Below are positions 1-64,000 of a stretch of 64,000 bases of DNA, piece after piece. The DNA lies in NCBI GenBank assembly GCA_965644315.1, contig CBFFRQ010000062.1, positions 496,001-560,000 of the forward strand. The letters are read 5' to 3'. The position numbers were made by a program, and so were the translations under genes. This DNA is from Caecitellus pseudoparvulus. Lineage: Eukaryota; Protista; Bigyra: Bicosoecida. Position 1 is the first letter of the stretch; the number at the start of each line of letters is the position of its first letter. The notes below the pieces were generated by a model, which worked only from the letters and a program-made list of their open reading frames with translations, did no database searches and had not been told where the DNA came from.

Positions 1-2
1 TA

Positions 3-3000
3 GCCATCCTTGCCCGCATCACCCTCCCGATCGTCTCGGGGCGCCTAGACGTCGACGCCTCCCCGCTGACTTTCTACTTGGCGTGGCTGTCATCGGTCGC
101 TGGGACGCTGCTAGGCGCTGTGTGCTTGCTTTGGGCTGTGTGCTCCGACGCAAGCTTCCAGAGTCAGTGAGTGGCAAGCGACGATGCATTTCACGTGCAC
201 GATGCCTGGCGTGCCGATGGCACTTCTCCAAAGTTGTTCCCATACACGACCGCGCCCACCACTTTGCAGGGGCCGGTTTCATTCTCACAGCACTCTAGCA
301 ACGGCGCGACGTGGCCGCGCTTCGACTCAGCGGCAATCAAGAACCAAGGAAAAACTTTCGATTGCTCTGTTTGTGTTCCTGTGGGTCTTCTCTATCCCCA
401 TGCTCGTCACGCTGAGCCGCATGCTGGCTTGCTTCCCCGCCCTGGACCCAGCGGTCCGGGCTCCTCACCTCATCCAGCGATGGGGCACCGCCACCAACGC
501 CATCTGGGGCAAGCCGGGAGCGCTGCTGCGGAGCACGGTGTTGCCACTGAGCACGCCCCTTGAGCACGGCGTGAGCATGGTGCCGGCGATGTTCGGGGGC
601 GTGGAGGCGTGCTACACGGGCTGGCACCTGGTGCATGCAGGGGTGTCAATGGCATGCCTTGGCCTGGTGAATGGCCTCTGCGTGCTTGGTCGTCTCATGA
701 TGGCTTTCCCTGACCCGACACTGCTGGGCAGCCGGTCTTTTGCGGAGGAAAACTTGACGGCCTCCCTCGGCGTACGGTGGGCTGTGCTTCTGGACATCGG
801 CCTTGTCTTCAACACAGCACTGGCGCTAACTGTCATTGCGGAATTCTTCCCATCATGGGCTCTAGGGTCCCTCCTCCCTTTGATTGGCGTGCTGTACCCT
901 GCGTGGACGCTCCACAGGCAGGTGCATGTGAACCCTCGACAGTTCAGAATCTGGTCTGCCGTTTGCTCAGCCATGGTGACGACTGGCCTCTGCAGCATGT
1001 TCATCGCAGGGGGCAGCACGGTGGACTACTTTGCCTTCGTGTCAGTTCTAGGGCTGGCCACCATCATCGTCGGTGCGGCGTCTGTTGACAGCTTCAGGCA
1101 GCGGGTGCTGGCCAAATCCCACGTGCAACTGTCAGTGCACGCACAGCTGTTCGTAGCAACTCTGCACGAGTCCAGGCGCTTCAGTAAGCGCCTTGCACGA
1201 GACCTCTTTGGGCGAGACACTGCGACAGTGGAAGTGTCCCGTGCACTGGCCCTGGCAGCTGGATGTGGCCCACAAGTGTGGAGTTCCGCTGACATGGCCC
1301 AGCTTCGATCTGCAGCCCACATTGCCCGCCTGCGGACTGCCCTCGCCGACAACCCCGCTCACGCCATCATCGCCCGCATGCGCCGCCTGCACCCCGACTC
1401 TGCCACCGCCGCCATGTACGAAGCCATGTGGCGCGGCAGTCCCTGGAGCGGGCACGGCGTGGGCGGCGAGGTGGCGGCCCTGCGACGCCTGTGGGCGCTC
1501 ACGCCTGCCCCCGACTTCCGCGTGTACATCTTGCACCGCCTGCAGTGTCTGTGGCGCCTGGAGAGCGCCGCCATGCTGGGGCTGGTGCGCCGGGCTGAGG
1601 TGCAGGGGCGCATGACGCTGGGTGGCTTAGTTGCGGCGGCTGGGCGACTGCGTGTGGCTGTGCAGGATGCGCAGGGAGGGGCGGGAGCAGGCAAGGGCCG
1701 GCGCGTGAGCGGCAGCGAGGCGTGGGAGCACAGCGCCGCATCGGCACACTGGGTGATGCGCGAGGTGCGCAGTGTGGTGGCAGCAGCTGGTGCTCGGTAC
1801 GAGTACTTGCGCAGCGTGGGGGGCATGCCTGGGCAGACGCGCCGGCAGTTCGAAGTGGCAGCGGTGGAAGGCGCGGTGGCTGGGCGCGAGGTGGGTGCTG
1901 GCGAGGCAGGGGGTATGGGCGCTGTGGTGAAGGGTGGTGGTGGGTCGGGTGTCGTGCGGGGTGCGTCCGGTGCGCTGGGTGGGTGGGTGCAGTTTGTGGG
2001 TCGAGGTGGGCAGGGCAAGGAGCCCCGGCAGCCCGTGCTGTGGGCAGAGGTGAGTGGCACTGGCAGCACACGGGGCATGGTGCTGTCAGTGAGCGAGGGC
2101 ATGGTGAGGCTGCTGGGGTGCAGCAGTGAGGGCGAGCTGGTGGGGCGAGGGTGGGGCGAGGTGATGGGCCTGGGTGGGGATGTGTGGTGGGGCGGCGTGG
2201 TCGCGAAGGGGCTGACGCCGGGGGACGTGGGTGTGCCGCGGTGTGTGAAGCTGGGTCGGCAGGGGCAGGAGGGCGTGGCGTGCCAGGTGTGTGTGTTGGA
2301 GGGCTGGGCGTTGGGCGGCGGGGGTCCTGAGGTGCGGTGGGTGGTGCTTGTGGCTGTACAGGGGGATGGCGGTGGTGGCGGTGGTGGCGGTGGCGAGATG
2401 GAGGAGGGTGATGTTGTCGAGGGGGGCGGTGAGCATGTGGCGGGGGATGGGGGTGCGGGTATGCAGGGTTGGGCAGTGCAAGCGGTGCGTTTGAGCAGTG
2501 CGAGCTGGAAGTCGGCGGGAACTTCCCACGCCGCATGGGGGTCCAACATAGCATGTATCATCATCATGCTCATTGGGTACATGTCGGTGGTACTCACCAA
2601 CCTTGACACATCGCTTGGAGGGTCCACAGGATTGCAAGTGGTTGGGCCTCGTGCCTTCTGGCGAGCCAGCTGGGCCAGCGACGCTGCCTCCACGTGCCTC
2701 GCACTGGGCACCATCAACGCCTCCCGCCCCCATGGCACGTCGCAGGACAGTGACGCACAAGTGGCGCACCTGCTGGATGTGTGGTCGGGCGGGCTCCGTC
2801 AAGGCAGCCATGTGATGGCAGAGTACCGGGAGCCGCGGGCGTTCTTCGACGAGGGCAAGGTGGCCCGCGTGTTTGGTGCAGTGATGGTGGATGAGGTGGT
2901 GACTGTGGGGGGTGCGGAGGGGAATGTCAGTGTGATGGGCGGGGGGGTATTGTCGATGCATGCGGCAGGTGGGGGCACGGGTGGCGTGGGAGGGTGGGGC

Positions 3001-4199
3001 GAGGTGACGGCGGCGTTGAACGTGAGCGGGTCGGTGTTGCAGGGGAGCGCGACTCGCTTCCTTGAGGCGCGAGGAAACTTCGACCTGCTTAGAGGTACTG
3101 TTGGTGCATTTACTGTCATTGGGGCAACGTATCTGGCAAGTATTTTTGTAGAGCGCTGGATGCAGCGTGCCGAGACCCGTGCTGAGCGGGGCGAGGACAA
3201 GGCCAGTGACATGCGCTCACGGCCCCTGCTGCACAGCGGGTCGCTGGTGTGGGCGACATGCGCGTCTGGTGTGCCGCTTGTGGTGATGTTTCTCGTCGTG
3301 TTCGTGACAAGCCGACTGGCCAGCCCGACGGGAGGTGCGCTCACGTTCATGGGTCGTGCCACATCTGGTGCCGTCGGACACCTCACCTCCACATCCACCT
3401 CCCTCCTCCAAACCCACATCGACTTGATGCGCGGCCAACCCATCCACCCGCCGCTCCTGCTCGAAGCCCAGCAACACCTGGCTGCAGCGCAGTGGTGGGC
3501 GCTGCAGGCCGGTGCCATTGCTGGGCAGCAGGACCACAGTCGGGAGGATGTCGTGGGTGTGCTGAGCCGAGCCATGCTGCGTGATGCATGTGGTCTACTG
3601 GGCGTGGTGGAGGGGGGCGACATGCAGGCCGTGGCAAGGGCCAGTGCATACACGCCTGACGGCGTGGCGGGTCTGTGGAGCAGTGGATGGGGCGAGTCGT
3701 ACCGATCACAGTGTGGTGGTGCGGGGGGAGGCGTGCTGTCGACGGGGGGCGTGACACGGGGTGTGCTGTGGGTGGCTGGGCACATGGAGCAGGTGGTGGG
3801 CGTGATGGCGAGGTGTGCGGGTGTGGGGGGCGGTGGGAACGCGACGGCAGAGGCGGCGTGTGTGGGCGGGAGGGGGTGGATCTGGCGGGGGCTGTGGGGG
3901 GGATGGGGAGTGGTGGTGGCGGGCTGGGGGAGGTGTTGGATGTGAGTGTGGTGCAGCTGGGCATGGTGCGGAGCGCGGTGGATTGGCTGGTGCTGGTTGG
4001 GTATGCTGCCATCGAGGCCGGCAGCTATACGCTGTATTGGGCTGCGCTGTACATTCCATTGGCACTCAACTTTGTCATTTTCCTTGGTGTTGTGCTCCCC
4101 ATGGTCAGGGCGAGGAGTGCCAACGTAGTTGCTCTTCAGCTTCGAAGCGTTTTGAGAGGGCTTGGGGCGCGTGTTCAATCATCCAAAGTAGAGGTTTAG
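3..4199 (+). CDS. TmcB-like multi-pass membrane protein with TPR-like and PAS-like domains, copy A (5' end outside window; 1-nt frameshift near 3866, so possibly a pseudogene or sequencing error)
   Basis: Frame 3 from nt 3 reads ...SGRLDVDASPLTFYLAWLSSV, homologous to the N-termini of copies B and C. A GTGAGT donor at 167 with an acceptor at 269 or 290 (phase 2) joins the 184-3945 frame. Motifs: CYTGWHLVH; RRLHPDSATAAMYEAMW...PAPDFRVYILHRL (TmcB TPR-like); VLSVSEGMVRLLGCSSEGELVGRGW (PAS-like). The C-terminal TM continues in the 3675-4199 frame. Confidence 0.7.
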
Positions 4200-7100
4200 C
4201 CCACGCAAGGTGACAGCCCGTTCACCAACGTTGAAGGCTGCGAAGCTCCCTTGGGATTTTCGTTTGCCGGTCATGCCTTCTCAAGTGCGAACGCGAAGTA
4301 TTGTTCAGTTGTGCATCGAGACACCTGCAGCTACCTCTGTGACAGCCTCAGCCGCGGCACAAATTCATGTCAATGGCCTAGTCTAGAGTGCTCCACGTCG
4401 ATCATGCATTCCTGGTCTGTTGATTCTGCTTGGTGGATTCTCACCGAGAGATGAAGTACCAAGCTCCTGGAAACAGTGGCAATGATGATAGTACTGTCGC
4501 TCTTGACACGGTTCACAATGCAGCAAAGAGACCCTTCAAGATGCACTTTCTCGCACTCGGACACCACAGAAGCACGAGTTACTTTGCCACACATGGCATT
4601 AGGTCTCTCTGGCTATCCCTTGTGTTGGAATCTGCTCCTGCATGCAGAGCAACAGTCCGCAGAAGGGTCAGGGCTAGGAGATTGCTGCTGCGAGAGCGCA
4701 CCACAGGGCGAACACACACCCAAAACACAAGCCAGCTCACCATAAGCGGGAGCACCACCTCGAACATGAGCAACGAAGGTATGGAAAGGTCGATGTCACC
4801 CCCAGCAACCAGCACCAGCCAATCCACCGCGCTCCGCACCATGCCCAGCTGCACCACACCCACATCCAACACCTCCCCCAGCCCGCCACCACCACTCCCC
4901 ATCCCACCCACAGCCCCCGCCAGATCCACCCCTCCCTCACCCACACACGCCGCCTCTGCCGTCGCGTTCCCACCGCCCCCCACACCCGCACACCTCGCCA
5001 TCACGCCCACCACCTGCTCCATGTGCCCAGCCACCCACAGCACACCCCGTGTCACGCCCCCCGTCGACAGCACGCCTCCCCCCGCACCACCACACTGTGA
5101 TCGGTACGACTCGCCCCATCCACTGCTCCACAGACCCGCCACGCCGTCAGGCGTGTATGCACTGGCCCTTGCCACGGCCTGCATGTCGCCCCCCTCCACC
5201 ACGCCCAGTAGACCACATGCATCACGCAGCATGGCTCGGCTCAGCACACCCACAACATCCTCACGACTGTGGTCCTGCTGCCCAGCGATGGCACCGGCCT
5301 GCAGCGCCCACCACTGCGCTGCAGCCAGGTGTTGCTGGGCTTCGAGCAGGAGCGGCGGGTGGATGGGTTGGCCGCGCATCAAGTCGATGTGGGTTTGGAG
5401 GAGGGAGGTGGATGTGGAGGTGAGGTGTCCGACGGCACCAGACGTGGCGCGACCCACCTGAACCGTGACCCTTTTAGAGCTCCCAGTGGACCGGCTCACA
5501 AGGAACACGACGAGAAACATCACCACAAGCGGCACACCAGACGCGCATGTCGCCCACACCAGCGACCCGCTGTGCAGCAGGGGCCGTGAGCGCATGTCAC
5601 TGGCCTTGTCCTCGCCCCGCTCAGCACGGGTCTCGGCACGCTGCATCCAGATCTCAAAGAAAGGTGCAACTGCTAACGCAAGGAACACGAAGAGGAAGGC
5701 CCCAACTGTCCCTTGGACAAAATCGGCCGCCCACTTCATCTCGAGAAAGCGAGTCGCGCTCCCCTGCAACACCGACCCGCTCACGTTCAACGCCGCCGTC
5801 ACCTCGCCCCACCCTCCCACGCCACCCGTGCCCCCACCTGCCGCATGCATCGACAATACCCCCCCGCCCATCACACTGACATTCCCCTCCGCACCCCCCA
5901 CAGTCACCACCTCATCCACCATCACTGCACCAAACACGCGGGCCACCTTGCCCTCGTCGAAGAACGCCCGCGGCTCCCGGTACTCTGCCATCACATGGCT
6001 GCCTTGACGGAGCCCGCCCGACCACACATCCAGCAGGTGCGCCACTTGTGCGTCACTGTCCTGCGACGTGCCATGGGGGCGGGAGGCGTTGATGGTGCCC
6101 AGTGCGAGGCACGTGGAGGCAGCGTCGCTGGCCCAGCTGGCTCGCCAGAAGGCATGAGGCCCAACCACTTGCAATCCTGTGGACCCTCCAAGCGATGTGT
6201 CAAGGTTGGTGAGTACCACCGACATGTACCCAATGAGCATGATGATGATACATGCTATGTTGGACCCCCATGCGGCGTGGGAAGTTCCCGCCGACTTCCA
6301 GCTCGCACCGCTCAAACGCACCGCTTGCACTGCCCAACCCTGCATACCCGCACCCCCATCCCCCGCCACATGCTCACCGCCCCCCTCCACGGCATCGCCC
6401 ACCTCCATCTCGCCACCGCCACCACCGCCACCACCGCCATCCCCCTGTACAGCCACAAGCACCACCCACCGCACCTCAGGACCCCCGCCGCCCAACGCCC
6501 AGCCCTCCAACACACACACCTGGCACGCCACGCCCTCCTGCCCCTGCCGACCCAGCTTCACACACCGCGGCACACCCACGTCCCCCGGCGTCAGCCCCTT
6601 CGCGACCACGCCGCCCCACCACACATCCCCACCCAGGCCCATCACCTCGCCCCACCCTCGCCCCACCAGCTCGCCCTCACTGCTGCACCCCAGCAGCCTC
6701 ACCATGCCCTCGCTCACTGACAGCACCATGCCCCGTGTGCTGCCAGTGCCACTCACCTCTGCCCACAGCACGGGCTGCCGGGGCTCCTTGCCCTGCCCAC
6801 CTCGACCCACAAACTGCACCCACCCACCCAGCGCACCGGACGCACCCCGCACGACACCCGACCCACCACCACCCTTCACCACAGCGCCCATACCCCCTGC
6901 CTCGCCAGCACCCACCTCGCGCCCAGCCACCGCGCCCTCCACCGCTGCCACTTCGAACTGCCGGCGCGTCTGCCCAGGCATGCCCCCCACGCTGCGCAAG
7001 TACTCGTACCGAGCACCAGCTGCTGCCACCACACTGCGCACCTCGCGCATCACCCAGTGTGCCGATGCGGCGCTGTGCTCCCACGCCTCGCTGCCGCTCA

Positions 7101-8393
7101 CGCGCCGGCCCTTGCCTGCTCCCGCCCCTCCCTGCGCATCCTGCACAGCCACACGCAGTCGCCCAGCCGCCGCAACTAAGCCACCCAGCGTCATGCGCCC
7201 CTGCACCTCAGCCCGGCGCACCAGCCCCAGCATGGCGGCGCTCTCCAGGCGCCACAGACACTGCAGGCGGTGCAAGATGTACACGCGGAAGTCGGGGGCA
7301 GGCGTGAGCGCCCACAGGCGTCGCAGGGCCGCCACCTCGCCGCCCACGCCGTGCCCGCTCCAGGGACTGCCGCGCCACATGGCTTCGTACATGGCGGCGG
7401 TGGCAGAGTCGGGGTGCAGGCGGCGCATGCGGGCGATGATGGCGTGAGCGGGGTTGTCGGCGAGGGCAGTCCGTAGGCGGGCAATGTGGGCTGCAGATCG
7501 AAGTACTGTTTTTCCGCAATTGTCTACGCTCTCTGGCCTCGTCCCATTGATCGCTTCAAGTGCGAGAGCTGCTTGGATCGGGCTGGTGTCCTTCCCCAAG
7601 ACGCGGTCCAGGGCAGATCTGAAGGCCAAAAAGTTTACGTTGATGGCCCGCAAGAAAAGCTGGCCAGGAACAGTGAGCTTCGTTGCAACGGAGGATGCAA
7701 TCCAGTTGTGTGTGGTGATCAAGAGCGCCGCCACAAGCACGAGCAAGATGGAGCCAACTGCCACAAGCGACAGCGTGAGGTCAACTCCGCGCTGCCCCAG
7801 CGTTGTGATGCCCACGATGAGCCCAGAAGTCAGCATGGACGAGCAGGCACCACCCCACAGACCGAGTTGGTTTGGGTTTGCATGAGGCTGGGTTTGAGAG
7901 GACACCACCAAGTACAGCCCACCCACAGCTGGCGCGAGGAAGGACATGAGCCAAAGTGGAATCAAGTCCAACAGGAGAACGAAGTTAATGGCACTCGAGG
8001 CAGTGAAGAGCACTTCAAGAACGAGTGAGACCCGCTGGTTTGTTGTGGTGGTAATGCCCTCTGAGGCGTTCCGCTGGGCAGTCAGCCTGGCTGGATGGGG
8101 CAGGCTGTGCAGCAGGCGAACCACAAGGGACAGGTTCGTGATGGTTGAAAGGCACACGGCGCTGATGAGCACGTGCACCAGGTGCCAGCCCGTGTAGCAC
8201 GCCCCCACGCCCCCGAACATCGCCGGCACCATGCTCACGCCGTGCTCAAGGGGCGCGCTGAGCGGGAAAACCGTGCCTTTGGACAGCGCTCCCGGCTCGC
8301 CCCAGATGGCGTTGGTGGCGGTGCCCCATCGCTGGATGAGGTGAGGAGCCCGGACCGCTGGGTCCAGGGCGGGGAAGCAAGCCAGCATGCGGC
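416..8393. repeat. Large inverted repeat (palindrome) formed by copies A and B; arms ~416-3998 and ~4807-8393
   Basis: Mirrored shadow ORFs have a constant coordinate sum of 8806 (1499..2554/6252..7307; 3217..3537/5269..5589). Near-identical blocks: A416-635/B8174-8393, A1303-3059/B5747-7503, A3157-3303/B5503-5649, A3350-3998/B4807-5456. Confidence 0.95.
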
Positions 8394-8883
8394 CCAGAAT
8401 CAGCGTCAGGGGGACACTGAGTGCCCAGAAAGTGAAGTGAAGGACTCCGCTCAGGAGTTTCTGCCGCTGTCGCAGCGGCTGCAGCCAAGTTTCTATGGCT
8501 GGAGGAAGGAGACCTGCGCCTTTCCCCCGCCCGAACGAGGAGCTCTCCTTTGATCTCCCAACCAGAAAGGTTGGAGTCAGGAGCCCAGGCAACAGCAGCA
8601 CCACCCAGGCTGTGCCGGCGACAGCGACGGAGCCGAGCCAAAGCCCGTAAAACACGGCAGGAGAAAGGTCCACGTCAGCTCGCCCGGCAACGAGATACAC
8701 AGAAAGTCGCCCAAATAGCGTCAGGCCGCTGTTTTCTTGCCCCACTGCCAGTGCAGGCACGTACGCGGCCAGGCATACTACCTGAACTGCCCGCACCAGC
8801 ACCAGGGTTTGCATGAATGCATGGCTGAGTCGGGGAAGGCGCAGAACCGCTAGGATCCAATGCCACAATGGGATAGAGGGCAT
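4579..8883 (-). CDS. TmcB-like multi-pass membrane PAS-domain protein, copy B (~1434 aa, uninterrupted)
   Basis: Single long ORF, first ATG at 8883 (MPSIPLWHW). It has an N-terminal TM bundle, the same TPR-like and PAS-like motifs as copies A and C, and C-terminal TM helices. Confidence 0.8.
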   Translation of the reverse strand: MPSIPLWHWILAVLRLPRLSHAFMQTLVLVRAVQVVCLAAYVPALAVGQENSGLTLFGRLSVYLVAGRADVDLSPAVFYGLWLGSVAVAGTAWVVLLLPGLLTPTFLVGRSKESSSFGRGKGAGLLPPAIETWLQPLRQRQKLLSGVLHFTFWALSVPLTLILGRMLACFPALDPAVRAPHLIQRWGTATNAIWGEPGALSKGTVFPLSAPLEHGVSMVPAMFGGVGACYTGWHLVHVLISAVCLSTITNLSLVVRLLHSLPHPARLTAQRNASEGITTTTNQRVSLVLEVLFTASSAINFVLLLDLIPLWLMSFLAPAVGGLYLVVSSQTQPHANPNQLGLWGGACSSMLTSGLIVGITTLGQRGVDLTLSLVAVGSILLVLVAALLITTHNWIASSVATKLTVPGQLFLRAINVNFLAFRSALDRVLGKDTSPIQAALALEAINGTRPESVDNCGKTVLRSAAHIARLRTALADNPAHAIIARMRRLHPDSATAAMYEAMWRGSPWSGHGVGGEVAALRRLWALTPAPDFRVYILHRLQCLWRLESAAMLGLVRRAEVQGRMTLGGLVAAAGRLRVAVQDAQGGAGAGKGRRVSGSEAWEHSAASAHWVMREVRSVVAAAGARYEYLRSVGGMPGQTRRQFEVAAVEGAVAGREVGAGEAGGMGAVVKGGGGSGVVRGASGALGGWVQFVGRGGQGKEPRQPVLWAEVSGTGSTRGMVLSVSEGMVRLLGCSSEGELVGRGWGEVMGLGGDVWWGGVVAKGLTPGDVGVPRCVKLGRQGQEGVACQVCVLEGWALGGGGPEVRWVVLVAVQGDGGGGGGGGGEMEVGDAVEGGGEHVAGDGGAGMQGWAVQAVRLSGASWKSAGTSHAAWGSNIACIIIMLIGYMSVVLTNLDTSLGGSTGLQVVGPHAFWRASWASDAASTCLALGTINASRPHGTSQDSDAQVAHLLDVWSGGLRQGSHVMAEYREPRAFFDEGKVARVFGAVMVDEVVTVGGAEGNVSVMGGGVLSMHAAGGGTGGVGGWGEVTAALNVSGSVLQGSATRFLEMKWAADFVQGTVGAFLFVFLALAVAPFFEIWMQRAETRAERGEDKASDMRSRPLLHSGSLVWATCASGVPLVVMFLVVFLVSRSTGSSKRVTVQVGRATSGAVGHLTSTSTSLLQTHIDLMRGQPIHPPLLLEAQQHLAAAQWWALQAGAIAGQQDHSREDVVGVLSRAMLRDACGLLGVVEGGDMQAVARASAYTPDGVAGLWSSGWGESYRSQCGGAGGGVLSTGGVTRGVLWVAGHMEQVVGVMARCAGVGGGGNATAEAACVGEGGVDLAGAVGGMGSGGGGLGEVLDVGVVQLGMVRSAVDWLVLVAGGDIDLSIPSLLMFEVVLPLMVSWLVFWVCVRPVVRSRSSNLLALTLLRTVALHAGADSNTRDSQRDLMPCVAK

Positions 8884-9964
8884 GGCTGCTGTATGACCCC
8901 TGTTCAATCACCCTTGCGGGCTCTCTCTGACTGCCGGCTGCCCGGCGCAGCGAGCGGGAGAATCGGCTCGCTCTCGCCAACACGCCACGCACGCTTCCGA
9001 ATCACTTGACGGCCGTGAACGGCACGCGAGGGTCTGGCAAGCTCAGGCTTGCGAGACTATGACGAGAACGCCACGCCTTGTGTCTCTCCCTGTGACCGCT
9101 TGGCGCCATGTGCGGAGAGTGCGTGGCAGCTGTGAATTGGTCAACTTCTCTGGCTGCGCGGCTGCAGCGTGAGCGCATTGGCTCTGGAAGCTGGTGGTTG
9201 GTGACAGACGGCCGAGGGCAAGGCGGAACCGTGAGTCCGTGGCAGCCGAAGGCGCTGGTTGTGAGCTACCTTCGCTGGGCTAGTTTCCTGCCCCGCGGGA
9301 GCAAGCTATATGTTGCCGCGAGAGGCAAAGATGGCACGCTGGAGTGCAGGGGGACGAGGCAGGCTTGAAGCTCACGCACAGCTTGCCGTCGAGAGCGAAG
9401 TGGGTGTCACATGTCGGGATGGAGAGCTGCAGTGGGCGCAATGAGGGGGGAGGCGCTTGGGGCCGTGGTCTTCCCTCCAGACCCAAAGCGGGTGTGCGCC
9501 CTCTCTCCGCAGTGTGACGTGGCTCAAGCCACTAAAGTGTGCCACCGTTGGCGTCGACCAGTTTCCGCACCAAAACCTGAGGGATGCTGGCTTTCGGGCC
9601 GATATCTTGGCCAACTGAAGAAGAACTTGAGAAGTACACTCTACATACTAAAGAATCACCAAACGGCCTGCATTTATAATCCGAAGACTCACAGGAGCTG
9701 CGCAGGGTGTCTTGATAGGGTTGAAGCAGGCTCCTTACCAAAATCCGCATTTGTTCACACGGCGCTGCACGAACGGTGCGCGAGCAGCCCCTTGGAACAA
9801 AATCACTAAGTCCTCACAAATGCGTACAGCGCCAAATATTTCGTGCCTTGTCCAAACGTGCAAGTGTCCCCCAGGCTGCGAAGCTGGCTTGGCTGGCTCC
9901 TTTGGCGATTGAATTGGAGCGACATTGCTTGGGACGGTTGTGCCCCTTTCCTGCCTGTGGCGCA

Positions 9965-11927
9965 ATGGCAGCCCAGCCTAATCCAAAGGGCACTGTGCAC
10001 ATGCCAGCTTCCCGTTTGAGGTCCCTGCCTGCCAAGGTTGCGGTGGCATTGCCGCTTCGCTTCACGACGCCGCAGCAGGCAGTGGTGCACTTGCACGGGG
10101 CAAAGCGCCTGGCCAGGGCAGTGTACGGCCAGCAGGGCGATGTGGCCTCCTTGCCCGTCTTCAGCACTCATCCTGAAGATGCAGCCTGTGCTCCGCTGAC
10201 GGGGCAAGCAGTGGCACCGCTGCCTCCCACGCTGGTGCTGTCGGTGCGCAAGACCAGGGACAGGCAGAGCGGCCTGAGCAGCGTGTCAGCGGAATTGACG
10301 GGCATCGTTCACCAGGCATTTGACTTTCGCCAACTCCCTGACTTTTGCTTCTCTGAGGCGGCACACGCGGTGCAGTTGCCGCAGCAGGGCGAGCTTCTGA
10401 ATGCCATAGGCCGTGGTGCTCGAACCAGTTTCCGCAGCTCTGCGCTGTGTGGGCGGGGAGATGACGCGTTAGGCACCTTGACCGATCGCGATGGCCCTCT
10501 CGCCCTTCCCATGCCTGTGCTGGGTGCCTGTGATTATCTTCCAGTGGGGCACCGCTTGCTGCCTGTGCGGGCACCGTTGGATTACAAGTGAGCCTGCACC
10601 CTTCGCCCCAGGCCAGGTTCGTGTGCTAACTCGCCCCTCTCACACTGCACAGGTTCGTCGGGGCACCGTGTGAAGCAGGAGAGGGGATTGCTCCTCGTGG
10701 CGTGCCGTACTCGCTCCAGGAGACGGTCTTCGACCTGCACCAGGAGGGGGCGGCGGTACCCAGCCAGCCCTTGGAGCTGCCGCCTGGAGACGTGTGGCGC
10801 GGCATCCACCTTCCCGTCGTGCTGAGTGTGCTGCGAGTGGTGCGTGGGCTGCTTGCATGGGCGCACATTGCTTGATGTTTGCACTTCCCCACCTGTGCTT
10901 TCACCCGCCCCCTTCAGTTGTTCTCCCTGACGCCGCTGTGGCAAGGGGTCGACTTGGACACCATCTTCGCACTCGCTCTTCCGGACTCCAACAGGGCATG
11001 GCGCACCGCCCTGCGCGGCGTCGCATACAACCTCAACCGCATCCCTTTCCGCCACACTTGGGCACGCCTCGGCTTTGACCCTCGCCGGCACGCTGAGTCT
11101 GTGCTGCACCAAACAGTTGAAGTGCACCGCCCACACCGCAGGTCGCATGCTACGGGCTCAGGGGCCGCCACCGCACCACAGTTGCACAGTTCCATGGCCG
11201 AGGCTGGAACAGAGCTTTGCTTTGCAGCAGGCCTGCTCGGAGAGGGCAAGCAAGGGTGCACGTTCACCGTGTGTGGCGCGCTGACCGAGCCAGGCGTGGT
11301 CGCAGTGCCGCTGACATCGCAGTCGGCGGGCGGCGTCTTCGAGCCGCCATTGGCGGCTGCAGAGACCCCCCAGGTGCGCACATGCGGCACTGAAGGGACG
11401 CTGATGCATGCCTTGCTCACTGGCCGCGCCGTGGTCAGCGACACCCTCGAACTGGAGCAGGACGATGTCGAGCTGTTCACAAACGCGGCAGCCAATGCCA
11501 GGGCGAGCATGCGCCCGGGCCAGGCAGCAGATGACATCGCGTCGCAGTGCAGCACTCTCGCTGGCTTCTTCTCTGCCCTGGTGGCCCCTCTACGCAGCGA
11601 GCAGGCCGTCATGCCTTCATTGGCCTCCCTGCAACTTGTGGCTGACACGGTGGCGCTGCAGGTGTGCCCCGCCCACCAGGAGGCTTGTTTGCAGGTGTTG
11701 GCGCCTGTCACTTCAGAATGTGAGTCGCCGCGCGCTGGCTAGCAGGCGCAACCACCCACCTGCAGGCTGGTCGAGCCCGCCGCCACTGCACAGGGAACGG
11801 ACGGCAAGGCTTCTTGACGAAAGACACTGAGGAGGAGCTGCGGGCGAGACTGGCCCGTGTCGCTTTTGGCACTGCGGAGGGCGCTGCCCCACCGTTCCAC
11901 TTGTGGCGAAGCCCGCCCAAGGCTTGA
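9965..11927 (+). CDS. GTF3C5: RNA polymerase III transcription factor IIIC subunit 5 (tau95/Sfc1)
   Basis: FDFRQLPDF (tau95 N-domain) and LFSLTPLW...VAYNLNRIPFRHTWARLGFDPRRHAESVLHQTVEV (tau95 HTH domain). Frame-consistent introns at 10588-10652 (CTAAC branch point), 10840-10917 and 11720-11793. Confidence 0.8.
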
Positions 11928-12031
11928 CGCCGTCGCGGTCTGCATGGCCGTGAGTGGGAACAGCAGCTCCCGTGCATTGTGCTGCATGACTGGTGGCAAA
12001 GGGTGCCGCCACGCGATACGCCCCTGCTGCG

Positions 12032-14131
12032 CTAGACACGCTGCAGAGACTGCGCATCTAACGCACCTGCGGCGACTCCTGCATCTGCCTGAGCCCTTGT
12101 ACTGAGTGCCGCCCCCGCCACGCCGTCCAACGCCTCGTCTGTCAGCTCCCGCAGCCAAGAGTCAATGTCGGGCGTGGAAGTGCGGGGCGGCGTGGAGGCC
12201 TGCAGCGGCGCGCCGTAAGTCACACCCGCCCATGCCTGGAGCTGCTCCTCCTCACTCTCGTGCAGAGTGCCGGGCAGCGCCCATGGCTCTTGTGTCGGTA
12301 TGCCGGTCGTGTTGGCGTGCCGCACGATGGGGAGGGCGGAGGAGTCCACTTGCTCCGAGCGGGGCAGCGCCAGCTGGTCCCACACCTGGTCCAGGGCGTG
12401 CAGGAGGTCCCGCAACATGGACATGGTGTGCACTGGCGTGACGGTGAAGCGCAGGCGCTCCTGTCCCCTCGGCACGGTGGGGAAGTTGATGGGCTGCACG
12501 TACACGCCGTGCTGCTGGCGGAGGATGTCCGAGGCGGCCTTGGCCTTGGCGGCGTCCCCGACAAAGACGGGGATGATGTGGGAAATGGAGTCCATGAGAG
12601 GCAGGCCCGCCCCCACCAACAGCTCCTTCAAGCGGTGTGCCTTGGCGTGCATGATGCGGCGCTCCCACTTGGAGTTGGCCAGGTGCTGCACACTGGCCTC
12701 GGCACCCGCCGCGACGACGGGGGGGATGGACGTGGTGAAGATGAACCCTGGCGCAGTGGAGCGCATGGTGTCGATGAGGGGGGCAGAGGCGGCCAGGTAC
12801 CCCCCCACCACACCGTACGCCTTGCCCAGCGTGCCGGTGATCATGGTGAGTCTGCTTGCCTGCCCGTCGCGCTCCGAGATGCCGCCGCCCCTGTCGCCGT
12901 ACAGCCCCACGGCGTGCACCTCGTCGCAGAAGGTCATGGCGCCGAACTCGTCCGCCAGGTCGCAGATGTCGGACAGCGGCGCCACCGTGCCCTCCATGCT
13001 GTTCACGCTCTCGAAAGCGATGAGCTTGGGCGCCTGCGGGTCTGCCTCGGCCAGCAACCGGCGCAAGTCGTCCATGTCGTTGTGTTTGTAGATGACCTTG
13101 CGCACACGGGCGTTGCGCACGCCGTGGATCATGCTGGCGTGGTTCATGGCGTCGGAGAAAATGATCAGCTCAGGGAACACCTTGCCCAGCGTGGCCAGCA
13201 CAGTCTCGTTGGCGACATAGCAGGAAGAAAACACCAATGCACTTTCTGCACTGTGCAGGTCTGCCAGCGTGCGCTCCAGGGCGACGTGGTGCACGTTCGT
13301 GCCGGAGATGTTGCGCGTGCCGCCTGCGCCGGCGCCGCAGTCGTCCAGGGCGCGGTGCATGGCAGCCAGCACTGCGGGGTGCTGGCCCATGCCCAGGTAG
13401 TCGTTGCTGCACCAGGACACAAGGGTGGCTGCGCCTCCATCTGTCGTGGTGTGTGGGAAGTTGCCAGCCTGGGAAGGGAGGGTGGCGGTGCGGGTGCGAG
13501 TGTGATGTGCGGTCCAGGTGAGGGAGGGCAAGTGCACCGTACCTTTCGAGCCTGTTCCAGGAACACACGGTATCGCCCCTCAGCCTTGATGGTGTCCACT
13601 ATGCCCTGGAACTTGTCACGGTACCAGCCTGCACAGGGGCGAGGGCGGTGTGTCGGCGTGATCACACCACATGGATGCACGGAACTCTGCTGCATCAGCT
13701 GCACTCACCGCTTGAAAGGTGCGCCTTGGCACCAGAGGCAGCACTGGCGTGGCCCTGGGTCTCATCTTGCGAATCTTCAGTCACGCAAGGTGCGCCACAT
13801 GCAACTGCAGCGGCAGGGCAGGCAGTGAAGTGAGGTGACACGCAGGCGATGCCGTCAGCGTTTCGCCGCAGCAGCTGGCCTCGAACGCACCCTGAACCCC
13901 GCAGGCGCTGCATGTGGTCATGTCGTCCAGCTCACGATTCGATGCTGCTGCATCTGCCAGGTGCAGGTATGGGGACTCATGTGTCCGGACCATGTGCGGG
14001 CACTGCACAGCCAGCTGCGGCACCTGCCCCGTCACGGCCGCTGCAGGTGTGCCTGTCTGCGTGATACTGTGCAGGAAGGGGCACTTCCGCACAGCCCCAG
14101 CGGCCCGAGTGGCCACACGTGGGGCAGACAT
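12032..14131 (-). CDS. ALAS: 5-aminolevulinate synthase, mitochondrial
   Basis: [36 protein letters not shown] and the PLP lysine in TLGKAYG. Presequence carries CP motifs. Introns at 13890-13805, 13708-13629 and 13542-13469 restore the frame. Confidence 0.97.
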
Positions 14132-14516
14132 GGCTGATGCAGCGCACGGTAATCAGATGCAGGAAGGAGGCGCGCGAGGCGATGAAGGTAGTTGAGATTT
14201 GCCCAGCAGCGCGGCCACCCAGCGTTTCGTGCCGAAACGTGCGGGGGCAGACTGCCCCCCTTGCGGTGGTGGTCCCGCTTCACCTTTGCACCTGGCCACT
14301 GCAAAAAACAACTCACAGCGTGATAAACAGACCCGAAAGACACGTCCTGTCCAGCGAAGCCGGAAGCCATCGCCCTCCGTCGCCTGCCTCGTCGCTGCGA
14401 GTGCTGGCACCAGGGCAAGCCCTGGAGCGAGGTGGCTGGGCAGAATCAAGTGGCTGAGGACTGCGGCGTGCTCACCCTGTTGTCGCAGGGAGTGTTAGCA
14501 CTTTCGTCATCGCAGC

Positions 14517-15306
14517 ATGGGCTGCTGCTCCAGCAAGGCAGATGGTTCGCTCGTGCAGTGCACCTGCGGAAGTAGAGACCACGCGCACAGACATGCCTCC
14601 TCCCCGCGCCACAGAGCCAGACAGGCAAGGTCTCCTGGACGGAACACAGCATGAAGACGACGTGCTGGCATCGTCAGCCCCAGGTGCTGCCTCTCGCGCC
14701 GCGCCCATGTCCATCGGCCACCGTGGCTCTCGCGCTGGCCTGGGAGGACCAAGCCCTGGCCTCGCAGCTTCGTGCGTCTGCCGCCCACGCCCCGCAGCCC
14801 GACGCCGGTGTCGCACTGCGTGCCGCCATGCTTCGCAACAGAGTTCCAAGCAGCATGCCCATGCCCAGCAGCAGCATGCAGCGCCGGGCGTTTCACGAGG
14901 AGCACTTGAAACGCGTCGTGGACCGAGCAGAGGAGTGCGTTGCGCCACTGCTGCCCACGCCTGTGCATTGCCAAGCACACCTGGCCCCGCCCTGTCCCGC
15001 AGTGACATGATTGACATTTTCCAGTCTGCACTGGACTTCGAGCAGGAGGACCCATCCCACGCGGGTGCCCTCGCCTACATTTCCAGCATGCGCAGCACAC
15101 ACGTCAACTGCGCGGCAGTGCAACCCCGCTTCCCAGCCTGGTGGCCCGCCACCGGAGACGGCGCCAAGGCCAGCGTGCAAGCAGACCCTCAGGCTGCCGG
15201 GAAGGCGCAGGCTGTGGCGGAGAAGGTGAGCGCTGCCGTGGCGCGTGCCGCCCTCAGCCGGGAAGCAGTGCGGCCCATCGTCACCACCTTCACGTCGGCG
15301 GCGTGA
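14517..15306 (+). CDS. LAMTOR1: Ragulator complex protein LAMTOR1/p18 homolog
   Basis: The spliced N-terminus MGCCSSKADEPDRQGLL has a myristoyl/palmitoyl signal plus a DxxxLL sorting motif. EEHLKRVVDRAEDDMIDI and the C-terminal RPIVTTF resemble p18. Introns at 14545-14614, 14772-14841 and 14935-15002. Confidence 0.7.
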
Positions 15307-15308
15307 AG

Positions 15309-16070
15309 TCAGATGTCCACAATCACATACACGTGCACGCCCTCTGAGGAGGCACCCTCGTCCACCTGCTTGTCACCCCCGCCCAGTCCGTGCACTTGCA
15401 TGTTGGAGTAGGTGATGGCCTTCACCTCGGTGCCTTGTGGGTGCTTGGCCAGGCTGAAGCGCTCCCCTCGGCAGGCCAGCGTGACGCTGTACTGGCCTGC
15501 GGCGTCTCCAGAGCAGGCGCCAGAGGTGCTGCTCGGCATGACCAATCGCGTCACTTGCACGTCGCAGGCAATGAGGTCGTCAGTTGCGAAGCGGAAGAGA
15601 GCCTCGTCCAGCAGATGAAACACCAGTCCCAGCACATCTTTACCGGTGGCTGTGACTTCCCAGTCCAGCGCTGGGTCAGGTTCCACAGTGCCCAATTCAG
15701 TCATGTACCCAAACATGGCCAGCGTCACCTGTTCAAGGGCCTGTGCGAGGTCGCTGCCCCCTGTGGGCACAGCAGGAGCAGAATTGCGCTGGCGAAGGCG
15801 TGGCGAAACGCGCATGGAACGCACAGGCATGCAGCTGCACGTCCGCTGTGTGGTCCAAGTCTGTGAGGCCAATGCAGCATGGTGGGGACATGACTACACA
15901 GCCTCACTGCTTCGCTGCGCCTCACATTCGTACTGCTGCTCAGTCACATGAGGCCAGGTCAGCTCCTTGGCGGGCGTGGCTGCTGCGACGGGGTCTGGCT
16001 GGCTTGCCTCTCGCCTGCGCTTGCGCCGCGCTCTCTGGGGCAACTGGGGGACAGCGGCTTGGCTTGCCAT
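15309..16070 (-). CDS. ZBTB8OS: Archease (RtcB tRNA-ligase cofactor)
   Basis: Spliced YEYLDHTADVQLHAWG, plus HPQGTEVKAITYSNMQV and a terminal YVIVDI. Introns at 15925-15861 and 15824-15761. Confidence 0.95.
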
Positions 16071-16408
16071 GGCGCCAGTGGCTAGATCCGGCCCAGGGGA
16101 ACGGTTTGGTCAGTTGCGACGCTTCATTTTGGCAAACCTGGCGCATTGACTTCATCTACTGGTAATAATCCATGCACGAATTGCAAACATGGGTCGTTGT
16201 CTCCCCGTATGTCGCATGCCCCCACGCATCGGGTGCCTTCCTCCGTTCACAATCCAACACATTCCTGCGCCGGACCCTCACCGAGACATCCTCTTAGGGC
16301 CCCTCTCCACCGTAGGCACAGTCCTGCTCTGCTGCGCCAGCTGCGCTCCGGCGCCTGCGCGTTTCAAGCTGTGTTTGAGGCTCTGCGTGCCAGCACGTCT
16401 TCACCACC

Positions 16409-18078
16409 ATGGCTGCCTCCACCTTGCCCGTCAGCTCCATGCTGACCATGTCTCTCGATGACATCACAGCACAAGCATCAAAGGCCCGCCGCCAAACGCG
16501 CCCGTACGTGTTGCTCGTGGCGTGGTGGGGCGGCAGTGAAACGCGTGCCCGCCGCCCACGCTGAACGCTCCTGAGCTTGCCTTGCCCGTGGCGCCCATCT
16601 GGGCAGAGTGCACCGGACTCGTCATGAACTGCCACACCCACGCATCCCTCATGGAAGCGCGAGCTGTCTATCGCGGGACGGCGCGTGCCTGCGGCTGTCC
16701 GTGTCCCCGGTTGGCCCCGTCTCAAATGCCGCTGCGGCGCACCTCCCAACACGAACCCTGCTCGCCCTGCCGCAGTCGCCGCGTGGACACAACTGCGCCT
16801 TTCGCGCGGTCTCCAGGTGGTGGGAGTGGCCGTAAGAACATGATGGGTGACCAGGCCTGCCGCGTGTACGTGCACAACTTGGACTGGTCCGTCACCTGGC
16901 AGCAGCTGAAAGACCACATGCGCCAAGCCGGCGACGTGGCTCACGTGGACCTGCTCACGACCGGCAACGGCCGCTCTCGAGGGTGTGCCATCGTGGAGTT
17001 CGCTTCGCCCGCCGACGCACAAGCCGCCATTTCAACGCTGAACGACTCAGAGCTGGCTGGGCGGCAGATGCTGGTGCGGGAAGATCGGGAGGCGGTGCAC
17101 AAGGGACCCCCTCCGTCGGCGGCAGCGGGAGCGGCAACCGGCGGTGGCAGCGCTGCCCCTGACGTGCAGGCCATTTACGTGGGCAACCTCCCCTGGGAGT
17201 GCACGTGGCAGGATTTGAAGGACCTGGTGAAGGCGCATACATCTGGCCACATCGTGCGAGCTGATGTCGCGGCACACGCCGACTCTGGGCGCAGCGCAGG
17301 CTGGGGCCGAGTGGAGTTCAACTCGGCTGGCGCGGCGGCTGCCGCTGAGCGGGCCCTGCAGGGCGTGCAGGTGGCGGGTCGGGCTGTGAACGTGTACCTG
17401 GCATCTGGGGCCGTGCCGCCGGGCAAGGGCACTCTGGGCGCACCCCTCATCCCAGGCGGGGCGCCTGCGCGCCCAGCAGCTCCCATGGGCGGCGCCGGCC
17501 GTGGGGGGGGTGGCCAGCGTCAGGGCCCCGCCGCCTGCCGAGTGTACGTGGGCGGCCTGCCCTGGAGTGCGACGTGGCAGGATGTGAAGGACCACTTCCG
17601 CAGCGTGGGCAGCGTGGCACACGTGGACGTGCTCATGCGGCGCGATGGCAAGAGCACCGGCAGCGCCATTGTGGAGTTTGATTCGCCCCAGGCGGCCCGC
17701 GCAGCCATCGCCACGCTGAACGACACCGACTTCATGGGGCGCTTTCTGAACGTGCGGGAGGACAGGGAGGCTGGTGGGGGCGCGCCACAGCCCGTGCCTG
17801 GCCTGCGGGGCTCCGGCGGCCTGCACGTGTCGGGTGGCGCCGCTGGCCGTGGCGCGCACGGTGACTCGGGCATCGTCATCTCTGGCATGCCAGGCGGGCT
17901 GACGTGGCAGGACCTCAAGGACGAATTCTCCAGCAAGTTCCCGTCTGTCACGTACGCCTCTGTGTCAGGGCCCACCGGCATCGTGCGTTTCAACAACGCC
18001 ACAGACGCGCGCAACGCTGTGCGGGACTACAACGGTGTCGAGTTCAATGGCGTGCGTGTCACTGTGCGGCTGGAGTGA
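16409..18078 (+). CDS. Gbp2/Hrb1-like RNA-binding protein with four pseudo-RRMs and an N-terminal UBM-like motif
   Basis: Four RRMs each carry a TWQ(D/Q)(L/V)KD signature. A CCACCATGG start at 16409 gives exon 1 MAASTLPVSSMLTMSLDDI, and a phase-2 intron at 16504-16775 joins the RRM frame. Confidence 0.85.
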
Positions 18079-18310
18079 GGCGACGCCCCCTGCCCCGGTT
18101 GGCATTGGAGGGCAGCGGCAAAACTCCGCTTCGAACGACATCGGAATCCAATTGGCTAGACACGCTCACCACTCCCTGCAACTGGTTTATCCCTGCCTTG
18201 CCGCTGTGCGTGGCAGGCGGTGAGTCCTTGGCCTCGTTCATTCCGCACCGCTCACCACGCCGAAGCATTTCCAGCGGCGTCCAAGGCACCAAACGGCACA
18301 CTTCGGCGAG

Positions 18311-19991
18311 ATGGACTGCCCGGTATTAGATTTCCTAGGATCAGACGTCTCAGAGGTGTCCCAGACAAGTGGTGCGAGCCCGTTGGCCCCCAGTTTGCCG
18401 ACCCGCAGCCTGGCACCAGATCCCCTGGCCTGCTCCATCCTCAGGCATCGAAGTTGTCACTTGCGAAGAGCCAGACGCCACTGAGGAGGCTCGACTCGCT
18501 CACGAGCTTCGAGAGTCTGCAAGTGTTGCTGGAGATGTCATCTTTAGATTCAGCCCTTCCTCAGCTGCGACGGGTGAAGCGACATCCTCAACCCCAGTGA
18601 CAGCTGCTGCAGCGGCTGCAGGATGGGGTGGGGGTGAGGAGCAGGCACTGTACACTACTGACCCCTCCACCGCCATGGTGCCCCTGACAGTGCGCCACCA
18701 ACACACCCAGGTGGACGTCGAAGGAGAGCCTGAAGATGTCCGGTGTTGGGCCCTGGCCCTCGCCCGCGACCCTGCCCTCGCTCGGGCGCTGGCTGAGCTG
18801 CGGGTCGACCCCCCCTCCACCGCAAACCCCCTCATCGTCCACGTACCCAAGTCACTGCACGCACATAGAGAAGACATCTGCACTGCTCTGGACACGGGCT
18901 TTGTCAGCGGGGGCGCCTTGACTTCGCGCAGCATACAGTGTTTGCGGCGCGTGTTGGGAGTGCACGTAGCCGTCCCCGAGCCACCCCAGGCGGGCCTAAC
19001 GCTGGTGGAGCACCTGCTCATGTTCACTTCCAGCGCCATTTTGGACGAGCTGTCCTCGACCGGGACGGCTGCAGGGACACAGGTGGCGCTGGCACCAGGA
19101 ACGCAGCAACGCATGCGCGACCTGCTGCAGTGGGCTCAAGAGTACGAAGACAACACCCTGACGCCAGGCTCGTGGCCCCCTCACGACGCCCAAGTCCAAG
19201 TGCAGAAGGTGGACCTCCCACTGCACCGGTGCCTCACGCAGCACTGCTCGGACTTCCTGTGGGCTGGCCTGTCGGAAGTGTGGGCTTCGACGGAGGGCCC
19301 GCTGCCCACGCTCGCGTGGAGTGACGGCACCTTGCCCCCCAGCACCATGGCAGCTGCCCTCGTCATGCTGTACGCCCCTCAAGCATCCCTGCCACTGTAC
19401 CATCAGGTGGATGCGCTGCAGGTGGCTGTGCTGCTGCAGCAGCTGCAAATGCCGCAGGCGGTGCAGGTGATCTTGACAGCAGTGGGGCACTCCATGGACA
19501 CGGACACAGCGCTGTCCCTTGCCCACGCTGATGCAGAGGGTGCAGCTTCCCTGCCTGAGCAGGTGTATGAATCCGCCATGACGCAGCTGCTGAGCAACTT
19601 GGAGGAGTTGCAAGGCAGCGAGCAGTGGCAGGCCATGCCCGAGCCCCTACGCAAGCGCGTGACAGCCTTGTCCACAGCGCAGCGGGCCAACCCTCTGGGG
19701 GGTGCAATGATTGTGCGCCCTTCGGAACTCCTGGGCATCGCTGCCGAGTCCCTGGAGCACATGGCTGACGCACAGGCGGTAACGCAGGAGAACATCGAAC
19801 GCACCCGCCGAACGATGAGCACGGAGCTGCACACTGGTGCCAACCCCGCAACTGCCGCCCAGCGCCAACGCTGGCACTTGTACCTGGGTCAGCAGGAGGC
19901 GGCTCTCGCGAGACGGGCGAAGGCGATCCAGGAGCTCTCAGCGTTCTACAAGGAACAGAAGGCTGTCTTTGCAGCCATTGACACCAGCTGA
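18311..19991 (+). CDS. BTB/POZ-like domain protein with C-terminal coiled coil
   Basis: DAQVQVQKVDLPLHRCLTQHCSDFL...AALVMLY resembles a BTB fold start. ATG at 18311 plus an intron at 18372-18444 joins the ORF in frame. Confidence 0.55.
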
Positions 19992-20204
19992 GCATCTCGG
20001 CAGCGTGCTGAAGCCGACTTGCTGTAGCTAATGATTGAAGGGTGTGTGCGCGACCAGGCACAGCCCCTGTGCCCGTCTTGGATTTGCGTGGCTTGGCCTG
20101 CAGCAACAGCGCCAGTTGCGCCACCTGCACACAATCCAACACACCCCCCGACACACACCGCCGACACACAGCAGGGTTGTGCGAGTCCCACCTCCTGCAC
20201 CACC

Positions 20205-23033
20205 ATGCCGAAGCGCAGGAAGAGCTCCGGCGGCAGTGCCGCCTTCCCCAAGGGCGGCACGCGGGTGTGGTTCGATGTGGGTGTCGGCAGCAAGTCCGCA
20301 GGGCGCCTGGAGTTCGAGCTGTTCGACAGCGTCACGCCCAAGACGGCGGCCAACTTCAAGGCCCTGTGCACTGGCGAACGAGGACGTGGCAAGTTCGGCA
20401 AGCCCCTGCACTACAAGGGCTGCCCTTTCCACCGCATTATTCCAGGTGCGTGTCCCACTGGCGCTGTTCCACGCCGAACTTGTCAGCTCACCCAGCGCCG
20501 CCCGCATGCAATTTCAGAGTTCATGATTCAAGGTGGCGACTTTACAAACTTTGATGGCACTGGTGGCGAGTCCATCTACGGAAAGACCTTCAAGGACGAG
20601 GTGTGTGGCGCGCACTCATTGCGGCGCGTGAACGGCGCAATTTCCGCACGCTGCGCCGCCTCGCCCCTGCCGCAGAACTTCAAGCTGAAGCACACCGTGC
20701 CTGGCCTGCTGTCCATGGCCAACGCGGGGCCGAACACGAACGGGTCCCAGTTCTTCATCACCACGGCAGCGACACCCTGGCTAAACGGCAAGCACGTCGT
20801 GTTTGGGCGGGTTGTCAGCGGCATGCCGCTGGTGGCCACGATGGAGCGCCTCGGAACACAGTCCGGCAAGACGCGCAAGCGCGTTTTCATCATTGACTGT
20901 GGCGTCGTGGGCGACGACAGCGCTGGTGCTGCCCCAGCAGCCGCTGCCGCTGCCGCTGCCGAGCCAGCCACTGGCGGTGTCAAGCGTGCGCGCGAGCAGC
21001 CAGCGCCAGTGGCTGCCGATGCAGGAGAAGGCAAAGCTGCCGCCGCACCCGAGGCGCAGGCAGCTGAGGATGCAGCTGCCGCCAAGGCTGCACGCAAGGC
21101 GGAACGGGCGGCGGCAAAGAAGGCCCGGCGCGAGGCAGAGGCTGCAGCGGAGGCTGAAGCAGAGGCGTCCTCCCAGGCGGCTGCCGCGGCATCCGGGGGA
21201 GGGGGCAGCGACTCTGCTGCCCAGGAAGTGTCTGGTGGCTCTGCCGCCCGCGGTGGCGCCCCCCAGAAGGACGGCTTCTTCTCCGGGCAGCGCTTCGACT
21301 CGCTGCCCCTCAGTGAGGGCACGCTGTCGGCCCTGGAGGAAGCCGGGTACTCCACCATGACCAAGATCCAGGCGCAAGCCATTCCCCCCCTGCTGCAGGG
21401 CAAGGATGTGCTGGGCGCCGCCAAGACGGGCAGCGGCAAGACGCTGGCCTTCCTCATCCCCGCCATGGAGATCCTGGCCAAGGCGCAGTTCAAGGCGCGC
21501 AATGGGCTGGGCGCCGTCATCATCACGCCCACGCGTGAGCTGGCCCTGCAGATTTACCAAACCCTGCGGGAGCTCATGGGGCACCAGAAGCAGACGCACG
21601 GCCTGATCATGGGCGGCGCCAACCGGCGCAACGAGGCGGAGAAGTTGGAGAAGGGCGTCAACATCCTCGTGGCCACGCCAGGGCGCCTGCTGGACCACCT
21701 GCAGAACACCCAGCGCTTCCTCTTCGACAACCTGCAGTGCCTCATCATCGACGAGGCTGACCGCATCCTGGAACAGGGCTTCGAGGAGGAGATGAAGGCT
21801 ATCATCAAGGCCCTGCCCAAGACGCGCCAGAGCATGCTCTTCAGCGCCACGCAAACGCAGAAGGTGGAGGACATGGCCCGCCTGGCCATCCGAGGCACCC
21901 CCGTGTACGTGGGCGTGGACGACCGAGACGCCATCGCCACGGTGAGCACACTGGAGCAGGGGTATGTCGTGTGCCCCGCCGACCAGCGCCTGCTGCTGCT
22001 GTACACGTTCCTCAAAAAGTACAGCAAGAAGAAGATCATTGTGTTCTTCTCCTCCTGTGCCAGCGTCAAGTTCCACGCGGAGCTGCTGAACTACATCGAC
22101 GTGCCGGTGCTGGACATCCACGGGAAGCAAAAGCAGGCGAAACGCACCACGACCTTCTTCGAGTTCTGCAATGCGAAGACCGGCACGCTGCTGGCCACTG
22201 ACGTCGCGGCGCGTGGGCTGGACATTCCTCACGTCGACTACGTCATCCAGTTCGACCCCCCTGATGATCCACGCGAGTACATTCACCGTGTCGGGCGAAC
22301 AGCTCGAGGTGCCACTGGCGCCGGCCGAGCCCTGCTCTTCCTCATGCCCGAGGAGCTGGGCTTCCTCAAGTACCTGCGCGCTGCCAAGGTGACCCCCAAC
22401 GAGTATGTCTTCCCTACCTCCAAGCTTGCCAAGGTGCAGGTACGTGCACGTGTCGTGCTGTGCCTTTACATCTGTGTAGTTCTCGTGTCTGTGCCAATGT
22501 GTGAGCTGAGGAGGTCGATGATGTCTTACCAAGATCTGTTCTGAACAACTCATGTCGATTGGGCTCTGCCCACCAACCCCTGAGACCTTCCCTGCTCCCC
22601 ACTGCTGCCTCGCACGCACTGTCTCGCCGCTCTCGCTCCCCGCCACACCTTCCCTCGCCCCCTGGCCCCGCAGGACCAACTTGAGAAACTCATCTCCAAG
22701 AACTACTTCCTGCACAAGAGCGCCAAGGAGGGCTACAAGGGGTACATCCTCTCCTACTCCTCCCACGCGCTGAAGCACATCTTCAACGTGCACGCCATTG
22801 ACCTGGGCGGTCTGTCCAGGTCCTTCGGTTTCGCGACACCCCCTCGGGTGCCCCTGAACCTGAAAACCACCGGCGCCAAGGTGCGCAAGCGCGGCGGCGG
22901 TGGCGGCTTCGGGGACAAGGACCGCAAGTCTGTGCACGATAAGATCCGGGCGCAGGGCAGCGGGCATGCCTTCTCCGCCGCAAACCCGTACGGCAAGCGT
23001 GGCGGCGATGATGGGCGGCAGTTCCAGCACTGA
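20205..23033 (+). CDS. HAS1: Fusion of cyclophilin PPIase and DEAD-box RNA helicase HAS1/DDX18
   Basis: Cyclophilin motifs [31 protein letters not shown] and [10 protein letters not shown]; an Ala/Glu/Lys-rich linker; helicase motifs [32 protein letters not shown]; and a HAS1 C-terminal domain. Introns at 20446-20517, 20601-20675 and 22440-22673. Confidence 0.93.
22510..22590 (+). ncRNA. Intronic box C/D snoRNA, probable LSU rRNA 2'-O-methylation guide
   Basis: Terminal stem GGAGGTC/GACCTTC; C box ATGATGT (22518); D' CTGA (22541); C'-like ATGTCGA (22552); D CTGA (22580). The D' guide ACCAAGATCTG is complementary to conserved LSU CAGAUCUUGGU. It lies in an unusually long 234-nt intron. Confidence 0.85.
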
Positions 23034-23290
23034 GACTGGGCGCTGTTGACGTGAGTGCTGCCTGCTGCTGTTGTTCTGGCGAGTGAGGGGCGTGCTGGGA
23101 GTGACGAGTCTTTCTCACCTTAGCTTCAGGCATGCTGATACTCTATCTTCAAAGTTCGCTGACCCAGCCCGCCCCTCCGCTGCAGTCCCCTTCGCTGCGC
23201 GTGCCTGCGACCACTGTTCCCACACACGCACATTTCGCGCACTCCATCACAGAGACGCAGCCCAGGCCGATGCCCTTGCAATGCATTTCT

Positions 23291-24159
23291 TCACTGCTCA
23301 GTGACGGAGGCCAGCAGCTGCTTCCACCCGCGACCACTGTGGGCCGACACAGTGAAGCAGTCCACATCCACGTGGCAGTCGGCAGCGAAGGTGAAGGCCT
23401 TGCCGCGCCGGCCCAGCACCGCCCCAGACCCGCCGTCACTGGTGTCTGCCAGGCTGCTTCGAGTGTCCTTCACCGCCGTCACGGCCCGCTCCAGGGCGCT
23501 CTGCAGCTCGCCCGCTGTCAGCGCGTCCGCCGCGTCAGCCTTGCACCCCAGCAGGGTCAGGCGCAGCCCCCGCTCCACCATGGCCGGGGTAGTCAGGAGG
23601 TCGAACAGCATTTCCCCCGCCTGGGCCATGTGCTGCGCGTCCCCTGCGCAGTCCACGGCGAACACCACTCGGCGGGCGGTGGGCAAGAAGTCTCGCACGG
23701 CTCCAGCGACACGGGGGTGGCCCGGCACATCGACGAGGTGCACCTTGTGGTCTGGAAGGTCTGCCAGTGCCACCGTCTTGTCCAGGGGCTTCACCGACAG
23801 CACAGTCTTCTCCACATGGCCCTTCCACAGCTGGGAAGGTGAGTGTGAGGTTGGCCGTGGCCACCGCTGTGCATCGGCGTCGTGGGCGGTGCACGCACCT
23901 TGTGCACAATCGTGGTCTTGCCTGCGCCCTCAGGGCCTGTAAATACAATAGCTGACCCCCCTTTCCCTGCCACAGCCCCTGTCAAGCTCGGCAGGAGGCC
24001 TGCACAGGCAGGGGAGAAAGCGTGTGGAGCCAGGCTGGGCAGCATGCACAGGAGTCACATGCCCTCACCGATGACTGCTGGCAGCACCACCACGGCAACG
24101 AGGAGGGCTGCAAGTGCCACGCGCCAGTCGCTTGTAAGCGTCTCCAGCACCCCTTCCAT
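23291..24159 (-). CDS. SRPRB: Signal recognition particle receptor beta subunit
   Basis: N-terminal TM anchor, P-loop GPEGAGKT, LVDVPGHPRV, GCKAD and a GKAFTF motif. Introns at 24068-24000 and 23898-23831. Confidence 0.85.
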
Positions 24160-24433
24160 TCTACTTGAGCCCTGCAGCAGTTGCGGTGCGGAACTTGACA
24201 GCTGTCCCGAGCGCACGTCAGACAGGTCGACTGTGGAAGCGCAAGGCAGAATGGGGCCCGTCGTAAATCGTTCTTAAGAGCTAAATTACATTGTTGTTGC
24301 CACTGTGGGATTTTACCTGCATGCTGCGACTGAGGAAGGGTCCGCAGGAAGCAGCAGTGGGACGGCCTTGACTTGGCGTTTCGGCGTTTCGACGCACGTG
24401 TGCAGCCGGGCCTAGTTTCGCCACCCAGGCGCC

Positions 24434-26180
24434 ATGGCAGATGTGCGTGCGCAGTCAAGGCCCCAAGATGCTGAACGCAGTGCTTCACACACCCCTCACT
24501 CGCCTGGGCGCCTCTGCAGCTCTTTAGTTTCCTTGGCGCAGCCCTCGGCGGCAGCCAGACGTAAGCACCACGCCGGCGCACACGCACTGCGATTGCGAGT
24601 CACGCCAGGCCCCACCGCGCCTCGCCACAGCTTCATCCAGCAGTACAAGTGCCACAGCTTGGCCATGCTGGGTGACCATTTCCAGGAGTACAGTGACAAG
24701 GGTGCGAGCCAGTCGGCGAAGCTTGCAGCCAGTCCTGCCTCACAACCACTTGGCTCTCCCCGCAGTCGTCCTGCCCCCCTCCGCCCTGGACCGCCTGTGT
24801 ACGTGACCAGCAGAGTCCCAATGTCCCGCCAAGTGTCACGCCCTGCCACTGTCTCCTCCCGCTGCAGCGCGCATGCAAGTGCAGTACCCGATGCTGTTTG
24901 AGCTGCGCCACGATGCGCTGGGACTGACGACACACGTTGGCACGCTGGAGTTCACGGCAGCAGAGGGCTTCGTGCACGTCCCTCGCTGGCTCATGGCCAG
25001 CCTGCACATCCCCGAGGGCGGCGTGGTCACCCTCACCAACAAGGCCCTGCCCAAGGCCAGCTGGGTGAAGCTGCAGCCACAAAGCAAGGAGTTTCTGGAC
25101 CTGTCTGACCCGAAGGCGGCCTTGGAGGTCGTCTTGGCGCAGTTCTCCTGCTTGACGCAGGGCCGCACCATCACGTTTCAGCACGCTGCGCGGGAGTACC
25201 AGCTCCTGGTGCAGGAATTGAAGCCCGCGGTGAGCAGCGCACAGCGACACGCACGCCACTGAATCGCCGCTGCCCACACCGCGGGACACGCCGCGCCTGC
25301 ACAGGATGCCTGCTGCATCATAGAGACGGACATGGAGGTGGACTTCTCTGCCCCGCCTGGCTACGAAGAGGAGATGGCGGCCCAGGCCGCCAAGGCAGCC
25401 GCAGCCAAACAAGAGGCGGAAGCGGCTGCCGCAGCTGCAGCGGAGGCTGAGGCGGCGTCCAGCGCCTTCACAGGCACCGGGCACCGACTGGTGTCTGACA
25501 AACGCACGACGAACAGCACCACCAACGCGAACAGCGGCACGCCCTCCCCCATGCTGACGGCGGCGCTGGGCGGCACGTTGCTGGGCAGGAGTGTTGTTGG
25601 ACGCCCAGCTTCCAGCGCATCGCCTGCCACGGCGCCCAAACAGTCTTCAGAGGCAGAGGAGCCCAGTGGGGGGAGTGCTTTCAAGCTGGGGGGCGTGAAG
25701 AACCCCGGGCGCAGGCTGGGCGGCACGCCTGCTCGCCGCACGAACTTCGCCGGAACAGGCGGGGGGCGGCGCGTGGATGGCGCTCCCGCCCCGGCGCCCG
25801 TTCCCGCCAGCCTCGCCGCAGCAGCCGCGGCACCCTCCGCACCCAAGCGCCCTGCCCTGGACCTGGGCGACTCACCGCCGCCCAGCTCGGCGCCTGCCCC
25901 TCCCGCAGGCCCAGGCCACGTTTTGGGCGGCAACGACGTGCGCCCGACGGTGCAGCCACCGCCGGTCCCTGGCCAATCTGCTCCGGCGACTGCTTCCCCC
26001 GCAGGCGCCACGCCGGGTGGTACAGGCGGTGGCCACCGTCTTGGGGGTGGTGACTCACCCTCCCGCCCCCCCAGTGCAGGTGGGCACCGGAACAAGTTTC
26101 TGGAACGGTTCCGTGCGCGGCAGGAAGCTGCGCAAAGCTCCGCCGCCTTTTCCGGCACAGGCCGCACACTGCAGGACTGA
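24434..26180 (+). CDS. UFD1: Ubiquitin fusion degradation protein 1 (p97 cofactor)
   Basis: Spliced SDKVVLPPSALDRL...QYPMLFEL, THVGTLEFTAAEG, VKLQPQSKEFLDLSDPKAALE, IETDMEVDF and C-terminal SHP boxes. Five introns at 24443-24519, 24561-24630, 24702-24765, 24798-24867 and 25230-25304. Confidence 0.93.
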
Positions 26181-26291
26181 GATCAGGCGCGGGGCACGTG
26201 GCGGCAGTGCCTGGATGCGGGGGTGTCAGACAAATGCATGCATTCTTCGTGTGCGCTTGCGCCCCTGCGCCAGGCTGGCGTCCTGAGCGCG

Positions 26292-27297
26292 CTACCACTC
26301 ACCGTCCACCTCTGTGACAATGTCGCTGATGCAGGGGTAGTGTAGAACCCCCCCTGCGACTTCAGGGCGCAGGGTTTTCATGTGCTGCACAGCTTTCTTT
26401 GCTGCCCAGCCGTTGGCGATGAAGTGAGCCAGCACGATGGTGGCAGAGCGCCCCATGCCGGCTTTGCAGTGCACGAGCACTCGGTTGGTGGGGGTGGCCA
26501 ACGCAACAGCCATCCAGCGCAGGGCCTGCTGCACCTGGGGCGTCCGAGGCACATCTCCATCCGGTACCGGCACGTACAGCTGCTCCACGCCGGCCTTGGC
26601 GTACGCTGCGATGGGCCCCTCATACTCCGCGCACATGTTCACAACATGCGTCACGCCGCGGTGCCGCAGGTGCTTCACATCCCACGAGAAAGGGATGGAG
26701 CCCAGGAACACCTGCTGCGTCATGGGGGTCATGAGGCTGTGCAGGCGCCAGCCGCATGCCGCCCACGCCACTGCTGCCAGCGTGAGTGGCGTATCCCAAA
26801 GCACTCGCAGGGCCAGCACCAGCCAGGCTGGAAATGGCGCCTGGTCGTCCCTCCACGCAAACAGGAACGCGGGAAGGGTCCCTGCCAGCCACAGCCAGTC
26901 CCACCCACTGCCGAGCATCCAGCAAAGGGGGGCGAGGAGAGCTGCCACCCTGCGGTGAGAGGTCACATGGGGTGGCGAGGTGCCCGTGCGGCGAGGGTGC
27001 CTGGGCGCACGCACCAGACGTGCATCCACATCACCACGAGGAGCAAGCGGAACTGGCCAACCAAGCGACGGTGCTGGACAGGAATGAACTTCCTGTGCAC
27101 CACGGGGAGCGGCAGCTGTGTGTGCGCATCTCGAAGCCAGGCTGCAAGCTCAGGCCGTACCTGTACACCGCCACGGCGACCGGCACGATCGCTGCGTAGG
27201 CAAGCCAAGGCGCCCCAAACCAAATGCAGACTGCACCAAAAGCAACTACGCCTGCAAGCAGCACCCTGAGCAGCGTAAGGGAGCTCTTCCTGTCCAT
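26292..27297 (-). CDS. Dual-specificity phosphatase, PTPMT1-like, with N-terminal TM segments
   Basis: VFLGSIP, VVNMCAEYEGP and catalytic VHCKAGMGRSAT. The hydrophobic first exon starts at ATG 27297 and ends at a GTACGG donor; internal exon borders are approximate. Confidence 0.75.
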
Positions 27298-27558
27298 GCC
27301 TGGCTCTTGCCGTGCGGAAATTGGTGCCAGTTTCAAGAGATTGACAGCGTAAACGTCGAGCGGCAGCTTCTGGAGTGGAGATGGGGAAAGTAGCAGTGGG
27401 AGGGAAAAATAAAGTTTGATGTGCCAAGGGTTTTATTCGCAGATGGATTCGTGGAAGGGTGTTTGTGCTGCTGCATTGGCGGAGAAAATATGGAGTCTGT
27501 GCAGCAGCTCCAAGCGCTGGGCAACAACTCCCTGGGCCAGGGGAGCGCCCCCGCAATA

Positions 27559-30500
27559 CTAACACATGTCTTCCTTGACGCTCTTCACTTTGATGCCTTC
27601 TGATGCAAGGCGCATGGAGCCCAGCTCACCCACCATCCACACACCTCGCAAGCCTCCGACACGCTTGCCCACGGCGGGCAGCACCAGCCAGCTAAACACG
27701 CTCCATGCCAGCACCACGCCAATGCAAAGGCACAAGACCGTGCCTGCGATGCCGGCACTGTACACAGAACCGCTGCCCACTGCCAGGCTAGCCTCAAGGA
27801 GTGCCAACACTACGCCCAGCTGCACCACGCCCACATCCAACACCTCCCCCAGCCCGCCACCACCACTCCCCATCCCACCCACAGCCCCCGCTAGATCCAC
27901 CCCTCCCTCACCCACACACGCCGCCTCTGCCGTCGCGTTCCCACCGCCCCCCACACCCGCACACCTCGCCATCACGCCCACCACCTGCTCCATGTGCCCA
28001 GCCACCCACAGCACACCCCGTGTCACGCCCCCCGTCGACAGCACGCCACCCCCCGCACCACCACACCTTGACCGGTACGCCTGCATGCGGAGGCTGGTCA
28101 GCGTGGAGGTCAGTCCTCGGGGGGCATACAGACTGCCACTCGCAGCTCCACCCAGGGGCGCGTCACCATCCAGCACGGAGCCAAGGAGGCACGCATCGTG
28201 ATGCACCGCATCGTACACAGCAGCCTGCGCCGCCGACACGGGCGGGACTGCAGAAAGCGCAGGCAGGCGCGGAAGAGAGTCGAGGCGGAACGTCCACCAG
28301 CGCGCAGCGTGAACACTGTCAGCGGCCACTGCAAGCTGAGGCGAGGACAGGGGGCGGCCGTCGTGCAAGTCAGCTGCTGCAGACAGCACCCCTGCCAGGG
28401 CGATGTGGGTGTGCCCGATGCTGGCGACGCTGGCCACTGCCACCGCCCTGAAGCCAGTGTCGATGCTGCTTTGTGTCATGTCCACAAGCAGGATGCCGAT
28501 GAAGCACGAGAAGAACACCGCCCCCACAGCCTGCAGCGGGCCCAGCAGCGAGCCGTGGGCGCGACACAGCCTGCCGCTGCAAAGCACTTTCACTGGCCGG
28601 GCGCTGATGCCCAGAGCTGCAGCAGCAGCAGACACAGCCTCGTTCTCTGTGCGCTGCAGCCTCGCCTCGGCGCAGCACGCGGTGGCAGTGGACACCGCGA
28701 TGATCGTCAGCATAGCGACAGTACCGCCAAGCACCTGCCCAGCGCTGACCTGCATCAATGCAGCCTCGACATCCTGGTACATGCTGGTCCCTGTCTCATT
28801 CATGGCTGCAAGGGCGGTTGTGTCGTTGCTGGTCATGCTCTGCCAGGCGCTGCCCGGAGTCTGGTCATGCTGTGCGCGGAACAGCATGCCATCCACTGCC
28901 GCCATGACAGGCTGTGACTGGGACGAAGTGTCGGCGTTTGCATCGCGCAGGATGCGGTTCTGCCACTCCTGCACGGCTGGTGCCCCAACAAGGTAGTCAA
29001 GAACGTCGGCACGTGCGAGGAGGTCCATGACATCACGGCGTGAAGTGATCCAGTCTCCGACAGCTTCGTCAGCCGCCTGGGCAAGCTGCGAATGGGTGGA
29101 ATTGCCGGCCAGCTGTACCATGGAGGCCCACTGGCGGCTTTGGTGCCCATGCGTCGCGCAGCGCCACAGTGCCAGGGGGGTCAAGAGCCGCTGGCCATGT
29201 GTGCTGTCCGGGCCAATGACGAGGTTGGGCAGCACGACAGCGCAGAAAACGCACACAACCAACACCATGGCCACACGTTGCTGCCAAAGTGCGCCCCGAT
29301 ACACCACGTGACTGGTCACTGGCTGGGCGGCCACATGCAGAGCTTGCACGGCCGCCTGCTTGAGGCGTGGCTCGCTCGAACGCATTGTGTGGCCGGAAAG
29401 AGCGTCTGAATGTTGGCAAGCCTGAGTGGGCTGACGAGGGGTGACGCGATCACCCTGCACAGCTACAAGCACCACCCACCGCACCTCAGGACCCCCGCCA
29501 CCCAGCGCCCAGCCCTCCAACACACACACCTGGCACGCCACGCCCCCCTGCCCCTGCCGACCCAGCTTCACACACCGTGGCACACCCACGTCCCCCGGCG
29601 CCAGCCCCCTCGCGACCACGCCGCCCCACCACACATCCCCACCCAGGCCCATCACCTCGCCCCACCCTCGCCCCACCAACTCGCCCTCACTGCTGCACCC
29701 CAGCAGCCTCACCATGCCCTCGCTCACTGACAGCACCATGCCCCGTGTGCTGCCAGTGCCACTCACCTCTGCCCACAGCACGGGCTGCCGGGGCTCCTTG
29801 CCCTGCCCACCTCGACCCACAAACTGCACCCACCCAGCCAGCAGCTTGGCAGGATCGGCAAGTGCTTCGGGGGCTCCACTTTCTTTCAGTCCGTTTTGAG
29901 CAGAAACTTGGCAGGTTTCGGCGCGGAGGGCAAGCCCCGAATCGAGCCCAAACCCGCCAGTCTGCGCCGCATCTGTGGCTTCAACAGCCGCCTCCACTGA
30001 CGTAGCAGCCACCTGGATGGGTGACTGCGCGCTGCTCGCATTGGAGGATCGCTGCGCAGCAGCACTGAACTGCACAGCCGCAGAGGCAAGGGCCCGCAAG
30101 TCCCGCACCAGGCGGCTGCCTGCGTGCAGGATGTTGTTTGTGGCAACGCCTCCAGCACTGGAGACACCTTTCAGGCGGCGGAGGGCAAAGTTCAGGTCGG
30201 ACGTGAAGCGCGCCTGGGTATCGGTGGCTTTGGCCGCGCTTGCACGAAGCAGTGCAGAGCGCTGCACGACGAGCCCCAGCATGGCGGCGCTCTCCAGGCG
30301 CCACAGACACTGCAGGCGGTGCAGGATGTACATGCGGAAGTCGGGGGCAGGCGTGAGCGCCCACAGGTGTCGCAGGGCCGCCACCTCGCCACCCACGCCG
30401 TGCCCGCTCCAGGGACTGCCGCGCCACATGGCTTCGTACATGGCGGCGGTAGCAGAGTCGGGGTGCAGGCGGCGCATGCGGGCGATGATGGCGTGAGCGG

Positions 30501-32030
30501 GGTTGTCTGTGAGGGCAGCCCGCAGGCGAGCTACACGGCACGGCGACTTTACGGCAGTTGCGTGAGACGCTGTCCAAATGGAGGGGCCGAACTGGTTCAA
30601 CTCCGCCAATGCCTTCCCAACCTCTCGAGTGCTCGCTTCCAGCCCGATAACCTTGGCCGTTGCAGCTTTGGCTGCCTCATGTGTCTCGGCCAGCGCACAC
30701 ATGCTCAGCGCTTCGACTCGCACCAGGTGCTCGCGGAATGACCCGAGAATACTGTGCCTGACTGTGTCAACAGTCGCCCCTCCAAACACCACAACAGCTA
30801 GGATGATTATCATGGTCATGAGGGACACGTCCACTCGATGGTCTGAGGCAAGCGCCACTCCAGCGCTGACGGAGCTGGCGCCCAGTGCGGCGCAGGTCGC
30901 CGCCCACACCCGGAATTGGTGCGGGTTCGCGTGGATGTTGAACCACAGAGCTCCCGTGATGTATGACACTGCGACCTGCGGCACAAGGGCGGGCCCCACC
31001 CACAGTGGCAAGAGGTCCAACAGCGCGCCAACTGTCAGGGTCGCCCCTGCAATGATGCCAACGTCCAGAAGGAGAGCCCATCGAATGGACAGGACTGCAG
31101 CAATGGGGAGAGAGGTTGCGGGCAAAGATGTAAATAGTTCCGGGTCTGGCAGCGCATACATCAGCCGCCCCGGCACTGAGGCAAAGAGGATGACGAAGAA
31201 GCACGCGGCGCTGATGAGCACGTGCACCAGGTGCCAGCCCGTGTAGCACGCCTCCACGCCCCCGAACATCGCCGGCACCATGCTCACGCCGTGCTCAAGG
31301 GGCGTGCTCAGCGGCAACACCGTGCTCCGCAGCAGCGCTCCCGGCTCGCCCCAGATGGCGTTGGTGGCGGTGCCCCATCGCTGGATGAGGTGAGGAGCCC
31401 GGACCGCTGGGTCCAGGGCGGGGAAGCAAGCCAGCATGCGGCCCAGCACAATCAAGCAAGGTATGGATGCAGCCCAGAATCCCCCGTAAATGACCAGGCC
31501 AACGACCAATGCGAGCGTGGAGGATTTTGTCGAGGCGGTGAACCTGCGAGGTGAGTCGCGGGGGCCAGGTTTGGGCGTTGCCGTCGGCGGGGACAGCGTG
31601 ACGGGACGTACAGCTTCACTCTCTGAGCCCACGGTGCATGTTCTCTGTCTTTCTGACGTGATGTCCCCGCCCCTTTGCCGGCGAGCTGTGCAGCGCCGAC
31701 GGCTGCTGAGGATGCAGTTGCGGCAGCCGCCCACCGCCACCAGCACCACACCGCAGCCAAGGCGCCAAGCATGGCAAGGGCGACGAAGACGGACGTCATC
31801 CATGCTAAGTAGAAGACTAAGGGGGACATGTCAAGGTCCAGTCGGCCGCCCAGGATGACAGCCGCGAGGCGCCCCAGGACTGCCAAGTCTGGACTGCCTA
31901 CGTTGGCCCCCATCGCTGAAAAGTAGAACGCCGCTACCAGCAACTGCGCAGCTTTGCAGGCCACCACAATACTTTGCAGGCGCGAGGACGGTAAGGGAAG
32001 CAGGAAGAGGGGGAGAATTACTGCCTCCAT
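27559..32030 (-). CDS. TmcB-like multi-pass membrane PAS-domain protein, copy C (~1467 aa)
   Basis: Exon 1 (32030-31612) is homologous to the N-termini of A and B. A phase-2 intron at 31611-31544 (GTACGT...CTCAC..CAG) joins the 27559-31803 frame. It shares four near-identical blocks with A and B. Confidence 0.8.
27814..31443 (-). repeat. Four dispersed near-identical cassettes shared with copies A/B: 31210-31443, 30272-30507, 29452-29835, 27814-28066
   Basis: Direct nucleotide identity, including synonymous positions, with A 416-635, 1348-1585, 1981-2365 and 3711-3962. The intervening DNA is not alignable by eye. Confidence 0.93.
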
Positions 32031-32512
32031 CGCTATTCAGGGCAGAAAGGAAACGGGTACGCGGACTGTGCCGCAGCGAATCTAGCTGTGCCGAGAAACG
32101 CCCCCTCAGCCCACTGCCTCGGTTCGCAGCCGAATGGGCAGTGGGGGGCCGTTTTGGGCGATATGACGGGAGATCAGAGCTCCTTTGGCACGCTGGCCCC
32201 ATGTTTCATGTGCATTTTTGCCGGGCACGCCGTCTGCGCTGATGTGCGGGTGGCATGCCGCAGATTCTCTCGTTTCGCATCAGCTGGCCTACGCTTGTGC
32301 GTGCAGCAGGCCGCCTGCGGTGCTGCTCGTCACAGAGCAAAGCGGGCGGGGAAATGTGTGGGGCTTGCCCCACTCCGTACTCACAGAAGTCGCCCCTTGC
32401 CCCGGATTGAGCAGAGGCCCCAGAGCTTTGCGCTGGGGTGCAGGTGTCGGAACGGCTCCCGCAGCAGTCCAACGCTCACCTCACAGCGGGCAGCTGACAG
32501 GCGCCAGCGCTG

Positions 32513-35500
32513 TCAAGGCCAGGCCGCGGCACCAGGGCGCATGGCCCCACCCACAGAGCGATGCTCCTCACCGAGGGCGGGTTTCGGGAACTGCCCCAGC
32601 ACCCTGGCCACGAGGTGGGACGCCAACGGGCTGCCGAGGTGCATGAGGGAGTGCAGGACGCCCCACTGCAGGTCCACGTGGGGGGAGCCAGAGTGCGCCC
32701 CCGTCACCCGCATGAGCAGGTCGGGCGGAAGGGTGTGCCCGTCGCCGTCGGCGAGGGCGCGGAGGACGGTGGGGGAGCAGTGGGGCTCGTCGCCGCCTAC
32801 CACGCGCCGCATGATGGAGGTGATAGCGGGCACGGGGCCGTCGTCAGCCAGCACCGCCTCCAGCACTGCATGCACGACGGGCGCCGTGGACGCCGCCAGT
32901 GTGGCTGGGGAGGCTGCTTGCCCCACCCGTTGCAGCGCTGCCTGGTGGGCGGGTGGCTGGCCCAGCGCCAGCAGGCGGATGAGGTGTGCGAGGACTTCCG
33001 CCAAGCCGCGGGCAGTGGAGGCGGCTGGCTCGCCGTCCCCCGCCTTGGCGCGGCGCAGGGCAGTGCGCCACAGCGCCACCACGTGGGGCACGGCCCTAGC
33101 GAAGTCCCCTGCTCTGTCCAGCAGTGCCGCACACAGGTGCTGGGCAGCCAGCACCGCGCCCTCTGCGTCCTCCTCCACGGCGCTGTCACCGTCGGCCAGC
33201 GCCAAGTTCCGCGCGGCCTGGGCCGCAGCCAGCGCCTGCAGCGCCGAAGTCAGGGCAGCCTTGGCGTCCTTGGCTTTGTGCTGGATGCAGGCCATGGCCC
33301 GGTGCAGCACCGCCTGCGTGAGGGCGCTGCGGGGCGTCAGGGAGGGCGCCTTGCTGGCCAGCACCAGCGCCCGCAGGATGGGCGCCGTGCCGGCGGTCAA
33401 GTTGCCGCAGCTCACGGCGGCCAGGCCAGCTTGGGCGTACAAGGGCTGCAGTGCGGCGTGCGCCGGCCCCAGCATGGTTGCACACGCCGCACTGGCGCCC
33501 TGCAGGAGGGGCAGGGCGGGGGCGGCCTGGGCCTGGACCAGCAGCGCTGAGCCGTGAGCGGCGTCCAGGAGGGGCGCGTGGATGTGCGCTGGGCCTAGGA
33601 CCAGCCGCGCCATGTGCTGCGTGGCAGCGAGGGCGGCCGCCGCACAGGCCCCGCTGCCTGCCACGGCTGCCGCCTGGCCCAGCACGCCCAGCAGGCGCAC
33701 GGCCAGGGGAGTTCTGAGGTCGCCCACTGCAGCCAGGCCCTCCAGGGCCACTGCCGCACTGTTGTCACCGTTGCCCTGCGCCAGCTCCACGCGGGCTGCT
33801 GTCAGGGCGGCAGCCCCCACAGCCTGCTGCAGACGGTAGGTGCTGATGGGCACGCCGTGCTGGGAGGGTGGCGGGCTGCCTGCTAGGAGGGCGGCCTGGG
33901 CCAACGCCAGGCGCAAGTGCGCGGCATCTGCTGCCGGGCCTAGCGTGCCTGCCGCCAGGTACTCCTCCACTGACGCGGCGAGGGCCGCCCGCTCCGGGGC
34001 GTGGGGGTGAGGGTCCAGGCACTTGTGTGTGGCGGGGAGGGTGGTGAGGGACGCCAGGTGCACGGGGGTGCCGCTGCGCCAGTCCAGGGCTGGCGCGCCA
34101 GCCAGGGCAGTCAGGGACGCCGTCAAGGCGTCAGTCCAGGGCGAGCTGGGAGTGGGTCGAGGCAGGGCAGGGTCCCCCACTCGCAAGGCCACGCCGCAGT
34201 GGTGCTGCAGCGCGGCGAGCAGGGCGCCCTTGAATGCACCAGTGGCAGTGAACTGGGGCTGGGGCGGCGTGGTGGCCAGCTGCAGGGTGTACTGGAACTG
34301 GCGCTGCACGCCGGGTACGAGGACGTTGCGGTGGAAGGCAGCGGCATCCGGCCCCGCGCCCAGGCACAGGTTGAACACGTCCGCCGTCTCCAGCAAGATG
34401 CCCCGCGCGACGCTGCCGTGTGGCGCGCCGTGCCCCGCGCCTGTGGCGTGGTGGGCAGCGGCAAGCGAGCCGAGGAACGCTGCGAGGCGGCGCGTGAGGA
34501 CGCCCTTGGCGATGCGAGCGACCATGTCCACCTCGCACAGACTGCGGGCGGGCTCGGCAGTGGCCTTGGCAGCGACGGCGCCCAGGTAGCGCATGTTCAC
34601 GCCGTGGGAGTGGAAGAGGCGGGCCAGGCTGGCGGCGTCCCCTGGCGCCACGTGCAGGGCGCTGAGGGCGTCGGCCAGGGCAGGCACCAGGCGGCCCGCC
34701 AGCACCTTGGACACCAGCCCCGCCGCCGCATCGTGCTGCCCCGCGTCGGGCGCCTCCCCGATGCGGGGCAGGTCCGTGCTGCCCGGGGCGCCCGCCGCGC
34801 CCCACAAACTGCGGTGGGAGGCGGCAGAGGCGAAGCTGTCAGCGGAGAGGGGCGTGGCGGGGGCACCCACGTCGGCCAGGGCGCCGTGTGCCGAGGCAGT
34901 GACCAACTCCGGCCGCAGCAGGCGCACGGCGTGGTCGGCTGGCACGCCGCCGGGCGCATCGGGGGGCATCAGGCGAGCCGCGCCAAACGCGTAGAAGCGG
35001 CGGTCGAAGCCCAGGTGCACGGTGAGGCCCACACACAGCGGCAGCGCCACTTGCCGCGCCGCGAGGGAGGTGGGGGAGGGCTGGGGCAGCAGCATGTCCT
35101 TGGCGGGGGGAGCGGGTGCGGCCTGTGGCGACCCGTACGTCAGCAGTGTCGCGGCGTGTGGGGCCAGGCCCAGGCCCTTGCCCACGTGGCCCAGCATGGT
35201 GGTCAGGGGCGGGCACCGCTGCTGGAAGGGCTGCCCGTCCCCGCTGCGCCCGTGCACGAGTGTGGCGGCGCCGTCGTCAAGCTCGGGGATGCCCACCATG
35301 GCCAGGATGCGCAGGCCGCCCACGTCGATGGTGGCGGCGAGGGCGGTGCACAGGGGGGGCGGCCGGCGTGCGGCAGGGCGCGTGTCTGGGCGCCCCGCCC
35401 GCTTCAGCCACGTGGTCACGAGGGCCGCCGCCTGGCCCCGCAGGAGGGACAGGTGCCGCACCTCTGCCGCAGCCACCTTGCCTGCCACCACGTCGTCGTC

Positions 35501-38500
35501 CAGAGTGCCTGCTGGCGCCTGCACCTGGCCGCTGCCGTGAGCTGGGCGAGCAGCGAGGGCAGCTGCTGGCACACCCCGCGCCACACGCAGCACCATGCCC
35601 TCTGTCGCGTACAGCAGCTGCCCTGCCGTGGCAGCGTCTGGGGACTCTCCCGCGGAGCTGTCAGCGTCAGAGTCGGCGTCGGAGTCGTCACCCGTGGACA
35701 GGAAGCCCTGCAGCGTGCGCTGGTGGGGCGGCAGGGGCCACTCCAGTGCAATGGTGGTGGCGGCGGCGGCGGCGGTGGCCAGGAATCGCCCACGGAAGAC
35801 ACGCAGCACGAGGGCCTTGGCCACAGCTGCAGAGAACGTCCACTCCTGCCCCTCCACAAGGCGTTGGTAGGTGGCGTTCCACTGCTCCGCCTGCAGCGGC
35901 AGCGTGGCCACCTCTTGCACCAGCCCCAGCAGGCTGCCTGGCGCCGGCACGGCGTCCCGCGCCACCTCCCCCACCGCCACCATGCGCCTGTCAGCGGCGG
36001 AGGCGAGGACATCCGCCATGGCGGGGCCGTCCCCCGCCAGGGCGTGTGGCGCTTTGGCCCTCCCGGCTGCCGCGGCGGCTTGCGCCTGCATGGTGGGCGT
36101 CACGTCCAGTGCCGCTGCCTGGGGCGTGGTGAGTTCCCAGCCAAAGGCACGCCCCAGGCCGATGCCTGAGGGTGCGCGGTGGTACCGGGCAGCAGTGGCC
36201 ACGGCTGGCTGTGTCGCCATGCAGGCGACGAGGGGCGTGTGGGACACGGGGCTGCCGTGTGCCCCGAGCAACGCGGCGTGCTGCGTCACCAGCGCCGCCG
36301 GTGTGACGTGGTGGGCGAGGGGGGGCAGCGGCATGGGCGGCAGAGCCTGGGGGGGGGACATGGGGGGGGGTCTGGCAGACGGGAGGGGGGGTGCGGGCTC
36401 GCCGTCTCCGTGTGGTAAGAAGGCCTGCGCTGCGGCGGGGGCGGCAGCGTCTGCCTGGGGCTGCCTCCGAGGCGCCGGTGGGGACGCCAGCTGCATCTGG
36501 GCACCCTGTGGCGTCGTGTGGGGCGATGGGCCGGGTGCCGCGTCCCCACCAGCAGGCGGGTGGCTTGGCTGGTGGGCACGGTACTTGGCGAGCCAGTCCG
36601 ATGCAGCGCCAGGGGGGAGAGGGGCGAGTTGCCGAGAGGGAGCAGGGGTGCTGTGCTGCTGAGGCGTGGTGAGGGTGGCGGCCTGGGCCAGGGCAGCGTC
36701 CAGGCTGGCCACGACAGAGGCCATGCCGGCGCCGGGCGCCTGGGACTGGCGCTCAGTGACGGCGAGAGGGGAGGCACGCCCCTCCTCTGGCGAGTCAGCG
36801 GCAGCCTTTTGCTCAGTGTGCGCCGATGGGGGAGGGCTGGGCGGGTCAGCGGGCGCGGCAGGGCGCCCCCCGCCCTCGGCCCACCACTGCGCAAAGGCGC
36901 GCTGGGTGACGAAGCCCCGCCCGGCAGGGTCCAGCGTGCGTACGAGGGCGGGGGACTCTGCCGCAGGGGGGGGCAGGTCACCCCCCAGCGCCGCCACGAG
37001 AGCAGGCAGCGCTGGGAGGGGCAGGACACCCCCTGTGTGGGAGGTGTGCTGTGCCCACACATGCCGCATCTTGCCGGGGCTCCGCTGGCGGGCTGGGCTG
37101 CGCAGGGGGGCCCCCTCGCTCGGGGGGCGCGGCCGCCGCGTGTCGGGCGACGTGGCGGCCGCGACCTGGTCTGCCGCCGCCTGGGCCGCCTGGGCAGCCT
37201 CCCGCAGTGCATGCAGCATGCCTTGTCCCTCTGGAGACAGCGCATGCGAGTGCTGGGCAGTGCGGGGTGACATGGTACTGCCCAGGGGGCCGTGAGACGC
37301 CGTCGGCGTGCTGGCGCCAGACGTGGCGGGGGTTGTGTCCTCGCTGCCCGCGACAGCCCCCCCTGCGCGCCCCGAGCCGATGAGCGGCATGCGCGTGGCC
37401 TGGCTACCCGTCGCTGGTGTCTGCCCTGCGCCGCCCCCTCGGGGGTATCCCTGTGACGGCGAGGGCTGTGCCGCCGCTGGGCCATCTGAGGCAGGCACAT
37501 CCTGCTCCGCCTGCGGTGGGGGCGGCGGGGCGACCGCAGCGCCCGGAGGCGCAGGCACTGGCGCCAGCGTCGTGCCGTGGATGTCAGCGCCAGCAGGCAG
37601 CACGCCGCGGGCCCCCCGAGCGCGCTGCTTGGCTGCACGGTCCATGGCGGTCTGGCTGCCGCCGCCCACGCCCGATGTGTGGCGGGGGGACCGCCCCATG
37701 TGTGCTTCCCGTGCAGAGCGAGCCCTGTGCCCCCCCCGCACCTGCCCCGACAGCGGCACGGCAGCGTGGGCGGTAATGACGCCCCCCGCCTCCTTCGCAG
37801 CGTGCGGCCCGCCAAACGCCGCGGCGCCTACAGCGCCGTGCCGCCCTCCTGACGTGGGGTCGCCGCCGTGGCCGATGCCGGGCGCTGACAACAGGGCTGT
37901 GGGCGGCGTGGGCATGGGCAGCACGGCGGCGTTGCCTGAGGAGGCGTTCATGGCGGGGGGCGCGTCTGCGACGGCAGGCACGCTGGGGGTGGCAGACGTG
38001 GGGTGCGTGGAGGAGGCGGTGGCGGTGGCGGTGGCGGTGGGGCCAGCGGATGCCTCCGCCTGCGCTGCCACGGCCACCTGGCTGACAGCCACTGAGCGGG
38101 GAGCCGGCTTGGCGCGGCCTGACGCTGCTGCGGGGCGCTGCGGCGCAGGCGCCGGTCGCGCGCCTGCCAGCCCGCCCAGGGGATTGGCGCTGGGAGCGGG
38201 CTGCGGGCTGGACTGAGGGGGCGGCGCGGGGGCGGCTGCCGTTTGCGGGGGGAGGGGGGCTGTCCCGCGTCCCGCCTCGTGGGCTGGCGGTGGAGGTGGT
38301 TGGCGCTGGGCTGGCTCTGCGTGGCGCGGGGGGGGGGGTGGCGCCCCGTGCCCCTGCCCAGGGGGCGCCGGAGGCGTAGGCGCACTGCCGTCTCCCCCTT
38401 GGGGGGGGGGTGGTGGCGTCGGCTTGGGGGGCTGAGCGGCGGGCGGTGCTGGCGCCTGCGCCGTCTCCTCAGCCCCCGCTGCCCCTGACGGCGGGGGGCG

Positions 38501-39475
38501 CTCTGCCGCTGTCGGCTGCTGCTGCTCGGCAGGCGCAGGCACACCCGTCCCAGCAGCAGCAGCCGCTGCCGCTGCAGCCGCCGCCGCCGCCGCTGACGCT
38601 CCCGTGGGCTCCTCGCTGTCGGCGGACATGCCTGAAAGGACGCTGCCGTCTTCGAAGGGGCTGAACTTGAGCGTGCCGCCGCCGTCGTACATGCGGCCGT
38701 CCTTCTCCAGGTTCCACCCCTGCTCCGCGGCGTAGTTGGCCATTTGGCAGTAGTCAGTCAGCGTGTCGCGCCACAGGATGTACTCTTGCAGGTCATTGGC
38801 AGCCAGTGCGATCTGCTCCTTGGGCGGGCGCAGGTGGTCTGCGTCAGAGCCCTCCTCCAGGTCCCGGGGGTCGGGCACGAACAGGCGCATGATGTAGGGC
38901 ACGGCGTCATCCCCGAACTGTGCAGGGCGCAGAGCAGTGCAGGTTGACCTGCTCGCTAACGCCACTTGCAGCTGGGCCGTACCTCTGACTCGCCCACTTC
39001 CTCGCACATGGTGTGCGCTTGCAGGTCAATGATGCGCCGAGGCTTCTCCCCGATGGGCGGCTTGTCGGAGCGCTGCGGAGAGCCATGGCGCCGTGTGCAG
39101 GGGGTGCAACGCTGGCTGCAGTGGACAGGTGCAATTTCCGCAGCGCGCACACCGTACCTTGTAAATGTGCACTTCCACAGCCTCCACGACGACCCATCGT
39201 TCCTCCCACTTGCCCCCTCGAATGAGGTTCGGCTTGGTGTACTGCAGGGGCAGAGCGCGCAGGGCGCTGTCCGCTGAGTCGGCGCCAGCCCGCGCTGCCG
39301 TGCACGCTCACCTTGCGCAACAACCCCTCCAGCACGATGTTGTCCGGCTGGTACGCTGCACAGGAAGGTCGGAAGGGGGAGTGGGTGCCACGCATGCCAC
39401 ATGTAGGCCGTGCCTGGTGTGGTGCTGGGCCCTGCCGCAGCACTCGCAGCCCAGCGCCGCGCACGCACTGGTCAT
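32513..39475 (-). CDS. Large CLU-domain (clustered mitochondria-like) protein with N-terminal PH-like domain, Pro/Ala-rich linker, EF-hand-like motif and TPR-like C-terminus
   Basis: CLU motifs QWNATYQRL, LAATIDVGGLRILAM, GFDRRFYAFGAARLMPPD, RLLRPELV, FHSHGVNMRYLG and EVDMVARIAK. PH-like IVLEGLLRK...PRRIIDL...EYILWRDTL. GCCACCATG start at 39475; the 5' exon structure is only partly resolved. Confidence 0.75.
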
Positions 39476-39665
39476 GGTGGCGGGTCAACGCTTGCGCCCG
39501 CCAGGCCTCTTCCTTCACTGCTGAACCCCGCTCCAGGCCGTGGGGGTGGTGGTTGGGCTATCGCTTCCTTACAGTGTGCATTGTGCCTGGTGCGGCAGAT
39601 TTGCCCGGCACCGCTCCCTGCACCGCCCGCGTTCCTGCGTTGCTGCCAGGTGTCACACACTGAGC

Positions 39666-40898
39666 TTACCGCGCCACGGCCACCTTCACAGCCGCCTCCA
39701 GCGCAGTGGCGGGGCACGCCGCTGCCTTGAGCTCTGCTGCTGGCTGCGCCTCGTCGGGCCGAGCTCGGCTGGTTTCGTGGGGGCACAGTGCCTGGCCCAG
39801 TGCCCTGCGGGCATCCCCAACGTGCTCGCCGCCGCCCCGCTCCCCGGCACCCCACTCCGTGCTGAAGAACACCATGAGCCCCATCATCAACGGCAGGTAC
39901 CAGAGACTCCACAAGAACACCCGCCTCGCCCCCGCATCGTCGGGCGCCTTGGCAAACGCCGCCGTCGTGTACAGCGCGTAGGCGTTGATGGGCGCCGCAC
40001 ACACCGCGAACATGGGACTGGTGACTCCCCCTGCAACGCAGAGGAAGGGCAGGGCTGCCAGCCCCGCTGTGTGTGCCAGCGACCACTTGCCGATGGCTGT
40101 GCCAGTCGGCTCTGTCACGCTGAGCATGGCGTACCCGCCAGCTGCGTAGTCGGCACGGTGGCGCCAGGCCAGTGCGTAAAAGTGCGGCATCTGCCACAGG
40201 TGCAGCAGGGCGGCGGCTGCCAGGGCGCCGGGGGCCAGAGCTGTGCCTGTGGCGGCGGCCCAGCCCATGAGGGGGGGTATAGCGCCCACCACAGCCCCCA
40301 CGTCTGTGTTCCAGGGGGTGACTTTCTTCAGGGGCGTGTACACGGCAGAGTACAGGGCGATGTTGCCCAGGCCCAGCGCTGTCGTGAGGGGGTTCGTGCC
40401 AGCTGCCAGCACCGCCGCTGCGCCAGCTGCCGTGGCCAGCCCGAAGCCAGTCGCGTGTTGGCGCGAGATGCGGCCGGAGGGCAGGGGCCGTGCCCGTGTG
40501 CGTGCCATGCGGGCGTCTGATGCCACCTCGTACAGCTGGTTCCACGTGTTGGCGGAGGCTGACGCGAGGAGCGTGCCCACTGTGACTGCCGCCAGGCTCT
40601 GCCAGTCTGCCACCGGCCCCGCCATGACGAAGCCCATGGTGGCTGTGCCAGCGACAAAGGCAGACAGGCGCACCTTGGACAGTTGCAAGTACATGCGGGA
40701 GAGCCGTGACAGGGTCAAGGGCTTGGGGCGGCGCCGTCTGGGGACGGCTGCCGCCTGACGCACGTCTGATGCAGGTGCGGAAGTTGGCAGCGAGGCGCAC
40801 ACCGGCGAGCAACACAGCACGCGGGCTGGCGCTGGTGCACGCGCAGCACGCAGCGCTGCACGCAGCAGGTGCAGCGATCGGTGCTGTATGACTGCCAT
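39666..40898 (-). CDS. COX10: Protoheme IX farnesyltransferase (heme O synthase), mitochondrial
   Basis: YLQLSKVRLS, NQLYEVASDARMARTRARPLPSGRI, YTPLKK, GAIPPLMGWAA and WQMPHF. An Arg-rich presequence starts at ATG 40898. Confidence 0.96.
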   Translation of the reverse strand: MAVIQHRSLHLLRAALRAARAPAPARVLCCSPVCASLPTSAPASDVRQAAAVPRRRRPKPLTLSRLSRMYLQLSKVRLSAFVAGTATMGFVMAGPVADWQSLAAVTVGTLLASASANTWNQLYEVASDARMARTRARPLPSGRISRQHATGFGLATAAGAAAVLAAGTNPLTTALGLGNIALYSAVYTPLKKVTPWNTDVGAVVGAIPPLMGWAAATGTALAPGALAAAALLHLWQMPHFYALAWRHRADYAAGGYAMLSVTEPTGTAIGKWSLAHTAGLAALPFLCVAGGVTSPMFAVCAAPINAYALYTTAAFAKAPDDAGARRVFLWSLWYLPLMMGLMVFFSTEWGAGERGGGEHVGDARRALGQALCPHETSRARPDEAQPAAELKAAACPATALEAAVKVAVAR

Positions 40899-41085
40899 GG
40901 GTTGCCTGTGGGGAGGGCGCTGGGCCCAGCTGGGCTCGTTCCGGCGCCTGCTGCCGTTTCGCGTGCGCTGCGCAGCTGATGGGCAAGCACGCCCGAGGGC
41001 AAGAGAGGTGGGGGCAGCAGGCACAGCCACGTAAGTGCCACCAGTTTGTACACAAAAGTGCTGACAGCGATGCATTGCCGCAGGT

Positions 41086-43366
41086 CTACTCTGCAATGGT
41101 CATGATGTTGGCGCCGCCGACGGCAGCAAAGGCCGCATCAGCTGGCGCAGCACCGGCGCTCTCCCCCGCCTCCACCGCCGAAATCTTGCGCCGCAGCAAC
41201 TCCCGCAGGGCGACGAACTGCTTGCGTTGCTTGGCGTGCGAGCCGGCGTTCTCCTTCAGGTCCTTCTGCTTGGCGCGCAGGCTCTTGGCCATCTGCTCCT
41301 GCTGCTCCAGCTTGCCCTTGTACACCGCCTCCCACGAGGGGAAGTCTCGCAGGAGACGGGAGGAGCCAGACCGGAAACCCGCCTCTGCCGTGGCCCGGGC
41401 CACCTGCTCCTCCAGCACCTTCAGCTGGATGGAGCTGGAGTGGAACGTGCGCTCCTGCTCCCGCACGCCGCCTTCCATCTCAGCCACCTGCTTGGCCAGG
41501 TCCATGCGCTGGGCGTCGAACTTGGCGGCCGCTGCGTCGTACTTGCGCTTGGCAGCCATGTACTCACTCTCCACGTCCGCGTGCTGCTCCCGCACAGACT
41601 TGAGCTCCGTCACCTGCGGCTGCAGCTGGTCCTTGCAAGCGGCGATCTTGGCGGTGATGATGCCGACGATGCGGGAGATCTCCTGCAGCGTCGCGCCCTT
41701 GTAGTCATTCACCACCGCCGCCTCAGCCGACACCTTCTCCTTGGCCGCCTGCACGCCCATGTACCCTGTGATGCCGCGCTGCTCCTCCAGCTTGGCCAGC
41801 ACGGCATCCACGCCAGTTGCACGGCTTTTCAAGGTGGACACGGTCTTGCTCAGCACGACGCCCTCACTGCGCAGTGCGTTCAGCTTTTCGCGCAGGGCGC
41901 GGTAGGTGGCGGTCTTTTTCCGCAGCCCCTCCGCATACGCCTTAAACTCGTCCCGGCGCATGTAGTTGGGGCCGGAAATGGCCGACATGCGCGCCTCCAG
42001 CCCCTCTACTTCCCGCTCAGCCTCCTCCACCTCCATGCCCGCCTTGTCCAGTGCCAGCTCCTTGTCGGCGCGCTTGCGTGCCACCAGGGCGGCCTGCTGC
42101 CGGAACATGGCCAGTTTGTCGTCTCCAGCCGCACGCTGGGCCTCCGCCACCTTGGACGTCAGGTCGGCCACTGTGGCCTCCGCACGGGACACCTGTGCCC
42201 GCAACGCAGCAACTTCGGAGTCACTCTTGGGCGGCTCAGACAGCGCCCGTTGCAGGCGCGTCAACGTCGCTGACCGTGCCTTCAGCGTGTTGGGCAGCAG
42301 CGTCTCCACCAAGTGCCGCCCCTCGTCGAACTCCTTCCGGGCCGCCGCAAACACCTCCTCTGCAGACAGCTCCTCACGTGTGTTGGCTCGAGTCTCGGCT
42401 AGCTTGCGTGCCGCCTCCGCATACCTGCCCTCGGCAAGGTGCAGTGCCTGGCGCTGCTCCATGGCGCGCTCCGCCAGCTTGGCCTCCTCCTCCTGCTCTT
42501 TGCGCAGGGCGGAGGTGGCGGCCAGGAGCGGCGCGAAGCCGTCCACTTCGGATGTGCGTTTCTTCAGGCCCTCGATCTTCTCCACCAACTGCCGCCGCTC
42601 GTCCTCCAACTGTGTGATGTTGCTGCGGAGCTCCGACGGAGAAGCAGAAGCAGTCTTTCGCTGCGCCAGGGGGACGGGAGGGGTGAGCGGAGTGTGCCCC
42701 GCAGACGGTGCACGCGGCGTGGCTCTTGCGCCTGGCGTTGCGCTGGCGTTTCACGCACCAACGTTTCCAGCTGCTTGTGTGTCTCCCGGAACTCCAGTTG
42801 CAGCGCACGGTACTGCTGAAACGCCTCATTGCCAGCTGTGGGCCAATGGACATGGTGTGTTTCGAGGTGCGCACACGCAATCGCCCGCTGGCGCCGCCTG
42901 CCGCACCTTCATCTGCCAACAGCTCCGGAGGCACCTCCAGCGGCAGCAGGTACCGGGCCACATACGCGCGCTTCTTCAAGCTCTTGAACTTGGACAGCAA
43001 ATAGTACAACACTGGGTACACTGCAGACTTGATGCCTCGACCCAGCGCGGCCTTGAAGGCGTCCCTGTGGCGTGGCGGCGCAGGTGCCAGCACGGCGAAG
43101 CGACGCCCAGCGAGGCGGCCGACGCACTCCTTGCCCTTGGGCACCTTGAACTTGAGGACGGAGAGGAACGTCACGATGCGCGTGCCACGTTCCTCTTCGC
43201 TTTCGTCCCTGACGTCCTTCTTCTGGCGGTCGTCCAGCTCGGCGCAGACATCGCTCAGCACCTGCAGCAGTCCCTCGGGCGTTTTTTCGTCCAGCGCAAC
43301 GAGGGACAGGCCCATGCTGAAGGGCGGCTCGTTGAGCCGGTCCTTGATCAACTTCAACTCTGCCAT
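41086..43366 (-). CDS. IFT81: Intraflagellar transport protein 81
   Basis: CH-like N-terminus LNEPPFSMGLSLVALDEK, LKKRAYVARYL, coiled coils, DDKLAMFRQQA and EFKAYAEGLRKK. At least three short introns lie in 42650-43130. Confidence 0.93.
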
Positions 43367-43744
43367 ATTGACCTGACTTCGTCCTCACAGCACCCTTTCC
43401 CTGCTGGGGTCACTGGGCCAAGGCTGGTCCTCTGCCCGCCAGCAACGGCTGGCGTGTCTGCCTGGCCTCGCCTCGAAGCGGCTGAAGCGCAACGCAACGA
43501 ACAGCAGCGTGACAGACAGCCACACTCAAGGCATCTTTTGGACGACCGATTGGATGTGGATGTATTTGCGCAGTGTGCCCGTTGCTCGGCAGGGGCGCAG
43601 GCCCCGCTGCAGGAAGCACAAAAAGGGGGGAATGCCAGCACTGGTTGGCAGCCACACCACCGGCTGCAGTGTGGCCGCTCGAGAAAGACGCAGGTGGAGC
43701 ACTCGGAAATAAATGCCCTGCGCGGCGGCTGGGCACCAGCACCC

Positions 43745-44286
43745 TCACTCCATGCCTCGCACGCGTTTCATGCCTCGGCGCGCATCGCCATACCTGTGTC
43801 GTGAGGCGGTGCGGGGTCAGCGACAGCGCCAGCTGCAAGGGCAGGCAGTGCATGGCTACGCACCCGGCGTAGTCAGTGCTGCCGCCAGAGTGTCCCCGCA
43901 TCAAGCCGGAAGACGCGTGCCTCGCCGAGTCCAGCGCCGCACCAGCACTCCTGCTGCTGGCCGAGAAGATGCGGTTCGCAGGGTCGCTGCTGCCGCTCTT
44001 GCGCACGGGGAGGGACTTTGAATCTGTGATGCCTTCCCAACCCTGTGCATGGCGCGGCCACGGTGGCTCAGTCAAGGCACGGGCGGCAAGGGTATGTGTG
44101 CGTTTCGCCGGCGTTGCGCACATGCACCAAATTGCCTGCCTGCTGTGCGTCATCCAGGTACCGCTTCTCCCTCTGGGCGATGGCTGCTTCGATGTGACCC
44201 AGAGAGACGCCGAGACTCTCTTGCATTTGCTGCATCTGCTTCAGCACCGTGGCAGCATCGGGCTGAGAGCCGGCTGCTCCAGCCAT
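43745..44286 (-). CDS. EAF6: NuA4 histone acetyltransferase subunit Eaf6-like
   Basis: IEAAIAQREKRYLDDAQQAGNLVH|GWEG...NRIFSASS. Introns at ~44121-44043 and ~43864-43794. Confidence 0.8.
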
Positions 44287-44533
44287 GCTCGGCCGGTATC
44301 GAAAACGCAGCCGCAAGGCTGGGGGCAAGGGGCTGGCAGAGGGCAGGGGGGGTTGGTGCACAAGTACTCTGCCGCAAGAACAAATTCACGCAAACCAAGT
44401 CACAACACAGGGCCTGTGCATGCACCGCTCTCTGGTGGGTTTGATTTGTACCAGGCAGGCACAGACGCTGCACCTCGCCAAGCAAGGTCCAGAGGCCCCC
44501 CAGCCCGCCTGAGCTTCCGTGGCCTCCACAGCC

Positions 44534-45568
44534 ATGGCAGCAGCACCTCAACAGGGTGGCACCCAGCTGCGCTCTGCCGACCAAGGCGTCGGCATCCTGG
44601 CATGGTGCGCCGCGAAGCCTTGGCCCGTGCGGATTTCCGCGCAAAGCACGGCCGCCTCCGCCACGCCCCCTGCACAGCCTGGGGCGCCAGAGCCTGGACA
44701 CCATCGTGAACATCATGCGCTTCATCAACTTGTGCAACGCTGCACTGCTCATGGCGTCCTGCATCTTCTCCTTCCAAGTGGTGGGCGGCAGCGTCACCCG
44801 CATCTTCCTGGCGCTGTACATTGGGTGCGTTGGGCTGGCCTGGCGAGAGCGCTGCTCACGCACACCCGCGGCACCCGCCCTCGGCGCAGGATTTTCGCGG
44901 CGATGCTGGGCATCTTCGAGCTGCGTGTGCCGTGGACGGCGCCCTTCATCAAGCGCCTCTTCGGCTTCATGTTCACGTTCTGGGGCCGCACCATCTTCCT
45001 CATCTTCTGCGGCGCTCTGAACTTTGGCATCCTGGACCCCGACAACACGGACACGCTGGGCGCCAAGCTGGCCATTTCTGCCGGCGTCATCACCCTCGCC
45101 AACGCCGTCTTCAACTGCGTCGTGCTGTGCTCCCACCCCGCCTTCCGTGGCGACACCACCGCCGCCGAGCGGCCCGACCAGCTGTCTGAGGAGCAGGTCA
45201 AGATGTACCTGGCCAGCCACCCCGAGCTCATGCACAGCGCAGCACAGGGCATGAGCACGGAACAGGCCCAGCCCGCGCCGGCAGCTCGCCCAGACTTCGG
45301 CGCTGACAGGGCAGCGGCCGGCGGCTCCAGCTACACCCCGCCAGCGGTGACCTCCACGCCTGCTGGCAAGAACTCCCCCACACCCTTTGCTGGCATGATC
45401 ACCAGCGAGCCAGCCCCAGCGCCGCCTGCACCGACGCCGGCGCCAACGCCGGCGCCGGTCCCAGCCCCAGCACCGGCACCCACCCCGGCCCCAGCTCCAG
45501 CCCCGGCTCCAGCGCCGGCACCTGCAGAGGACAACCCCTTTGCCTCAGACGACAACCCCTTTGCCTGA
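44534..45568 (+). CDS. COPI-associated/Tvp15-like Golgi membrane protein with Pro-Ala linker and terminal NPF motifs
   Basis: Four TM helices and FGFMFTFWGRTIFLIFCG. Introns at ~44604-44677 and ~44826-44889. Ends EDNPFASDDNPFA. Confidence 0.7.
   Translation: MAAAPQQGGTQLRSADQGVGILAWCAAKPWPVRISAQSTAASATPPAQPGAPEPGHHREHHALHQLVQRCTAHGVLHLLLPSGGRQRHPHLPGAVHWVRWAGLARALLTHTRGTRPRRRIFAAMLGIFELRVPWTAPFIKRLFGFMFTFWGRTIFLIFCGALNFGILDPDNTDTLGAKLAISAGVITLANAVFNCVVLCSHPAFRGDTTAAERPDQLSEEQVKMYLASHPELMHSAAQGMSTEQAQPAPAARPDFGADRAAAGGSSYTPPAVTSTPAGKNSPTPFAGMITSEPAPAPPAPTPAPTPAPVPAPAPAPTPAPAPAPAPAPAPAEDNPFASDDNPFA
45410..45566 (+). repeat. Coding low-complexity (PA/PT)n repeat followed by a 16-bp direct repeat GACAACCCCTTTGCCT x2
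   Basis: Visible in the sequence; direct repeat units at 45530-45545 and 45551-45566. Confidence 0.85.
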
Positions 45569-45598
45569 GGGAAACCAATGCATTGCGAACTCGACTGT

Positions 45599-48500
45599 TC
45601 ACTGCACGCGGGACCCCCGCAGCCCGATGACGAGCTTGGCGGACTTGTCAGCAGAGCCTGGCACACTGGTTGACCGCACCACCAGCTCTCGCAGTCTGCC
45701 CAGCGCCACTGACACGTGGCCTTTCTCCACCTCATCCACGCACACGTGGTAGCACTGGTCCAGCACAGTGGCCAGCCGCCCTGCCACACGCAGCACCTCC
45801 TCATCTCCCAGGCGAGCGTCAGGAATGGCACCCACAGCGCGCCACAGTACGTGCGCGGCAGTGCGGCGGAACAGCGGCAGGTGTTCGCGCTCAGCTGCCG
45901 CCATGGCAGGAGAGGGCCACTTGACCCCACGCAGGAGCAAGGCGGCAGCCACCTCCACCACCTCAGCCACGCAGGGCATGGTGCAGCTGGCGTGGGGACA
46001 GGCGCCAGCCAACGCCTCCACAGCACGCCCCGTCACGGACAGGTACCCTGCGCGGGCTTCTAGCTCCCGCACGGCGCCGTCGTCTCCCTCTTCCAGGCGC
46101 CCCTGCACATGTGCCACCCGAACAGGTAGGGGCTGCGTGGCCCGGCGCAGAAGCACGGCAATTGCTGCGGGAGCCAGGCTGGCGAGCGCGACGCCTGCGG
46201 CCGGCAGCGCTTGGTCCAGCGCCTCCACTTCCTTCAGAGCTCGGGAGCTGGTGAGGGGTTGCCGCTGCAGGGATGCCAGCATAAACTGCAGCGTGGTGTC
46301 TGCGTCGGCGGCCGTGCACGTGGCCAGCACGTGCTGTGCGGCACTGTACACGAAGCTGTCGCCGTTTCCGAGCTGGGCGTGTGCCAGCGCGGCAATGTGT
46401 TGCACGAGGCCCGCAGCACGAACCTGGGCAGGGCATTCTTCCAGCATGTTCGCAAGGTCAGCCAGGGCACCGCCACGGAACGCCGCTTCTCGCTCCAGCA
46501 GCATGGTGCTGTTGGTGTGCACGCGAGCACGCAGCGCGTCCAGCGCCTCTGCCTCTGCCTCGCCCGCACCCCCCTCGCCATCCCGACCAAGGGACAGCAC
46601 GCTTGTGAACAGTGCAGCTGACATTTCTTGAACATGTGCCGCCGGGTACTGGCGCAGGGCGGCCAGTGCAGGCAGTGTGCTGCGCAGTTGGCGCACGTCT
46701 GCCGCCTGGGTGGCCGAAATGCCGCCCGCCAGCATGGCTGTCAACAGCCCCAGGCACAGCGTCAGAAGCTCCTCGGCGTCCTCCCCCCCATCACTGGCGT
46801 CCCCTTGATGGGGAGCCAGGTCAAGTGCGCCTTGCAGCAACGTGCGGATGGCAGCCACAGTGACAGCTGCAGAGCGCAGGATGAGTGGACCGGCCTGCTC
46901 AGTGAGCAGCAACAGGCCGCGAAGCAGTGCCTGTGTCGATTGCAGGCTGCGCTGCCCTGGGTGCGGGGTGGCCGTGCGCCGTGTGGTCGACCGGGCGACC
47001 ATGAGGGGTGTGCCACCATCGTCGCAGCCGCCGACCACCTCCTCTGCGCCTGGCAGTGCCGTGTGCAGGTCGCCACCACCGGCGATGGCGCTTGCCACGG
47101 CGCGCCGAACGTCCACATACTCCCGCAGCAAATCGTTGAACACCTCAGCCGCCAAGTGTTCGTTCTGTGATGAAGACTTGCAGACGCTCGGCAAGATGGC
47201 GACGAGTGGGTGTTGTTCCCCGTGAGACGGCGCAGAGCGCAGTGCGCCAGCTGACACGAACACGCCGCCTTGCCCCTCGCCTTCCGGGCTGCCGAACACC
47301 AGGCGGCTGCCGGGCTTGGAGGCACAGCGAGGAAGCCAGGCAGCTGTGTCCTGGAACGCCTGCCCTGTCAGCCCGAACACCAGCACTGCACGGGCGGCGG
47401 GAGCTGGTGCGTTTCGCAAGAAGGCAGTCAGCAGCTCCGCGAGCGCGCTCGTCGCTGAAACGCCCCGCGCGGACACGTGTGCCAAGGCGAGGGTCCAGCC
47501 TGCTGCAGCATGTGTCAATGTACCCCACACTTCTGGAGTCACAACACCTGCCATGAGGATGCGATGGCATGTTTCTGCGCTCAGCAGCAGTTCCGTCTGC
47601 GGCGCAGCGCTGTCTGCCGCGTCGATGGTGAACCGAAACATCCACTCCCAGGGGGCCAGCAGAGGGCTAAAAAATGCCTGTGTAACGGCTTTCCAATGTG
47701 GCTTGCGCTGACATGCAGCCAGGTCTGAGGCGTGTGAGGCAGCGTGTTTGGCGGCGAGGGCTCGCCAAACTCGCAGCATGGTTTGGGCAGCGGCGTGCTG
47801 CACTGCATCAAAGTCCCCGCCCTTCAGCTGCACGAGGGAAATCAAATCAGCAGCCACAAGGGGCAGGGCCGTGGGTGGAAGTGTACTGGCGAGCAGCAGC
47901 GGTGTCACGCGGCGCACAACCCCCTCGCAATCGTGAGTCTGCACCCCCCGCACCAGGTACTGCAGCACAGCGGAGCACCCGCCCTTCTCACACATGGCCA
48001 GCGTGAGCTGGCCCCCGACGTACGCCACCATGGTCTGTGGAGGAGGTGTGTGCCCGCCACCGGCGCCTCGTAGGGCTTGAAACAGGGCTGGCACGCGCAC
48101 ATGCAGGGGCAGCGCCGGTAGAGGAGGCAGGGGCGGTTGGAGCAGGAGAGGCGAGGCAGCTGCCAGGTGAGCGAAGCAGGCATCTTGGACGCGGTCTGGG
48201 ACCCCCTCGGCAACGCAGCCAGCGCGCAGGGTGTCCAGGAAACTGCACGCCTCTGCCTTGGGCGGCAGCGCTGCAGCTGCGATGGCTCGCGTTGCGCCAG
48301 CCAGGCGTGCCAGAGACGGCCTTGCCCCTGGTGGAGCAAGCACACCTGCTGGCAGGTGCGGCAGCAGGTAGTACGCTGTGCAGGTGTCCAACAAAGCCAT
48401 CAGGGTGCCAATCAGTGTCACAGAGACTGTTCCTGGCGCCTCGGCGGGGTCTGGCTTGGCCAGCGTGTGCAGGAGAGCCTGCCCCAGCAGCTCCGCAGCC

Positions 48501-48625
48501 TGCAGCAGGAAGGGAGCTTCTTCTCCCTCAGGAACTGGTTTGGCCCCTTTTTTGATCCAAGATCGGGCGGCCCTCATCCATTGGGGCACGTCACTGCCCG
48601 CCTGCAGGGCCGCGCCCGCCTGCAT
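45599..48625 (-). CDS. TANGO6: TANGO6/Rtp1-like HEAT-repeat protein
   Basis: RTP1_C1-like LLEREAAFRGGALADL...AQLGNGDSFVYSAAQHVLA and C-terminal LFRRTAAHVL. First plausible ATG at 48625. Confidence 0.7.
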   Translation of the reverse strand: MQAGAALQAGSDVPQWMRAARSWIKKGAKPVPEGEEAPFLLQAAELLGQALLHTLAKPDPAEAPGTVSVTLIGTLMALLDTCTAYYLLPHLPAGVLAPPGARPSLARLAGATRAIAAAALPPKAEACSFLDTLRAGCVAEGVPDRVQDACFAHLAAASPLLLQPPLPPLPALPLHVRVPALFQALRGAGGGHTPPPQTMVAYVGGQLTLAMCEKGGCSAVLQYLVRGVQTHDCEGVVRRVTPLLLASTLPPTALPLVAADLISLVQLKGGDFDAVQHAAAQTMLRVWRALAAKHAASHASDLAACQRKPHWKAVTQAFFSPLLAPWEWMFRFTIDAADSAAPQTELLLSAETCHRILMAGVVTPEVWGTLTHAAAGWTLALAHVSARGVSATSALAELLTAFLRNAPAPAARAVLVFGLTGQAFQDTAAWLPRCASKPGSRLVFGSPEGEGQGGVFVSAGALRSAPSHGEQHPLVAILPSVCKSSSQNEHLAAEVFNDLLREYVDVRRAVASAIAGGGDLHTALPGAEEVVGGCDDGGTPLMVARSTTRRTATPHPGQRSLQSTQALLRGLLLLTEQAGPLILRSAAVTVAAIRTLLQGALDLAPHQGDASDGGEDAEELLTLCLGLLTAMLAGGISATQAADVRQLRSTLPALAALRQYPAAHVQEMSAALFTSVLSLGRDGEGGAGEAEAEALDALRARVHTNSTMLLEREAAFRGGALADLANMLEECPAQVRAAGLVQHIAALAHAQLGNGDSFVYSAAQHVLATCTAADADTTLQFMLASLQRQPLTSSRALKEVEALDQALPAAGVALASLAPAAIAVLLRRATQPLPVRVAHVQGRLEEGDDGAVRELEARAGYLSVTGRAVEALAGACPHASCTMPCVAEVVEVAAALLLRGVKWPSPAMAAAEREHLPLFRRTAAHVLWRAVGAIPDARLGDEEVLRVAGRLATVLDQCYHVCVDEVEKGHVSVALGRLRELVVRSTSVPGSADKSAKLVIGLRGSRVQ

Positions 48626-49064
48626 GACGGCGCAGAGTTTCGTCGTGAAACGCAAGCTGCAGCTTCTTGTCGAAGCATGAGAGTATGGTAAAAAGCTGCA
48701 CAAGTGGCGCTATGGCAGTGAATCTAAGGGACGGCTCTGAATGATCGTGGTTTCATATTTGCCCTCGCTGCGCTGCTGCAAATGGAGTGCGCGTTCTGCC
48801 GAGCTGAGGAATCAGTGCATGGGCAAGGCACAGCCCGCTGCAGTGGCTGAGCAAATCACATATCATCCAAGAACCAATTCGAAGTAAAAAAAAGATGTAG
48901 TAGGAATGCACCTGTTTTGTGCTGCAGCGTCTTCCATCATTCACACGCTTCCAGGCAGGGTCGCGGGCGGGCAGCGGTTATTGGCCCACCACGCCGACTC
49001 CCGGCTATCGCGGCTCGCAACTGAGAGGAGCAGGCGAGTGCTTGTCCACTGGAGGTACACCAGC

Positions 49065-51027
49065 ATGGCAGCTGCAGGGGAAGGTGGTGGTCCTCGTGGA
49101 ACGGCTCTGCTGCGTTCTCTGCGAGGCAGTGCCCTGGCAGAGCTGGCGTCGTACTTGGACCTGCACACGTTTGTGCGCCTGGCTCGTGTGGTCAGCAAGG
49201 AGACGACGGCCGTCCTGGAAGAGTTCCGAAACGTGTGGCTCACTCGGCTGCAACTTGACTGCGGTGCGTCGTCTCTTCCCTGCGCCCCGCCGGGCCTTGG
49301 TCGGCACCCTCCCGCCCCTCTGCGCAGGGCACATCCCCCCCTCTCTGCGGGGCAGAGGACGAGGGCGAAAGGGGCGTAAACGCAAGGGCAGCGCCAGTGC
49401 CGCGGAGACTGGCCACCAAGTGGCGCAGTTGTACTGGGAACGCCTGGCAGCGCTGCTGGCTGAGCGGCAGGCGCTCGGTGCGGACTTCGACTTGGCGGTG
49501 TTTTCCTGGGCGCACCCACAATCCCTCATGCAGGGTCGGAGTTACGAGGCGGCAGCAGGCGCAACGAAGGGAAAGGCACCCCAGCCCATCTTCGGCCCAG
49601 TGCGAGGCATCCTGTCCTGCGCGCTGACGGACCAGCTGACCTGCACAGCGGGGCAGTGGCCCACAGACCCGCGTGAGCCACAGGCCATCGCGGCGCGAGG
49701 GGCGGTGGCCACAGGCGGCTACGTGGTGCCCTTCGAGGAACGCGGGCAGGAGGCTGAGGCCATGATCGCAGGGCACCGTACAGGGGAGCGCGTCAGTCCT
49801 TGGGAGCGAGAGGCAGTGGGGCTGGCAGAGGCTGCAGGTGAGGCTGCCGCGCCGCTGCCGGCAGCTGATGCGGAGAGGGCGCTGACGACGCACTTCACAC
49901 AGGCGCGGCCGCTGGTGTACACTGAGCAGGCCACTGTCATGCTGCCTGCAGCAGGCTTGTTGTGCCAGCACAGGCAGTCGGTGCTGGGTTTCACCGCCGA
50001 CCGCCTGGCCGCGCTGCTGCCTCCAGTGCGTGGGGCAGATGCCGCCGCACATGCGACCCGCCCTGCACCTGACGCACACGATGTGCAGCTGCGGGTAGTG
50101 GCGCAGCGATTTGTGGACCCCGACAAGAAGGGTGTTGCATCCCTGCAGAGCACTGGGAAGGCCACAGTGCCAGTGCTGGCCCGGCTGCTCCGAAAAGGGG
50201 AGGCGGCCCAGCCCGAAGCAACGCCTGCTGAGCTGCAGGAACTCGCCTTGAAGGCCCCTGCGCGATACAGACCTTGCGAAGATCAACACCGCAACCGCCT
50301 TCCACCGCTTGTGTGCCACCTTCGGAGCCGAGACTTGAGTGCCAAGGCTCAAACAGGAATTCGCCAGGGCTGGCCAGCCATCGGCTGCACGGAGTGCATG
50401 ACGCTGGTAATGCTGCCCCCTCTCGCCGTCGCGAAAACCCTGCACGCTCAGTGCAACCCCCTAGTCCACCTTTCCAAGCTGAACCTGGCCCTGTCCTCTG
50501 TCAGGGATGCGGAGAGCTTCTGGGCCCAGCAGCTCGCCACGCAGGCCAGCTGTGACCCAGAATTCGCCAGCAACATCCGGGGCGTCGTTACAGCAGTCAA
50601 GAACAACGCAGTGTTGCCACACTGTCTCTGGGACACGCAGTGGGAGGAGTTCCCACAGGAGCCGGGCCTTGCAGCAGGCGCTGCAGTGATGCCGCCGCTG
50701 GAGGCTCAAACGAGCACGAGCAGCGCAGTGGGCGATGGCGGGCAGTCCTCGACTGCGCTGCGCCACGCCCAGGCGGCCCAGGCGGCCATGCACAGCCTGC
50801 CTGAACAGCCATACACAAGCCCTATTTTGTACGCGCGAAATAACTTCTCAGCGTTGCCCCTGGACCAGCTGCGGGAGCTCGCAGCGTTGCAGGCGGCAGA
50901 CTCTCTCGACCCCCGGCGTCCACCTGCGCTGCACCTGCCAGGCACCACCTCGGATGTGGACCCAAAGCTCAGCAAGGTCCCTACCTTCTTGTGGCAGGCA
51001 AAGATGAAGGACGACTACGATTGGTGA
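49065..51027 (+). CDS. F-box-like protein of unknown function
   Basis: LLRSLRGSALAELASYLDLHTFVRLARVVSK...W resembles an F-box. A phase-1 intron at 49264-49327 joins the long ORF. Confidence 0.5.
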
Positions 51028-51131
51028 GGCTCCCTGCAGTGTGGATTGTAGCAGCTGCAATGCACTGGCTTACAGCTTTGTACGGGACAGGGCTTGCAAG
51101 GTGTGCAAGCGCAGCGGTTGAAAATTGCCGT

Positions 51132-54100
51132 TTACTGTGTCCCGGCGCCCGTTGCGCTTGGGGATCCAGCCGCCAGAGCACTTTCAAGGGCTTGCGCAAG
51201 GTCTGGGGTACTGGGGACCTCCGAGCTCCAATGTGGCGGGAATGCAGGCAGGGCAGCGCGGCAGTGGATCATGGCCGCAGGCTGGAAGGAGTCAGATGCC
51301 GCGGCTACTGCCGCCGCGTCGGCTTCAGCAGCTGCGGACTCGGCGAGGCATGCGTCTTCTAACAGTTGCCGTGCGTCGTTGAAGTGGTTGACGGCGGGAT
51401 TCAACTCGGCAAGCACTCCCTCCAAAATGCTGCGCTTCGCAGGGTGCCCTGGCAAGACCGAGCCCATTGCGTCTCGATACGCAACGCCGTCAAAGAAGAC
51501 ACCCGGCGGAAGCGGCGCGCCTTGGCTGCGCTGTGCCACAAGGCGCTGCTGCGTTGGGCGGGGAATGTCACCAATCGCCCACGTTGGCAGCGTAGCGGGC
51601 ACAGCAGGAGTGGCGGCGTGGAGGGTTGACAGAAAACTGGGCAGTGCCTTGTCCACGTCCACAGGTCCAAGGCATGTGATGGCGATGGACCCTGGCACAT
51701 GGGCGCCAGATGTGCGGGGCGTGCACGCGCCTGCAGCAAAGACTACATCAGGGGCGCTGTCTGCTGGCCACAGGTGAACGCCAGCGCGAGCAGAGCCAGC
51801 CACAGCATACCACACAGGGCTGGGGGCGCCCGAGTCGGAGAAGATGAGGGGCAAGACGGCGTGGATGTGGGTGACAGGAGAGCCAAGTGGCGGTGCCTCG
51901 GTGCCAGCTGGCCACAGGCAGCGCTCAGGCGAGTCAACGCCAGGAGTGTCCACTAGCAGCGCTGACAGCGCGCGCAGTGCCCGGGTCCCGTCAAGAGGAC
52001 GGTGCACACTGACTTCAAGGACAGTCACGTCCCATGCAGCGGGGCAGTCCTTGCTGTCCGGGTGGCATTCTGGCAGAGGCGTCGGCTGCTGCACTGGGAC
52101 TGTTTCAGCGACATCCCTCACCCACTCCAGCGGCAGCGCCAGGTCCCAACCCTGGTGCCCGACGCTGCCATCAATGAGCCCATCCCGCGTGACCCGCTTC
52201 CCGGCAGGATGTGGAATGCTCTGCAGTCGCACGTTGGGGTTGACGTTCGCAAGCCAATCGCGGCCGAGGTCTCGCATCGTGTCCTGTTCAGCCGTCAGCC
52301 CCAAGGCAGCCTGCAGCTTCGCAGCCTTGGCTTCTGCATGCGCTTGCAACGCGACCTGTTCCTGCACCTCGCCGCTGGCTGCGGTGGCGAGGGGCAGAGA
52401 TGGCGTGCTGAAAGGTGAGCCGCCGCCCGCCGCTAGCACCCGTGACAGCGCGCCAGTGCGGGGCACGGGAGGGGGCAGGGCGGCCACTGGCTTGGGAGCA
52501 GGTGCCCTTGCAGGGGCTTTCGCGCTGGGCGGCTGCAGTATGACAGCGTGCTTGGTGGCCGGGTGACACATCCAGGAGCGCACGTCAGCGCGCACCTCCC
52601 CACCACGCGTGGATGTCCACGTGTCGGCCGGGTCCAGCACCGGGACAATGCCTTGCACGACGCACATGGCACGGCCGGGCACGGGCCATGCAGAGTCAGC
52701 GAGTGCCGCACACCGCCGTGCCGCGGGAGGGCCGCACTGCGACGCGATGATGCCTGCGACGAGGCCAGCGTCGGCTTCTGGCGGCAGCACGAGTGCGATG
52801 CGGAGGGGGCGGGGTGGATCGGCGAGTGCGATCCGGATGCCGCTAGGCTCCAAGGCGATGCGAGAGGGCGTTGCTGGCGCGTCAGGCAAGGAAAGGGCGG
52901 TGAGGGCCTGGGAGAGTGCGCTCTGCACAGCAGCTCGAGCGTGGGGCGCGGGGCCCGTTGGCCACGAAGTGCCCCTCGTCGAAACGCAGTGCTGGCCAGT
53001 CAGGGACACAGCAGGGGGCGACAGTGACACGTGGACCACTGCCCAGGCATACTGCTGGCTCGTGGCTCGTGCCATGGCAGCGGCAACGGCGGCGGTGTTG
53101 GCAGCGTTGGGCCCCGCAAGGAGTGAGACACCCACTGGCATAAAAGACGGAAGCACCTCTGTGCTGTGGCCCGTGCTGCTGTCGTGCGAAGCGGGCGTTG
53201 CCGCGGCACACGTGACGTGTACCAGGGCCTGGCAGGCGAGAGTCCTGCTGACGCTGACAAGCGGCGACAACACCGCCCCTGTACTGGCAGCGGCGCGAGG
53301 GTCCAGCGAGGAGCCGCTCAGGAACAGAGGGGAAGCGATCCCAGAAGCTGCAGGTGCGGCAGCACCTGCGCCAGCATTTGGGGAAGCTTCACTAGCTGAT
53401 CGCAGCACCAAGTCTCGAGCTTCTGCAGAGGCTGCCATGCTGGTCGTCCACGCCGGCATGCGGCCTGACAGCGCCCCTCGCACGGGGTGGCTGGCTGGGA
53501 GAACCACACACAGCACGATGGCTGCGGGAGCCGCGCCAGTGCTGCCGAGCCCCAAATCTGCCAGGTCAAACGAGTCGGGCGCAGCGGGGCCTGTGACGGC
53601 GGCAACCGCTCGTGCCAGCGCTGCACTGTGTGCGGGCAACTCAGAAAGCTGCTCGCAGGCACTGGTCAGGTCCGACTGCAGGGCGGATGCCGTGCCGCTC
53701 GTGTGCAACTCCAACGCCAGAACAATGGGGCAGTCTGAGTCGGGGCTGTCTGGCCGGGAGGGTGGCAGACTGTTCCCTGTGCCAAGCAACACTTGCGGCA
53801 GAGTGCGGCCCGCCTCGTCAAAAGCTCGGCCGGTGGACATGTGCGAAGCCAGGCACCCTGCCACGGCGTCCACAACTCGAGCGGCGCGGCCATGAGGTGC
53901 TGCCGGTAGCCCGACCGTTGGCGATGCCGCCGCCAGCCTGGCCAGCAGCTGCCTGTGCTGCCCGGCAGGTGCCGACAGCAGCATGTGCGACAGGTTGCGT
54001 CTGGCCGGTGCTAGGTCTGCGACGCTCAGCATGCGTGCGCCAGTGACATGCCTCTGCATGGACAGCGGCAAGATGCCGAGGGCTGGTGCGTGCAGGCACA

Positions 54101-56069
54101 TGCCGTGCTCGTGCAGAGAGACAGATGCCAGTGCATGCACTGCAGAGTCCAGCACGCCGCCACGATCGTCCAGCGACAGTGCACAGAGCACGGCGTGTGA
54201 ACTGCCACCAACAGTGTCCAGCGGGCGCCCTGATCGGCAGCGCATGGTGCCGGCATCTCCTGCCAAGGCCGCTGCTGCAGTGGGGGGTGGTATGGGGGCA
54301 CCGAGGGCCAACAGCGTGTCGCGTTGGGTTGACGGGCCCCCCATGCACACGGTGATGATCGCATCAGCTGCTTCTGCGACTTCGGCGCCACATAGAAACG
54401 TCGGACTCTGGGGAAGGGTGCTCGTGAGGGTGCTGTGCGTTGCTGCGGCCGCGGCGGTGAGAGTGGCGGTCGGCTCCGCATGGCCAGCTTTCACAGCCCA
54501 CCTGCGCATGCAGGCGCAGGTGCCGGTGGGATTCGCGCACTGGCATTCCTCACTGAGAGCTCGGGAGAACGCATCCCAAGGCACTGCAGCGGCTACCGCC
54601 GCCGGTGTGGCTGCAGGCCCTGGTGGCGGAGTTGCTTTGAAACTGGACGTGGCGCCGCTGCGCGTTACGGCCCGGGCCAGCACAGAAACGGGGCGGGCCA
54701 GCTCCGACGCGGTCGACCAAGTGGGGCAAAGCACGATGCTGTCACACACGCGCAGGGCGCAGCACGCGGCAGGCAAGCGCGGGCATGCGAGCAACGATGC
54801 CGTGACGGCCAGGACGCCGGAGCTGGACGGGGCTTCGCCCAAACTGCCGTCGAATACGACATTTCCATCCGGTGCTGTCAGTACAGCCTGGAACTGTACG
54901 TGTTCATGCGTCATGGGAGTCGGCAGGTCGCATAGAGCAAGCCAGGGCGCTAGCGACTCTTGTAGCGCTGGCTGCTGCAGCGCCCTGCCCACGACCTCTG
55001 CAAAGTCACTGTCAGCGCGGGAGGCACGTGCCACCCCATGCAGGACACTCTCAAGTGCGCTATGGAGGATGTGGCTCACAGCTCTGGCCGCGTTGGCCGC
55101 GGAAAGTGCGTCAGGCCGTGCGGTCAGGATGATCCTGCTGGCAGCACACCCCGACATGGCGTCCCGAACGCCAACACACAGCGCAGACAAGTGGTGCAAA
55201 GGCACATCCATAGCACAAGATGCTTCTATCAGGTTGCCAGACGTGGTTATGCCCTGCAGCCAGGTGAGGTTGTTCGCTTCCGCCCGACTGTGAGCTTCCC
55301 ACGCCATTCCCTGCAGCTCAGCAAAGGTGAGCAGGCTGCTGAAGGCAGTGGACACAGGGAGGTCGTTGCGAGAGTGGGGAGCCATGTCAGCAAGCGGGCC
55401 GAGGCTGCTGGTCCACGCGTGCAGGAATGCAGGCAGTGCCTGTGCCCACAGCCAAGCGGCCCATGCGGCATCTGGCAGCCGCAGAGCAGCTGAAGCAGCC
55501 TGGGAGCCGTCCAAAACGTCATGCAACTGTGTGAAGAACCCACTGGCTCCCATTTCCTGCAGAGCTGACGCCTGCACAAGGGGCCAGGTCTCCGGCGCAC
55601 TGTCTGGTCCAAGCGGCAACTGGCGAGGTCTGGCACCGGAGCCAGCAGGAAGGGGCGTGAGCACTCGAAGGACGCCATGACACTGCGTCCTCAGGCGAGC
55701 CATGGTAGCCATGAAGTGTTTCACTTTGAACGCCTCCAGCTCATCGCCGTTGGGGGACTGGTCACACAGAAGCCCGCTCTCCCACACCAGCCGGCTGCCG
55801 TTGCCGCCCGACAACGGCAGGCGCTCTTGGGAGTACAGGAAAAGGTGCGGGCGAGGAATCAAGCTAAGCACAGCAAACGCAGCATCACCTTCAGAGCTCA
55901 GCGAGAAGGCTTGGCGCTTGCCGCCATTGCTCCCCAGCAGCAGTCCCATCAGCTGCTGCATTGGCAGTGTGAAACGCCCGTCAACGCCAGGCAGGATGAG
56001 CAAGCAATGGCTACTCTGTGCGTGCACCGACGCGCACACGGCGTCCAATACAGCAACCTCTCTAGACAT
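51132..56069 (-). CDS. DNAAF9: Dynein axonemal assembly factor 9 (Shulin/C20orf194) homolog, divergent
   Basis: LLILPGVDGRF, ELEAFKVKHF, ETWPLVQASALQEMGASGFFT and C-terminal PLPPGVFFDGVAYRDAMG...HP match family motifs as I recall them. Confidence 0.7.
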   Translation of the reverse strand: MSREVAVLDAVCASVHAQSSHCLLILPGVDGRFTLPMQQLMGLLLGSNGGKRQAFSLSSEGDAAFAVLSLIPRPHLFLYSQERLPLSGGNGSRLVWESGLLCDQSPNGDELEAFKVKHFMATMARLRTQCHGVLRVLTPLPAGSGARPRQLPLGPDSAPETWPLVQASALQEMGASGFFTQLHDVLDGSQAASAALRLPDAAWAAWLWAQALPAFLHAWTSSLGPLADMAPHSRNDLPVSTAFSSLLTFAELQGMAWEAHSRAEANNLTWLQGITTSGNLIEASCAMDVPLHHLSALCVGVRDAMSGCAASRIILTARPDALSAANAARAVSHILHSALESVLHGVARASRADSDFAEVVGRALQQPALQESLAPWLALCDLPTPMTHEHVQFQAVLTAPDGNVVFDGSLGEAPSSSGVLAVTASLLACPRLPAACCALRVCDSIVLCPTWSTASELARPVSVLARAVTRSGATSSFKATPPPGPAATPAAVAAAVPWDAFSRALSEECQCANPTGTCACMRRWAVKAGHAEPTATLTAAAAATHSTLTSTLPQSPTFLCGAEVAEAADAIITVCMGGPSTQRDTLLALGAPIPPPTAAAALAGDAGTMRCRSGRPLDTVGGSSHAVLCALSLDDRGGVLDSAVHALASVSLHEHGMCLHAPALGILPLSMQRHVTGARMLSVADLAPARRNLSHMLLSAPAGQHRQLLARLAAASPTVGLPAAPHGRAARVVDAVAGCLASHMSTGRAFDEAGRTLPQVLLGTGNSLPPSRPDSPDSDCPIVLALELHTSGTASALQSDLTSACEQLSELPAHSAALARAVAAVTGPAAPDSFDLADLGLGSTGAAPAAIVLCVVLPASHPVRGALSGRMPAWTTSMAASAEARDLVLRSASEASPNAGAGAAAPAASGIASPLFLSGSSLDPRAAASTGAVLSPLVSVSRTLACQALVHVTCAAATPASHDSSTGHSTEVLPSFMPVGVSLLAGPNAANTAAVAAAMARATSQQYAWAVVHVSLSPPAVSLTGQHCVSTRGTSWPTGPAPHARAAVQSALSQALTALSLPDAPATPSRIALEPSGIRIALADPPRPLRIALVLPPEADAGLVAGIIASQCGPPAARRCAALADSAWPVPGRAMCVVQGIVPVLDPADTWTSTRGGEVRADVRSWMCHPATKHAVILQPPSAKAPARAPAPKPVAALPPPVPRTGALSRVLAAGGGSPFSTPSLPLATAASGEVQEQVALQAHAEAKAAKLQAALGLTAEQDTMRDLGRDWLANVNPNVRLQSIPHPAGKRVTRDGLIDGSVGHQGWDLALPLEWVRDVAETVPVQQPTPLPECHPDSKDCPAAWDVTVLEVSVHRPLDGTRALRALSALLVDTPGVDSPERCLWPAGTEAPPLGSPVTHIHAVLPLIFSDSGAPSPVWYAVAGSARAGVHLWPADSAPDVVFAAGACTPRTSGAHVPGSIAITCLGPVDVDKALPSFLSTLHAATPAVPATLPTWAIGDIPRPTQQRLVAQRSQGAPLPPGVFFDGVAYRDAMGSVLPGHPAKRSILEGVLAELNPAVNHFNDARQLLEDACLAESAAAEADAAAVAAASDSFQPAAMIHCRAALPAFPPHWSSEVPSTPDLAQALESALAAGSPSATGAGTQ

Positions 56070-56475
56070 GCTTTGCTGGTCGCAGCTGCTGCCTTTCGCC
56101 TCTGTCCGAACAACTTGGCCTGCTCAAGCCTGAGGCCAGTGGCATGAAACTCGCCGCTAGCGGCGCACTGAAGCGCTTGCAAATCCGCCAAGCAGCTGCA
56201 AGGCGACGAGAGGAAGGAGTGGAGCATACCGATATTTAGATTTGTATTCCACGGCTTCAGATAAATTATGTCAACGCTCAAGGCCCTTGCTTTTGGAGGA
56301 GACGGCGCGGAAGTGCAATTGCAGAGCCGGCGTTTCACGTTGGCAAGCCGTGCATTCAGCTGACCTCGTCAATTCCCCAATACACGTCCAACTTTGCCGC
56401 TACACTGTGCCCCAGTACAGCAAGGTCATTGGACTGCTGTGGCCCAAGTCAGCTGGTTCACGCGCCCTGTGCATC

Positions 56476-59400
56476 ATGGCAGCGGCAGCACCTTCTGCAA
56501 CCGACGCCGTGGCAAGCGTTGTTGAACATCCTGGAGCCAACTTACAGCAGTATGAGACGGCTGAGCAACTACTGCAAGAGTGCAGGAACCTCATGCACGA
56601 AGTTCTGATCCGGTACGAGCACCTCCTTGATGAAGACTCGCCCAAAGGCAGGTTTCTAGGGAAGCTGTACGAGTTTCGGGAAGCACTTGACACAAAGCCC
56701 AAGGAGCATGACAAGTTCCCGCGAGACTTGAGCTCAATTAGAGCTACTCTTTTCGAGCATGTTGCTGCCACCACACGGGACTCTGATGTGTTTGATTTCC
56801 TCGGAAAGACGAACGCCTCCTCAAGCGAGGTTGCCGAGTGCTGCCGAAGCGTCATCGAGCTCTGCAATGATCTGCTCGAGCACAACCTGGAGCTGGCAGA
56901 AGGAGGGATGTTGGGAAAGGATATCCTAAATGGCGGATCTGACTTGGTTGAAGGGCTGAAGCAACTCAACGAAGATCGGAGGATTGCCCAGCTTAGAGCA
57001 CTGAAAGAGCTTGTCACAAGCGCTCGAGGCATCTTCAACGAGGACCTCAGGGCCTGGCTCACGGCACTGAAACAAAGCGCGGCTTTCTTTCAGCAAGAAG
57101 GTATGGCAAGCATCCGTAGTGAGTCTTCCGCTGGGGCTGCGAGCCCCACCGAGTGCCTCGTTGACGACGCCGCGTTCGGCGCGCTCGACGTGCCAACTTC
57201 TTCGTGTGGGGAAGCGGGGCACCCGCTCTTCCCGCTAATCCAAGCGTGCAAAGCTGCGTGCCTGCTCACCGGTGCCCCTCTTCAGATCTCCGACGACCTT
57301 TTGCAAGGAGTCAACCAGCTTCTGAAGTTCATGCGCGATGTCACCCAGAGTCCAGGAGAGCCAGCCCCTGCACTCTCCACTGTGACTGAATTCGTCACAA
57401 TGGTGGAAATGTGGCTTGATCAGAACTTGCCCCAGGGTGGAGGTCCCGCAAAAGCCTTTGGTCGTCCGAACTTAGGTGGGATCGCAAGCCTCGGCAGAGA
57501 CTGCGCATTGCTGCTCGAGAGCGAGAGCTTCGACTCACCCACTCCAAGCCAAGACTCTTGGCCAGCTCTGCCCTTCTCAGAATTTGAAGCACAGGATGCC
57601 GGGCAACAGAAAACGATGCGGCATGTTCTACGGCTGTATAGCAACTTGAAGTGCGTCTTCCCACAGGGCTGCCAGCGCAGTGAAGGTGCCATTGAGCAAG
57701 GTGACCAGAACCTGCCGTCATCTCGGACTCCAGAACATGTGAAGGGCACCTGGTGCACACTTTCAGAGGAAGGAGTCCCTCAGGATGTGTGGAAAGTGTT
57801 TGAGCTGGGAAAAAGGCACAGGAACTTCCAGGGTTACTGCGTGAACCTAAAGGGCATCCTCAAGCAAGTCTCCCGTGAGGCGTTCTTGACAAAGCAAGTG
57901 CTCAGCTGCCGAGGACAGTTCGGATTGAAACGGGAGGTGGACTTGGAAATGACAGCGTTTCCAGAGTTTCACGAAGCAAGGGCGTCCACGAAGCTTGGGT
58001 TCAAGTTCATCACCCCCTACATCCATGGACTCAGCCTGGAGAACCTGAGACAACTTCCCCTCTGGGCCAGTGTGCCCATCGAAACGAAGCTGAAGTTGTG
58101 CGGCATGGCTTTGGATGAAGTCGCTGCACTGCACAGCTCCGGGACGTGCCACTTGGACCTGAAGCCAGCCAACATGATACTCAACCTGGCGCTGGGAGGT
58201 GAAGTGCTGGATGCTGTACTTGACTTGAGCCTCGACCCCACCCAAGGGTTGCAAAGGGTGGGCGACTTGACGCTTGAAGAGATCGAGAGTGAGCTCTTGA
58301 CAGCCATTGTGGCGCAGGTGCACAGTGGAGCAGCTCGCGTGTGCATCATTGATTGCGAAGGCTGCATGGTGGCAACATCTGATGGCCAGTCTGTGAGGCA
58401 GGTAGTCCAGACCTTCTCATTATCGAAGAACCTGAAGGTGTTGGGGACTGCAGCATTCACCCCGCCTGAGATTGCGAATCCCAAAGACCCCGACTTCAAA
58501 CACCTTTCCATGGGGGACGTCATGGCTTGGGACCTGTGGAGCATGGCCTGTCTTGCCCTCGCAATGCTTGGCTTCGACCTGCCATCGAGCGGCTTAGAAG
58601 GCGTTAAACATAGTGGGATTTTGGCACAGCTGGGAGAGGAAGGTGACACAGCGCCACTGGCCTTGCTACGTGAAGATGGAGGCTTGCCGTCTGATGACGT
58701 GTCAAAGTTTCTGAGAGCTTCTGGGCTCGGGGGCGTTGTGCGGAAGCTCCTTGACCCAGACTTCAGCAATCGCCTTCTGTCTGAAAGACGGGAAAGGGAA
58801 ACCTCAGGCGAAGCTGCTGACGCATGTGCAGGGGATGGCAGCTCACGGCCGGAATTTCCCCGCTCCATGTGGGGGATCGCAACCAAGCAAGCAAGTGCTG
58901 CGTTTCTCGAAGCTGCCGAGCGCGTTGGAGCACGGCCGGGCTCAAGGCATGCTTTGGTACAGGAGTTGCCATGTGAGAAGGGCTGTGTGTACCTTGCCTT
59001 CAAACAAGTTGTGGAAGCAGGGCAGGTCCCACCGCGGTGTGTACTTCCTCTGAGCGAAGAGGTGCTGGCTTTGCCCGTGTTTTTACGCCTGCTGGAGGGT
59101 AAGGTGACAGAGAAGAGCCCGGGGCGAGTTGTCGACCTCAGGGCAGTGGTTGGGCCGTGCCAAAGCACACAAGGATGGGCCAGCGTGGACGTCTGCCATG
59201 CGCTGGCGAAAGTGCTGGAGGCCATGGGAGTGCCGGATGCAGGTGCAGGGGACGCCAGTCCGTCAGATGAAAGTCAACCAACCATGCTTTCACTTTTAGT
59301 GGTTTCAGAACTTGTGAAGGATCTCCGCTACCATGGCAATGAGGAAGTTTGGGGACGGATTCGCGAGGTTATCACGAACGATTCCCTGGCGGTTCTTGAC

Positions 59401-60450
59401 TCAGCTTGCGGCAGTCGAAGCGCTGACGCAGTGCTGAGCCCCGGCGGTGCGGCAACTCGCACGTTTAAATGGTCATACCCACAGTCAGGCAAGTCGACAA
59501 ACCTGCTGCTGCGTCTGCTGCAAGCGACAGTCGATGCAATTGCTGGTGCAGACATGCACGCGGGCTCTGAGCCTGGCCTCCTCGAGAAGGTGAAGGAGTT
59601 CTTGAACGTAGCCCTCTTGAACCCGGCAGCAGTCCAAGAACTGGTGGGTGGGGTGCGATCTGAGAGTGTCGCGTCTGAAGTGGTGGCTGCTTCAGAGGCT
59701 CTGAAGGACCTTTCTGACTATCCAGGCATTGTAGCAGTTGCAACAGACATCACGCGTGCATTCCAGGCCCAAGCTATTACGCTGGAAAGCTGCTGCCGAA
59801 GCATCTTGGAAGGGGAGGCAGACTCCAAGGCTGCTCTTCAGCAGCTGGAACAGTTGAGCGAGGGAAGTGCGCCTGAAGTGTGTGGTATTGCCACCGCGAG
59901 CGGCGAAGCAAAGAAACCGGCGAGGCAAAACGCACGCGGCGACCTTGTGCAGTTGGTCAAACGCTGCTTGCTGGGTCAGGATCAGTGCGACGCGTGGGAC
60001 AAACTCAAACAGGACAGAGATCGACTGTTGCGGGCACTCCGCGTGCTGGAGAAACCCAAGCAGATGGACATTGAATGGCTGCTTCTGGCTGCCGTGTGCA
60101 AGTGGTGCAAGGAGCTTGGAGATGGCGACTCCGCGGAGCTTCTAGAAGCTGTGTGGGAAGCTGTGGACTCATGCTTGGAAGCCGAGACTTCTGTTGAAGT
60201 GCCAGTGGCCCCGATTAAGTACCTGCTGACTGCCAGAGTTGAGTTGGAGCGTGACGTCTGCGTTGATCTCGAAGCGCTCATGGAAAGCCGGGCAGGGAAA
60301 CTCGCCCTGGCCATCTTCGCCTCCGGGGATGGGGCAGCAGTCGACGAGACCTTTGCGCTGCTGCTCCATCCACTGGAGACAAAACTGCAAGCTGGCTGTG
60401 AGAGTGTGGAAGAGTTGGAGAAAGAGCTTGCCGATGCGAAAGCAGCCTAG
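56476..60450 (+). CDS. Atypical Ser/Thr protein kinase-domain protein with long helical flanks
   Basis: FITPYIHG, LHSSGTCHLDLKPANMI, IIDCEG (DFG position), GTAAFTPPE and WDLWSMAC. Continuous ORF with ATG at 56476. Confidence 0.8.
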   Translation: MAAAAPSATDAVASVVEHPGANLQQYETAEQLLQECRNLMHEVLIRYEHLLDEDSPKGRFLGKLYEFREALDTKPKEHDKFPRDLSSIRATLFEHVAATTRDSDVFDFLGKTNASSSEVAECCRSVIELCNDLLEHNLELAEGGMLGKDILNGGSDLVEGLKQLNEDRRIAQLRALKELVTSARGIFNEDLRAWLTALKQSAAFFQQEGMASIRSESSAGAASPTECLVDDAAFGALDVPTSSCGEAGHPLFPLIQACKAACLLTGAPLQISDDLLQGVNQLLKFMRDVTQSPGEPAPALSTVTEFVTMVEMWLDQNLPQGGGPAKAFGRPNLGGIASLGRDCALLLESESFDSPTPSQDSWPALPFSEFEAQDAGQQKTMRHVLRLYSNLKCVFPQGCQRSEGAIEQGDQNLPSSRTPEHVKGTWCTLSEEGVPQDVWKVFELGKRHRNFQGYCVNLKGILKQVSREAFLTKQVLSCRGQFGLKREVDLEMTAFPEFHEARASTKLGFKFITPYIHGLSLENLRQLPLWASVPIETKLKLCGMALDEVAALHSSGTCHLDLKPANMILNLALGGEVLDAVLDLSLDPTQGLQRVGDLTLEEIESELLTAIVAQVHSGAARVCIIDCEGCMVATSDGQSVRQVVQTFSLSKNLKVLGTAAFTPPEIANPKDPDFKHLSMGDVMAWDLWSMACLALAMLGFDLPSSGLEGVKHSGILAQLGEEGDTAPLALLREDGGLPSDDVSKFLRASGLGGVVRKLLDPDFSNRLLSERRERETSGEAADACAGDGSSRPEFPRSMWGIATKQASAAFLEAAERVGARPGSRHALVQELPCEKGCVYLAFKQVVEAGQVPPRCVLPLSEEVLALPVFLRLLEGKVTEKSPGRVVDLRAVVGPCQSTQGWASVDVCHALAKVLEAMGVPDAGAGDASPSDESQPTMLSLLVVSELVKDLRYHGNEEVWGRIREVITNDSLAVLDSACGSRSADAVLSPGGAATRTFKWSYPQSGKSTNLLLRLLQATVDAIAGADMHAGSEPGLLEKVKEFLNVALLNPAAVQELVGGVRSESVASEVVAASEALKDLSDYPGIVAVATDITRAFQAQAITLESCCRSILEGEADSKAALQQLEQLSEGSAPEVCGIATASGEAKKPARQNARGDLVQLVKRCLLGQDQCDAWDKLKQDRDRLLRALRVLEKPKQMDIEWLLLAAVCKWCKELGDGDSAELLEAVWEAVDSCLEAETSVEVPVAPIKYLLTARVELERDVCVDLEALMESRAGKLALAIFASGDGAAVDETFALLLHPLETKLQAGCESVEELEKELADAKAA

Positions 60451-60837
60451 GCTGCAGGATGCCACAGAGGGAAGAGCGTCGCAATGCAGTTTGAGGATTT
60501 CCAAGGGAAGGTTGCTGCCAGGGCAGGCTTACGATTTGCCTCAGATCAGTTGCTTGTTTTCACCTGCACTCCTCTCACCGAATCAGGAACTGGTTCCACG
60601 CCACAGAAAGGGCTTTGAAGTTGTCCTCCAGCTGTGGATGAGGAGATGCCCATCATTCAACCAACTGGACAGCCTTTTACTCATTCAAACTTACCAATTC
60701 TAGCTTCCACTGAGTCGCCATCGCAAGTTGGGAGCTTTGCTTGTCCATCGCACTGCCAGCATGCATAGAATCTCGGCTCGGGCTTTGAATCCGAAGAGAA
60801 GCCAGGCCAGGCACCCCATGAAGGTGGCCCTTCAACC

Positions 60838-63558
60838 TCAGACCCTACCTGCAGCTGCACCAGCTTCGTGAGCCGCATCGGAATCGCCGTCTTCAGGGGT
60901 ACCTCCCTCAGCACCTGCTGCAAGCACGCTGGCAACCCTTTGGTCCGACGAAAGAGAAGAAAGACACAACTTTCCGAGCCTCATCAGAAGTTCGTCCGTC
61001 CACGGAAACTCGTCCCAGTCATCATCAGCCTCTTGAGGACCTTCCCTGGGAGGAGTTTCGGGGGCTTGCGCGGGATTGTGGGTTTGGGAACCAGAAATAT
61101 CAGCGTCATCTAGCTCCTTGGCTGCACCACTGGCGGCCGCACAGCCCATGGCTGGACTCTCCGCAACCTCAGAGCTTGCTGACGCAACAGGCGGCGTCGG
61201 GCCCCCCTCGCTTCTTTGGCTCTCTGAATCTCCATCCTCGGAGTGTGTCTCCCTTCCCTCTGCGTCGACCGGACCTACTCTCCCCTTCAGTGCGTCCAGA
61301 AGGGCTTTCCAAGCACGTTGCCGCCCTTGCAGGTCCGACTCTCCCTCTTCAGGAACCGCAAGTTGGGCCAGGTTTCGAACTAGGGCCCGGAATTCCGGAT
61401 TCGACAGAAGCTGCAGCACAGAAGGCTTCAATACGCTGCGTGGGGCGACATTCATGGAAACATTGAGCACGACTCGCTCACTCGCTCCAGCGGCCAAACA
61501 TGCACTGCCCACAATCATGCACCCCGCAGCACACGCTAGAAAGCCCAATTCTAGGGAAGAAGAGACTCCATTCTGCACTCGCGTGATAAAGGCCCAGCTG
61601 CCCAAAACAAGCTGAGCAAGTGAAAGAGCGGAGAATAGCGAGAAGACCACCAAGCTGGCACATTTGAAGTGCGTTTTATGGCTGGCTTCGCGCCTAAGCA
61701 GGTCGCCCTGCTTGACCTGCTTCCCCAACACCCCGAAAGCACTTTCAAAGAGCCAGCCAACATGTGCCCAGGAGGGAGAACGGAGGTGGGCGTGTGCAGG
61801 GTCTCGATCCACTGCACCAGCTTTCACCACCTCACGCAGGCTCGGAGGTGGTGGGCGCCTGAAAAACTCAGGCGAGCTGTTTTCGGCCTGGAATGCATGC
61901 ACACACTTTAACAACGCAAACAGGAATGCACCACGCAACTCAATTTCGCTCGACGATGGCTGAAGTTTGGTCTTCTGATAGAAGGGGGTTTGGAGGCAAG
62001 CCACCAACGCCTCCATGGCAGAGCTAGGTGGGAACTCCCGGCTCCCATCCACTCGCGGCGATTCCACGTCCCCATTTGACACCATGGGGCTGAAATACTT
62101 CGATCCCTCATTGCGGCGAAAGAGGAACGCAGAATCAGGAGGATAGTACATGTTGAACCAGAGGGTGATACAGGAAAGCGAGGCTGTGCAGACAGCGTAG
62201 CCGAAGACCGGGAAGAGCAGGAGGAACAGTGGGTAGACCTCCCAGTGGCCACGTGCGTTGCCTCTGGACGAGCACACGCGCGGGTACATGAACAGCGCTG
62301 CCACCACTCCCACTGACAATGCAAGCTTTGTGAGAGACACCCATTGCCACCCAACCATGGCGCCATTCACGTCGAAGCACAGCCAAGGCACCGCTCGACC
62401 AGCCACCGTGCAGTCCGTGCTTGGATCTTGAAATGCAGACAGTGTCAGCGACGTGCAAGTCATCGTGAGCATGAGTATGTCAGCACAGCCAAGCAACAGT
62501 TTACCAAAGAAGGCCGCTGTAGACACGCTGTGAGCGAAAGTGAAGGCAGCGTATGCGACTGTGAATGCTGAGCACGCCACACCGGCGAGGCGGATGTTCT
62601 CGAAGTACGGCCGCGATTCGATACCCCGTGGAACGTCGTCCGAGATGGAGGCCAGCTGCACTAGCATCATCGGGAAAGCGATGGCGACGCACTCCAAGAC
62701 AACAAGGTGCGCCACCTGCGCTTTATTCTTCTTCTTCGTCTCTTTATCCCCTTCTTGGTTGCCTTCGGAAATCCACATCGCCAAACGTGCCCAGACACCA
62801 AACAAGGGCTGAAAGATCACAAACAGCACAAATTGAAACACAAGCGACAGTGCTGACTGCCTTCTTGGAGTCTCCCGCTGCGGCGATTGGTGCGAAGACG
62901 AACCGCAACGCGCGCACGAAAGTTCCCAGCACATGCTTGACACTCTTTCGTACTGCGTTTCAAAGGAAGTCTCAGGAACGACGTTCCTGCCTTCATCACG
63001 CTTGCTCGAAAACACCAAGCAGACGGCTGTCATGGCCAGGTACACGCCAACCGTGACGCTGGCGTACACCAGCACAACGATTGCTACCCTGCCGATGAAT
63101 CGCTGGGATGCCAGCGGCGACTGCAGTGAGCCGATGATGAAGCTGATGTGAAAAAAGTACGAGACTGTCATCACTGAAGCCGCGCAGGCCAGCAAAATGT
63201 ACCGGATGTAGGAACCTGCCTTGGAGCAGCATGAAGTTGATAGCAACCTCGAGATGAGTGAAGTCAAGAAGGAGCAGGAGCAGCAACAGGAACCATCAGA
63301 GGGGGTATACTCGCCTCCAAGTCTTGTGCGAAGGTCTTCCAGAGTGATCTCGTCGGGAGTGGGGGGGGGGGCGTGTATTGCTGGCAACGGGCTATTTCCG
63401 CCACGCAAGGGTGCCAACGCTTTTCGGTCTCCTTTGGACTCCCCGCCGTCAGCTGAGGATGCTGCTGAGAGGGAGCTCATCGGGCGGGAAACATCAACAT
63501 CGGGACGCCCCGCTGGCAAAAGTGCGGGAGAAGGGTAGGCCTCCGGGCTGTGTGCCAT
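60838..63558 (-). CDS. Multi-pass membrane protein, XK-related (scramblase family)-like
   Basis: About 9-10 hydrophobic helices. LVVLECVAIAFPMMLVQL resembles the XK ExxxExxPQxxLQ motif. Cys-rich N-terminal cluster; continuous 906-aa ORF. Confidence 0.5.
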   Translation of the reverse strand: MAHSPEAYPSPALLPAGRPDVDVSRPMSSLSAASSADGGESKGDRKALAPLRGGNSPLPAIHAPPPTPDEITLEDLRTRLGGEYTPSDGSCCCSCSFLTSLISRLLSTSCCSKAGSYIRYILLACAASVMTVSYFFHISFIIGSLQSPLASQRFIGRVAIVVLVYASVTVGVYLAMTAVCLVFSSKRDEGRNVVPETSFETQYERVSSMCWELSCARCGSSSHQSPQRETPRRQSALSLVFQFVLFVIFQPLFGVWARLAMWISEGNQEGDKETKKKNKAQVAHLVVLECVAIAFPMMLVQLASISDDVPRGIESRPYFENIRLAGVACSAFTVAYAAFTFAHSVSTAAFFGKLLLGCADILMLTMTCTSLTLSAFQDPSTDCTVAGRAVPWLCFDVNGAMVGWQWVSLTKLALSVGVVAALFMYPRVCSSRGNARGHWEVYPLFLLLFPVFGYAVCTASLSCITLWFNMYYPPDSAFLFRRNEGSKYFSPMVSNGDVESPRVDGSREFPPSSAMEALVACLQTPFYQKTKLQPSSSEIELRGAFLFALLKCVHAFQAENSSPEFFRRPPPPSLREVVKAGAVDRDPAHAHLRSPSWAHVGWLFESAFGVLGKQVKQGDLLRREASHKTHFKCASLVVFSLFSALSLAQLVLGSWAFITRVQNGVSSSLELGFLACAAGCMIVGSACLAAGASERVVLNVSMNVAPRSVLKPSVLQLLSNPEFRALVRNLAQLAVPEEGESDLQGRQRAWKALLDALKGRVGPVDAEGRETHSEDGDSESQRSEGGPTPPVASASSEVAESPAMGCAAASGAAKELDDADISGSQTHNPAQAPETPPREGPQEADDDWDEFPWTDELLMRLGKLCLSSLSSDQRVASVLAAGAEGGTPEDGDSDAAHEAGAAAGRV

Positions 63559-64000
63559 CGTCGAAACGTGAGATTGCTCAGAGCTGGTTGCAGTCCCCGA
63601 CCTTGTGAGGTGGTCAGAGTTGGCTGTGAGAGGAGCGAAACAGTCCAGAGCCCGTGCAACTTCCGTGGAAACTGCTGAAAATGTGTTTGGGTATTGTGAT
63701 TTGATTGTGAGCGCTTCAGAGACATGACAGGGAGGGGCACGCTATCTGCAACTCTTATCAAGCTGAACTGCTGGAACGTGGCACCATCAACAAGCTCACA
63801 GCGCCCCCAGTTCAGTGCAGCATCAATGCAGGGGTAGTATTTGCTCTGTTGGCAAGCTGCGGGCGTGCTGCATGCCCTTACATGCTCTCTGTGGGTGCGG
63901 GTTGTATGGGAGGAGAGATCAAAACCTGGCAGCACGGGCTGAGGACGGCAACGGGTGCCGCCCGAGAGCTTCCCAGACTGGTCACGCTGTGAGTGGGGTT

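Follow-up and report, generated by a model that had tools for sequence, protein, structure and literature searches.

The window analysed here is a stretch of 64,000 nt from contig CBFFRQ010000062.1 of the marine protist Caecitellus pseudoparvulus (GCA_965644315.1), and it contains three paralogous genes, A, B, and C, whose mosaic structure is known from the assembled sequence. Gene A (1..4199, plus strand) has its 5′ part upstream of the window and its stop at 4199; its first exon is predicted to start ~180 nt before the window, and splice motifs together with frame arithmetic place a predicted intron at 167–269, with the main frame running from 270. Gene B (4579..8907, minus strand) is a single uninterrupted ORF of 1442 aa, and gene C (27559..32048, minus strand), located 19–23 kb away from A and B, comprises a main ORF at 27559–31803 (1414 aa) and an N-terminal exon in a different frame, with a 68-nt intron predicted by the same means at 31544–31611. 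A and B are arranged tail to tail, their convergent 3′ ends separated by a spacer at 4200..4578, and in the assembly form a palindrome in which all A/B arms located with a repeat finder share one centre of symmetry at ~4403. Relative to B and C, gene A carries a 1-nt deletion at ~3868, and the B-like frame that follows is open to 4199. Since the deletion breaks the frame, one of the partners may be a recent pseudogene. The genes appear to be maintained, as judged from the frame of B, open over 1442 codons at 65% GC, and from the tail frame of A, open past the deletion.

Compared with one another, the three genes alternate abruptly between 96–100% nucleotide identity, with a synonymous difference of ~0, and 40–55% identity, with synonymous and non-synonymous positions both saturated. 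In windows of 20 codons, pS is 0.00–0.1 in the constant blocks, while elsewhere pS reaches 0.5–0.9 and pN 0.4–0.7. The longest perfect runs measure 536 nt between A and B and 157 nt between either of them and C, whereas the maximum in 2000 site shuffles was only 80 (A–B) and 27 (A–C and B–C), and an excess of long identity runs over the shuffles is also seen at third codon positions. The switching between near-identity and saturation, noted in a preliminary description of this DNA, is thus borne out by repeat finding, by pS/pN windows, and by shuffles.

Only four blocks are common to all three genes according to the repeat finder. K1 (A 411–635, plus strand; B 8174–8400 and C 31223–31447, minus strand) encodes the loop motif with the highest conservation across the whole superfamily, and differs between A and C at 3 of 225 nt, with B having a small private patch at 8277–8283. 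K2 (A 1322–1586, plus; B 7220–7484 and C 30269–30533, minus) corresponds in alignment to the beginning of the TPR domain of TmcB. K3 (A 1974–2371, plus; B 6435–6832 and C 29445–29842, minus), encoding a predicted PAS-fold domain, has a G-rich coding strand (GC skew +0.52), and K4 (A 3695–3968, plus; B 4837–5111 and C 27808–28082, minus) is likewise G-rich and includes both the 1-nt deletion of A and a spot that is also variable in a second strain. G-rich, quadruplex-type motifs occur in K3 and K4 of A, B, and C alike. In gene C, all sequence outside K1–K4 is diverged.

A and B have a further ~2 kb in common that is not shared with C, and share ~2.7 kb that is interrupted by two length-matched islands at a transmembrane (TM) hairpin. 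The long arm (A 1303–3066, plus strand; B mirror 5740–7503) extends over 1764 nt at 99% identity, with 8 differences in 1756 aligned nt; the four amino acid differences counted earlier between A and B over 1303–3059 hold and go with these 8 nucleotide differences. A short arm of 171 nt at 94% identity lies between the islands (A 3144–3314, plus; B mirror 5492–5662), and a third arm (A 3350–4015, plus, found as 3350–3876 and 3873–4015; B mirror 4790–5456) follows the second island. Island 1 (A 3067–3143, plus; B mirror 5663–5739) measures 77 nt in both genes and spans a juxtamembrane stretch and a hydropathy-predicted TM helix at B residues 1068–1086. It is the core of the 32-codon divergent interval without indel that had been described before. 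Island 2 (A 3315–3349, plus; B mirror 5457–5491), of 35 nt in both genes, sits at the exit of the TM helix predicted from hydropathy at B residues 1119–1137. Upstream, the variable segment V1 (A 636–1302, plus, 667 nt; B 7504–8173, 670 nt) encodes an N-terminal TM bundle and a helical linker. The length conservation reported for the N-terminal variable interval stands insofar as it is equal in B and C (the repeat spacing is 23049 on either side) and 3 nt shorter in A, though the absolute values of 726 and 723 nt depend on the bounds chosen.

That the identical blocks are an artefact of assembly or polishing, i.e., repeats that were collapsed or cross-polished, is very improbable. The 1-nt deletion of A does fall in a G-rich run, a typical site of long-read error, but cross-polishing could not raise 45% identity to 100%, the K blocks of C show 3–4% divergence, at scattered sites, from their counterparts in A and B, and the 1400-codon frames of B and C are intact over all junctions. 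Furthermore, an independent short-read assembly of another strain contains a scaffold, 98.9% identical over 14.1 kb, that crosses the unique 3′ part of C, joins it to K4, and terminates within that block.

The likeness to TmcB-type proteins proposed earlier, with a TM bundle, TPR, and PAS, is supported: A, B, and C appear from profile comparisons to be a divergent, lineage-restricted branch of this family, an assignment that is transitive (through relatives bearing TPR_TmcB) and is joined by a PAS fold match. The TPR_TmcB family (PF25474) is named after the Dictyostelium ‘tiny macrocysts’ proteins. Aligned with hhalign, the family profile matches TPR_TmcB-bearing proteins at 99.6% (E = 1.3e-24, 359 columns), and its matches P0012, P0013, P0015, and P0016 carry PF25474 at 33–56 bits (cut-off 27) directly after the matched bundle. 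A, B, and C share with TmcB-type proteins the order TM bundle, TPR, PAS, the profile match extending over the bundle into the beginning of the TPR region, but differ from them in having no significant direct match to PF25474 or to PAS models, as a Pfam search including these gave none at E ≤ 0.1. The four distant paralogues also had no Pfam match at E ≤ 1 save a weak one to PAS_9 (E = 0.02 in one paralogue); in TmcB-type relatives the PAS_9 match is likewise weak, with E = 0.007–0.01. Neighbours in an atlas of features are TPR_TmcB/PAS clusters (score 0.97).

Structural models bear on K3 in particular. An AF2 model of B residues 680–830 (pLDDT 74.5) is predicted to adopt the PAS fold, with a five-stranded sheet and intervening helices; compared with the PDB by Foldseek, PAS domains make up all of its 50 best matches listed, with E ≤ 0.001 for 13 (FixL and WalK), and it matches the PAS domains of FixL, WalK, and PYP with E = 3e-4 and TM scores of up to 0.68. 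Profile comparison with the PDB gave marginal matches (E from 0.002 to 1) that are mostly PAS, including the eight best (best E = 0.002–0.03), and a PDB sequence search with the profile of the N-terminal half gave no match. The 1200-residue AF2 model, at a pLDDT of 49, is too low in confidence for fold searches or for judging helix packing. The proposed architecture continues with further TM helices and two domains that are probably extracellular.

Block by block, the genealogies of the three genes disagree. In K1, 13 informative sites favour AC|B vs none for AB|C; in K2 and K3, 11 and 12 sites, respectively, favour AB|C; K4 is mixed, with 9 sites for AB|C vs 6 for BC|A. There is neither a single tree for all blocks nor a uniform synonymous divergence: the blocks gave different trees, and pS took two states. 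For annotation and phylogeny this is a warning, as trees of the A/B/C family depend wholly on the block chosen. The divergence between A and B also drops as block length rises, from 3–5% over 95–117 nt and 1.9–6% over 155–171 nt to ~1.5% over 650 nt and 0.45% over 1764 nt. Composition follows the mosaic as well, with a GC3 of 0.82–0.91 in K1–K3, 0.74–0.76 in K4, 0.66–0.69 in V1, and 0.43 in island 1 of A, and of 0.61–0.82 in the other genes of the window and the distant paralogues. Together, block-specific trees, the relation of length to identity, and raised GC3 support ongoing segmental interlocus gene conversion, which had been suggested from the sequence at the outset. Constraint on the protein is strongest in K1 and K2, the most constrained motifs of the family, which are 40–46% identical among or to distant paralogues vs 16–27% in V1. 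However, K4 and the stretches shared only by A and B show no higher conservation within the family than the variable blocks do, and protein constraint alone therefore fails to explain which blocks stay homogenised.

Identity of the K blocks could in principle reflect, with no conversion at all, selection at the nucleotide level, for example on an RNA or regulatory element embedded in them, and the recurrence of the same four blocks in all three genes is in keeping with this. It is nevertheless an extremely improbable account, given that the trees differ by block, that the extra 2 kb are common to A and B but not C, and that K4 of C differs between strains at 6 of 171 nt, more than the ~1.1% of the neighbouring DNA. 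These six differences, seen at one scaffold end, are clustered; one of them is an A-like variant, and several are private.

The favoured explanation, to which a probability of roughly 0.78 is given, is that three old, linked TmcB-type paralogues have been partly overwritten by recurrent interlocus conversion, leaving a two-state mosaic. It builds on the observed mosaic and its non-randomness, the block-specific trees, the composition signature, and the family relationship. The paralogues are old, as their unconverted parts differ among the three genes to the same extent as they do from family members encoded on other contigs: V1 is 24–30% identical at the amino acid level among A, B, and C and 21% identical to the distant paralogues, two of which are 27% identical to one another. 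As to direction and tempo, we infer that homologous recombination would repeatedly copy stretches between the three genes, most commonly between A and B within their tail-to-tail palindrome and more rarely with C. Blocks that are still similar, K1 and K2 among them, would be reset to identity again and again and would drift to high GC, while stretches that have once diverged would act as barriers and remain diverged. Conversion requires uninterrupted homology, so that similar blocks would be re-homogenised while diverged stretches persist, giving the sharp two-state mosaic.

Interlocus conversion with islands of divergence has been described for the primate red/green opsins, Arabidopsis halleri HMA4, and Tigriopus GOT1 (PMC3924837; bioRxiv 10.1101/2025.10.29.685298; PMC3728101), and for the tandem HMA4 genes this conversion is mosaic (bioRxiv 10.1101/2025.10.29.685298). 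The locus is like these in having linked paralogues homogenised in tracts, sharp local peaks of divergence, genealogies that differ by block, and GC raised in converted tracts. Unlike them, it shows an extreme contrast, zero vs saturated at both the synonymous and the amino acid level, with A/B islands down to 35–77 nt, unconverted parts dating back as far as the separation from paralogues located on other chromosomes, and two of the partners, A and B, forming a palindrome. The claim of an undescribed system accordingly gives way to that of a known process seen in unusually sharp form, with no new system for generating diversity; the locus is a clean natural case of how conversion and divergence divide a gene into two states.

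The variable pieces had been said to map mainly to TM helices and adjacent loops. This applies to the A–B islands, which coincide with hydropathy-predicted TM helices and juxtamembrane stretches, though the TM helix at 884–902 is constant, and ‘TM cassettes’ is too narrow a term for C, which is diverged everywhere outside the four blocks. Both islands lie on one TM hairpin, and the remaining A–B differences are all in other membrane segments. This confinement suggests that converted membrane helices may be disfavoured by selection, which is plausible also in that the two short islands fit the ‘peak of divergence’ signature; where conversion operates, such peaks indicate positions at which selection opposes it (PMC3924837). 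Helices might be co-adapted within each copy, or might carry a copy-specific function. dN/dS on the islands is uninformative on this point, as pS and pN are both saturated.

Alternatively, the same conversion origin may apply with the islands being neutral, tolerant helices having become too diverged for recombination at an early stage and acting since then as mere barriers. This possibility is a tentative one. It accords with the relation of length to identity, which fits homology-limited conversion, with K1 and K2 being the most constrained motifs, and with the low GC3 of the islands, expected after a long escape from biased conversion. Yet V2, V3a, and V3e (~460 codons, 13–25% identical to distant paralogues) are poorly constrained and stay identical between A and B, while patches of 77 and 35 nt amid them are saturated, and low constraint alone would not predict the escape of those patches only. 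The islands are short enough to single out particular helices of an uncharacterised, protist-wide membrane family, and if held by selection they would mark the seat of specificity or of helix packing in TmcB-type proteins, providing an experimental entry point.

Few relatives of the family were detected. The constant blocks, sought across the whole 30.6-Mb assembly, were not found outside A, B, and C, so that donor cassettes elsewhere in the genome were rejected; the other family members in the assembly are 17–24% identical to A/B/C. A profile search with the N-terminal half of the family detected 18 relatives among 1.84 billion representative proteins and no A/B/C-type orthologue, whereas each of the four distant paralogues had orthologues there. 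That short-read assemblies break within the constant blocks may account for the lack of a recorded orthologue. Protein homologue searches gave no match for the whole of B or for the neighbouring CLU gene, a locus search of JGI metagenomes with B gave no relative, and exact-product look-ups of two ORFs of the window, meant to lead to contigs of other strains beside B and C, returned no record. Family members sampled in another organism occur as single genes, with no repeats inside or beside them; a tandem paralogue beside one such relative was considered and rejected, its neighbour being an unrelated protein in a stretch without repeats.

Constant repeats flanking variable coding sequence recall shufflons and antigenic variation (the R64 shufflon, VSG, var, and vlsE), and inverted repeats could mediate inversion. 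A programmed combinatorial locus, with shufflon-like inversion between the A/B arms, or a set for self/non-self recognition is nonetheless unlikely. Three inverted arm pairs do flank the islands and 3′ ends symmetrically about 4403, and the quadruplex-type G-rich motifs of K3 and K4 recur in each of A, B, and C. Unlike the known systems, however, the locus has no array of silent cassettes and only two invertible partners among three genes in total, and neither short conserved recombination sites nor a recombinase gene was seen in the 64-kb window. Nor was such variation seen between strains in the one variable piece compared, at one scaffold end of one second strain: in C, the variable C-terminal piece has 2 differences there in ~250 nt (99.2% identity), which indicates that it is anciently diverged between paralogues rather than hypervariable between strains. 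The relatives sampled in another organism exist as single genes, and ordinary homologous recombination would invert the arms rarely and not in a programmed manner. With three copies, no further cassettes in 30.6 Mb, and a stable tail in C, the combinatorial sensor or self-recognition system envisaged earlier is not borne out. It is similarly improbable that the A/B palindrome is a working shuffler, in which crossovers in the three arm pairs would flip the DNA between them, and two expressed receptor-like genes would thereby swap TM hairpin cassettes and C-terminal membrane tails while conversion would keep the arms identical; if it were, a clonal population would carry up to eight A/B combinations. 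The arms of primate Y ampliconic palindromes and of plastid inverted repeats, arranged round a short spacer, are >99% identical through intrachromosomal conversion. The inverted A/B arms resemble these in their short spacer and high identity, but differ in being the bodies of two convergent genes, broken by ancient heterologous islands.

The three linked membrane-protein paralogues A (forward strand), B and C (both reverse strand) are mosaics in which identity flips between 95–100% and 35–60% within a few bases, as seen in a three-way alignment in 60-nt windows. Only four blocks are common to all three genes: K1 (A 411–635, B 8174–8400, C 31223–31447), K2 (A 1322–1586, B 7220–7484, C 30269–30533), K3 (A 1974–2371, B 6435–6832, C 29445–29842), and K4 (A 3695–3968, B 4837–5111, C 27808–28082). 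The arms shared by A and B comprise A 1303–3066, 3144–3314, and 3350–4015. In codon alignment, pS is 0–0.1 in the constant blocks, and the variable blocks reach a pS of 0.5–0.9 and a pN of 0.4–0.7, both saturated; shuffling of sites never gave identity runs near the observed lengths. The alternation of near-identity and saturation noted in the preliminary description is confirmed by these results. The constant blocks were found in A, B, and C only, and are absent elsewhere in the assembly.

Gene B is a single open reading frame of 1442 codons (4579–8907), uninterrupted where introns are predicted in A and C from splice motifs and frame alone. Gene A begins ∼180 nt upstream of the window, and removal of its predicted intron (167–269, + strand, 103 nt, canonical GTGAGT...GCAG) would bring the first exon into frame with the main open reading frame. 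The main frame of C covers 1414 codons (27559–31803), with the N-terminal region in a different frame that reaches ∼32048 and is joined in frame by a predicted 68-nt intron (31611–31544, − strand, GTACGT...GCAG). Relative to B and C, A is 1 nt short in a G-rich run at ∼3868, and its main frame stops at 3945. The B-like frame of A runs on without a stop for 110 codons, as far as 4199, and codes for the homologous hydrophobic helix; the break thus reflects a sequencing error or a very recent event. A and B converge on a 379-nt spacer, and every A/B repeat arm has the same symmetry centre at ∼4403; such inverted arms could in principle, though improbably, exchange cassettes between the two genes by flip-flop inversion.

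The proposal that the constant blocks are homogenized by segmental gene conversion is supported by trees of the individual blocks, which disagree rather than sharing one topology: A pairs with C in K1 (13 informative sites vs. 0) and with B in K2 and K3, and the signal of K4 is mixed. Divergence between A and B also drops with the length of uninterrupted homology, from 3–5% over ∼100 nt and 2–6% over 155–171 nt to ∼1.5% over 650 nt and 0.45% over 1764 nt, as predicted for conversion whose efficiency depends on the extent of homology. GC3, a further line of support, is 0.82–0.91 in K1–K3, 0.74–0.76 in K4, 0.66–0.69 in V1 (the variable N-terminal membrane bundle and helical linker, A 636–1302), and 0.43 in island 1 of A, compared with 0.61 to 0.82 in other genes of the window and distant paralogues. 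The raised values in K1–K3 fit GC-biased conversion, and the low values a long escape from it. Protein identity in V1 is 24–30% among A, B, and C, 21% between these and paralogues on other contigs, and 27% between two such paralogues. This divergence marks the three genes as old paralogues in which the similar parts were kept or made identical, not as recent duplicates that carry rapidly evolving patches. Mosaic conversion has also been described for the tandem HMA4 genes (bioRxiv 10.1101/2025.10.29.685298), and the present mosaic adds a striking new case of a known evolutionary process, in a little-known protein family.

Differences between A and B fall in the N-terminal region with the whole bundle (to residue ∼470), in two islands within the identical arms (island 1, A 3067–3143, 77 nt; island 2, A 3315–3349, 35 nt), and, beyond 4015, in the membrane tail at the C-terminus. 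Hydropathy predicts helices at, among others, B residues 154–172, 244–262, 295–313, 379–397, 884–902, 1068–1086, 1119–1137, and 1372–1390. Island 1 covers a juxtamembrane stretch and helix 1068–1086, and island 2 the exit of helix 1119–1137; both are exactly equal in length in A and B. For A and B, the earlier assignment of variability to membrane helices and their loops holds for the bundle, islands, and tail, but not for predicted helix 884–902, where A and B do not differ. A charged loop joins the two hairpin helices and the flanking domains carry N-X-S/T sequons, features that would place both islands on the same, probably extracellular, side of one hairpin. Saturated patches amid identity resemble the published "peak of divergence," a signature of selection resisting conversion (PMC3924837). 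We give a probability of about 45% to selection holding the islands apart, through co-adapted helices or copy-specific function. A purely neutral barrier is somewhat less likely: ∼460 poorly constrained codons outside the islands stay identical between A and B, so low constraint alone does not account for saturation of just these two patches.

A very strong coding-strand excess of G over C (+0.3 to +0.57) marks K3, K4, and the stretches shared only by A and B (A 1974–3060 and 3695–3968, the mirror in B, and K3 and K4 of C). It extends to third codon positions, is accompanied by 21–25% glycine, and is absent from K1 and K2, from the counterparts of the A/B-shared stretches in C, and from ordinary genes, which range from −0.09 to +0.08. 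Each of the three genes has quadruplex-type G-run motifs in its K3 and K4. Transcription-linked mutation bias and recombination-prone G-rich DNA are among the possible causes.

Pfam models matched none of the three proteins, and among four further paralogues (17–24% identical, contigs C80 and C18) they gave just a weak PAS_9 signal in one. When a profile built from all seven N-terminal halves was searched against 1.84 billion protein representatives, only 18 proteins matched. This set has no orthologue of A, B, or C; it includes four proteins of other assemblies that are orthologous to the distant paralogues at 91–99% identity. One of the four (CAE6973595.1), filed under Symbiodinium sp. KB8 and 94.6% identical to a distant paralogue, probably stems from a related heterotroph that contaminates that assembly. 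In remoter matches of 2200–2600 aa, the bundle that aligns is immediately followed by a TPR_TmcB domain scoring above the Pfam cut-off, and then by a weak PAS. Profile–profile comparison with TPR_TmcB-bearing proteins (99.6%, E = 1.3e-24) covers the bundle plus the first part of the TPR region, corresponding to K2, and neighbours in a language-model atlas fall in TPR_TmcB/PAS clusters. The K3 model (pLDDT 74.5) finds only PAS domains (FixL, WalK, PYP) as best PDB structure matches, which identifies K3 as a predicted PAS-fold domain, and the family profile gives marginal, mostly PAS, matches to PDB sequences. The suggested TmcB-type kinship (membrane bundle, TPR-like region, PAS) is supported by the profile match and K3 fold. 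The K1 motif S-x-x-P-x-x-F-G-G-x3-C-x2-G-x-H-x2-H (B residues 225–245, window ∼8173–8235, − strand) is the best-conserved part of the TmcB-like superfamily, with the Cys and first His invariant in 22 sequences, and may serve as a site for a metal or cofactor within a bundle loop. The N-half profile detected no solved relative of the bundle among PDB sequences, and the full-length structure model was too weak for use. No output domain is recognized in the three proteins, so "receptor-like" stays a guess.

A dedicated, undescribed combinatorial diversity system is not supported. The set totals three genes with no silent cassettes in the assembly, the distant paralogues have no DNA blocks in common with them, and two family members in another organism are single genes; one scanned family locus of another organism holds no repeats, and the large neighbour of one foreign member is unrelated to it. 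Nor is the variable tail of C hypervariable between strains, judging from one end of an independent metagenome scaffold of another strain (ENA ERZ23499060), 98.9% identical to window 13834–27978 (14.1 kb): beside K4, this tail has 2 differences in ∼250 nt. The 171 nt of K4 on this scaffold hold 6 clustered differences, one a variant otherwise seen in A, and K4 is therefore not unusually conserved at the nucleotide level. The scaffold terminates inside K4, as expected of a short-read assembly at a repeat, and such breaks at constant blocks may be why no A/B/C-type protein is recorded when orthologues of all four distant paralogues are.

The window, with a GC content of ∼65%, is the final 64 kb of its contig in an assembly of 30.6 Mb and 215 contigs, and the surrounding genes are eukaryotic in kind (CLU/eIF3-p135, DAAF9-like, RTP1-like, a cyclophilin–DEAD-box fusion, TFIIIC tau95, and an aminotransferase). 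The CLU/eIF3-p135-like gene (32513–39007, − strand) lies within a stretch of 71–76% GC (32001–40000), well over the rest of the window. The fusion at 20031–22544 (+ strand) puts a cyclophilin domain in one frame with a HAS1/DDX18-type DEAD-box helicase, a Pfam combination that recurs in its closest database matches from other organisms. The class I/II aminotransferase frame (12032–13537, − strand), which is similar in sequence to the ALA-synthase/KBL type, has no ATG before its conserved core, and an upstream exon is therefore likely. GC falls to 56–58% in the terminal 8 kb of the contig (56001–64000), compared with ∼65% elsewhere.
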